In this document: positions 1 to 64,000 of the stretch, in pieces | Layout: each line of letters starts with the position of its first letter | Numbering within the stretch: the stretch's first letter is position 1 | Source of the DNA: an uncultured Azospirillum sp. | GTDB lineage: Bacteria; Pseudomonadota; Alphaproteobacteria; Rickettsiales; UBA3002 | Length of the DNA: 64,000 nucleotides | Direction of reading: 5' to 3' | NCBI GenBank assembly: GCA_964530085.1 | Contig: CAZGXX010000003.1 | Coordinates: forward strand, 210,864 to 274,863 | Position numbers and translations under genes: made by a program | Notes under the pieces: generated by a model | The model's input: only the letters and a program-made list of their open reading frames with translations | Databases searched by the model: none | What the model was told of the DNA's origin: nothing

Positions 1-2
1 CC

Positions 3-1163
3 CCGAAGGAAGCCGCGCGCCCCTTTATTTTCCGTGACGAGAATTTTTTCAGCCGCCGCCTGCTCGCCCATACGTTGCATCGCTATTGGCGCGATGTGGC
101 GCGCGATCTGCGCAATATGAAACTAGAACGCTGGTGCGAAGCGGGACTCCACCGGCCAGAACTGGGAGAGCGCATTGAGCGCGCCATCCGAAACAATACC
201 GCAGGTGCCCAGAATGAGACCCAAGCCGCTGAGATGATGATGCGCGTGCTCACCGTGCTTGATCCTGCTGCGCCGGTCCGCACGCGTTCCATCGCCACAC
301 GTCCCGATGGCATTCCATTGATGCTAGCCTCGATGATGAATGATGCCGGACAAGAGCGTAACGAGCTGCTGCTCATGATCGACAACGATGTTGTGAGCTA
401 CTGGATGGATCAACTGGAGACAAATAAAACGCCAGAACTATCGCAGCTTATATGGAAGCTGAAACGCGCCAAAGGAATGATAAAACAGAAGGAGATCGGT
501 TTCGGTTTAGAGCGCGTCATTTACGACCTGAATCCTTCACTTTGCTGTCAGTCACCCCTAGTAAAGGCATATCATATCACTACGATTCAAGACATGCTCT
601 CGACACTCGATATGCTGGCAAAAACTCTTGCGCCGAACACCTCACTTGTTGACCGCCATATTGCAGCGTTCTTGGCCTCCAAAATGGATATGAGCAAGAA
701 AATCAGGCTCGACGACCTCACCAGCATCCCCTCGCTGGAAACGAATGAGGAACTGATGATGATACGCCTTATCACAAAGGCGCAGCAGAAATATCCCAAA
801 CTAAAACTCGTCGGGCTTTGCATCTGGTCTGGCATGCGTATTGAAAAAATGTTCGATGAAATTCATAACCGCATCATCCGCAAACGCCAGAAGCTGCAGC
901 TCAAAAAGCTAGCCTCCACAGGCTTGGTGCGCGACGTGCTTAGCAGCATCGTCAACCGCGAGGTTGTTTCGCGCGATACCAGCGGTTTTGCGCATGCCAT
1001 AGCACTCTACGACATCAACACCAAGCGTATCGAGTATCTCGAAAACCCACTTATCCTGCAATACAAGGCACGTAAGATGGGCGGTAAAGCTGCGGTGATG
1101 ATTAGCTATACGGTGCTTGTTGTCATGGGCTACAACATGATGGTCAACGTGCTAGGGATATAG
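3..1163 (+). CDS. hypothetical protein, 5' end outside window, C-terminal membrane anchor
   Basis: The frame is open from nt 3 through the listed TTG at 75 to the stop at 1163. The C-terminus is hydrophobic (AAVMISYTVLVVMGYNMMVNVLGI). No family recognised. Confidence 0.5.
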   Translation, partial: PKEAARPFIFRDENFFSRRLLAHTLHRYWRDVARDLRNMKLERWCEAGLHRPELGERIERAIRNNTAGAQNETQAAEMMMRVLTVLDPAAPVRTRSIATRPDGIPLMLASMMNDAGQERNELLLMIDNDVVSYWMDQLETNKTPELSQLIWKLKRAKGMIKQKEIGFGLERVIYDLNPSLCCQSPLVKAYHITTIQDMLSTLDMLAKTLAPNTSLVDRHIAAFLASKMDMSKKIRLDDLTSIPSLETNEELMMIRLITKAQQKYPKLKLVGLCIWSGMRIEKMFDEIHNRIIRKRQKLQLKKLASTGLVRDVLSSIVNREVVSRDTSGFAHAIALYDINTKRIEYLENPLILQYKARKMGGKAAVMISYTVLVVMGYNMMVNVLGI

Positions 1164-1170
1164 AGGATTT

Positions 1171-1704
1171 ATGGCCGACACCACGATGGAAGAAGAGCGC
1201 TTGGCCGAACAACGCACACGCGAAGTTCAGGAAAAAATGGTTAAAAAGGGCGACAAGATGCGCTTCAAGCACAAGCTGATGCTCATCGTACTCAGTTTAA
1301 CGCTCATGGTACTTCTACGCACTGGGTTCATGTTTGTAATTATCGGCATTCTGCCCGCCGTCGTCGCCTATTATGTCGATGTGACTGCAGAGCGCTATGC
1401 CTTCAAAACCATCCTCGCGGCAAATCTCTGTGGCATCATGCCTTTTCTAGAAAAAATGCTGATCACAGGCCCCTCTAGCGCAGTACTGCAATCCATCATG
1501 GGTGACGCTATTAATTGGCTCATTATCTATGGCTCCGCGATGATGGGATGGCTACTGGTACAGATATGCCCCTCGCTTGCGCAGACAATGGTGATCGGTT
1601 TTCACCAATCGCAGGTTTCACGTATTACCCATCTGCAGACAAAAATTGTGGGTGAGTGGGGCAAAGAGGTTACCGAGTTTGGTAAGGAACAGGAAGAAGA
1701 CTAG
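1171..1704 (+). CDS. hypothetical multi-pass membrane protein
   Basis: 177-aa ORF starting 8 nt after the previous stop, so probably co-transcribed. Charged N-terminus followed by several hydrophobic segments ([46 protein letters not shown]). Confidence 0.55.
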
Positions 1705-2795
1705 GCCGTAATCCACCCACCGCCGAGCACGCGGTCACCCGCATAGACCACGCAGGCCTGCCCCGGCGCAATTCCTTCATATGCATCAGCAAGTGCAATC
1801 GTTGCGCGATTTGCATCTGCCGGGTGGAACGCCGCCGCGACCGGTGGCTGCGCGGAGCGTACCTTCACCCGCACATTCTCCCGCATGCCTGCACTATCCA
1901 GCCAGTTTAATTCCTTGATGGTAAACTCCGTGCGCCGCAGCGCCTCCCGCGGCCCCACAACCACCCTGCGGGTGGGGGCATCTAACTTTACCACATAGAG
2001 CGGCTCGCTCGAACCGCTGACGAGGCCTTTGCGCTGCCCTACCGTATAATGAATAATGCCGGTATGCGCGCCGAGCACGCGCCCATCGACATGCACAATC
2101 TCTCCCGGCTCCGCCGCACCCGGGCGCAAGCTCTCAATCACTTTCGCGTAGCCGCCCGTCGGCACGAAGCAGATATCCTGACTGTCCGGCTTCTCCGCCA
2201 CGGTGAGGCCAAACTTCTCCGCCAGCGCACGCGTTTCTTCTTTGCGCAATCCACCGAGGGGGAAGCGCAGAAACTCCAGCTGCTCCTGCGTCGTCGCGAA
2301 TAGAAAATAACTCTGGTCTTTGTCTGGGTCAGCGCCGCGATGCAGCTCCGCACGGCCATCCGCATTCACCACACGCTGCACATAATGCCCCGTGGCCATG
2401 CAATCCGCGCCGAGGTCGCGCGCGGTGGCGAGCAGGTCTTTGAACTTCACACTTTGGTTACAGCGCACGCAGGGAATCGGCGTCGAACCCGCAAGATAGG
2501 TCTCGACAAAATCATCCATCACCGATTCTTTGAATTTGCTTTCGTAGTTGAGCACATAATGCGGAATGCCGAGTGAATCGGCCACGCGCCGCGCGTCATG
2601 AATATCCTGCCCCGCGCAGCACGCGCCCTTCTTGCCCACCATCGCACCATGGTCATACAGCTGCAGCGTAATGCCGATCACCTCATAGCTTTGGGAATGC
2701 AAAAGCGCCGCGACAACAGACGAATCCACCCCACCGCTCATGGCAACCACCACGCGGGTATCTTTCTCCGGCTTATTAAATCCAAGGCTGTTCAT
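1701..2795 (-). CDS. mnmA: tRNA-specific 2-thiouridylase MnmA
   Basis: PP-loop [18 protein letters not shown], conserved Cys residues (ACCAGQD, CVRCN), and a typical length of 364 aa. Confidence 0.93.
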
Positions 2796-2834
2796 GCGCG
2801 GGATATAGCGAATCCGCGCCGAAATAGCAATGCA

Positions 2835-3197
2835 CTAGCGATGCAAGAAGGGGCACTTCTCTTTCGGCTTAGATGGATTGGTGTGGTGCAGCGCGTTCAA
2901 GACCACTGCCATATCCGTATCTGTAAGCGCCGATCCCGTATTTAAACTATAGGCTTTTAACTTGTTAACAACATAATCACGGCCTTCGCAATTCTCTAGT
3001 TGAGTGGAAAGCTTCTTCTCAAGCGCCAGATAGTTTTCATCCTTTGCTAATGCCTGGGCAAGCATTCTAACATCAAATGGATGATCCGGGCGCAGTGTGC
3101 TATTGTCTACATACAGCGCGATCTCGCTGTTGCGATCGCTTTTGCGCAGAATGGTTTCTGCGGCGGCAGCAATCTCGTTTTTCAAATGGGCTAGCAT
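2835..3197 (-). CDS. orphan hypothetical protein (120 aa)
   Basis: AT-rich ORF with RBS AAGAGGAG 7 nt upstream of the ATG. It has its own module-A promoter (3230-3273). No family recognised. Confidence 0.65.
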   Translation of the reverse strand: MLAHLKNEIAAAAETILRKSDRNSEIALYVDNSTLRPDHPFDVRMLAQALAKDENYLALEKKLSTQLENCEGRDYVVNKLKAYSLNTGSALTDTDMAVVLNALHHTNPSKPKEKCPFLHR

Positions 3198-3229
3198 CGA
3201 AGTCTCCTCTTAAATGTGAAGTGACCTCC

Positions 3230-3273
3230 TCTATACCACCCTTTATCCGCCTTGTTTGTGACAGTTTCGTGAA
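3230..3273 (-). promoter_or_regulatory. module-A promoter: TTCACgaaacTGTCAC, 22 nt, TATAGA
   Basis: Read on the minus strand, the half-sites are at 3273-3269 and 3262-3258 (11-bp period). The -10 TATAGA is at 3235-3230. It mirrors the box at 3300-3315. Confidence 0.65.
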
Positions 3274-3299
3274 GATTTGATGTCTAAAAGCTAAAAATC

Positions 3300-3342
3300 T
3301 TCACAAAACTGTCATATTTAGAGTGGTATCCGCTGTTATAAT
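3300..3342 (+). promoter_or_regulatory. module-A promoter: TTCACaaaacTGTCAT, 21 nt, extended -10 TGTTATAAT
   Basis: Half-sites at 3300-3304 and 3311-3315. A perfect TATAAT lies at 3337-3342 with TGT just upstream. The ATG of the downstream gene is at 3371. Confidence 0.7.
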
Positions 3343-3370
3343 GCGCTGAGATGCAACCTCAGGGAAGAAC

Positions 3371-3958
3371 ATGCAGCCAGACTCCTTTAAACCCGATATC
3401 GATCAATGCCGCATTGCCATACTTTATGTTTTAGATGCGAAGGGTATTACTCAAACTGACTTAGCAAGTCTGACACAAATTTCGTCGTCTAAAATCAGCA
3501 AATTTTTGACATATGGTATCGGCTTAAAGGAAAATGAGATATTACAGATCGCCAACGCACTGGATGCGGCGAACTTTAGCGAACTCTGTCAATTAGGCGA
3601 AAAAGCCGCGCAAGAAAATTCATACGACAGGCGTCGTTTTGGCGAAGCAGTAAGAAACATAATGCATGAGAAAAATATAGGGCAAGACGCACTGGCCATC
3701 CGTGCTGATGTGAATCGTGGCAATCTGTGGTCACACATAAATAAGGTAGATGGACCATTTTTATCATCAGCTAACGCACATAAAGTATCAAAAGCTCTAG
3801 GGGCAAAAAGTCTAAGGGAGCTCTACAAAATGGGTGGAGTGCCCCCTGCTGGACCCGATAACGGCATCAACAACATTTTAGGTAGCATTCTTAACCTGCC
3901 GATTCGTAATTTAGGAACTGTGACACTCGATAACTCGGTTAATCGGGATCTTATATAA
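3371..3958 (+). CDS. orphan protein with two tandem HTH (XRE-like) repeats
   Basis: Two similar segments: KGITQTDLASLTQISSSKISKFL...ILQIANALDAANFSELCQLG and KNIGQDALAIRADVNRGNLWSHINK...AHKVSKALGAKSLRELYKMG. RBS AGGGAAG. AT-rich. Confidence 0.6.
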   Translation: MQPDSFKPDIDQCRIAILYVLDAKGITQTDLASLTQISSSKISKFLTYGIGLKENEILQIANALDAANFSELCQLGEKAAQENSYDRRRFGEAVRNIMHEKNIGQDALAIRADVNRGNLWSHINKVDGPFLSSANAHKVSKALGAKSLRELYKMGGVPPAGPDNGINNILGSILNLPIRNLGTVTLDNSVNRDLI

Positions 3959-5072
3959 TTACTTCTCTACACTCCCCTTCACCCGGGCAGCGAGGCTGGC
4001 GCTCACGAACATATCGAGGTCGCCGTCGAGCACGCCCTGCGTATCACTGGTCTCAGCGTTGGTACGCAGGTCTTTTACCATCTGATAGGGGTGTAGCACA
4101 TAGCTACGGATCTGGTTGCCCCAGCTATTGTCGCTCTTCTGCGCGTTGAGGGTATCCGCCGCTTCGCCGCGCTTGCGCAGTTCCAACTCATAGAGCCGTG
4201 CACGTAGCATGTTATACGCCTCAGCGCGGTTCTGATGCTGGCTGCGCCCGGCCTGGCATTTCACCACAATACCGCTCGGCAGGTGGGTGATGCGTACGGC
4301 GGATTCGGTCTTGTTCACATGCTGACCGCCCGCGCCGCCGGAGCGCATCGTTTCAATATTCAAATCTTTCTCGTTGATGTCGATGCTGATTGACTCGTCA
4401 ATCACCGGATAGACCCACGCGCTGGCGAAACTGGTGTGGCGGCGCGCGTTGGAGTCAAACGGCGAGATGCGCACAAGGCGATGCACGCCGGATTCGGTCT
4501 TCGCCCAGCCATAGGCATTGTGGCCAGAGAGGCGGATAGTGGCGGATTTAATCCCCGCCTCGTCACCCGCCTGTTCGTCGATGATTTCGGTTTTAAATCC
4601 GCGCCGTTCGCCCCAGCGTAGATACATACGAAACAGCATGAACGCCCAGTCCTGACTCTCCGTGCCGCCCGCGCCCGGGTGAATCTCGATGAAGCAGTCA
4701 TTGCCGTCCGCCTCGCCAGAGAGCAGCGCTTCCAGTTCCATCGTGCCGATTTCTTTGACGAGCGCCTCAAGCGTCGCCTGTGCTTCGGCCATCATAGCTG
4801 CGTCGCCCTCACCCTCGGCCAGTTCGTGCAGTTCCAACCCGTCCTTGAAGCGCGTGGTGATGCGGTCAAAACTGGTGATGAGGTTCTCTACCCGCGTGCG
4901 CTCACGCAGAATTTTCTGTGCCTCCGCCTGATTGCTCCACAGCTCCGGGTCTTCCGCCCGTGCGTTCAGTTCCACCAACTGTTTCACCAACTGGTCGTAG
5001 TCAAAGACACCTCGCAAGCAGCCGTTGGCTGCCTTCGAATTGGTCTTTGAGTGTAATAATTTCCGCGCGCAT
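3959..5072 (-). CDS. prfB: peptide chain release factor 2, with programmed +1 frameshift
   Basis: ATG at 5072 opens MRAEIITLKDQFEGSQRLLARCL, followed by an in-frame TGA (5003-5001) in the context AGGTGT CTT TGA C. The +1 frame continues DYDQLVKQ... through GGQHVNKTESAVRITH (GGQ motif). Confidence 0.93.
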
Positions 5073-5079
5073 ATAACTC

Positions 5080-5170
5080 GTGAATAGTGAATAGTGAATA
5101 GTGAGTAGTGGAGGACAAGAAAAAGTCATCTTTTTTCTTCACCACTCACCATTCACTATTCACCACGCAC
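5080..5170. repeat. inverted pair of 4-unit heptanucleotide arrays forming a long hairpin
   Basis: Left arm 5080-5111 is GTGAATA x3 + GTGAGTA + GTGG. Right arm 5140-5170 is CACCACT CACCATT CACTATT CACCACG CAC. The loop contains AGAAAAAG-tcat-CTTTTTTCT. The structure lies between the mrcA stop and the prfB ATG. Confidence 0.85.
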
Positions 5171-7800
5171 TAGTATAGCCCGCCCGTGCCGGAAACCGGG
5201 CCACTCACGGAGGGATTAAATCCCTGCGGGTCAACCGGGCGTTGGTAAGGTGCGTATTCGCCTGCTTCTGGTGGGGTGAATCCAGAATTCTCATCCGTCT
5301 GTTCATCCGCTGGCTCGGCGCGGTGCAGCACCGGCGCCGCTTCTTTATTTTTCAGCTCTTCCTGAATTTCGTTGAACGGTTTGAAGATCGGCCCGCCTGT
5401 CAGGAACGCTTCACGCAAGATCGATTTTGGCGCACCATCATCGGCTTCGCCATCGTAAATCGGTGCGCCGGTGCCGCGGTTGATCGCCACTTCGCGAATG
5501 CCCGGCGGCGCACGGAAGTCACGCGCTGGAATATCGTCCGCCGCCTGCTCCATAAACTTGATGAAGCCTTGAATCGCCACCCGTCCGCCCGTTTCTTTTT
5601 CGCCGAGCGTTTTGGGCGTATCAAAGCCCACATAGGTGCCCACCACCACATCCGGCGTGAAGCCTATGAACCACGTATCGCGCGACTCGTTGGTGGTGCC
5701 GGTTTTACCTGCCACCGAGCGGTTCAGCACTTTTGCTGCCGTGCCAGTGCCACGCTCCACCACGCCTTTGAGGATAGACGTAATCTGATACGCCACGCGC
5801 GGGTCAAGCACGCGCTCACGCTCATCCGCAATGGTCGGCGGCACATCCACAATGGATTGGGGAATATCGGCAAGGGTGCCCGACGCGCTCGGTGGCGTGG
5901 TGCATGATTCACATGCCCGTGTATCGCGACGGAAAATCGTCGCCCCGTTGCGGTCGTCGATCCGCTCGATCAGCCACGGCGCCACCCGGCGGCCTCCGTT
6001 AGCAATCATGCTATAGCCCGTCACCAACCGCATCAGCGTGGTTTCCTTCGCGCCGAGCACCATCGAATAATTCTCTGCGAGGTCGTCGTCATAAATCCCG
6101 AAACGCTTGGCCACACGCTTCACCCGTTTGATGCCGATCATCGAGGCAATACGCACAGTTACCGCGTTGCGTGATTTCTCCAGCGCGGTGCGGAAGGTGA
6201 CCGGGCCGAGGTAATCGTCTTCGTAGTTTTTCGGCGTCCACATTGGCAGCCCCGGCCCCTGCGGCAGCGAGATCGGCCCATCCGTAATCACCGAAGTCGG
6301 ACTGAACCCATTCTCAAGCGCGGTGAGATACACAAACGGCTTGAACGCCGAACCCGGTTGGCGCTTAGCCTGCGTCGCGCGGTTGAATTCCGAGCCCGTA
6401 TAGGCATAGCCGCCAGACATGGCGAGCACGCGGCCCGTGGTTGGGTCCATCACCACCAACGCCCCGTTCACCGCCGGAATTTGCAGCAGTTTATAGCTAC
6501 CTTTCTGCTCAGACATAGGCTCGGCAAGAATCACATCCCCCGCATTGAATTTCGGCTTCGCCCAGCTCATACCCTCCGGCGTGATAACGCCGCGGTCGCC
6601 GTTCATCAACCCAATTTCCACCTTCGAGGTCGCGCGCAATACCACCGCGAGCTGCTGGTTATCAAACAACGTTATTTTTTTATCCTGCGCCACACGCGCG
6701 AGGGTCGTCGGCCATTCTTCCGTCACCCCCACAGTGGCAATCGGCCCGCGATAACCATGGCGCTGGTCATATGTCATCAACGCGTGGCGCAGCGCACGAT
6801 CTGCATAGGCCTGGTATTTTGGGTTGAGCGTGGTCTTCACAAACAATCCGCCCTGATAGAGCACGTCGCTGCCATACATGCCCGCGAGTGCGCGACGCAC
6901 ATCCTCGGCAAAGAAATCGGCGCGCGCCACTTCGTCTTTGTTGCGCGTACGCATGATAATTTGCGTCGCCTTCGCTCGCGCGGATTCTTTGGCGTCGATA
7001 TAGCCGTCTTCTTCCATACGCCCGATCACATAATTGCGCCGCTCCAGCGCGCGCTGATAGTTCTTTGCCGGGTCGAAATAGGCAGGTGCTTTGGGTAACG
7101 CCGCGAGCAGCGCCGCTTCTTCGGTCGAAAGCCCATCGAGCGATTTATCGAAATAGGTGATCCCCGCCGCAGCGACGCCATAGGTTCCCTGCCCCAGATA
7201 AATCTCGTTGAGGTAGAGCTCGAGAATCTTCTCTTTGCTATAACTGTTGCTGATGCGGTAGGCGAGAATGGCTTCCTTGATTTTACGCTCGAAGGATTTC
7301 TCGTTCGTCAGCAGAAAGTTTTTCACCACTTGCTGCGTAATTGTCGATCCGCCGACCAGCGTATGCCCCTGCCCGTAATTGAGAATATTCGCGCGCATGG
7401 CCCGCGCCGTTCCCCACAAATCCACGCCCTGATGCGAGTAGAAGTTTTTATCCTCTGCCGAGATAAATGCCTGCTGCACGTTCTTCGGAATGGCTGAGAG
7501 CGGCAGGAAGAAGCGCTTCTCCTTCGCATATTCTGCCATCAGCTTTCCATCGGCGGAGTAAAGACGCGTGACCACCGCCGGGTCGTAATTCGCTAGTTGG
7601 TCGGTGCTTGGCAGCGTCGCACTATAATGCTGCACCACCAACGCCAGCGCAATCACCGCAAAAATAAACCCGAGGAAGGCGCTACCCACCACCCACTGCG
7701 TCACGCGCAGGGCGCGGCCACCACGCAGCGCCGGGCGTGTAGCCGAAGGCGGCAGCACTTGCGGAATCGGTTCCGGCGAGAGTGGAGGGATGTCGTTCAT
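5170..7800 (-). CDS. mrcA: penicillin-binding protein 1A (bifunctional transglycosylase/transpeptidase)
   Basis: GT51 motifs EDKNFYSHQG, GGSTITQQVVKN and RKIKEA. Transpeptidase motifs SAFKP (SxxK), SRN and KTGTT. N-terminal TM segment. Confidence 0.93.
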   Translation of the reverse strand: MNDIPPLSPEPIPQVLPPSATRPALRGGRALRVTQWVVGSAFLGFIFAVIALALVVQHYSATLPSTDQLANYDPAVVTRLYSADGKLMAEYAKEKRFFLPLSAIPKNVQQAFISAEDKNFYSHQGVDLWGTARAMRANILNYGQGHTLVGGSTITQQVVKNFLLTNEKSFERKIKEAILAYRISNSYSKEKILELYLNEIYLGQGTYGVAAAGITYFDKSLDGLSTEEAALLAALPKAPAYFDPAKNYQRALERRNYVIGRMEEDGYIDAKESARAKATQIIMRTRNKDEVARADFFAEDVRRALAGMYGSDVLYQGGLFVKTTLNPKYQAYADRALRHALMTYDQRHGYRGPIATVGVTEEWPTTLARVAQDKKITLFDNQQLAVVLRATSKVEIGLMNGDRGVITPEGMSWAKPKFNAGDVILAEPMSEQKGSYKLLQIPAVNGALVVMDPTTGRVLAMSGGYAYTGSEFNRATQAKRQPGSAFKPFVYLTALENGFSPTSVITDGPISLPQGPGLPMWTPKNYEDDYLGPVTFRTALEKSRNAVTVRIASMIGIKRVKRVAKRFGIYDDDLAENYSMVLGAKETTLMRLVTGYSMIANGGRRVAPWLIERIDDRNGATIFRRDTRACESCTTPPSASGTLADIPQSIVDVPPTIADERERVLDPRVAYQITSILKGVVERGTGTAAKVLNRSVAGKTGTTNESRDTWFIGFTPDVVVGTYVGFDTPKTLGEKETGGRVAIQGFIKFMEQAADDIPARDFRAPPGIREVAINRGTGAPIYDGEADDGAPKSILREAFLTGGPIFKPFNEIQEELKNKEAAPVLHRAEPADEQTDENSGFTPPEAGEYAPYQRPVDPQGFNPSVSGPVSGTGGLY

Positions 7801-7809
7801 AGGGCAGTG

Positions 7810-8943
7810 CTACTGCGCCGCGTAGTATTTATCAATCCCCTTCATCACCGAGGATACCACCACGTCGCGATATTCTGGTGACAGCAACAAGCGCTCGTCC
7901 GTCGCGTTGCTCACAAAGCCAAGCTCGATGAGTACCGAGGGCACATCCGGCGCCTTAAGCACGCGGAAGCCGGCGAAGCGGTGTGTCGATGGCAGACGGT
8001 TAATTTTGGGGTGCAGGCTGGCCACAATCATGTCCGCCAGCTTGGTTGATTTATTCATCGTCTCACGCTGGGTAAGGTCGATGAGAATATTCGCCACATC
8101 CGCATCCGTGGTGTTGAGGTTGATGCCGGTAATCACGTCCGCCTTGTTCTCGCGGTCGGCGAGTGCGGCGGCTTCTTCATCTGATGCGGTGGCCGAAAGC
8201 GTATAAATCGAGAGGCCACGGGCATCTTCACGCGGGTTCGAATCCGCATGCAGCGAGATCATGAGATCTGCCTGCGCCTTGCGGGCGATGTTCACCCGGT
8301 CATGGAGCATAATGAATTTGTCTTCGTCGCGCGTCAGCTTCACCCGATAGCGGCCCGTAGCGGTGAGCGCCTTGGCAAGCGTGCGGGCAAAATTCAGCGT
8401 TACGTCTTTCTCGTGCGTATCATGCACGCCGAGTGCGCCGGGGTCTTGCCCACCATGCCCGGCATCAATCGCGATCACGGGCTTCATATCCTCCGGCGAG
8501 GCGGCGGATTTATCCGTTGCCGCCGCGGCAGTTGCTCCGGCGGGCAATGCTTTAGTCGCCGTCAGCTTCAGCGTGAGGGGCGCGCCGGGGGTCACCTCGT
8601 CCACCGTCACCGGCGCCACCACATCCAGCACAATGCGCGAGGTGGTCGCATCAAACTGCCCGAACCGCACCGACTTCACCAGCCGACTCGTGCTTTTCGA
8701 AAGCGCCATGCCGCTGCCTTCCGAACTCGGGAGGTCGATCACCACTCGGTCGGGGTTACTCAGGGTAAAGGTTTTGCGTGGGGCGATCGGGTCGCTTACC
8801 TTAAACGAAACAATTTCCGATTGATTATCAACCGCCTCAAAGGTCGGCGCGGCGATGGATGCGCCTTCGGCATAGGCAGCAAGTGGGAATGCCCCCTGTA
8901 TCAACAGGGTTAATGCCAGAAAAATACGGGGGATCTGTTTCAT
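7810..8943 (-). CDS. amiC: N-acetylmuramoyl-L-alanine amidase (AMIN + Amidase_3)
   Basis: AIDAGHGGQDPGA...HADS...ELGFVSN. The start is placed at MKQIPRIFLALTLLIQGAFPLAAYA (signal peptide, ATG at 8943) rather than the listed 9054. Confidence 0.85.
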   Translation of the reverse strand: MKQIPRIFLALTLLIQGAFPLAAYAEGASIAAPTFEAVDNQSEIVSFKVSDPIAPRKTFTLSNPDRVVIDLPSSEGSGMALSKSTSRLVKSVRFGQFDATTSRIVLDVVAPVTVDEVTPGAPLTLKLTATKALPAGATAAAATDKSAASPEDMKPVIAIDAGHGGQDPGALGVHDTHEKDVTLNFARTLAKALTATGRYRVKLTRDEDKFIMLHDRVNIARKAQADLMISLHADSNPREDARGLSIYTLSATASDEEAAALADRENKADVITGINLNTTDADVANILIDLTQRETMNKSTKLADMIVASLHPKINRLPSTHRFAGFRVLKAPDVPSVLIELGFVSNATDERLLLSPEYRDVVVSSVMKGIDKYYAAQ

Positions 8944-9332
8944 GCGGCGCACCTTAGTCGCCGATTTATATTTTTCAACTTGATATCGCCCCCTCATCCA
9001 CATATAGTGAAGCCACGAAACGAAATTCGGTTGCGGCCTGGCCATGTGGGACATGATGCCGGGGAGCGCAGCAGGGTAAAATTAACACCTCATTCACAAG
9101 GCGCCGACGCGCAGGTTCATGAATTTACACAAAAACATCACAGCAAATCTCCTCCTCTGCGCGGCTTCGCGCCCGCTGGGTCGTTTGCTGGACACCAACT
9201 CTCCAACATGTGCGGCGTCTGGTGCCCCGCGCCTATCCCAGAGAGTTAACGCGGGCTAATCCAGCCCGCTTGCCGCCTCGCGGCATGTTTTTGCGCCTGT
9301 CATGACCCAGTGCTCTCGTCGCCGCACAGGAG

Positions 9333-12128
9333 ATGACTATGACAAAACGCATGCTGATTGATGCAGCCCACCCCGACGAAACCCGCGTGGTGCTGCTCGA
9401 TAACGACCAGGTCTACGACTACGACTTCGTCAGCAGTTCCAAATCCCAGATCAAGGGCAATATCTACCTCGCGAAAATCACGCGGGTAGAACCATCGCTG
9501 CAAGCCGCCTTCGTCGAATATGGTGGTGGCAAGCAGGGCTTCCTGCCTTTCTCGGAGATTCACCCGGACTATTACCAGCTCCCGCAGACGGATAAGCAGA
9601 AGCTGCTCGAAGAACAAATTGCCGAAGCCGAAGCCGAAGAAGCCGCCGAGGAAGCCGCGTTCGAGCGCGAGCAAGCCGCGCGTGAAGCCCGTTCCCGCAA
9701 CCGCGATGCCGGCGATAACGAAGGCGAAGAAGACGATTTCAGCGGTGAAGAAGAAATCACCCCGAGCGAGACCGAGGAAGCCAGCAGCAGCGAGGCTGTG
9801 ATTGCCTTCACCGAAGCCAGCATGGCAGATTCCACCGTGGTGGCATCGCTACCAATGGTGCCAGCGATTGAAATGCCGGAAACATTCGCCGCCGAAACCG
9901 AGACCAGCAACGTCATGCCGCTCGATTCGGCCAGCTTCGCCGTCCATAGCGACGTGATGCCGGAAGAGAATAACGGCGCACAGGACAACTCCCTCAGCCC
10001 TGAACTGGCCGAGAATAACGAAGGCATGAGCGCCGACGAGCAGCAATCCTCGGACGAAACCACTGCCGAAGACGGCGAAGAAACCCGTGGCGGCCGTGGT
10101 GGCCGCGACCGTGCGCTGCATCGCCGCTACCGCATTCAGGAAGTCATCAAACGCAACCAGATCGTACTGGTGCAGGTGATTAAAGAAGAACGCGGCAACA
10201 AAGGCGCGTCGCTCACCACCTTCATTTCGCTCGCTGGCCGCGCTGCGGTGCTGATGCCGAACTCGCCCAAAGGCGGCGGAATCAGCCGCAAAATTACTGA
10301 CCGCGAGACCCGCAGACGCCTGAAAGAAGTGGCCTCCGAAATGCGTACCCATCGCGGCATGAGCGTCATCATCCGCACCGCGGGCATCGACCGCACAAAG
10401 GCCGAAATCCGCCGCGACTACGAATATCTCGTCGGCGTATGGAACGAAGTACGCACGCAAACCCTCGCTTCCATCGCCCCTGCCCTCATTTACGAGGAAG
10501 GCAACCTCATCAAACGGTCGCTGCGTGACTTATACACCAGCGATGTCGAGGAAGTGATTGTTGAGGGTGAAGACGCGTATAAAGAAGCCAAAAGCTTCAT
10601 GAAAATGCTGATGCCAAGCCATCTCGGCCGCATCAAGCTCTACACCGAAGCGATGCCGCTCTTCGCGTTCGCCGGTGTAGAAGACCAACTCTCAGCCATG
10701 GCGGAACCGCAAGTGCGCCTGCCATCCGGCGGCTATCTCGTCATCCACCCGACCGAGGCGCTGATCTCCATCGACGTCAACTCCGGCCGTTCGACGACCG
10801 AGCGTAACGTCGAAGAAACCGCGATCAAAACTAACATGGAAGCGGCGTATGAAGTCGCCCGCCAGCTGCGTCTGCGCGATCTGGCTGGCCTCATCGTCGT
10901 CGATTTCATCGACATGGGTTACAGCAAAAACCGCAAATCGGTGGAACGCGCGATGAAAGACGCGCTGAAAGCCGACCGCGCCAAAATCCAGATCGGCCGC
11001 ATCAGCATGTTCGGCCTCATGGAACTCTCGCGTCAGCGCCTGCGTCCATCGATCTCGGAATCCATGGGCGTTATGTGTCCGCATTGTAAGGGCACGGGCT
11101 ATATCCACTCGGTGGAGACCGTCGGCATCCAAATCATCCGCGCACTGGAGAAAGAAGCGGCGACGCGTGAATACGCCACGCTGCGCGTCACCACGCACCC
11201 GGAAGCGGCGCTCTACCTGCTCAACGAAAAGCGCGCGGCGCTGCAATCACTCGAGCAACGCCACAATGTCAGCGTCGTTATCCTCATGGATGCGACGATG
11301 ATTACCGGCAGCCACCGCCTCGTGAAAGTCACGGCGGATGGTCGCGAAATCCTGCATGATCCCGTCAACCAATCGAAGCAACGGGGCGGCAATACGCGCG
11401 GACGTCGTGGTAAACGCGGCGGCAACCCGTCGCAAAGCAGCGGCAATGTCATTTCGTTCGATGGCTCGGTGACGGTCGACACCACCGGCGACGATGATTT
11501 TGTCTACGACGCGCAGGAAGGCGACGACGAAATCCTCATCCGCGCTGAACCATCGGAAGAAGAACGCGCCCCGCGTGAACCTCGTGAAGGCCGCGATGGC
11601 CGTGGCCCGCGCCGTGAACGCGGTGGCCGCAACAACCGTCGCGACCGCGACCGTGGCCCACGCCGCGACAACGCTACGGCAGATGCCGCTGCAGAAGGCG
11701 CCGCTCCCTCCGAACCGATGCTCGATGCCGAGGGCAACCCCATCCCCGTAGCGAACAGCGAGGCGGGTGAGCGTGATCGCAACCGTCGCCGTGGCCGCCG
11801 CGGTGGTCGCAACCGTCGGGATCGTGACCGCGGCGAGCGTCGCCCGCGTGAGGAAAACGCAAATGGTAGCGAGGCAACCTCGACACCGAGCAACGACAAC
11901 AGCAGCGCAAGCTACAGCAGCGGCCACGAACAGCCCGCCACCGCCTACGGTGCAGAGAGCCATAGCGCCCCTGCCCCGCGCGCGCCGGAGCCTGCAAAAC
12001 CTGCGTTTGTCATCCCGCTTTCCGAAGCGCAGACGAACCCAGCCGCCGTTGCGTCGCCCATCGTTTCCGAAGCGGGTGACGATAAAAACAAGCGCAAAGG
12101 CTGGTGGAGCCGCGTGCTGGAGAGCTAG
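9333..12128 (+). CDS. rne: ribonuclease E
   Basis: N-terminal MTKRMLIDA...GNIYLAKITRVEPSLQAAFVEYGG (S1 domain), a catalytic core, acidic inserts and an Arg-rich C-terminal scaffold. Preceded by a long leader (9055-9332). Confidence 0.93.
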   Translation: MTMTKRMLIDAAHPDETRVVLLDNDQVYDYDFVSSSKSQIKGNIYLAKITRVEPSLQAAFVEYGGGKQGFLPFSEIHPDYYQLPQTDKQKLLEEQIAEAEAEEAAEEAAFEREQAAREARSRNRDAGDNEGEEDDFSGEEEITPSETEEASSSEAVIAFTEASMADSTVVASLPMVPAIEMPETFAAETETSNVMPLDSASFAVHSDVMPEENNGAQDNSLSPELAENNEGMSADEQQSSDETTAEDGEETRGGRGGRDRALHRRYRIQEVIKRNQIVLVQVIKEERGNKGASLTTFISLAGRAAVLMPNSPKGGGISRKITDRETRRRLKEVASEMRTHRGMSVIIRTAGIDRTKAEIRRDYEYLVGVWNEVRTQTLASIAPALIYEEGNLIKRSLRDLYTSDVEEVIVEGEDAYKEAKSFMKMLMPSHLGRIKLYTEAMPLFAFAGVEDQLSAMAEPQVRLPSGGYLVIHPTEALISIDVNSGRSTTERNVEETAIKTNMEAAYEVARQLRLRDLAGLIVVDFIDMGYSKNRKSVERAMKDALKADRAKIQIGRISMFGLMELSRQRLRPSISESMGVMCPHCKGTGYIHSVETVGIQIIRALEKEAATREYATLRVTTHPEAALYLLNEKRAALQSLEQRHNVSVVILMDATMITGSHRLVKVTADGREILHDPVNQSKQRGGNTRGRRGKRGGNPSQSSGNVISFDGSVTVDTTGDDDFVYDAQEGDDEILIRAEPSEEERAPREPREGRDGRGPRRERGGRNNRRDRDRGPRRDNATADAAAEGAAPSEPMLDAEGNPIPVANSEAGERDRNRRRGRRGGRNRRDRDRGERRPREENANGSEATSTPSNDNSSASYSSGHEQPATAYGAESHSAPAPRAPEPAKPAFVIPLSEAQTNPAAVASPIVSEAGDDKNKRKGWWSRVLES

Positions 12129-12151
12129 CGCATCGCGAAAATTGAACCCAT

Positions 12152-12184
12152 AAAAAACGGCGCCCGCAAAGGCGCCGTTTCTTT
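12152..12184. terminator. bidirectional rho-independent terminator
   Basis: AACGGCGCC-cgcaaa-GGCGCCGTT, flanked by an A-run upstream and TTTCTTT downstream. It lies between convergent rne and orphan 12238-13506. Confidence 0.8.
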
Positions 12185-12237
12185 ACGTGGGAGAGGTTGG
12201 TTCCTCCCTCCTTTGCCAACGGGCATCTCACAAATTG

Positions 12238-13506
12238 TTAATGGTGTTGCCGCGCCCGATGTGTAGATGGTGCCTTTTTCACAGGTGCAGCAAGGGGCGT
12301 GACCACGACAGGATCATCCGAAAGCTCCGCTGGAAGCGCGCCACGCATAAGGTTGAGAGTGGCCGCCAAGTCTTCTTCTTTCTGATTGCTGACCACATTG
12401 GTGCGTCTGTTATCCTGTGTGGTCAGGTTTGGGATAGGCGCCATCTCGTTATATGATCCCACGCCTGTATTATGATAGTGCCACCAGCTTACCTCTTGTG
12501 ACGTAAGATTCCTATTTATGTAGCTGTAGGCATCTTTCCCATCTTCGCTTTTAGTTACCTTGATGGCACCTTGCTGCTCAAATGGCTTCTCGTTCTGTAC
12601 GCCCACATTTTTGAAATTCAGATAGCGTTCTGCGGCGATTGCAATCTGTGCGTTTTCAACCAAATCAACCAAATAGTCTGGTTCAAAACCGGTTTCTTTC
12701 TCGAATGAAACGTAATAGCGCTCATCTTTAAAGGCATCCATTTTGCTGGCAACCTGCTTGCCTTGCTCATTTAGAACGCGCGAGCCACTTTTCAAAGATT
12801 TATCTATGGAAACGATATGCTCAATCATCGCAGATACTTTTTGATTCATCTGATCTTTTGATAGATTCTTATCCGGATGCTCTTTTGAAATATCGCTAAA
12901 ATAAATGACTCGGTTTGTACCTTTCTCAAGCTGAAAATGGATATTCTCGTTCCCCTCCATCCGCGCAATGTTGTTCAGGGCTTTAACGACTCCCGACATG
13001 TTTTGCGTTTTTAAGTCCCAGTTGATGGGGGTGAGTTTCCCAAAAGACTCTTTTATATCGGTAATGGATTCTTCGGAGTTCACCTTCTCTGCAGTAATAG
13101 CACCAGCATTCTTCAAAAGCTGCTTGAAGGGTTCTTTGGTCGCCGTTTCTTTCGAAATAATGGCTGCCTTATAGTCGGGCGTCCATGGGGCAAAGTCCGT
13201 CTCGTTTTCGAAAATGAATTGCTTGAAGCTCTCGATCCAAGCAAGTTTTCCCTTTGCGGAGGCAATCTCGGATGGATTTTTAGACGAGGCAGCGTTCACC
13301 TTCCAATCGGAAGCAGCCTTCGTGAGTTTCTCAAGCAACTCCGCTTTCGGTATTGGCCTATCCGTCATCGGCTTGATGAATACGAGCCCAGGCTTCAGCC
13401 CATCAATATCATCACGATAGCTGACATTAAGGTCGATGTTGAGAGAGCCAAAAATGTGGGTGAGGTTAGAAGAAATCTTTTCGCAGTCCGCTTTGACACT
13501 GGTCAT
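12238..13506 (-). CDS. orphan hypothetical protein (422 aa)
   Basis: Long AT-rich ORF with RBS AAAGGAG 7 nt upstream of the ATG at 13506. A Pho-box-like promoter lies upstream. No signal peptide, TM segment or recognisable family. Confidence 0.7.
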   Translation of the reverse strand: MTSVKADCEKISSNLTHIFGSLNIDLNVSYRDDIDGLKPGLVFIKPMTDRPIPKAELLEKLTKAASDWKVNAASSKNPSEIASAKGKLAWIESFKQFIFENETDFAPWTPDYKAAIISKETATKEPFKQLLKNAGAITAEKVNSEESITDIKESFGKLTPINWDLKTQNMSGVVKALNNIARMEGNENIHFQLEKGTNRVIYFSDISKEHPDKNLSKDQMNQKVSAMIEHIVSIDKSLKSGSRVLNEQGKQVASKMDAFKDERYYVSFEKETGFEPDYLVDLVENAQIAIAAERYLNFKNVGVQNEKPFEQQGAIKVTKSEDGKDAYSYINRNLTSQEVSWWHYHNTGVGSYNEMAPIPNLTTQDNRRTNVVSNQKEEDLAATLNLMRGALPAELSDDPVVVTPLAAPVKKAPSTHRARQHH

Positions 13507-13579
13507 AGCATGCTCCTTTTACGTTGGTTTGCAAAATTATAGTCTTTTTGTTTTTTTGCGGGCGATCTCCCACACGCCC

Positions 13580-13611
13580 AACGTATCATTGTTATGTGAC
13601 AGTTTGATGAC
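13580..13611 (-). promoter_or_regulatory. module-A (Pho-box-like) promoter: aTGTCATcAAACTGTCAC, 10 nt, TACGTT
   Basis: On the minus strand it matches 16 of 18 positions of CTGTCATAWAWCTGTCAY. The -10 candidate TACGTT (13585-13580) lies exactly 10 nt downstream, the canonical Pho-promoter geometry. Confidence 0.6.
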
Positions 13612-13623
13612 ATTCCGCCAATT

Positions 13624-13655
13624 GTCATAAAACTGTCATAATTCTCCGCTAAAGA
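13624..13655 (+). promoter_or_regulatory. module-A (Pho-box-like) promoter: tTGTCATAAAACTGTCAT, 10 nt, TAAAGA
   Basis: The 18-mer at 13622-13639 matches the Pho-box consensus at 17 of 18 positions. A weak -10 TAAAGA lies at 13650-13655. It is back-to-back with the box at 13596-13611. Confidence 0.55.
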
Positions 13656-13727
13656 TGACAGTTTTTTGTCGTGCGGTGGGTCATTTTCGCGCTGGTCAAA
13701 TGGCGAAAAACAGCCCATATAAAATGC

Positions 13728-15080
13728 ATGCTGTCGCCCGCTTCATCGCCCTCTTTTTTATGCCGAGCATTTGCGGCTATCGCTGCGCTGACCATACCAT
13801 TCACCGCCACGGCAGGGCTCATTCGCGATGCAGAGATTGAGGCGACGCTTGCCGCCTATAGCCACCCCATCTTCAGTGCCGCCGGCATTCCGCCGGAGTC
13901 GGTACGCATTTTCATTGTCGATAATCCGCAAATCAATGCCTACGTTGCCGGCGGACTAAACCTATTCCTGCATACCGGTGTCATTCGCGCAGCAACCAAG
14001 CCCGGTATGCTCATTGGCGTGATTGCGCACGAGACGGGGCATATCGCCGGCGCCCATTTGTCGCAGCTGGGCGAGAAATCCACACGCGCAACTATCGGCA
14101 GCCTCATCGGCACCGCGATTGGCGCGATTGCCGTTGCCGGCGGTGCCGGTGGTGCAGGCGCGGGCATCATCGCGGGGAGCCAGAGCATCGCCGAGCGTAA
14201 TTTTATGGGCGAGATCCGTATGAATGAGGCTGCCGCCGACCAGGCCGCACTCACCTTCCTTGATACTTGTGATATCTCCGCTACCGGCGCGCTCGAGATG
14301 TTTGAAACGCTGCGGCGGATGGAAAGTGGTGGCAGTACGCGGGACCCCTTCCTCAGCGATCACCCACTCACCACCGAGCGCATCTCCGCCATGCGCAACC
14401 ATATTGCAGAATCAACCATCCCCGCAGGTCAGGTGCCAGAGGGGTTCCCCGCCATGCATGCGCGGATGATCGCAAAACTCATCGCCTTCCGCGAGCCGTA
14501 CCAAACCACGCTCAACCTCTACCCTCTCACGGATACATCCGTCGCAGCGCGTTATGCCCGCGCGATTGCAGAGTTCAAACACAGCAATCTCAGCGTCGCG
14601 CTGAAGAACATCGATGGCCTTATCAAGGATTTCCCAAAAGACCCTTACTTCTACGACACGCGCGGGCAAATTTTGTTCGAGAACGGCAAGCTCAAAGAGG
14701 CGGCGGCGGCCTATGCCAAGGCGGCGGCATTAGCACCGCATTCTTCGCTGATCCTAACAGATTACGCCAAAACGATGATTGCCGAGGATAAACCCTCTGA
14801 ACTGCCACACGCATTGCTATTGCTGGAACGCGCGAAAGACCTCGATGACAGCAACGGCGATACCTGGCGGCAATTTGCCATCGCCTATAGCAAGCAAGGA
14901 AAATCCGGCCTCTCCTACGAAGCGCTGGCCGAGGAGGCGGCGCTCGCGGGGGACTACAAAACCGTGCTGAAGCACATTGCCCGCGCCCGCTCCGCGCAGG
15001 ATAACGACAGCGCCCTCACCTTCGCGCTCGATGACCTCGAACGTGAGGCAAAAGAACAACTCAAAAAGAACTCTCTCTAG
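13728..15080 (+). CDS. M48-family periplasmic metalloprotease with TPR domain (BepA/YfgC-like)
   Basis: HETGHIAGAH zinc motif and C-terminal TPR-like repeats. The start is set at ATG 13728 (MLSPASSPSFLCRAFAAIAALTIPFTATAG, signal peptide). The listed start at 13671 is a GTG. Confidence 0.85.
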   Translation: MLSPASSPSFLCRAFAAIAALTIPFTATAGLIRDAEIEATLAAYSHPIFSAAGIPPESVRIFIVDNPQINAYVAGGLNLFLHTGVIRAATKPGMLIGVIAHETGHIAGAHLSQLGEKSTRATIGSLIGTAIGAIAVAGGAGGAGAGIIAGSQSIAERNFMGEIRMNEAAADQAALTFLDTCDISATGALEMFETLRRMESGGSTRDPFLSDHPLTTERISAMRNHIAESTIPAGQVPEGFPAMHARMIAKLIAFREPYQTTLNLYPLTDTSVAARYARAIAEFKHSNLSVALKNIDGLIKDFPKDPYFYDTRGQILFENGKLKEAAAAYAKAAALAPHSSLILTDYAKTMIAEDKPSELPHALLLLERAKDLDDSNGDTWRQFAIAYSKQGKSGLSYEALAEEAALAGDYKTVLKHIARARSAQDNDSALTFALDDLEREAKEQLKKNSL

Positions 15081-15160
15081 AGCATTTACATGTCGCTCTT
15101 TTTCACTTACTAATGCCGACAGCATTTTCAAAAGACCGTTCACCTTATGGAGCATACCGT

Positions 15161-15934
15161 ATGAAATACGCACAATTACTGATTGGTTTACTCGCCGGCA
15201 CCGCGCTCGGTAGCACCGTGATTGCAGGAAGTCTCGGCGGCAGCAGCAGCGGCCTCACCGAGGACGCCGTTAAAAAAATCGTGCGCGAAACCATTAGCGC
15301 CGAGCCAAAATTGATTATGGACTCAGTGCAAAAATTCCAAGAATCACAACGTGAGGAATCTCTGAAGAGCGCATCGGATGCTCTCAAAGACAAATCGCTG
15401 AAAGAGGCGGTTTACAACGCGAAAGATACTGCTTCCACCGGCCCCGCCGATAGCGCAAAAGTGATTGTTGAATTCTTTGATTACAACTGCCATGTGTGCA
15501 GAGACCAATATAAAGTGATCGCTCAGGTGCTTGCGCAGGATAAATCCATTCGCGTGCTGTTCCGCGAATTTCCTATCTTCGGGGCATCGTCTGAAACCAA
15601 CTCAAAAATTGGTCTTGCCGTTTCACGCATCGCGCCGGAAAAATATTTAGCATTCCACGAAAAAATGATGACGCACGAAGGCCGCACCGGCGAGAAGGAA
15701 GCGCTCGAGTTTGTCAAAGCCGTTGGAATCGATGTTGAGAAAGTCAAAGCGGAAATGAAAAATCCAGCGATCGACGATATCCTCAAAGCGAACCGCGAGT
15801 TGGGTGACAAGCTGCATATCCAAGGCACACCAACCTTCGTGATTGGTGAAGAGATGATTCCGCACGGACTTGGTGCAGATGAAATCGTTCAGAAGCTCGG
15901 TGCACCTGCCGCACCTGCTGCTGATAAGAAATAA
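15161..15934 (+). CDS. DsbA-family thiol:disulfide oxidoreductase
   Basis: CxxC active site in FFDYNCHVCRD. Signal peptide MKYAQLLIGLLAGTALGSTVIAG. RBS GGAG upstream of ATG 15161. Confidence 0.85.
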   Translation: MKYAQLLIGLLAGTALGSTVIAGSLGGSSSGLTEDAVKKIVRETISAEPKLIMDSVQKFQESQREESLKSASDALKDKSLKEAVYNAKDTASTGPADSAKVIVEFFDYNCHVCRDQYKVIAQVLAQDKSIRVLFREFPIFGASSETNSKIGLAVSRIAPEKYLAFHEKMMTHEGRTGEKEALEFVKAVGIDVEKVKAEMKNPAIDDILKANRELGDKLHIQGTPTFVIGEEMIPHGLGADEIVQKLGAPAAPAADKK

Positions 15935-15952
15935 GCGCTTATACTCAGAACG

Positions 15953-15983
15953 AAAGAGCCCCCTCACCGGGGCTCTTTTTTTA
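15953..15983. terminator. bidirectional rho-independent terminator
   Basis: AGAGCCCC-ctcacc-GGGGCTCT followed by TTTTTTT. It lies between the convergent dsbA-like gene and ispE and overlaps the ispE stop. Confidence 0.75.
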
Positions 15984-16862
15984 TCTACAGAGTTCAGTTG
16001 CAACCACCCACCATTGAGGGTGTTGCGTGCGTAGCGCCATTGCAGCGCGCTCCGCATCCACCGCCGAGGCATAGAGCGCATAACAACACGCACCGCTGCC
16101 ACTCATCCGCACCAGCGGTGACGATGGAAGCGCGGCACCCAACGCGGCGCGTACCTGTCCCACTTCAGGCGACACATGAAGCGCTGCCGTTTCCAGATCA
16201 TTTCTCGCTTGCGTAAGATAGTACATCCATTCCGCTGCGCTGCGTGCTGCATCCGCATCACCAAGCGCGGGGGCAGCGGGCGTCACCACCAGTGCGCCAT
16301 ACACATCCATCGTCAGCAGCGGCGTGCGCGGATGCACCAGCACCGCATGCATCTCGGGTAGCGGATGCGTGAGCGGCGCAAGCTGTTCGCCAATCCCACA
16401 CGCAACAACAGGGCGCGAGGCGATACACATTGCCACATCGGCGCCCAGCTCTGGCGCCCACGCCTCAAGCTGCGCCTGCGAAATATTGAGCCCCCATAAA
16501 TGAGTGAGCGCCCGAAGTGTGGCTGCCGCATCGGCCGAGCCACCGCCGAGCCCCGCACCAACGGGAATATTTTTTGTCAGACGAATCGCCGCGCCTTTTG
16601 TGCAGTCTGTTTTCTGCTGAAGCAATCGCGCCGCGCGCAGCACCAGGTTACCCTCGACGCCTCCCGCTGCCGCTGCGAATTCGCCATCCATCGCGAGCGT
16701 GAGCGAATCCGCCGCCGCGACCTCGACCACATCGCCCACCGCAGCAAACACTACGAGCGATTCCATTTCATGATAGCCATCCACCCGCTTGCCGAGAATA
16801 TGTAATGTCAGGTTCAGCTTGGCTGGCGCATCGACGCGCATACCATCCGTGAACGTCATCAC
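15981..16862 (-). CDS. ispE: 4-diphosphocytidyl-2-C-methyl-D-erythritol kinase
   Basis: KLNLTLHILGKRVDGYHEMESL and the GHMP kinase motif PVGAGLGGGSADAAA. Confidence 0.92.
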   Translation of the reverse strand: MMTFTDGMRVDAPAKLNLTLHILGKRVDGYHEMESLVVFAAVGDVVEVAAADSLTLAMDGEFAAAAGGVEGNLVLRAARLLQQKTDCTKGAAIRLTKNIPVGAGLGGGSADAAATLRALTHLWGLNISQAQLEAWAPELGADVAMCIASRPVVACGIGEQLAPLTHPLPEMHAVLVHPRTPLLTMDVYGALVVTPAAPALGDADAARSAAEWMYYLTQARNDLETAALHVSPEVGQVRAALGAALPSSPLVRMSGSGACCYALYASAVDAERAAMALRTQHPQWWVVATELCR

Positions 16863-18697
16863 TAATGGATCTGCGGCTTGTCGGCGTTGGTTTCGGCCAC
16901 GCTCGCGGGTTTATCTTTTTGGGCCGAAGCAGGCATGAATTCAGGTAGCCCTTTATCAAGCTTCGTGCGTAGCGCCGCTTCGGCGTCCTTATCCGGCTTA
17001 AACGTCAGCGCACGCTCCCACTGATAATGCGCCTCTGTGTGCCGCCCTGCACGCCAATAGGCATCCCCCAAATGGTCATTCACCGTGGTATCATCCGGCA
17101 TCACCTGAATCGCGCGCTCGAACATCTGCACCGCGCCTGCGAAATCGCCGGAGAGATAATGTGCCCAGCCGACCGAGTCGATAATATGACCATCGTTCGG
17201 CCGCGCGGCGACGGCGATGTCGAGATACTCCCGCGCTTTAGTAATATTCTTCCCAGCCACCAACCAACTATAGCCAAGGTAATTCAAGACGTCTGGCTGG
17301 TTTGGCGACAGCGTCAGGGCACGCGTAAAATCTGCCTCCGCTGCGTTCCAATCGCCGCTGCGCTCACTACTGATGCCGCGCGCATAGAGCAGCGGCCAAT
17401 CCGCCGCCTTCAGCGGTTCACTGCGCGTAATCGCCACACCATAAGCTGCCGTCGCGCCTGTGTAATCCTCACTGTCGCGCAGCAGATCGCCCTTGGTGAT
17501 GAGCGCCGTGGCATCTTCCGGATATTGCTTCGCCACCGCGTCGAGCAGCTCCACCGCCTTTGCCTTATCGCCTAGCGCTTCCAGATTCAGCGCCTTGCGC
17601 ACGGCGGCACGGCGATGAAACACGCTACCGGGCTCGATGCCATCATAAATTTTAATCGCCTGCGGATAATCCTCCACCTGCTCGTGGAGATTCGCGAGCA
17701 TCAGTTGCCCGGGCGGCAGATTGGGGCGCAGCTCCAGCGCGATGCGCAGATAGAGAAATGTATCCTGTGCCCCGTCGTCGCCAAAAAGCAAACTTGCGGT
17801 GGTAAAAAACACTTCTGCCAGCCCCGCGCGCGCATCCGCCACCAGCGGCTTGGGCACCTCACCCGCCGTGATTTTTCCCGGCAGCAACGTCGAGCTGGGG
17901 TTAGCTTTCGCGTAAGCATCGAACACGCGCTGCGCATCCGCCGCTTTGCCATTGCGTGCGTAGAAATTCGCAAACGCCTCCACCACGCGGTACGGCGCCG
18001 TCGCTGCATCCGCCGTCGCTTTCGTATAGGCCGCTTCGGCGAGCGCGCTCTGGCCGAGCAAGTCGTTCATCAACGCGCTGTGATAGGTAATAAACGGCGC
18101 AAAGAAGCCGGACTTATCAATCGCTGCCTGCAAATTCACCGCGCTCTTCTTTTCCTTCGCGCCGATCGCAAGCCATTCGAGCATCACCGGGCGAATAAGG
18201 CCGAACAGCCCCATTTCCGGTGCGGCGGTAATAATAGTTTTCGCCTTCGCGTAATCCCCCGCCTTCACCGATTCGAGCATCAGCAGCGAGGCGATGAGCG
18301 GGTCGTTTTCCTTCGCCGCGGCCAGCTTTTTTGCCAGATCCGTCGCTACATCCATATTCCCCGCGAGCAGGTTCAGCCGCATCGCGTCCTGCTGAAGCCC
18401 AAGGTTATTGGGGTCTTCCGCCAGCGAGCCGTTGATAAACTCCGCCGCTTTTTTTACATCTTGGTTCTGCCGCGCGAAGCGGCCGGAGAGAAATTTCCCC
18501 GCAATCCCTGTGCGAATCGCCCGCTCTGAGGGTTTGGCGATCGTTTCCCCCGCGGCAGGAACCATGGTCGGCGCATGCGCTTTGGGCAGTATCTCCCCTG
18601 CCGAAGCCGTGGCAGCGAGCGCCCCGCCACAGGCAAAAGCGACTAAAAATCCAAGAAAAACGTGGGGTTGCGCGCTGCGCGCCATGGGAAATCTCAT
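16862..18697 (-). CDS. tetratricopeptide-repeat protein (exported)
   Basis: 611 aa with a signal-like N-terminus and many TPR units (e.g. AHYQWERALTFKPD, AEADFTRALTLSPNQPDVLNYLGY). Its stop overlaps the ispE start. Confidence 0.8.
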   Translation of the reverse strand: MRFPMARSAQPHVFLGFLVAFACGGALAATASAGEILPKAHAPTMVPAAGETIAKPSERAIRTGIAGKFLSGRFARQNQDVKKAAEFINGSLAEDPNNLGLQQDAMRLNLLAGNMDVATDLAKKLAAAKENDPLIASLLMLESVKAGDYAKAKTIITAAPEMGLFGLIRPVMLEWLAIGAKEKKSAVNLQAAIDKSGFFAPFITYHSALMNDLLGQSALAEAAYTKATADAATAPYRVVEAFANFYARNGKAADAQRVFDAYAKANPSSTLLPGKITAGEVPKPLVADARAGLAEVFFTTASLLFGDDGAQDTFLYLRIALELRPNLPPGQLMLANLHEQVEDYPQAIKIYDGIEPGSVFHRRAAVRKALNLEALGDKAKAVELLDAVAKQYPEDATALITKGDLLRDSEDYTGATAAYGVAITRSEPLKAADWPLLYARGISSERSGDWNAAEADFTRALTLSPNQPDVLNYLGYSWLVAGKNITKAREYLDIAVAARPNDGHIIDSVGWAHYLSGDFAGAVQMFERAIQVMPDDTTVNDHLGDAYWRAGRHTEAHYQWERALTFKPDKDAEAALRTKLDKGLPEFMPASAQKDKPASVAETNADKPQIH

Positions 18698-18792
18698 TTC
18701 AGGTGGAAAATGACTTGCACTAGGCGACTATTACATTATATTGCCGCGCCTATCAAATGAATTGCGCGCGCACCGCGCGGAAAGAGGACGTC

Positions 18793-18990
18793 ATGAGCAG
18801 TAAGAACAACCCAGAGCTACGTGGTAAGGTTACCGAGCTTCGCAAATATAACGGCAAACCCGTGAAACCCTGCCGCGTGATCGACAGCGCGCGCGGGATC
18901 GATTTCATCGGCGGCGCCTTCGAAAACGGCGACATCGTGATGGACGCCAACACCAAGCGCCCCATCCCCTACGGCCAAATCTACGGCTAG
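18793..18990 (+). CDS. small conserved-looking hypothetical protein (65 aa)
   Basis: ATG 18793 with RBS AAAGAGGA. Promoter TTGCAC-16 nt-TATATT lies upstream. GC content matches the core genes. Confidence 0.55.
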   Translation: MSSKNNPELRGKVTELRKYNGKPVKPCRVIDSARGIDFIGGAFENGDIVMDANTKRPIPYGQIYG

Positions 18991-19030
18991 AACCCTGCGG
19001 GTTCAGGCGTTACTTAGCGCCAGACATACA

Positions 19031-19062
19031 AAAACGCCGGGGACATTCCCCGGCGTTTTTTT
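19031..19062. terminator. bidirectional rho-independent terminator
   Basis: AACGCCGGGGA-catt-CCCCGGCGTT flanked by AAAA and TTTTTTT. Confidence 0.8.
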
Positions 19063-19081
19063 GTGAGATCCTCTACGAGAC

Positions 19082-19588
19082 TCAGCGTTTAATACCAGAA
19101 TCTTTTAGTACATTAAAAAGACCCGGTGCAATAATGTCATTTGTGTCGAGATTAAGCTTCTCCGTCTTGTATTCGTGCACAGATTCTTTTACCTCGAGAT
19201 CTCGTTGTACTTTCGCACGTTCGACAATAGCATTTATAGTTTTTGTAAACCTCGTGTCTCCATTCAAAAGTCTTGATCGGTCAATCCTGCCCATATTAGT
19301 GCCTTCTTCAACTTCAGCAGTCGCAGCCTTTCCTCTAGTTTCCTGCTCTTTATGCTTAGCAACACCTAGGTTGATTTTAGCTTTATCTAAAGATTCTCTA
19401 TCCTCATCAAGCGCATGATTGATAGCTCCAAGAACCCCAAGCGCATTACTCTCACCACGCTTGTTTATTTCCGCTTTCACGAAATCTAGCGCTTTCTGCT
19501 CAATTTCAGATATTTTTCCATCATCCTTTGCATACAGTTTCTCGAGACCATCATAAAATTTCTGTTCTGCTTTGGTAACGTCCGACAT
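19082..19588 (-). CDS. orphan hypothetical protein (168 aa, charged and helical)
   Basis: AT-rich ORF with RBS TAGGAG 7 nt upstream of the ATG. A CtrA-box-type promoter lies upstream. No family recognised. Confidence 0.7.
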   Translation of the reverse strand: MSDVTKAEQKFYDGLEKLYAKDDGKISEIEQKALDFVKAEINKRGESNALGVLGAINHALDEDRESLDKAKINLGVAKHKEQETRGKAATAEVEEGTNMGRIDRSRLLNGDTRFTKTINAIVERAKVQRDLEVKESVHEYKTEKLNLDTNDIIAPGLFNVLKDSGIKR

Positions 19589-19622
19589 TTCAGGCTCCTA
19601 TATGTATGTTCCTACATAGCCC

Positions 19623-19653
19623 ATCATACCCCCCCCGGTTAATTTTTCGTTAA
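19623..19653 (-). promoter_or_regulatory. module-B (CtrA-box-like) promoter: TTAACgaaaaaTTAAC, 9 nt, TATGAT
   Basis: On the minus strand the half-sites are at 19653-19649 and 19642-19638 (11-bp period, i.e. TTAA-N7-TTAAC). The -10 TATGAT is at 19628-19623. Confidence 0.65.
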
Positions 19654-19718
19654 TATTTTACGATTTTTACGATTTTTTTGAAAAAAGCGTGGATTTACGC
19701 GTTGCCCTCTCCACATAC

Positions 19719-19829
19719 TCCGTCATTGCGAGCGCTAGCGAAGCAATCCAGCGTCGCGCGTCGGCGCGACAGTATTTCTCTTTAAGGAGTCTGGATTGCC
19801 GCGTCGCTACGCTCCTCGCAATGACGGAG
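19719..19829. repeat. nested palindromic intergenic element (CGTCAT...ATGACG family)
   Basis: CTCCGTCATTGCGAG (19719-19733) pairs with CTCGCAATGACGGAG (19815-19829). There are inner palindromes (GCAATCCAG...CTGGATTGC). It is responsible for two spurious small ORFs. Confidence 0.8.
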
Positions 19830-19882
19830 CGTGTAGCCAATCCCTCACGGATCATCCCGCATCCTCGCATCGGCGCGTCGCC

Positions 19883-20779
19883 CTAATGCTCCAGCTCCGC
19901 GAGCTTGGGTCGGCGGAAGGTGATGATCGCCACGCCGGTCAGCGTCAGTGCGCCGCCGAGGAAGAGTTGCGGGGTGAGTGCCTCGCCAAAAATCAGCGCG
20001 CCGAAGCTGATGCCGAAGATCGGCATGAGCAGGCCAAACGGCAGCACCCGCGTCACGGGGAAACTGCGCATCAGCCAGTTCCACAGGCCGTACCCCACCA
20101 GCGTTGAAAGCAAAATGCTATACAGCACCCCGAGCCAGCTCGCCGTCAGCGCGTGGGTGATGCGTTGCCAGTGATTATCCTCGAACAGCAGGCTGATGAG
20201 CAGAAATTGCGGCACCGAAAATAGCGCAGGCCAGAACAGCATGCTCACCCAATGCGGGTGCTCGAAGGTTTTGAGGTAGAGGTTCGCCGTGCTCCACGCC
20301 GCGCAGGCGAGCAGCGCCAGCAGGAACGCCAGCCAATGTTCCGAGGCATTGGGTGTGCCCGCCACAATCACCACCCCCATGAAGGCGACCACGAGGCCGA
20401 CCGAGCGCCACGGGCCCAGATAATCCTTGAAGAAAATCGCCGCCATCGCGCAGGAAAACGGCACGCCGAGCTGTGTCGCAATCACCGCCGAGGCGATGGA
20501 GAGGCCCATATGCAGCGCGGTCATCATCAGCCCGAACTGCACGGTAATCTGCATCACCGAGAGGAAAATCATCGGCCGCATGCGTGGCCGTGGCTGGCGC
20601 AGCGCGAAGGGGGCCAGCAGCAGCGCCACGCCAATAAAACGTAGCAGCGACATCAGAAACGGCGGGAAATCCATCAGCGCAAACCGCGTTGCCGAATAAT
20701 TGCCACCCCAGACAATGGCTACCGCGACCGCGGCGAGAATCGCGTGAACGGGCATGGGGAGTGCGGCATGTTTGGTCAT
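19883..20779 (-). CDS. DMT-superfamily (EamA-like) transporter
   Basis: 298 aa with about 10 hydrophobic helices in two EamA-like halves. Confidence 0.8.
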   Translation of the reverse strand: MTKHAALPMPVHAILAAVAVAIVWGGNYSATRFALMDFPPFLMSLLRFIGVALLLAPFALRQPRPRMRPMIFLSVMQITVQFGLMMTALHMGLSIASAVIATQLGVPFSCAMAAIFFKDYLGPWRSVGLVVAFMGVVIVAGTPNASEHWLAFLLALLACAAWSTANLYLKTFEHPHWVSMLFWPALFSVPQFLLISLLFEDNHWQRITHALTASWLGVLYSILLSTLVGYGLWNWLMRSFPVTRVLPFGLLMPIFGISFGALIFGEALTPQLFLGGALTLTGVAIITFRRPKLAELEH

Positions 20780-21014
20780 CCCGCTGTTGCTAACGCAAAG
20801 CGGGGTAACAGAGCCAGTGATTTCTCAAGCGACTCATCCAACACCGCATCTATTCCGCCTAACCTGCTGTTATTCATGCTTGCGCGCCACAGGGCTCGCG
20901 CATTGAGTGAGCTTCGCCCCCTAAGCTACGAAACTTTTCTGGATTTTAACGGCGTTTTATGCGATAGTGCTCGTCCGTTAGCGACAGCCCTATTGGTATC
21001 CTCAGGATATCGGA

Positions 21015-21052
21015 ACAAAAAAAGAGGGCTTTGAGATTACTCTCAAAGCCCC
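21015..21052 (-). terminator. rho-independent terminator of the djlA-like gene
   Basis: Minus strand reads GGGCTTTGAG-agtaat-CTCAAAGCCC followed by TCTTTTTTTG. Confidence 0.85.
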
Positions 21053-21115
21053 AAGTCGCTCGGCAAGCAACTGAACTCCGGCTTTCGCCGGGATTAGGTA
21101 CCAAAGGCGTCCCCT

Positions 21116-21868
21116 CTAAAGGGTGGCGCCTTTCGTGTTTATACGCCCCCACCAACCGGCAGTGCCCGTGGTGGTGCGTGGTGATTTCTTCGCACGCAAT
21201 TGCTGCGCGGCGCGGTAAGCAGCGTTCACTGCCGCGAGTTGGTCAGACAGCACGGCAATGGTTTCAGCGCTCGCACCCGCGGCGTGGTAACGGTCAGGGT
21301 GCAGCATTTGCACCCGCGCCATATAATGGTCGCGCAGTTCCTGATCACTCACTCGCGACGACACGCCGAGCACATCGTAAGGCGAGGCACCGGCAGGCAC
21401 GAGGGTTTTCGCAATCATCTCGCGGAAGCGTTCGCGGGCGATGCCGAAAATATCGGCCACCGCACGCAGGAGCTCGAGCTCCGCCGCGTTCAGCGCCGCA
21501 TCCGCCGTGGCGATATGCAACAGACGTTGGAACAGTTCGCGGTGCAGCGCAGGTTGCCCTGCCGTCATGCTCGCGATTTGCCGCGCATATTGGAGTGCGG
21601 TGCTGTTATCCGTCACGCGCTTCACAAACAGGCTGCGCACTTGCGCTGCATCGGCCTGATCGCTCTCCACAAAGAGTGTATGAAACGCTGCGAACTCTGC
21701 TTTATTTGGCGTGCCATCAACGCTCGCCAGCTTGGCAGCGAGGGCAACCAGCGCATGGGTAAACGACATCGATTCCATCCGTGCCTGCGCCGCCACATCT
21801 GCCACGCCGACGAACGCCGAAACCGGCATCGACACAAACGGGCTAAAGAAACGCAGGACGCTGGACAT
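21116..21868 (-). CDS. DjlA-like co-chaperone (TerB-like domain + C-terminal J domain)
   Basis: The C-terminal J domain reads SPYDVLGVSSRVSDQELRDHYMARVQMLHPD (HPD motif). The N-terminal tellurite-resistance-like domain reads LAAKLASVDGTPNKAEFAAF. Confidence 0.8.
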   Translation of the reverse strand: MSSVLRFFSPFVSMPVSAFVGVADVAAQARMESMSFTHALVALAAKLASVDGTPNKAEFAAFHTLFVESDQADAAQVRSLFVKRVTDNSTALQYARQIASMTAGQPALHRELFQRLLHIATADAALNAAELELLRAVADIFGIARERFREMIAKTLVPAGASPYDVLGVSSRVSDQELRDHYMARVQMLHPDRYHAAGASAETIAVLSDQLAAVNAAYRAAQQLRAKKSPRTTTGTAGWWGRINTKGATL

Positions 21869-22173
21869 GGAGCAAAAAACTTCTGGTCGAGAGGTGAATC
21901 GTTACACCCACTATATATAGATGCCACACCGGCTTGACAACAACATTTTGTGGTAAATCGGTATTTTAGTGTCAATCCGCACTCGTGCTTTGCGGCGCGA
22001 TTTTGTCCACAATCGTTACCCACAGACCCATGCAAAAAATGTCGCTTCCGCAATCAAATTTTTGTGCAGAATTTTTCAAACGTACACATCATCGCACTTG
22101 TCTCTAGACCTTTCGCGTGAAGCGCTTTATGAGTGAGTCACCAATCACAACCGACCTTAAGGTAACGCGCGCC

Positions 22174-23025
22174 ATGAGCACCAAAAACCCACCAAGAACA
22201 CCCATCTACGAAGGCAAAGCAAAAAAACTGTTCGAGGGGCCAGAACCCGGTACCTTGATCCAGCATTTCAAGGATGATGCAACGGCGTTTAACGCCAAGA
22301 AAAAAGGCACGATTGCGGGCAAGGGCATCATCAACAATAAAATTTCGGAATTCCTGATGTCGCGCCTCGGCGATATGGGCATCCCCACCCATTTTATCCG
22401 CAGCATCAACATGCGCGAACAACTCGTGCGCGCGGTCGATATCGTGCCAATCGAAGTCATCGTTCGCAACTATGCCGCTGGCTCGTTTGCGGAGCGTTTC
22501 GGCGCGTTTGAAGGCGAGGCCCTCGGCGCTCCGCTGATGGAATTCTGCCTGAAGGACGACCGCCTCGGCGACCCGTTCATCGCGGAAGACCACATCTACG
22601 CGTTCGGCATCGCGCAGCCGGAAGAGATCGACGAAATTCGCCACTACGCGCTGCGCATTAACGACATTCTCGCCGGGCTGTTTTATGGCCACGGCATCCG
22701 CCTGATCGACCTCAAGCTCGAGTTCGGCCGCTTCTACGAAGGTGATCAGGAAATCATCGTGCTGGCGGATGAGATCTCGCCCGATACCTGCCGTTTGTGG
22801 GATGTCACCACCAACGACAAAATGGACAAAGACCGTTTCCGCCGCGACCTTGGCAAGACCGAGGAAGCCTACCGTGAAGTGGCGCGCCGCCTCGGTGTGC
22901 TGCCGAACATGAGCGTAGTAGAACCGGTAAAATTCAGCAATGCGGGCAAAGCGCCGAAAGCGAAAGCCAAGGCTGCTGCGAAGCCTGCCGCCAAAGCAAA
23001 ACCTGCGCCGAAAAAGAAGAAATAG
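22174..23025 (+). CDS. purC: phosphoribosylaminoimidazole-succinocarboxamide synthase with Lys/Ala/Pro-rich tail
   Basis: [12 protein letters not shown]...[12 protein letters not shown] and [14 protein letters not shown]. Start taken at ATG 22174. The C-terminus is [27 protein letters not shown]. Confidence 0.9.
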
Positions 23026-23026
23026 C

Positions 23027-23269
23027 ATGAAAGCGAAAGTACACATTACCTTGAAAAATGGCGTGCTGGATCCGCAAGGCGCGGCGATTGAATCGGCCCT
23101 CACCCATCTCGGCTTTGGCGACGTGGCGAATGCGCGCGTCGGCAAATATATCGAGCTGGAGCTGAAGCAGACCAACACGGCGGATGCGAAGCTTGCCGTC
23201 ACGCAGATGTGTGAAAAGCTGCTCGCCAACACAGTCGTCGAGAAATACGTGATCGAGCTGGTGGAGTAG
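23027..23269 (+). CDS. purS: phosphoribosylformylglycinamidine synthase subunit PurS
   Basis: MKAKVHITLKNGVLDPQGAAIESAL. The ATG is 1 nt after the purC stop. Confidence 0.9.
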   Translation: MKAKVHITLKNGVLDPQGAAIESALTHLGFGDVANARVGKYIELELKQTNTADAKLAVTQMCEKLLANTVVEKYVIELVE

Positions 23270-23272
23270 ACG

Positions 23273-23962
23273 ATGCAATCTGCCGTCATCGTTTTCCCCG
23301 GTTCCAATTGCGACCGCGACGTGTTCACCATCATGGAAGCACAAGCGCTGAACCCGCGCATGGTTTGGCATGATGATGCGTCGTTGCCCGAAGGGCTCGA
23401 CCTCGTGGTGCTACCCGGCGGGTTTTCGTATGGTGATTATTTACGCTGCGGCGCGATGGCGGCACGCTCGCCCATCATGCAGGATGTGATTCGCTTTGCT
23501 GAGCGTGGCGGCCATGTGCTCGGCATCTGCAACGGCTTTCAAATCCTCTGCGAATCCGGCCTGCTGCCCGGCACGCTGATGCGCAACAACCACCTCAAAT
23601 TCCACTGCAAGGAAACCATGCTGCGTGTGGAGGCGAATGATTCCGCCTTCACCAGTAAATACACGCGGGGCGAAGTCATCAACCTGCCCGTCGCCCATGC
23701 GGAGGGGAATTATTTCGCGGACGCCGAAACCCTCAAAGCGCTGAACGACAACCAGCAGGTCGCGTTTCGCTATGCGGATGCAAACGGTGCGGTGAATGCC
23801 GCCGCGAACCCGAACGGCACCTGCGAGAACATCGCAGGCATCACCAACACGGGCAAAAACGTGCTGGGCTTAATGCCGCACCCCGAGCGCCACAGCGACG
23901 CTGCGCTCGGCGGTGTGGCTGGCGCACGCATGTTCCAGTCCCTCCTCGCGCGCTTTGCGTAG
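23273..23962 (+). CDS. purQ: phosphoribosylformylglycinamidine synthase glutaminase subunit PurQ
   Basis: GFSYGDYLRCGA, the nucleophile motif GICNGFQIL, and MPHPER. Confidence 0.92.
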   Translation: MQSAVIVFPGSNCDRDVFTIMEAQALNPRMVWHDDASLPEGLDLVVLPGGFSYGDYLRCGAMAARSPIMQDVIRFAERGGHVLGICNGFQILCESGLLPGTLMRNNHLKFHCKETMLRVEANDSAFTSKYTRGEVINLPVAHAEGNYFADAETLKALNDNQQVAFRYADANGAVNAAANPNGTCENIAGITNTGKNVLGLMPHPERHSDAALGGVAGARMFQSLLARFA

Positions 23963-24075
23963 CCGATTCGCACGGCATTTTATCTAATTTCATCACCAAA
24001 AAATACACCTGAAATGGGCGGATTTCTGTCTTTTTTCGTGTTGCATGCATTTTTCCACTAAAATTGTTTGCACCG

Positions 24076-24107
24076 TTAACCATCCGTTAACTTCTCTTTG
24101 CTATATT
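24076..24107 (+). promoter_or_regulatory. module-B (CtrA-box) promoter: TTAACCATccgTTAAC, 10 nt, TATATT
   Basis: Half-sites at 24076-24080 and 24087-24091 give exactly TTAA-N7-TTAAC and include the TTAACCAT 8-mer. The -10 TATATT is at 24102-24107, preceded by TGC. Confidence 0.7.
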
Positions 24108-24155
24108 CACCCTATGAGCGGCGAATAACAGCCAAGCACAGGGTAGGTGGTTAGA

Positions 24156-24431
24156 ATGTCAGTAACTGGTGTAAGCGTGAATCCATATCATACGGTGTTT
24201 CAGGGTAATGCCCTGAAACAAGCGCGGGACTTGGCTCTGCCGAACCAGTTCATTGACCATTTTGTGCAGCAGCACAGCGAGCTAACCAGTCCCTACCCGC
24301 TCGTAGGCGATGCGGTGGCGAAGTCGCGAATCAGCGGCGCGGTGAATGTTGATAATGGCAGCCTCTTCGCTGCCCAGTCCTTCGAAGGGACACCGAATTC
24401 AGGTAAGAGCGGTAACTACCGCACTACCTAA
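24156..24431 (+). CDS. orphan hypothetical protein (91 aa)
   Basis: ATG 24156 with RBS AGGTGG 6 nt upstream. The listed start at 24147 is a GTG. Followed by a terminator. No family recognised. Confidence 0.6.
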   Translation: MSVTGVSVNPYHTVFQGNALKQARDLALPNQFIDHFVQQHSELTSPYPLVGDAVAKSRISGAVNVDNGSLFAAQSFEGTPNSGKSGNYRTT

Positions 24432-24457
24432 CCAAGTTTTACGTGGTTTGCCAACTG

Positions 24458-24490
24458 GGCCGGGTCCTTAAAAAGATCCGGCCTTTTTTT
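24458..24490 (+). terminator. rho-independent terminator
   Basis: GGCCGGGTC-cttaaaaa-GATCCGGCC followed by TTTTTTTG. Confidence 0.75.
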
Positions 24491-24609
24491 GTTTGCGTAA
24501 CGCGCGCCTTCGTAAATTCGTGTCGCGCGTAGCCTTCCATGGCGAGCCCAAAGGGAGGGTGTTTAAGGGTGATAGCCTCATCAGGCGCAAAGCGCGAATA
24601 AAAGCACGC

Positions 24610-24840
24610 TCACTTCGCGTGCGTCACCACCGCCAGCGCGTGGAGCGTGGTGCCGAGATCAGCGCCAAACGCTGCGTTCACCATGCGGTGCTGCGCCACA
24701 CGGTTGAGGCCGGAGAACGCCGCACTCGTCACCGTGATTTTCCAGTGGTCGTTATCGCCCGCCAGATCCTCCAGCAGAATTTCAGCATCCGGGATGGCGG
24801 TTTTCACGCGGCGGGTGATTTCCTCGGCAGTCATGGGCAT
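24610..24840 (-). CDS. bolA: BolA-family protein
   Basis: 76-aa product MPMTAEEITRRVKTAIPDAEILLEDLAGDNDHWKITVTSAAFSGLNRVAQHRMVN. The size and the H-containing motif are typical of BolA. Confidence 0.8.
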   Translation of the reverse strand: MPMTAEEITRRVKTAIPDAEILLEDLAGDNDHWKITVTSAAFSGLNRVAQHRMVNAAFGADLGTTLHALAVVTHAK

Positions 24841-24940
24841 AGCAACACTCCTCATCGTTATCAGCGAATGACCAAGGGTGTAGCACCCATTTCGCTCCCC
24901 TCAAAGCACAATAACCATCTGATTTATATGCACTGAAAAT

Positions 24941-24984
24941 GTCATAAAACTGTCACACACAGCTGCAGCGAAATTGGGTATTCT
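24941..24984 (+). promoter_or_regulatory. module-A promoter: aTGTCATAAAACTGTCAC, 22 nt, TATTCT; predicted leaderless transcript
   Basis: The 18-mer at 24939-24956 matches the Pho-box consensus at 17 of 18 positions. The -10 TATTCT is at 24979-24984. The ATG at 24991 is 7 nt downstream and has no RBS. Confidence 0.65.
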
Positions 24985-24990
24985 GGGATC

Positions 24991-25506
24991 ATGGAATTAA
25001 CCCCACAGGAAAAATCACGCGTCTGGTGGAGCGGCACGATCAAAGGTGCTGTGAAGGGCGCATTGATGGGACTAGCAATTGGCGTGGCCAGCGCATTGCT
25101 TCTCCAGTTCGCCTTGATCCCTCTCTTGCCCTCACTCGGCCCCGTCTTCGGCGCGTTCCTCACGATGACTCCTTCCGCGGCGGCCACATGGGTAGGCGGT
25201 ATCGCTCCTCTTTCGGCCTTCTCCACCATTCCGCTCGCCGTATTCAGCGGCCTGAGTGGCCTGTTCAGCGGTGTGTTTTCTTCCGGAGAGCAAGCCGTTA
25301 CCGCCTATAAAGAGCAAAAAGAACATGCGCTGCAGGACATGAAGCTCGCGCAGATCGAAGGTCGCGGTCAGGCGGTTTCCTACGCGACGGCACCCGCACA
25401 TAATCTGCAATCCGGCTTATCGAGCACACCCGGCACCCGCATCTCCGCTGCCGAGGCTGAGATCAGCCGCCTGCAAAACGCGCCGACCAGCCTTTCACTG
25501 CACTAG
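24991..25506 (+). CDS. orphan small-residue-rich multi-pass membrane protein
   Basis: GTIKGAVKGALMGLAIGVASALL followed by further Gly/Ala/Ser-rich hydrophobic segments and a polar C-terminal tail. Same architecture as the 33726-35497 proteins. Confidence 0.7.
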   Translation: MELTPQEKSRVWWSGTIKGAVKGALMGLAIGVASALLLQFALIPLLPSLGPVFGAFLTMTPSAAATWVGGIAPLSAFSTIPLAVFSGLSGLFSGVFSSGEQAVTAYKEQKEHALQDMKLAQIEGRGQAVSYATAPAHNLQSGLSSTPGTRISAAEAEISRLQNAPTSLSLH

Positions 25507-25509
25507 TCG

Positions 25510-26796
25510 TTATTGATACATAATCGCTGGGTGCTGCGCGAGGCGTACCTGAATCGCGTTCCAATTTAAGTTTGGCAGCAGTTCCTGATGCCTCAGGAAT
25601 ACGCGCTGATGCAGGTGCAGCTCGGCATAAAGCGCGGCGAGCTGCGCCCTCACCTCCCCGGCTGCTGCGCCGGATTGGCCGCTGACCAACGCGACGATTT
25701 CCGCCACACTGCGCTTACCATCCATCGCCGCGAGTAGCGCCTGGCTGTGCGCGTGGGTGGTGATGTTGCACGAAGCTGCGGCTTCTGCTGCCGAGTCATA
25801 GGACGGCGCAATAACAATCACCATCTCCTCTGCAAACTGCGCAGGCTGCTTATCCTGAATCGAGGCGTAGAATTGATGCGTGCGCATGCCGCCATGCATC
25901 GCATCGGCAATGACATGCTGCTCATATTCCGCACGCCCGGCCACCAGATCACGCAGCAGCGGGGCCTTCACATGCGTTTCCACCTGATAATTGGTACGCC
26001 CGCTTCCCATGAAACTGACGAGTGCCAGACCGCACTGGTCAAGCGCCTGATAGATATCCGCCGCCGTGAACGTATGGGCAAAGGGTTGTAGCAGTAACGC
26101 TTCGATCCCACTGCCATCCAGCGCGTTCAGCTCTGCTATAAAATCCGCACAGTTATGCCCCAGCCAATGGTCTGGCGGAACGGCACGTAAAAACTCGCGC
26201 ACGATTTCGATCTTCAGGTCACGCGGCATATAATCGGTGATGAGATGCTGCATTAAAGATTGCAGCATCTGCAAGGGCAAGCGGCCATAGGTCGCGTTGA
26301 GGGAGAGCAGCATCACCCCATCATCCGCGAGCACTGCGCCAAGTGCTGCTAGGCCCTCCAAGGGGTCTTCCAGATGATCGAGCACATGACTGCATTCGAT
26401 AATGTCGAACTCACCCAGTTCTGCACCTGGCAAGTCGAGCAACGACATCTGCCGATGCTCCACGTTCGTCAGGCCACGCTTGGCGAGACGGGATCTCGCC
26501 AGCACAATCGCCGTTTCCGAAGTTTCAATCGCGGTGATTTTTACCGTCGTACCGCGTGCTTGTTCGGCGAGCAGCACCGTCGCATCACCATTCCCGGCAC
26601 CAACGACGAGAATCCGTGCGCCACCGCGCAGATCGCGTTTTCCGCCCCAGCCGAAATGGTTCAGCGCATCGAATGACAGTGCGTCGTTTGGAAAAAGCTT
26701 ACTACGCTCATCCGACAAATTGCGGCTCGGATAAATGGGAGCAGGCACGGCTTCGGGTGCGTCGAGAGTGCTCATACGAAGGTTGGTCGAGATCAT
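25510..26796 (-). CDS. class I SAM-dependent methyltransferase with long C-terminal extension (paralog 1)
   Basis: Motif I ILVVGAGNGDATVLLAE, then FDIIECSHVLDHLEDP. The roughly 250-aa C-terminal domain aligns with the neighbouring paralog. Confidence 0.8.
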   Translation of the reverse strand: MISTNLRMSTLDAPEAVPAPIYPSRNLSDERSKLFPNDALSFDALNHFGWGGKRDLRGGARILVVGAGNGDATVLLAEQARGTTVKITAIETSETAIVLARSRLAKRGLTNVEHRQMSLLDLPGAELGEFDIIECSHVLDHLEDPLEGLAALGAVLADDGVMLLSLNATYGRLPLQMLQSLMQHLITDYMPRDLKIEIVREFLRAVPPDHWLGHNCADFIAELNALDGSGIEALLLQPFAHTFTAADIYQALDQCGLALVSFMGSGRTNYQVETHVKAPLLRDLVAGRAEYEQHVIADAMHGGMRTHQFYASIQDKQPAQFAEEMVIVIAPSYDSAAEAAASCNITTHAHSQALLAAMDGKRSVAEIVALVSGQSGAAAGEVRAQLAALYAELHLHQRVFLRHQELLPNLNWNAIQVRLAQHPAIMYQ

Positions 26797-26806
26797 GCTA
26801 TTCCCC

Positions 26807-28183
26807 TTATGCTGCCGTTTGAATGGGCGGAACCGATTTCAACCGCTCGACAATGTCGAACCACTGGATATACGGCGGCACATCCTTATGGCGTAAAAAC
26901 ACACGGCGGCGGCTGTTGAGCTCGTGGTAGAGCTGCCGGAGATTCTCCCGCACCTCATCCACCGCCGCGCCTGTTTCCTGCGCCACCTGAGCAACGATAT
27001 CGACGATGGGGCGCTCGTTCCCAAGCCATTTCAGCAACGCAATCGTATGTGCGCGCTTGGTAATCACCAGCGAGGGTGCTTTGAGCATAGCCACCGGCTG
27101 CTCCAACTGCGCACCCATCTCAAGTGGCGCGAGCGCTGTGATGAGCGATGCGGTGAAATCGGTAAACACACGCTGGCGAAAGCCAAGCGCAATCACCATG
27201 TCATCCGCAAATTCTGCCCCAACTTTTGGCTGCTTTGTAACGTAAAAGGAATGCTTTGCAATCGAACCACTCATCAGTTCTGCAATGGCTTGGCGTTCGG
27301 GTATCGACTTCTCTGCCACCAGCGCGCGCAGCAGCGCCGAGCGCGTATAGACCTCCGGCACATAGGCCATCTCGCCTTCCCACTCGCCGCAGAAATTGCC
27401 CATATAGAGCCCCGCCCCCTCCACCCACTCATAGAGATCTGGCACGGTGTAGGCACGATCGGTAGAGTGCAGGAACAAATCATAGGCCCCGGCGCCGCTT
27501 TCTTCCTCGATGTCCAGCTTCGACCAGTCATAGGCATGGGTCATGGGATGAGTCTTCGGCAGCTCTTTTAAAAACGCGCGCGCGATGTCGATTTTTACCA
27601 TCGGATGGGTGTCTGGCGCGATGAGATACTGCATCAATGCCTGTATGCTATAGATCGCAAGGCGGCCATAGAGCGCATAGACCATGATCGACATGATGCC
27701 GTCGTCTTTCAGCACCGCACCGAGCGCTTGTAGCCCCGCACTCGGATCTTCGAGATGGTGAAGTACTCCGCCCGATTCAATAAAATCAAACTGGCCAAGC
27801 CCTGCTGTTGGCAGGTCGAGGATCGACATATGATGCAGCGTCACATTCGTCAGCCCACGCTCGGCAAGGCGATTTTTACAGATGGCGATGGAAGCGGTCG
27901 AGAGATCAATCGACACAATCTCCGCATCTGTTCCGCGCAGTTGCTCGGCGAGGAATACCGTCGTATCGCCCGTACCCTGACCCGCCACCAAAAATCTGGC
28001 TCCCTTACGCAAATCGCGCATGCCAGCCCAGCCTTCATGGTTGATGCTATCAAGTGAGGCGTTATCGGACGTATAGAGAATCTCGCGCTCTTTGGTGTAG
28101 TCGCGCATCGGGTAAGGTAGCATTTCATACTGCCCGCGCACCGATTCAACATAGACCTTAGGGGTGGAAGACTGCTCCGTCAT
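26807..28183 (-). CDS. class I SAM-dependent methyltransferase with long C-terminal extension (paralog 2)
   Basis: FLVAGQGTGDTTVFLAE and FDFIESGGVLHHLEDP. Collinear with 25510-26796 over the whole length, ending in ...RRVFLRHKDVPPYIQW versus ...QRVFLRHQELLPNLNW. Confidence 0.8.
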   Translation of the reverse strand: MTEQSSTPKVYVESVRGQYEMLPYPMRDYTKEREILYTSDNASLDSINHEGWAGMRDLRKGARFLVAGQGTGDTTVFLAEQLRGTDAEIVSIDLSTASIAICKNRLAERGLTNVTLHHMSILDLPTAGLGQFDFIESGGVLHHLEDPSAGLQALGAVLKDDGIMSIMVYALYGRLAIYSIQALMQYLIAPDTHPMVKIDIARAFLKELPKTHPMTHAYDWSKLDIEEESGAGAYDLFLHSTDRAYTVPDLYEWVEGAGLYMGNFCGEWEGEMAYVPEVYTRSALLRALVAEKSIPERQAIAELMSGSIAKHSFYVTKQPKVGAEFADDMVIALGFRQRVFTDFTASLITALAPLEMGAQLEQPVAMLKAPSLVITKRAHTIALLKWLGNERPIVDIVAQVAQETGAAVDEVRENLRQLYHELNSRRRVFLRHKDVPPYIQWFDIVERLKSVPPIQTAA

Positions 28184-28212
28184 GATGACTCCTTATGTCT
28201 ATGCTGTCGCGT

Positions 28213-44058: not shown

Positions 44059-45819
44059 TTACTCAAACTTCCACGCGTTGGTGATCGGCCAGCGGCGGTC
44101 GCGGCCAAAGGCCATGGGGGTGATTTTCACCCCCGGTGCGGATTGCTGGCGTTTATATTCCGCCCCGGCCACCATGCGGGCCACGCGGGTGACAGTGGCG
44201 GCATCCATGCCCTCTGCCACCAGTTCGGCGACGGAAAGCTGCCGCTCGATGAGCCCACGTAAGATAGTGTCGAGCACCGGATAGGGCGGCAGTGAATCTT
44301 CGTCGCGCTGGTTAGGGCGCAGCTCGGCGGTCGGCGGTTTGGTTATCATCCGCTCGGGAATCACCTGCCCCGCCGCACCAAGGAAGCCCAGCTCGTTCAG
44401 AACGCCCATCGGCGCAGCCGACCGCCAGCGCGCGAGGCGGGTGACGGTCGTTTTATAGACATCCTTCAGCACGCTGAACCCGCCGCACATATCGCCGTAG
44501 AGCGTCGCGTAGCCGACCGACATTTCCGATTTATTGCCAGTGGTCAGCACCATCGCGCCGAATTTATTGCTCACCGCCATAATCAGCATGCCGCGCAGCC
44601 GCGCCTGAATATTTTCCTCCGTCGTATCCGCATGGCGGCCCGCAAACAGCGGCGCGAGCGTCTGGCGCGCAGTATCGATCAGCGGGGTGATCGGCACCGT
44701 ATCCATCCGCAGATGGAGCGCGGCGGCGAGTTGCTCTGCGTCCTCCATGCTATCCACGCTGGTGAACGGCGATGGCAGGCGGATGGTATGCACTTTCTCC
44801 GCCCCCAGTGCATCCGCAGCGATGGCAGCGGTGAGGCCAGAATCAATCCCGCCGGAGAGGCCGAGCACCACGCTGGGGAAGCCATTTTTCGTCACATAGT
44901 CGCGCAGTCCCAGCACCAGCGCGTGGTAGATGGTTTCCTCGTCGGAGCGTGTATCGATCATCGGTGCGGAAATGCAGTGCCAGCCACCATTCTTGAATTG
45001 CGTAGCCTCCCATGGCGAGCCGCTTGCGGCGGGGGTCAGCGGCGAAGCCGCGCAGGGGGTAAGACCCCCTTCAGGTAATTTTTTCTCCCACTTCGTAATC
45101 GCCAGCGATTCCACAAAACCCGGCAGGCGCGCGACATCGCTGCCATCCGCACCGACAGCGTAGGAGCGGCCATCGAACACCAGCTCGTCCTGCCCGCCGA
45201 CAAGGTTGAGGTAAACGAGCGGCAGCCCGGTTTCGCGCACGGCGGCATCCACCACCTGTTTGCGCTGCCCCGCCTTGCCGATATGGTAGGGAGAGGCGTT
45301 CTGCACCAGCAGAATCTCCGCCCCCTGCGACGCCAGCGTTTTGGCGAGCGCCACGTCCCACACTTCTTCGCAGATCAGCACACCGAGGGTGATGCCGCGC
45401 CACTCAAAAACGCACGGCGCGGCGCCGGTTTCAAACACGCGCTTTTCGTCGAACACGCCGTAATTCGGCAGATCATACTTGGTGCGGATGACACGAAGTG
45501 TCCCGCCGCTGGCGAGCAGGCTAACATTATACGTATGGCCGTTTTCATACCACAGCGCGCCGAACAGCAGGTCGCAGGGCAGATCTTTGGTTGCCCGCGC
45601 AATTTCCTCTGCCGCCTGCATCGCCGCCTCGCGGAAGGCGGGGGCAATCACCAGATCCTGCGCGGGATAGCCCACCAGCGCCATTTCCGGATAGAGCACC
45701 AAATCCGCACCGAGATCCGCCGCCTTCGCTGCCAGTTGGCGGATGCGCGAGGCATTGCCCGCCAGGTCGCCCACGACCGGGTTCATCTGCGCAAGCGCGA
45801 GGGTGAATGACTGCGTCAT
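44059..45819 (-). CDS. nadE: glutamine-dependent NAD+ synthetase
   Basis: N-terminal CN-hydrolase domain (LVLYPEMALVGYP, LICEEVW) and a C-terminal NAD synthase domain with GLSGGIDS. 586 aa. Confidence 0.92.
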   Translation of the reverse strand: MTQSFTLALAQMNPVVGDLAGNASRIRQLAAKAADLGADLVLYPEMALVGYPAQDLVIAPAFREAAMQAAEEIARATKDLPCDLLFGALWYENGHTYNVSLLASGGTLRVIRTKYDLPNYGVFDEKRVFETGAAPCVFEWRGITLGVLICEEVWDVALAKTLASQGAEILLVQNASPYHIGKAGQRKQVVDAAVRETGLPLVYLNLVGGQDELVFDGRSYAVGADGSDVARLPGFVESLAITKWEKKLPEGGLTPCAASPLTPAASGSPWEATQFKNGGWHCISAPMIDTRSDEETIYHALVLGLRDYVTKNGFPSVVLGLSGGIDSGLTAAIAADALGAEKVHTIRLPSPFTSVDSMEDAEQLAAALHLRMDTVPITPLIDTARQTLAPLFAGRHADTTEENIQARLRGMLIMAVSNKFGAMVLTTGNKSEMSVGYATLYGDMCGGFSVLKDVYKTTVTRLARWRSAAPMGVLNELGFLGAAGQVIPERMITKPPTAELRPNQRDEDSLPPYPVLDTILRGLIERQLSVAELVAEGMDAATVTRVARMVAGAEYKRQQSAPGVKITPMAFGRDRRWPITNAWKFE

Positions 45820-45848
45820 AAGCGATTTGTGGCAGTTTTACAGCGAAG

Positions 45849-46775
45849 TTACAACGCCTTTTCCAGCTCCGGCACGGCCTGGAACAGATCCGCGACGAGG
45901 CCGTAATCCGCCACTTCGAAGATCGGGGCGTTTTCGTCCTTGTTGATGGCGACGATGACTTTGCTTTCTTTCATCCCCGCCAGATGCTGGATCGCACCAC
46001 TGATGCCGACCGCGATATAAAGCTCTGGCGCCACCACTTTCCCCGTCTGCCCCACCTGATAATCGTTCGGCACAAACCCGGCATCCACCGCCGCGCGGCT
46101 GGCGCCAATCGCCGCGTTCAGCTTGTTCGCCAGACCATCCAGAATGGCGAAATTTTCTTTCGAGCCGATGCCACGCCCGCCGGAAACCACCACGCGCGCT
46201 GCGGTCAATTCCGGGCGGTCGCTCTTCGCGCCTTCCATGCTCACGAAGCGCGATGTGGCAGTGACAGGCACCGCCGGCACCTCCACCACCTCGGCGTTTC
46301 CACCGTCTTTCACTTTATCAAACGCGGTGCCACGCACGGTGATGATCTTGATCGCATCCGTCGATTGCACGGTCTCGAGCGCATTGCCCGCGTAGATGGG
46401 GCGCACGAACGTATCCGCACTCACCACTGCGGTAATCTCCGAAATCTGCTGCATGTCGAGCATCGCGGCGACGCGCGGCATGACGTCTTTGCCCATGGTC
46501 GTCGCCGCGGCGATGACGTGGCTGTAATTTTTTGCAATGCTGACGACGAGCGGCGCGAGCGCTTCCGCCAGCAGATGTGCATAGGCCGCGTCATCGCACG
46601 CATGCAGTGTGCTCACGCCCGCGAGTTGCTTGGCCTCATCGACCACGCTGCTGATGCCAGCGCCCGCGACCAGCAGATGAATTTCGCCACCGATTTTCTG
46701 CGCCGCACCGACCGCAGCACGCGTGGCGGGCGCGAGTTTTCCGTCATGATGTTCTGCGAGTACGAGAATGTTCAT
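45849..46775 (-). CDS. etfA: electron transfer flavoprotein alpha subunit
   Basis: [14 protein letters not shown]..., with the FAD-binding C-terminus [28 protein letters not shown]. Confidence 0.93.
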
Positions 46776-46776
46776 G

Positions 46777-47526
46777 TTAAATCACCTTCGCTTCGTTGCG
46801 TAATTTCTCTACCAGCTCGGCAACGTCTTTCACCTTGCCGCCGCCTTTGCGCTTGGCTGGCTCCGCCACCGAAAGCACCTTCGTGCGCTCGCTCACATCC
46901 ACACCCAGCTCGGCGGGCGCCAGCGTCGCGAGTGGCTTGGCGCGCGCTTTCATGATGTCCGGTAGTTTAGCGTAGCGCGGTTCGTTGAGACGCAGATCGG
47001 TGGTAATCACCGCCGGCAGCGTCACCGCAATCGTCATCAACCCGCCATCCACCTCGCGGGTGACAATGGCTTCGCTGCCTGCAATCTCTACCTTGCTCGC
47101 AAACGTCGCCTGCGGCCAGCCCAGCAACGCGGCGAGCATTTGCCCGGTCTGATTCGCGTCGTCGTCAATCGCCTGTTTGCCAGCGATCACGAGGTTCGCT
47201 TGTTCCTTTTCAACAACCGCCTTCAGCAGCTTCGCGGCCACGAGCGGCTCGATGCGTGTATCCGCTGAAACCGCAATCGCGCGATCTGCGCCCACCGCGA
47301 GCGCGGTGCGCAGCGTTTCTTCCACCTGTTTCGGGCCGATCGAGACTACCACCACTTCGGTGGCGATGCCTTTTTCCTTGAGGCGGATCGCCTCTTCCAC
47401 CGCGATTTCGTCGAACGGGTTCATGCTCATCTTCACGTTGGCAAGCTCGACGCCCGAGCCATCCGCCTTCACGCGGACTTTCACGTTATAATCCACCACA
47501 CGTTTGACGGGGACGAGGATTTTCAT
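46777..47526 (-). CDS. etfB: electron transfer flavoprotein beta subunit
   Basis: [26 protein letters not shown]... Its stop is 1 nt upstream of the etfA start. Confidence 0.93.
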
Positions 47527-47535
47527 GCGTAGCTC

Positions 47536-47730
47536 CTATTTCTTCATCATCAACAATGCGGCCACCAAGGCAATCGCGATGCCTTGCAGCACCACGCGGG
47601 CGACCATGATTTTATTGCCATATTTTTTGTTGAACTCGCCGCCGTGCGCCATCGCCGCGATGCCGAGCACCAACACGATCAGCACAGCAAACATGGCCGC
47701 GATCAATAGAATTGCACCGTTATGTTCCAT
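47536..47730 (-). CDS. HIG1-domain twin-transmembrane-helix small protein
   Basis: 64 aa with two TM helices and the loop HGGEFNKKYGNKIMVARV. Confidence 0.75.
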   Translation of the reverse strand: MEHNGAILLIAAMFAVLIVLVLGIAAMAHGGEFNKKYGNKIMVARVVLQGIAIALVAALLMMKK

Positions 47731-47909
47731 TAGGCGGCATGCCCATGCTGGGCATCATGGCCAAGCACATAGGTGCGGCTGCAATAGGGGCAGGTCACGC
47801 TGTTGCCCGCATCCGTATCGATATGCAAAAACACACGCGGATGCCCCAGCGCACCGCCGCCCCCATCGCACGCGACCTGTGGCTCCGAGACTTCAATTGT
47901 TTCAACCAT
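47730..47909 (-). CDS. zinc-finger (CHCC, NDUFS6-like) small protein
   Basis: My own translation, not in the ORF track: MVETIEVSEPQVACDGGGGALGHPRVFLHIDTDAGNSVTCPYCSRTYVLGHDAQHGHAA. The stop TAA overlaps the HIG1 ATG (TAATG). Confidence 0.7.
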   Translation of the reverse strand: MVETIEVSEPQVACDGGGGALGHPRVFLHIDTDAGNSVTCPYCSRTYVLGHDAQHGHAA

Positions 47910-47925
47910 GTGAACGCTCTAGCAG

Positions 47926-48879
47926 TTAGTTGACGAAGACCGATTTCGGCTTTGCACTAGGTTGCGTCGAGGCGTCGTCGTTGTCAAGCGCCACGCGGCG
48001 CACCGAACTTCCCGCAGGGCGAATCAGCATATCGTCGTTCGTGGCGGCAACAGCGGGGGCTGGTTTCACCTCATCCAAAGGCGGCGCAGGATGCACCACC
48101 ATCACTTCACTATGCGCGTTGCCGGCATCATTCACGCGGATGATTTTTACATTATGCGTTGCAGCAATCGGTCGCGTTGGTTTTTTGGGTGCGACGACAG
48201 GCGCTGCCCCAGATGTCGATTCCTCTGCCGAGGCCGTTGGGGCTTGTGTCACCGCTTTCCCTTGGCTTGCACGCGCCTGCGCCACTTTGGTCACGATCCG
48301 GTTCCAGCTCCGTTCAATCTGTGCCAGATATTGCCTGCCCCGCGCCTCCGTACGCGAGTGATAGGCCGCCGTTGCTTTAATCCAATCCCCAAGATCTGCA
48401 TAATTGCGGCTGAGGAATTTTGCGGCATAACCGACATTCGCCGCAGGGTCGAACGCCTCGTTCAAATCGCGAAACGCACCTGCATGATGCTTCAGATTCA
48501 CCTGCATACAGCCGACATCGATACTGCGATAGCCCCGCGCCATCAGGCTTTGCGTCTGGGCGATGGCCTCGGCCTTGCTGTCGAAATAATAGCCTTTTCC
48601 CTCGACATTGATCGTCCAAGGCCAGGGCACCGCCATGCCGAGCCCCTTGTGCCAACGGCCGGATTCGGTGGTCGAAATCGCCGCCAGCAGATGGGTGGGA
48701 ATGCGCTGCGCCCGCTCCTGAACAGGGAATTGCTGGGTGCAGAGTTTTCCGCCCTCAATCAGCGCATCCGCCGCCACGGCAATGGTAGGCGCACTGCTCA
48801 CCACGAGCATCGCCACCACTAAAACCAGCACATACCGAGGATTTCGCATCACTACCCGCTTCTTTGATACCTTTAGCAA
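47926..48879 (-). CDS. lytic transglycosylase (SLT domain) protein
   Basis: Signal-like N-terminus. LLAAISTTESGRW (catalytic Glu), VGCMQVNLKHH, AAYHS. The start may instead be the internal MRNPRY. Confidence 0.82.
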   Translation of the reverse strand: MLKVSKKRVVMRNPRYVLVLVVAMLVVSSAPTIAVAADALIEGGKLCTQQFPVQERAQRIPTHLLAAISTTESGRWHKGLGMAVPWPWTINVEGKGYYFDSKAEAIAQTQSLMARGYRSIDVGCMQVNLKHHAGAFRDLNEAFDPAANVGYAAKFLSRNYADLGDWIKATAAYHSRTEARGRQYLAQIERSWNRIVTKVAQARASQGKAVTQAPTASAEESTSGAAPVVAPKKPTRPIAATHNVKIIRVNDAGNAHSEVMVVHPAPPLDEVKPAPAVAATNDDMLIRPAGSSVRRVALDNDDASTQPSAKPKSVFVN

Positions 48880-48975
48880 GCCCTATGCCGCAGGGCAAGA
48901 TTGCGCGCAACAAATCGCCATGACAGCATACCTCAAACGGAGTATACTGTACCAACTGTCACCACGAGGCCACCC

Positions 48976-49728
48976 ATGACGCGCCGCCACGCCTTCACCT
49001 TGCTTGAAATGTCGATTGTAATCGTCATCATTGGCCTGTTGCTTGGCGGATTGGTGGGAGGGCGCAACTATATCAAAAATGCTGAGCTGACGAGCATCAT
49101 CACCGAATCGAAGTTCTACATCAGTATGTTTAGCCAGTTTCAGCAGCAATATGGCTATGTCCCGGGCGATATGCCAGATGCGATCAGCCAAATCGGAGCG
49201 ACGAATAATGGCGATGGCAACGGGCAAATTCTGAGTTCGGATGATACTGTTGCCTCAACCGCAAGACCGGAAATCTTCTACGCATTCGAGCATCTAAACA
49301 AAGCCAAGCTGATTGACGGCAGCTACACGGGAGCCACCTCGAGTTACGGCTCACTCGCCGCGCTGGCGGGCACCAACATCCCCCGCATTTCCTTCCCGGA
49401 TAGCGCCTTGATGTTCGACCACCCCACCGCGCTGGATGGCAATGTGAGCAGCGACCTACTCTATTTTGATGGCTTCTACGGGCATGTCCTGCGCGTAGCC
49501 AAAATCAGCCCCACTTCCACGGGCCTTCCGGACACCCCAATGCTTACTGCCAAGCAAACGCTTTCGCTGGACAGCAAGTTCGACGATGGCCGCCCATCCA
49601 CAGGCTGGATTACCGTTCCAAAAATCAACGTTGGTAGCTGCGCAAACGATCCTGATCCCGCCAGCGCCCAATACGCTACAGTGGCAACTAATTCTCCTGA
49701 CTGCTACCTCATCCTCAAAGTGCAATAA
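48976..49728 (+). CDS. prepilin-type N-terminal cleavage/methylation domain protein (stand-alone pilin or pseudopilin)
   Basis: MTRRHAFTLLEMSIVIVIIGLLLGGLV class III signal. No other pilus or T2SS genes lie adjacent in the window. Confidence 0.75.
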   Translation: MTRRHAFTLLEMSIVIVIIGLLLGGLVGGRNYIKNAELTSIITESKFYISMFSQFQQQYGYVPGDMPDAISQIGATNNGDGNGQILSSDDTVASTARPEIFYAFEHLNKAKLIDGSYTGATSSYGSLAALAGTNIPRISFPDSALMFDHPTALDGNVSSDLLYFDGFYGHVLRVAKISPTSTGLPDTPMLTAKQTLSLDSKFDDGRPSTGWITVPKINVGSCANDPDPASAQYATVATNSPDCYLILKVQ

Positions 49729-49813
49729 TCTACGCCTACCCTCACTTTTTTGCAGATTTTGCTCAAAAATTATGCTAGGTTAGAACATGATCTCCACGTA
49801 GGAGGGGCATGGA

Positions 49814-50089
49814 ATGACTGAAAAACCGCGCGAGTTGGAGCTCATGCTCCGTGACTACCGGCTGACGACGGCAGAGATTATTTACCGCTTCCCGGATCAC
49901 CCGGTACTGCTGCAATCCTATGTGTGGCAAGAGCTCGACATCGCTCCCAAATTCCCCACACTGCATAAATTCCTCGATTTCTGGGATCGTGAGCTCGATG
50001 GTAAAATCCACTCCGTCAAGGTCATGCATGCCGAACTGGTTACCCCGGCGGAATTCAAACTGGTGCAGGGCTCATTGCTGATTCACTAA
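49814..50089 (+). CDS. usg: Usg-family protein
   Basis: RDYRLTTAEIIYRFPDHPVLLQSYVWQELDIAPKFPTLHKFLDFW, a small protein typical of alphaproteobacteria. Confidence 0.8.
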   Translation: MTEKPRELELMLRDYRLTTAEIIYRFPDHPVLLQSYVWQELDIAPKFPTLHKFLDFWDRELDGKIHSVKVMHAELVTPAEFKLVQGSLLIH

Positions 50090-50129
50090 ATCGCTCGACT
50101 CTGCCGCGCAGAATCGCTAGCTATCGCGC

Positions 50130-51161
50130 ATGGTAGCCTCTCTAAAAATTGCGAATATCATGCTTGGTGGCAAGCGCGGCGGCATCGAGCAGGCGCTGGT
50201 CGACAGCTCGGAAGCGCTGCGGCTGCAGGGCCACGAGGTAACGGCATTCATCCGCGACCGTGCGGCGATTGCGCCGGTATTGAAACAGGCGGGAATCCCA
50301 TTTCAGACGCTCTATCTTCCGTCGCGCTGGAATCTCTTTGCGCGGGCGGCGCTCGCCTGCGCACTCAGGCGCTACGACCTTGTACTCGTGCATGGCAACC
50401 GCGCCGGGCAGATGACACGTGGCACGGCTAAATTGCCCCCGATACTCGCGGTATCGCATAGCCGCTTCTTCACACCAATGAAGCATTTTGCAGGCATCAT
50501 TGCTCTGTCGGCAGATCGTGCGCGCGACCTTGGCACGCCTTATGTGGTGCCGAATCTCGTGCGTCTGCCTGCCTATACACCGCGCACGGAACATACGCCG
50601 CCTGTCATTGGCGCGTTAGGGCGTTTCTCGACCGAGAAGGGCATGGATATGCTGGTCGATGCGCTGCATCTGCTCCATCAGCGCGGCATCGCGTTTGAGA
50701 CGCGCATCGGTGGCGATGGGCCACAGAAAAAAATAATCACCGAGCGCATCGCCATGCGCGGGCTTGGCGATAAAATCACCCTACTCGATTGGGTGGCCGA
50801 CAAAGACGCGTTCTATCGCGGCATCGATCTATTTGTGTTACCCTCACGCAGTGAAACCTTCCCCATCACGCTACTCGAGGCGATGAGCCACGCCTGCCCC
50901 GTGGTTGCCACACGCTGCGGCGGGGCCGAGCGCATCATGAAATCCGGCCTACAGGGCTTGCTGTGCGAGATTACCGCGCACGAACTTGCCAATGCGCTGG
51001 AATGGATGGTGACGCATCCTGCACAAGCCCTCGCGATGGGAGCCGCTGGGCGCACCCATGCCGAGCAGCATTACGCCATCGACGTCGTCGGCAAAAAACT
51101 CTCGGACATCGCTGCCGAAATAGTTGCCCAAACTGCCACACCCCATGCAAAGCGTGCCTGA
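50130..51161 (+). CDS. glycosyltransferase family 4 (GT-B, GT1-like)
   Basis: LGRFSTEKGMD and the E-x7-E region SRSETFPITLLEAMSHACPVVATRCGG. Confidence 0.85.
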   Translation: MVASLKIANIMLGGKRGGIEQALVDSSEALRLQGHEVTAFIRDRAAIAPVLKQAGIPFQTLYLPSRWNLFARAALACALRRYDLVLVHGNRAGQMTRGTAKLPPILAVSHSRFFTPMKHFAGIIALSADRARDLGTPYVVPNLVRLPAYTPRTEHTPPVIGALGRFSTEKGMDMLVDALHLLHQRGIAFETRIGGDGPQKKIITERIAMRGLGDKITLLDWVADKDAFYRGIDLFVLPSRSETFPITLLEAMSHACPVVATRCGGAERIMKSGLQGLLCEITAHELANALEWMVTHPAQALAMGAAGRTHAEQHYAIDVVGKKLSDIAAEIVAQTATPHAKRA

Positions 51162-51162
51162 G

Positions 51163-51909
51163 ATGACCACACCAGCCCCTCACAGCGCCCGCGCCCTGAT
51201 TGCTATCACTGGTGACGATGCCATCCCCTTCCTGCAAGGCATCCTGACGCAGGATGTGACCAAGCTCGCTGCCGAGAAAATCCAGTTCGCGGCGCTGCTC
51301 TCACCGCAGGGAAAAATCCTCCACGACATGTTCCTGATCGATGCGGCGACCATCGGTGCGGATGACGGGATTCTCCTCGACACACCTGCACCGCACGCCC
51401 CCACCCTGCTCAAGCGGCTCGCCATGTATAAACTCCGCGCACGCGTCACCATCACGGATGTCAGCGCGGCGTGGCATATTACCCTCGGTGATGACGGCCT
51501 GCCCGACCCGCGCCATCCGCAGTTGCCCAAACGCCTCTACAGCCGCGAGCCCTACCAGTCACCACTCACCACTCACCACTCACCACTCTCTTTAGGCATT
51601 CCAGACAGCGCGGTCGATTTCGCGCCGGATACCATCGTCGCGATGGATGCGGGCTATGATTTGCTCCACGCCATCAGCTTCACCAAAGGCTGTTATGTTG
51701 GGCAGGAAATCATCGCGCGGATGTATTACAAACAAATCGCGCGCAAAGGGTTTTACATCCTCACGCACGACACACTACCCACGCGCCTCGCATTGCTACG
51801 TTTTGAAGATGTCGCGGCCGATGGCGCTGTCACGCTGGATGGCGTCACCTACCGCGCCACCCTGCCGGAATGGATGGGGCCGAAGCGGGTGGCCTCTCCT
51901 TCGATGTAG
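51163..51909 (+). CDS. ygfZ: folate-binding Fe/S-cluster repair protein YgfZ (CAF17 family)
   Basis: The diagnostic KGCYVGQE motif, plus ITGDDAIPFLQGILTQDV. The ATG is 1 nt after the glycosyltransferase stop. Contains a heptamer array encoding SPLTTHHSPL. Confidence 0.88.
   Translation: MTTPAPHSARALIAITGDDAIPFLQGILTQDVTKLAAEKIQFAALLSPQGKILHDMFLIDAATIGADDGILLDTPAPHAPTLLKRLAMYKLRARVTITDVSAAWHITLGDDGLPDPRHPQLPKRLYSREPYQSPLTTHHSPLSLGIPDSAVDFAPDTIVAMDAGYDLLHAISFTKGCYVGQEIIARMYYKQIARKGFYILTHDTLPTRLALLRFEDVAADGAVTLDGVTYRATLPEWMGPKRVASPSM
51560..51587. repeat. tandem heptanucleotide array (4 units) inside ygfZ
   Basis: CACCACT x4 exactly, preceded by CAGT. Confidence 0.9.
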
Positions 51910-51928
51910 GCAAAAATTAAAAAAAGAC

Positions 51929-52012
51929 GCGAGCCGGGCGAGCCAGCCATGAGCCCGCGAAGCGGCGCTCCATGGAATTTTCAGGAGAAAATTCCGGGAG
52001 CAATCAAAAAAC
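51929..52012 (+). repeat. copy 2 of an approximately 80-nt repeat with a covarying hairpin
   Basis: GCGAGCCGGGCGAGCCAGCCATGAGCCcGCGAAGC ... GGAATTTTC-agga-GAAAATTCC-GGGAGCA..AAAAAAC. It starts 20 nt after the ygfZ stop. Confidence 0.75.
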
Positions 52013-52204
52013 CACCTACCTCTGCGACGCAGAGGTAAGTGAATGGACCACCCTGGCCGTGGGTACGTCTGATTCTCTCGTGACCCGTTTGAACAGGTGG
52101 GCACCGTATGCCACAAACCAAGGGCTCATGACAGGGACAGCTCCCCAAGAGTGATAGTCGGTCCGGAGTAATGCACGACCTGCACAAACCGGGCAGTACC
52201 ATTC
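52006..52204 (-). ncRNA. structured small RNA with its own promoter and terminator; possible 6S RNA (ssrS)
   Basis: Minus-strand promoter TTGTGT-17 nt-TATATT (52239-52211). A long-range stem UGAAUGGuACUGCCC (52205-52191) pairs with GGGUGGUCCAUUCA (52054-52041). The terminator is ACTTACCTCTGC-gtc-GCAGAGGTAGGT followed by GGTTTTTT. No ORF. It lies downstream of zapA. Confidence 0.55.
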
Positions 52205-52268
52205 AGCGCTAATATAGAGGAAAGCTGAGGGAGACACAAGATGGATTAGGCGGAGATGGCTCTTCCGA

Positions 52269-53006
52269 TTATTCTGGAAGAAAGCTTGTATCCATCTCAT
52301 ATTGTTTTGGATTCTTGCTATTGATGAGCACACTCACCTTATTAAACCGCAAAAATTCGGTTGGATCGCGTGGGAGATCATTGCTAATAAAGCAATATTC
52401 TTTGCGTGTTTGAGGATCCGTCCACTCGGCATAAATCTCCCAGATAGGAGGGTTTTTGTCTTCATCTTTTACCACTTCTGTAACAGTCGCCTGTACTGTT
52501 TCAGGACTCCGTTTGCGCCAATAGTCTACGTCCGACATTTTTAACTTGCGCGCAAGGTTGCTAAAAAACAAGAGCACCCCTGCAAAAATCCATAGCAATC
52601 CAGGAAGGAAAAAAAGCGAAACAACACTTTTTATTTTAGCATTCTCCGGATGTTTAGGGTCATATAAAACTTCAACCTCTTCGCCCTCTTCATATCTGGG
52701 GCTACCACTACCAACGGAATCATCGAACCTGTACTCAACATCTGCCACCAAAAAAACAACCTGCGAGTAAGCACTAGCTTCCTTACCCTCGCCCTTGTAA
52801 GTAGATCCGTATATCTTTCCTTTTGTAGCCTCCGCAGTAATGATAAAGGATGCTACATTGAACGTGACCAACAAAGCCGCCAGAAAGATAATTACGCCCA
52901 GAAGGCTAAAAACCAATACATGCACACCGTTGTTGAAAAAGCTTTTTAAACCGTCACCGACGCCGAACTGGCCTCTGTAGCGTTTTATTTGTTGGTCATG
53001 CCGCAT
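52269..53006 (-). CDS. AT-rich membrane protein with two DUF3592-like modules
   Basis: Start at MRHDQQ (ATG 53006, overlapping the zapA stop). TM, then ...YSQVVFLVADVEYRFDD...GEEVEVLYDPKHPENA, then TM, then a second module ending VSVLINSKNPKQYEMD. Confidence 0.6.
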   Translation of the reverse strand: MRHDQQIKRYRGQFGVGDGLKSFFNNGVHVLVFSLLGVIIFLAALLVTFNVASFIITAEATKGKIYGSTYKGEGKEASAYSQVVFLVADVEYRFDDSVGSGSPRYEEGEEVEVLYDPKHPENAKIKSVVSLFFLPGLLWIFAGVLLFFSNLARKLKMSDVDYWRKRSPETVQATVTEVVKDEDKNPPIWEIYAEWTDPQTRKEYCFISNDLPRDPTEFLRFNKVSVLINSKNPKQYEMDTSFLPE

Positions 53007-53385
53007 TGTATGCCCTCCACACCGATAATTTCTCCGCAATACCCTCAATGCGCGTCGCGAGGGCATGGAGGCTCTCGGCCATGCCTTCTTCCAGCGCGGC
53101 GATGCGGGCGTCGTCGCCGCTTTCCATCACCTGACGGCGGGTTTCGGTCAGCTCGCGTTTCAGGTTCGCGTTTTCGCGGGTGGTTTCATGCAGTTCGTCC
53201 GCCAACATCAGCGCGGTGTAGAGCAGCAGCATCGGCTCGGAGAGTTTGCCCACGCCCTGCATCAGCGTCGCCGCGCGCGCGTTCACCTCGGTCACGAGCT
53301 GCGCGAGATGCTGCTCCTGCCCGGCGTCGCATGCCAGCGTATAATCCTTGCCCTGAATGGTCGCGATCACCGTGCGCATAGCCAT
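52996..53385 (-). CDS. zapA: cell division protein ZapA
   Basis: VIATIQGKDYTLACDAGQEQHLAQLVTEVNARA...LLYTALMLADEL. Confidence 0.85.
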   Translation of the reverse strand: MAMRTVIATIQGKDYTLACDAGQEQHLAQLVTEVNARAATLMQGVGKLSEPMLLLYTALMLADELHETTRENANLKRELTETRRQVMESGDDARIAALEEGMAESLHALATRIEGIAEKLSVWRAYNAA

Positions 53386-53386
53386 A

Positions 53387-53743
53387 TTAATGCTCCAACA
53401 TCAGGTCGAGTTGCTTCACCGTCGCATCCAGCCGTCCCACGGCATTCCCCGCTTCTTCCTGCAGGGCGAGGTAGTCGCGTTGCAGCTGTTGCAGCTGGTT
53501 GGAGAGGCGTAAATTATCCGCTTTGAGGAATTGGTTTTCGCCCTGCGCGTCTGAGAGAGCAGTTTCAATTCCCGCCGTATGCTGTTGCCATGACTGGGTA
53601 ATCTCCGCCTGTGCCGCTTCGCGCTGCAGCGCCGACTGGCCACGCTCATAGACCGCCACATCCGCCGCCGCATCGAGCCGCGCGAAGGCTTTTTCCACTG
53701 CCGAAATCGCGGCCTGAAGGACGCGTTCTGAATTGCTTGCCAT
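53387..53743 (-). CDS. coiled-coil protein preceding zapA (DUF4164/ZapB-like)
   Basis: 118 aa starting at MASNSERV (ATG 53743, RBS GAGGGAA). The upstream 345 aa of the listed 463-aa ORF are antisense to tkt and are rejected. Confidence 0.7.
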   Translation of the reverse strand: MASNSERVLQAAISAVEKAFARLDAAADVAVYERGQSALQREAAQAEITQSWQQHTAGIETALSDAQGENQFLKADNLRLSNQLQQLQRDYLALQEEAGNAVGRLDATVKQLDLMLEH

Positions 53744-53914
53744 CGTTCCCTCATCTTCCGCCGATGCATGAGGCACCGGAAACAGGGTGTTGTTTTTTAC
53801 AAAACTAATCCCATCCGCCGCGGATTGCAAATCACCCGTGGCGGGGTGTGAATAACCCGTATGCGCTTGCAGGAAGGCGCGCGCGCGTGTACAGGCTCGG
53901 ACAGCGAGGAACCC

Positions 53915-55915
53915 ATGAGCACAGCAATGAAAAAGCCAGCCCCTGAAACCGTCACCCATGACCGCATGGCCAACGCCATCCGCGCCCTCTCGATGGACGC
54001 GGTGGAGAAAGCCAAGTCCGGCCATCCCGGCATGCCGATGGGCATGGCGGATGTCGCGACCGTCCTCTTCACCGAATTCCTGCGTTACGACCCCACCCAT
54101 CCGCACTGGCCGGATCGCGACCGTTTCGTGCTCTCCGCTGGCCACGGCTCCATGCTGCAATATGCACTGCTCCACCTCACCGGCTATGCCGACATGACGC
54201 TCGAGGAGATTAAAAACTTCCGTCAGTGGGGCGCGAAAACCGCCGGTCACCCGGAATTTGGCCACGCCACCGGCATCGAAACCACTACCGGCCCGCTCGG
54301 GCAAGGCGTCGCCAACGCGGTCGGCATGGCGATGGCGGAGCGCGCGCTCCACGCCGAATTCGGCGGCGACCTCACCGACCATTACACCTATGTCATCGCG
54401 GGCGATGGCTGCTTGATGGAGGGCATCAGCCTCGAGGCCGCCTCGCTCGCCGGTCACCTCAAGCTCAACAAACTCATCGTGCTGTGGGACGACAACAACA
54501 TCTGCATCGACGGGCCGACGAGTATGACGGTCTCCGACGACCATCTCGCGCGCTTCGCCGCACAGGGCTGGAACACGGATGCAGTGGATGGGCATAACCC
54601 GGCCGAGATCCGCGCCGCGATTACGAAGGCGCAACGCTCCGATAAACCCACGCTCATTTCCTGCCGCACCACCATCGCCAAAGGCGCGCCGACGAAGGCG
54701 GGCAAAAACTCCAGCCACGGCTCGCCGCTCGGGGCAGATGAAATCGCAGGCGCGCGGAGCAATCTCGGCTGGGAACATGCGCCGTTCGAAATTCCGGACG
54801 ATGTGCTTTCAGCTTGGCGCGATGCCGCCACCACCCGCGCAAAGTCTTACACTGAGTGGGAAGCCCGCTTCGCAAAATCCGCTCACCGCGATGCTTTCGC
54901 CGCCCGCATGGAAGGCGATCTGGGCGAGGCATGGACACAGGCACTCACCGAATTAAAGTCGCAACTCGCGGCACGCGAGCCGAAGGAAGCCACGCGCGTA
55001 TCGTCGCAGAACGTGCTCGAAACGCTCGTGCCAACCCTGCCCGCATTGTTCGGCGGCTCGGCGGATTTGACCGGAAGTAATAATACGAAGACGAAGGCAA
55101 TGACGCCCTTCACCGCGAGCGACTACGCAGGCCGCTATATGTACTACGGCGTGCGCGAGCACGGCATGGCGGCGGCGATGAACGGCATCGCGCTGCATGG
55201 CGGCTTCGTGCCATATGCGGGCACCTTCCTCGTGTTCACGGATTATTGCCGCCCCTCCATCCGCCTTTCGGCGCTCATGCAGCAGCGCGTGATCTACGTG
55301 ATGACGCACGACTCCATCGGCCTTGGGGAAGACGGCCCCACGCACCAGCCAGTCGAGCATCTCGCCACGCTGCGCGCCATCCCGAACCTTCATGTTTTCC
55401 GCCCGGCGGATGCGACCGAGACCGCCGAGTGCTGGCAGCTTGCGATTGCGACGAGCGACACTCCGTCCATCCTCGCGCTCACGCGTCAGGCACTGCCGCA
55501 TCTGCGCGGCGCATTCACGCCGGATAACCTCTGCGCCTATGGTGCCTACACGTTGTGCGAATTCTCGGCAGAAAATCCTGCCGTCGTCGTCATGGCCACG
55601 GGGTCCGAAGTGCATCTCGCCGTCGAAGCCGCGAAGCAGCTCAACGCCAGCGGCACGCCCACCCGCGTCGTCTCTGTGCCCTGCATGGAGCTGTTCCTCA
55701 AGCAACCGAAAGCGTATCAGGACGACGTCCTCGCCCGCGGCACCGCCGCCAAGCGCATCGCTATTGAAGCGGGCATCGAACAAGGCTGGGAAAAACTGCT
55801 CGGCGAACACGGCATCTTCATCGGTATGAAGCATTTCGGTGCCTCCGCCCCCGCGGAAGAGCTCTACAAACGCTTCGGCATCACCACCGATGCGATTGTG
55901 GCTGCGGCGAAATAA
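53915..55915 (+). CDS. tkt: transketolase
   Basis: [39 protein letters not shown]. Start at ATG 53915 (RBS GAGGAA). Confidence 0.94.
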
Positions 55916-57190
55916 TCACAGCGCGTTTTTCTTGCCCTTGGCGGGTGGTTCATCCACCTTCCCGGTGGAGTAGAAACGCTCGTCGGTAATTTTCTGCTCG
56001 GGCGTGCGCTTCATTTCTTTTGCAATTGCGGTGATTTTTTCATCCCACCACGCGCTGAATTCTTCGCGGATTTCTTGCTGCACCTCTTTTGAAGGTACTT
56101 TATCATCTATTTTCATAACATAATTATCTAACAGAGAATAACTGATGGATCCTCTGTCCTTGGGGTGGAATCCACTCATGTATATTGCTGCCGATAGCTT
56201 TCCCCACCCCATGCCTGCAATCCCGCCTTTACGCGCCATATTGCTAATGTAATTACATCCGATTTCTTCCAGAGCCTTTAATGCTTCCGGGTTGTTCATG
56301 AAGTGATCGAAATACTCCTCAAATGTAAACGATATGTCCCCTGCGCTGTTTTTTATACGAGAATGCATCATTATTTCTTCGCGGGCATTCGCATAGTCAT
56401 AGTATAATTGACAGGTTCGAGAGGGCTGCACAACGTTTCCCCGCTGCTCCAGTACCATCAGATTGGTATGTTCCCCCTGCCATCTCCAATAGGGTGAGGT
56501 ATTAGGTATATAGCGCCCGGGCGGATCATAACAGACCAACTCCTGCCCGGCCAGTTTGTGGAGCATCGGATCGCCGACATGATTTGTCGGATTATCCTCA
56601 CCATAGGTGAGAATATGCATCACGCGGCCGCCTTTTTTAGTGATCATCCCACAGGCAACCATGCTACTCACCTGCATATGGTCGCTATGCGGATCATTGA
56701 TTACATTGCCCGTCAGAACATAATCATGTTTTGGCCCGTTCGCGGGATCCATGTTGATCCAATCCCCCTTTGAGTGACATGATTGCGGCGCGTCATCTTT
56801 TCGCGCATCGGTATAACTCACCCTATCAGTATAAAGCCCTGCTACCATATCGAACGCCTTGAACTGTTTGAGGAGTGGCCGCGCCACCGCAATGGCCTCA
56901 TCATCTGGCGCAACAAACGCACACGAGATATCCGCAAAAGGCTGAAGCTTGTAATGCTCTAGTCGTTCAACAAAAAACTCATAAAATTTTGGCTCAAGTA
57001 TAGAATGGTTTCGATGCTCTTTACCAAGATATTCATCGATATCTTGCTTCAGCGATGCGCGCACCTCTTCAGAACCAAACTTCTCGGGGTGACGCGCGTA
57101 TACGTCGTTGATCATCGCCCATAATCCCCATAGGTCAGCAGCACCATCACCCATGCTGTATGCATCATACCACTTCATTTCCATCAACAT
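55916..57190 (-). CDS. orphan hypothetical protein (424 aa) inserted between tkt and gap
   Basis: AT-rich ORF. Start set at ATG 57190, 6 nt after RBS AAGGTGGAG. A CtrA-box-type promoter lies upstream. No family recognised. Confidence 0.72.
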   Translation of the reverse strand: MLMEMKWYDAYSMGDGAADLWGLWAMINDVYARHPEKFGSEEVRASLKQDIDEYLGKEHRNHSILEPKFYEFFVERLEHYKLQPFADISCAFVAPDDEAIAVARPLLKQFKAFDMVAGLYTDRVSYTDARKDDAPQSCHSKGDWINMDPANGPKHDYVLTGNVINDPHSDHMQVSSMVACGMITKKGGRVMHILTYGEDNPTNHVGDPMLHKLAGQELVCYDPPGRYIPNTSPYWRWQGEHTNLMVLEQRGNVVQPSRTCQLYYDYANAREEIMMHSRIKNSAGDISFTFEEYFDHFMNNPEALKALEEIGCNYISNMARKGGIAGMGWGKLSAAIYMSGFHPKDRGSISYSLLDNYVMKIDDKVPSKEVQQEIREEFSAWWDEKITAIAKEMKRTPEQKITDERFYSTGKVDEPPAKGKKNAL

Positions 57191-57218
57191 GCCGGACTCC
57201 ACCTTCTTGCCAGACCTC

Positions 57219-57250
57219 AGTTTACCACCATATGTTTAATGAAAGATTAA
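57219..57250 (-). promoter_or_regulatory. module-B (CtrA-box-like) promoter: TTAATctttcaTTAAA, 10 nt, TAAACT
   Basis: On the minus strand the half-sites are at 57250-57246 and 57239-57235 (TTAA-N7-TTAA). The -10 TAAACT is at 57224-57219. Confidence 0.6.
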
Positions 57251-57328
57251 GGGGATAGCAGAATGGCTAGACTCTTGGATTATAATGCATTATAGCGCCT
57301 TAGCACCTGAAAACACGAAGGAAACACC

Positions 57329-58330
57329 ATGACCATCAACGTAGGTATCAACGGACTGGGGCGGATTGGCCGCTCGGTCGCACGCGCGATTGTGGAGGAA
57401 GGCTACGACGATATCCGCCTCGTCGCGGCGAACGGCTCGGCGGCGAACGCGAGCCACGCACATCTGCTGCAGTATGATTCGGTGCATGGCCGCTTCCAAA
57501 ATAAAATCACGTTCGATGATGCAGGCATCGATATGGGGCGCGGCAAGTTCACCGTCACCCACGAGCGTGACCCGCACTCCGTGCGGTGGGATGAATTAGG
57601 GGTTGACGTTGTTCTCGAATGCACCGGCGCCTTCAACTCGCTCGAAGCGGCGAGTGTGCACCTCAAACAGGGCGCCAAAAAAGTGCTCATCTCCGCCCCG
57701 GCGGGGGATGACTGCCCGACCTTTGTCTACGGCGTAAACAGCAACAAACTTTCGCGTGAAGACGCAGTCTTCAGCGTCGGCAGCTGCACCACCAACTGCC
57801 TCGCGCCGGTTGCCAAAGTGCTGAACGATTCCTTCGGCATCACCTCCGGCTACATGACGACCATCCACGCCTACACGGGTGACCAGAATTTGGTGGATGG
57901 CAGCCACAAAGACCTGCAACGCGCGCGTGCAGCGGGGCTTTCCATGGTGCCCAGCAAAACCGGTGCGGCGAAGGCCATCGGCCTCGTGCTGCCGGAACTC
58001 GCGGGTAAACTCAGCGGCACCGCGATTCGCGTGCCGGTGCCGAACGTATCACTGGTAGACCTCACCGTCGTCGTTGAAAAATCCGCCACCAAAGAATCCG
58101 TCAACGCCGCGCTCACCGCAGCGGCGGAGGGCGCGATGAAAGGCGTGCTGAAAGTGAACAGCGCGCCGCTGGTTTCCATCGATTTCAACCACGACAATGC
58201 GAGTTCCATCGTGGATCTCGCAGGCACGGCGGTCATCGGCAACCTCGTGCGCGTCGCCGCGTGGTACGATAACGAGTGGGGCTTCAGCTGCCGGATGCTT
58301 GACCTCGCGCGCCTAGCTGCGAAGCACTAG
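57329..58330 (+). CDS. gap: type I glyceraldehyde-3-phosphate dehydrogenase
   Basis: INGLGRIGR, the active site SCTTNCLAP, and WYDNEWGF. Confidence 0.94.
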   Translation: MTINVGINGLGRIGRSVARAIVEEGYDDIRLVAANGSAANASHAHLLQYDSVHGRFQNKITFDDAGIDMGRGKFTVTHERDPHSVRWDELGVDVVLECTGAFNSLEAASVHLKQGAKKVLISAPAGDDCPTFVYGVNSNKLSREDAVFSVGSCTTNCLAPVAKVLNDSFGITSGYMTTIHAYTGDQNLVDGSHKDLQRARAAGLSMVPSKTGAAKAIGLVLPELAGKLSGTAIRVPVPNVSLVDLTVVVEKSATKESVNAALTAAAEGAMKGVLKVNSAPLVSIDFNHDNASSIVDLAGTAVIGNLVRVAAWYDNEWGFSCRMLDLARLAAKH

Positions 58331-59203
58331 AATCGACCATTTCCCGCGGCGCATGCGACGCACGAGGTGCAAGCCCTGCATGCGGTACGCGCTCATCACC
58401 ATATTCTCCTGATCGTTCATGAGGCCGGAGAGAATCAGCGTGCCGCCGGGCGCGAGCTTGGCTGCGGCTTCGCGCGCCATCCCCATCAGCGGCCGCGCTA
58501 GAATATTCGCTACAATCACCGGCTGCTTCGCGAGCTTTTGAATCGGCCGATGCTTATAACCATTGCTCACCCACGCCTTCGCGCGCGGCGCAATCTGGTT
58601 CGCTTTAAAATTCACGCGGCTCACCTTCACCGCCATTGGGTCGTTGTCGCAGGCTTCGATACGCGCATCCTTCCACAAGCGCGCCGCGCCGATGCCGAGG
58701 ATCGCCGTGCCGCAGCCGACATCGAGCACCTCACGCACACGCGGATTTTTCCGCTTCACCCCTTCGAGCGCCAGCAAACATCCCGCGGTCGTCGCGTGCT
58801 CACCGGTGCCGAACGCCGCCACCGCGTCAATCAACAGCCGATGCTTATTCGCAGGCAAACTGTCCTTCGCGTGGCTGCCATACACATAAAAATTCCCGAG
58901 CGCGAAGGGCGGAAAATCCTTCTGCACCTGCGTCACCCAGTCGATATCCGCGAGCTTGAGCATGCGCAGTTTCGCGCCAGCATCGATATGCGTAATCAGC
59001 GCCTGCACCTCCTCGGCCTGGCTTGCATCCACAATCAGGCTTAGATACGGCACCACGAAATCCTTATCGACATGACGGGTGATCGCGAGCGCGACCTCTT
59101 CCATCCGCAGCTCAATGATGTCGAGCATCTCCACGCCCGTCTCGACCGTAATCTGCACCGGGCGCAACGGCTGCGCGAAAGGGTTTTTCTGGTTCATGTT
59201 CAT
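58313..59203 (-). CDS. prmA: ribosomal protein L11 methyltransferase
   Basis: FGTGEHATTAGCL and the SAM motif VLDVGCGTAILGIGA. Its 3' end overlaps the gap 3' end (convergent). Confidence 0.88.
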   Translation of the reverse strand: MNMNQKNPFAQPLRPVQITVETGVEMLDIIELRMEEVALAITRHVDKDFVVPYLSLIVDASQAEEVQALITHIDAGAKLRMLKLADIDWVTQVQKDFPPFALGNFYVYGSHAKDSLPANKHRLLIDAVAAFGTGEHATTAGCLLALEGVKRKNPRVREVLDVGCGTAILGIGAARLWKDARIEACDNDPMAVKVSRVNFKANQIAPRAKAWVSNGYKHRPIQKLAKQPVIVANILARPLMGMAREAAAKLAPGGTLILSGLMNDQENMVMSAYRMQGLHLVRRMRRGKWSILVLRS

Positions 59204-59222
59204 TCGCTCTACCTACCCTAGC

Positions 59223-59247
59223 GTCATTCCAGCGCAAGCTGGAATCC
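59223..59247. repeat. short palindromic element (same family)
   Basis: GTCATTCCAGCgcaaGCTGGAATCC. Confidence 0.75.
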
Positions 59248-59334
59248 AGACTTGGGCGATAAATATGTTTTTTACTTGAAAATTAACAAAAATTAATTAT
59301 TGCTATTTGCCAATAACAAACGCTCGGAAGCCTT

Positions 59335-59754
59335 ATGAATACTCCTAAAATAGAGAAGTACACCCTAATCACCTGTACGATTGAAGAAGGCATTGTCCAA
59401 GAACTGAGAATTTCTACAACGAACACGAGTCAATCGGCAGATGTTTATGATAGGAGTCGCTCCGCAGAAGTGACGCGCTTCTGCTTGGATACATCAAGTG
59501 GCATACCGCTCTATACGGAATTATCGTCTGAGTGGCGTGATCAATCCCCCTTCTACCTTGGCCGAAAGTTAGTATGTGGCGATGTACAAAACACTAAGAA
59601 GGAAACTGAATCCGCAACAAAGGTGCAGCCGTCTGATCTCTCTAAACACATCGCAATACCACATCTATGTTCTATTCGCATTCGCGGCACCAACAACGGC
59701 GTAGATATCTCCAGTGACACTGGCGTCGCAGGACACATTGAAAATGATACTTGA
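59335..59754 (+). CDS. orphan hypothetical protein (139 aa)
   Basis: AT-rich ORF with a weak RBS GGAAG, between prmA and ligA. No family recognised. Confidence 0.5.
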   Translation: MNTPKIEKYTLITCTIEEGIVQELRISTTNTSQSADVYDRSRSAEVTRFCLDTSSGIPLYTELSSEWRDQSPFYLGRKLVCGDVQNTKKETESATKVQPSDLSKHIAIPHLCSIRIRGTNNGVDISSDTGVAGHIENDT

Positions 59755-59838
59755 AAATAGTGCGAAGAAACTTTCTGGAAGACAGCATGGAACAGATGCA
59801 GTAGAGAGTAAAGGAACCGGATTTACTGGAACTCCGAA

Positions 59839-63568
<3,730 letters not shown>

Positions 63569-63572
63569 CGCG

Positions 63573-64000
63573 TTACTTCAGCTTCAAATACTTATCGAAC
63601 ACGCTCTTTTTTTCTTCTGGCGAGAGATTCCCCTGCATCATCTCGTAGCTGTATGTATACCAGTCCGATCCCGGATGGTTATAGCCCAGCACGGCGGCGT
63701 ATTTCTTCGCCTCCTCGACCACGCCGAGGCGCAGATGGCACTCCACCAGCCGGTGCAACGCTTCCGGTGTGTGGCTCGTCGTCTGGTAATGGTCGATCAC
63801 ATATTTGAAGCGGTTGAGAGCCGCGCCATAATCCTGCCGCTTGAGGTAATAGCGGCCGACTTCCATCTCCTTACCCGCGAGGTGATCGCTGGTGAGATCG
63901 AACTTCAGCTTGGCATCGCGCGCGTAGTCGGAATCCGGATACCGCGCGATGACATCCTGCAATGCGGCGCGTGCTTCCTCGGTTTTTTTCTGGTCGCGCC
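63573..64000 (-). CDS. bamD: outer membrane protein assembly factor BamD (5' end outside window)
   Basis: ARYPDSDYARDAKLKFDL...LAGKEMEVGRYYLKRQDYGAALNRF TPR-like repeats. The frame stays open to the window end. Confidence 0.85.
   Translation of the reverse strand, partial: RDQKKTEEARAALQDVIARYPDSDYARDAKLKFDLTSDHLAGKEMEVGRYYLKRQDYGAALNRFKYVIDHYQTTSHTPEALHRLVECHLRLGVVEEAKKYAAVLGYNHPGSDWYTYSYEMMQGNLSPEEKKSVFDKYLKLK

Follow-up and report, generated by a model that had tools for sequence, protein, structure and literature searches.

Four orphan genes and their upstream sites

The window analysed here is a 64-kb stretch of DNA (64,000 nucleotides), part of a contig of 347 kb according to the record of its proteins, from a host that is alphaproteobacterial judging from its gene content and its relatives, an assignment made at class level only; HIG_1_N and zf-CHCC genes adjoin etfAB in one syntenic relative (L001) and do so at the matching place in the window. 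Four orphan genes in the window are preceded by a box of two TTAA half-sites and a predicted -10 hexamer of the form TAnnnT, and all four positions singled out in the original prediction are borne out. In each case the orphan gene starts 29-49 nt downstream of the site.

Site 1 (24076-24107) consists of the box TTAACCATCCGTTAAC (24076-24091, forward strand), an exact TTAA-N7-TTAAC that includes the 8-mer TTAACCAT, and the extended -10 element TGcTATATT (24099-24107, forward strand), whose hexamer TATATT lies 10 nt past the box. It precedes orphan 1 (24156-24431, forward strand), a single-gene unit of 91 aa with a Shine-Dalgarno-like GGTAGGTGG on its 5' side and a terminator-like hairpin and T-run straight after it (24457-24494, forward strand; a 10-pair stem with 7 GC pairs, then TTTTTTGTTT). 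Orphan 1 has no match in Pfam or NCBIfam, and among 5.8 billion proteins no homologue but itself was found.

Site 2 (35584-35615) combines the box GTAACAAAATCTTAAC (35584-35599, forward strand), which carries one mismatch in its 5' half and whose 3' half is again TTAACCAT, with the extended -10 element TGcTATACT (35607-35615, forward strand; hexamer TATACT, 10 nt past the box). The gene downstream, orphan 2 (35659-36933, forward strand; 424 aa), was called protease-like in the original prediction, and a caspase-like (clan CD-like) fold is predicted for its product. It is without a Pfam or NCBIfam match and has 22 homologues, three of which could be placed in named genomes, all of them alphaproteobacterial MAGs. 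Across the family C96 (GSCYGG) is invariant and H56 (HG) nearly so. A Foldseek search of the PDB with the AF2 model (pLDDT 82.6) ranked caspase-11/-4/-1 first, with weak scores (E about 5e-3, TM 0.26/0.41), and proteases of the C11 and legumain types further down. Orphan 2 may represent a previously undescribed caspase-like protein family.

Site 3 (19653-19623) lies on the reverse strand and is made up of the box TTAACGAAAAATTAAC (19638-19653), an exact TTAAC-N6-TTAAC, followed by the 9-nt spacer CGGGGGGGG and the hexamer TATGAT (19623-19637 together); the spacer holds the sole G8 tract of the window. The site faces orphan 3 (19082-19588, reverse strand), which encodes a charged, probably helical protein of 168 aa, has a low GC3 (0.33) and has P0031 as its sole convincing homologue (53% identity over the N-terminal 75 aa). 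Site 4 (57250-57219) is likewise on the reverse strand and comprises the box TTAATCTTTCATTAAA (57235-57250), an exact TTAA-N7-TTAA, and the hexamer TAAACT (57219-57224), 10 nt past the box and with a G two bases ahead of it. Orphan 4 (55916-57190, reverse strand; 424 aa) is situated between tkt and gap and is divergent from gap. It has no Pfam match and two homologues, of which the more distant is present in two copies (L009, L010), each adjoining gap; AF2 gives a weak model of the protein (pLDDT 64.5), whose matches to Rossmann/SAM-methyltransferase-like folds are faint. The original prediction suggested that the orphan genes may have a part in host or prey interaction; no N-terminal signal peptide was seen, by eye, in any of the four proteins. 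The downstream genes are lineage-restricted, as originally claimed.

Taken together, the box is an exact TTAA-N7-TTAA at sites 1, 3 and 4, and site 2 departs from it by one mismatch, a G for the first T; the 8-mer TTAACCAT is contained in sites 1 and 2. The shorthand TTAAC-N6-TTAAC, originally applied to all four, fits sites 1 and 3 and fails for site 2 (the same G for T) and for site 4 (TTAAT/TTAAA). The distance from box to -10 hexamer is 9 nt at site 3, as against 10 nt at all but one of the other 14 sites compiled, and a G stands two bases ahead of the hexamer (TGn) in 11/13 sites, a base that played no part in their selection. In a consensus scan none of the four -10 elements had a sigma-70 -35 hexamer to go with it. 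With the predicted -10 hexamer set at -12 to -7, from which the transcription start sites would also be placed, the box starts at -38 (-37 at site 3); if TAnnnT is indeed the -10 element, the box would cover about -38 to -23.

Frequency of the sites and their conservation in relatives

A scan of both strands of all 64 kb for a box with at most one mismatch, followed after 9-11 nt by TAnnnT, returned exactly sites 1-4, all of them intergenic and each facing its orphan gene; relaxing the box to two mismatches gave six matches, every one intragenic. Because the scan returns only these four orphan-facing sites, the housekeeping genes of the window are without a box in this geometry, and the original statement that no recognisable housekeeping gene carries one holds. 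Exact TTAA-N7-TTAA occurs three times in the window, always between genes, against 0.29 expected from whole-window shuffles. Intergenic DNA is AT-richer (GC 52.7% vs 57.4%); when only the intergenic DNA (7,969 nt) was dinucleotide-shuffled, 2000 times, the expectation was 0.135 against the three sites observed (P=0.0005). Among gaps of 0-15 nt between TTAA half-sites, enrichment is seen at a gap of 7 only, and the 8-mer TTAACCAT by itself shows no significant excess in the window (3 vs 0.89 expected).

Most promoters of the orphan 2 family carry the same architecture. A box with at most one mismatch, exactly 10 nt and TAnnnT are present in 8/10 of them (the window itself, L001, L002, L003, L005, L006, L007 and L092), and the chance of this strict architecture is 0.001-0.011 per 150-nt upstream region. 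The homologues compared share 41-84% identity and their gene neighbourhoods differ. Of the remaining two promoters, L004 retains the 3' half-site at the same spacing, and L093 has only a TTAA-N6-TTAA variant with an unclear -10. For orphan 4, a homologue with 45% amino acid identity (L008) keeps TTAATCTTTTATTAAA, 10 nt and TAAACT amid a diverged spacer and flanks, and the box is degenerate in the distant L009. TATGAT recurs at the equivalent place 5' of the only homologue of the site 3 gene (L011), whose contig stops short of the box region; for sites 1 and 3 the case comes from the window alone, since no usable homologous promoter was found.

A cross-check matrix built from the relatives' sites, with none of the window's included, placed sites 2, 4 and 1 at ranks 1-3 of about 128,000 positions (32.3, 32.1 and 23.9 bits, respectively). 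The same matrix gave 12.7 bits to a possible fifth site, TTACTtgaaaaTTAACaaaaaTTAAT (59272-59296, forward strand), which has three half-sites 39-63 nt 5' of the orphan orf139 (59335-59754); it is a weaker candidate only, because its in-register hexamer, TATTGC, is without the final T. Eight exact sites lie in the 104 kb of relatives' loci, as against none in 373 kb of unrelated purQ loci, a contrast that is only indicative because the taxa and composition of the purQ loci are not known. Overall, these observations support treating the four sites as a single promoter class that is real and conserved.

The protein that binds the boxes

The full site of CtrA is TTAA-N7-TTAA(C) and its half-site is TTAACCAT (PMC3692519), and the original identification of the box as an established CtrA element agrees with both. 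CtrA is near-universal in the alphaproteobacteria and its binding site is regarded as conserved across the class (PMC2877005). Caulobacter promoters that are activated have the full motif with its 5' base close to -35, as with -39 at ctrA P2 (PMC4287350), a position with which that estimated for the boxes of the window appears to agree. The closest known promoters of this kind are those of Caulobacter crescentus, for which Zhou et al. 2015 (PMC4287350) give 52 transcription start sites with a full motif. The sites described here resemble them in the TTAA-N7-TTAA(C) box, whose 5' base would lie near -35 to -39 (here reckoned from the predicted -10), in the predicted sigma-70-type -10 without an independent -35, and in the alphaproteobacterial host. 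They differ in their targets, which are lineage-restricted uncharacterised genes rather than the flagellar, division and methylation genes of Caulobacter, in the very uniform 10 nt to the -10 element and in the extended TGn type of the latter. GC content is about 57% here and about 67% in the genome of Caulobacter. CtrA's motif is also found far from Caulobacter, in Ruegeria KLH11, Rhodobacter sphaeroides fla2 and, as predicted sites, Wolbachia; these regulons tolerate degenerate half-sites and N6 spacing, of which the N6 variant of L093 is reminiscent, and in them ctrA is known and dependence on it was tested by experiment, whereas the present candidate regulon is seen through its cis-elements only.

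Phosphorylated CtrA is most likely the protein that binds the four boxes. A winged-helix response-regulator dimer, most likely CtrA~P, would sit on two TTAA half-sites one helical turn (11 bp) apart, and the box would occupy the usual place of the -35 hexamer. RNA polymerase with the housekeeping sigma factor would read the extended -10 (TGnTAnnnT) and rely on the bound regulator as a substitute for the -35 contact, so that each promoter would give a short-leader transcript of one lineage-restricted gene: the 91-aa orphan, the caspase-like protein, the 168-aa charged protein and the 424-aa protein encoded beside gap. The bound regulator would accordingly activate rather than repress, and expression of the four genes might follow the cell or developmental cycle. 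We consider this account as a whole, four activator-dependent promoters in one regulon with a CtrA-type dimer in place of the -35 element, to be probable.

The class could be real and its binder another member of the OmpR/PhoB family, or an unrelated dimeric factor with a preference like TTAA-N7-TTAA, specific to this lineage. PhoB/OmpR tandem-repeat promoters share the 11-bp-period repeat in the -35 region, the good -10, the missing -35 and, as proposed here, activation by a winged-helix response-regulator dimer. At least two further direct-repeat classes of the same period occur in the window before other orphans: TGTGA-N6-TGTGA at four sites and a Pho-box-like TGTCAT-N4-CTGTCA at three. The original prediction had divided the orphans between two promoter classes; other response-regulator-type repeats do precede other orphans, as it held, and they form at least two more classes, not one. 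Several regulators of tandem sites therefore act on the accessory genes of this lineage. The half-site of the Pho box is CTGTCAT, as opposed to TTAA(C) in the boxes under study, and the two classes precede different genes. In addition, tblastn with a Caulobacter CtrA query found no CtrA homologue in the window or 93 further loci, its one weak receiver-domain match falling in an unrelated locus, and no ctrA, cckA or chpT gene was seen in these sequences. The sequences examined contain none of the classical CtrA targets (flagellar genes, ccrM, ctrA itself), and the genes associated with the box in the window and its relatives are uncharacterised or outside that set. No TTAA-N7-TTAA-type site is known for any other regulator of the alphaproteobacteria. 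The agreement of TTAA-N7-TTAAC and TTAACCAT with the published CtrA sites (PMC3692519) and the fit of the estimated box position to CtrA-activated promoters (PMC4287350) also speak against a different binder. Moreover, the motif persists across deeply diverged alphaproteobacterial MAGs (homologues of 41-54% identity), as would be expected if the regulator serves the whole class and its recognition helix is conserved (PMC2877005). A binder other than CtrA seems rather unlikely.

It is decidedly improbable that a CtrA-like factor represses the orphan genes by occluding the -35 region, or that the boxes mainly serve a divergent neighbour such as gap at site 4. Some promoters are repressed by CtrA (PMC4287350), and at site 4 the box is 79 nt 5' of the start codon of gap, within a divergent intergenic region of 138 nt; Rhodobacter CtrA, moreover, can govern divergent promoters from shared sites. 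Yet in Caulobacter repression is tied to half-sites over the -10 element and activation to full sites near -35 (PMC4287350), the four promoters have no -35 hexamer that would let them work without an activator, and the 10-nt distance to TGnTAnnnT is kept in relatives on the orphan side. At sites 1 and 3, furthermore, there is no divergent partner, and the genes on either side share one strand. Chance matches, or a TTAAC acting as the -35 of an alternative sigma factor, are disfavoured and highly improbable: intergenic DNA is indeed AT-richer, the motif was chosen after the sequence had been read and TTAACCAT alone is not enriched, but the intergenic-only null and the 8/10 orphan 2 promoters argue against accident, a pair of half-sites with an 11-bp period is conserved rather than one, and neither half gives a -35/-10 fit, the 3' TTAAC lying just 10 nt from the -10 and the 5' half leaving a 20-nt spacer.

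A possible CtrA regulon of lineage-restricted genes

That the CtrA system reaches new target genes would be a credible but expected extension of known regulation, and the four sites leave the known picture of CtrA action unaltered. A wider reading joins a CtrA regulon of largely lineage-restricted genes, with the caspase-like protease family as its core member, to a phase switch at the G8 tract of site 3; in this combined form it is unlikely. In the latter case slipped-strand mispairing could add one G and restore the canonical box-to--10 distance, and if true, slippage would exert stochastic on/off control over one CtrA target. The regulon itself may have been acquired by CtrA in a group of uncultured alphaproteobacteria that is poorly sampled and in which the caspase-like family is boxed wherever it is present; the CtrA developmental switch would thereby have a proteolytic or effector programme hard-wired to it.

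If confirmed, the four promoters would provide a CtrA regulon, ready for testing, in a lineage of uncultured alphaproteobacteria, and their clean architecture (box, 10 nt, extended -10) could be used for regulon prediction in related MAGs. They would also help to approach what these otherwise opaque orphan genes do, by way of their time of expression and co-expressed partners. A conserved master regulator would then be wired to young, lineage-specific genes, and a CtrA-type promoter would travel with a caspase-like gene across distant genomes.

Box and hexamer sites in the window

The four CtrA-type boxes (TTAA-N7-TTAAC) of the original prediction are all present in the sequence, each followed by a TAnnnT hexamer and an orphan gene. 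Site 1 (TTAACCATCCGTTAAC-ttctctttgc-TATATT, 24076-24107, +) precedes orphan 1 (24156-24431, +), site 2 (GTAACAAAATCTTAAC-cattgcctgc-TATACT, 35584-35615, +) orphan 2 (35659-36933, +), site 3 (TTAACGAAAAATTAAC-cgggggggg-TATGAT, 19653-19623, -) orphan 3 (19082-19588, -) and site 4 (TTAATCTTTCATTAAA-catatggtgg-TAAACT, 57250-57219, -) orphan 4 (55916-57190, -). The GC content of the window is about 57%. Shuffling the window as a whole predicts 0.29 copies of exact TTAA-N7-TTAA, and three are present. AT-richer intergenic DNA could exaggerate this excess, and the shuffle was therefore run on intergenic DNA only (7,969 nt, taken from a gene map drawn for the window), where three copies compare with an expectation of 0.135 (P=0.0005). 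Of the spacings of TTAA-Nx-TTAA from x=0 to 15, only x=7 is enriched; the count of TTAACCAT by itself in the window is not significant.

When both strands of the window were scanned end to end for boxes with at most one mismatch and TAnnnT 9-11 nt further on, these four sites were the only ones returned. All are intergenic, and the hexamer of each lies 29-49 nt ahead of a start codon. The claim that the window's housekeeping genes carry no box in this geometry thus holds. Boxes with two mismatches in the same geometry number six, every one intragenic. Two intergenic one-mismatch boxes, at 9082 (amiC/rne) and at 20946, were rejected as class members since neither has an in-register -10 on either strand.

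Conservation of the promoters in relatives

Homologue-based comparison of the promoters covers sites 2 and 4. The homologues of orphan 2 lie in unrelated gene neighbourhoods and share a common upstream architecture. In the closest relative (L001, 82% amino acid identity) box and -10 are identical to those of the window, and the class recurs, with the spacing in nt between box and hexamer, as TTCACgaaatgTTAAC-10-TAGAAT (L007, 56%), TTAAGtatttcTTTAC-10-TAAAAT (L002, 54%), TTAACgatgcaTTAAT-10-TATGCT (L006, 47%), TTCACcaaataTTAAC-10-TAAAAT (L092, 47%) and TTAATattattTTAAC-10-TATAAT (L003, 42%). In L005 (48%) CTAACcaaataTTAAT-10-TATATT stands before two small ORFs preceding the homologue, L004 (41%) has the 3' half-site alone (TTAAC-10-TACACT), and L093 (44%) has TTAA-N6-TTAA without a clear -10. 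The chance of such a match is 0.001-0.011 per 150-nt upstream region. At site 4, the orphan 4 homologue of L008 (45% identity) is preceded by TTAATcttttaTTAAA-10-TAAACT against TTAATctttcaTTAAA-10-TAAACT in the window, with spacer and flanks diverged between the two; in L009, a more distant homologue, the box is degenerate.

More broadly, the relatives' loci L001-L011 (104 kb) contain eight exact boxes in the class geometry, several of them before additional genes without a Pfam match, and 373 kb of unrelated purQ loci contain none. When a weight matrix was trained on 11 sites, all from relatives, window sites 2, 4 and 1 took the top three ranks among about 128,000 positions (32.3, 32.1 and 23.9 bits, background -39±11). 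The four sites very probably represent a real, conserved promoter class.

For site 1, metagenomes were scanned from purQ, the gene upstream, and gave no close relative that extends past it: the best match (79%) breaks off inside purQ, and the remainder reach at most 64%. For site 3, the sole homologous contig (L011) keeps TATGAT and stops 48 nt before the gene start, where the box would begin; scanning metagenomes with an alignment of the two orphan 3 sequences gave no match.

Several further features accompany these promoters. The next-best matrix score after the top sites (12.7 bits) falls to a weaker candidate, TTACTtgaaaaTTAACaaaaaTTAAT (59272-59296, +), with three TTAA-type half-sites at spacings of 11 and 10 nt and the in-register hexamer TATTGC, 39-63 nt upstream of a low-GC3 orphan (59335-59754, 139 aa). 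L007 (1914-1945) and L092 (1377-1408) carry a second exact box in canonical geometry (TTAATCAAATTTTAAC-10-TATGTT and TAGATT, respectively), upstream of an uncharacterised gene (431 and 396 aa) and at matching positions in both relatives, and in L005 more exact boxes precede genes lacking a Pfam match. Uncharacterised genes seem to be abundant in the regulon of this group. The promoter and 43-nt leader of orphan 2 are nearly identical between the window (leader 35616-35658) and L001 (2104-2146), with two differences from box to ATG, whereas the proteins are only 82% identical. A non-coding region more conserved than the coding sequence in this pair may point to a leader element.

Promoter anatomy and the identity of the regulator

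In an alignment of 13 sites with 10-nt box-to-hexamer spacing, the second base ahead of the hexamer is G in 11, and a T precedes that position in eight of the 13. The hexamer of the class is an extended -10 (TGnTAnnnT), a feature for which the scan did not select, and a sigma-70 consensus scan found no -35 hexamer paired with any of the four -10 hexamers. If the hexamer is placed at -12 to -7 as the predicted -10, the box spans approximately -38 to -23; with its two half-sites 11 bp apart, a dimer would sit on one face of the helix and could stand in for the -35 contact. Site 3 has a spacing of 9 nt, against 10 nt in all but one of the 14 further sites compiled. Its spacer includes a G8 tract (19629-19636, -), the only G8/C8 homopolymer of the window, to which one more G would restore canonical spacing; no G-run occurs at the matching place in L011, and the tract may reflect an assembly error in a homopolymer, or else be a slipped-strand (phase-variable) element.

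In Caulobacter, activated promoters have the 5' base of the full site near -35, for example at -39 in ctrA P2, and repression goes with half-sites over the -10 (PMC4287350). Degenerate CtrA sites and N6 variants are on record (PMC6180460), and the site is regarded as conserved class-wide, Rickettsiales included (PMC2877005). The window is alphaproteobacterial judging from its relatives and gene content (HIG_1_N and zf-CHCC adjoining etfAB); given these known site features, activation by CtrA, the alphaproteobacterial cell-cycle master regulator, is therefore the best reading of the four sites, and on sequence grounds a probable one. Neither ctrA nor its pathway genes cckA and chpT occur in the window or the fetched relatives' loci, a sample too small to be informative.

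Binding of the boxes by a different tandem-site regulator is plausible, as the window holds two other tandem-repeat classes. A near-invariant 20-mer, TGTGAAGGTTTTGTGACAAT (TGTGA-N6-TGTGA, 11-bp period), is present in four copies (34350-34369, 35540-35559, 43581-43600 and 43977-43996, all +), 43-64 nt upstream of minus-strand orphans starting at 34286, 35497, 43537 and 43913. In three of the four, visual inspection shows a TATAGT-, TACTAT- or TATAAC-like hexamer about 21 nt past the 20-mer. One copy shares its intergenic region with site 2, forming a divergent promoter, and outside the window the 20-mer was seen in L001 only (795, 2028 and 8465). This is probably the first promoter class of the original prediction. 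Near-perfect Pho-box-like repeats, TGTCAT(A/C)AAACTGTCA, occur three times against none expected from shuffles: a pair facing each other between orf422 and an M48-TPR peptidase gene (13597-13612, -, and 13623-13638, +), and a single copy upstream of orf171 (24940-24955, +; gene 24991-25506). Their sequence suggests a third, PhoB-type class, so that the proposed division of the orphans between two response-regulator-type promoter classes stands as to the presence of tandem-repeat classes, of which there are at least three and not two. Against a different regulator at the TTAA boxes, we know of no other in the alphaproteobacteria with a TTAA-N7-TTAAC-type site. A repressive role, or regulation of gap, the divergent gene at site 4, is possible in addition to CtrA activation; the conserved 10-nt register points to the orphan. 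A chance match is rejected on the statistics, an alternative sigma factor on spacing, and a replication-origin cluster of CtrA sites by the uniformly negative GC skew across the window and the 4.4-21.6 kb between sites.

The orphan genes and their setting

None of the four orphans matches Pfam or NCBIfam, and PADLOC returned marginal matches only, for orphans 3 and 4 (E≥0.0014). Orphan 1 (91 aa) has no homologue among 5.8 billion proteins and, because a strong terminator-like hairpin lies directly 3' (24457-24494), is read as a single-gene unit. Orphan 3 (168 aa, GC3 0.33) has one true partial homologue in an exhaustive HMMER search, the protein P0031, the other matches being coiled-coil noise. 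Orphan 4 (424 aa) has two homologues, the more distant of which adjoins gap in both copies, as in the window; the protein is poorly modelled (pLDDT 64.5) and gives faint Rossmann/methyltransferase-like matches only. Judged by eye, orphans 1, 3 and 4 have no N-terminal signal peptide.

Orphan 2 (424 aa) has 22 homologues; matches in the genome collection came from three alphaproteobacterial MAGs only, and exact look-up of orphan 2 and of its 84% NCBI relative P0002 in the contig index gave no match. The family (alignment A1) is unannotated and here comes from alphaproteobacterial MAGs and metagenomes only. Within it C96 (GSCYGG) is invariant and H56 (HG) nearly so. The AF2 model (pLDDT 82.6) has caspase-11/-4/-1 as its best, albeit weak, PDB fold matches (E about 5e-3); C11 and legumain-type proteases appear further down the list. 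The earlier label 'protease-like' is reasonable on these grounds, yet unproven. The N-terminal domain is predicted to be caspase-like and the C-terminal one helical.

Around site 1 the purine operon is split (22117-30432), with purC and purQ (+) apart from purL (-); in between lie orphan 1, two more orphans and two paralogous methyltransferase genes (428 and 458 aa), as if accessory genes had been inserted into the pur cluster. The sole Rfam match of the window is a 6S RNA (RF00013, 49.7 bits; 52041-52202, -).

Any tie between the downstream genes and interaction with a host or prey is speculative. Of mild interest are the retention of the box upstream of a predicted caspase-like family and the G8 tract that gives site 3 its unusual 9-nt spacer. 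Overall, the main reading is well supported in silico, and would represent a known regulatory system with new targets in an uncultured lineage.
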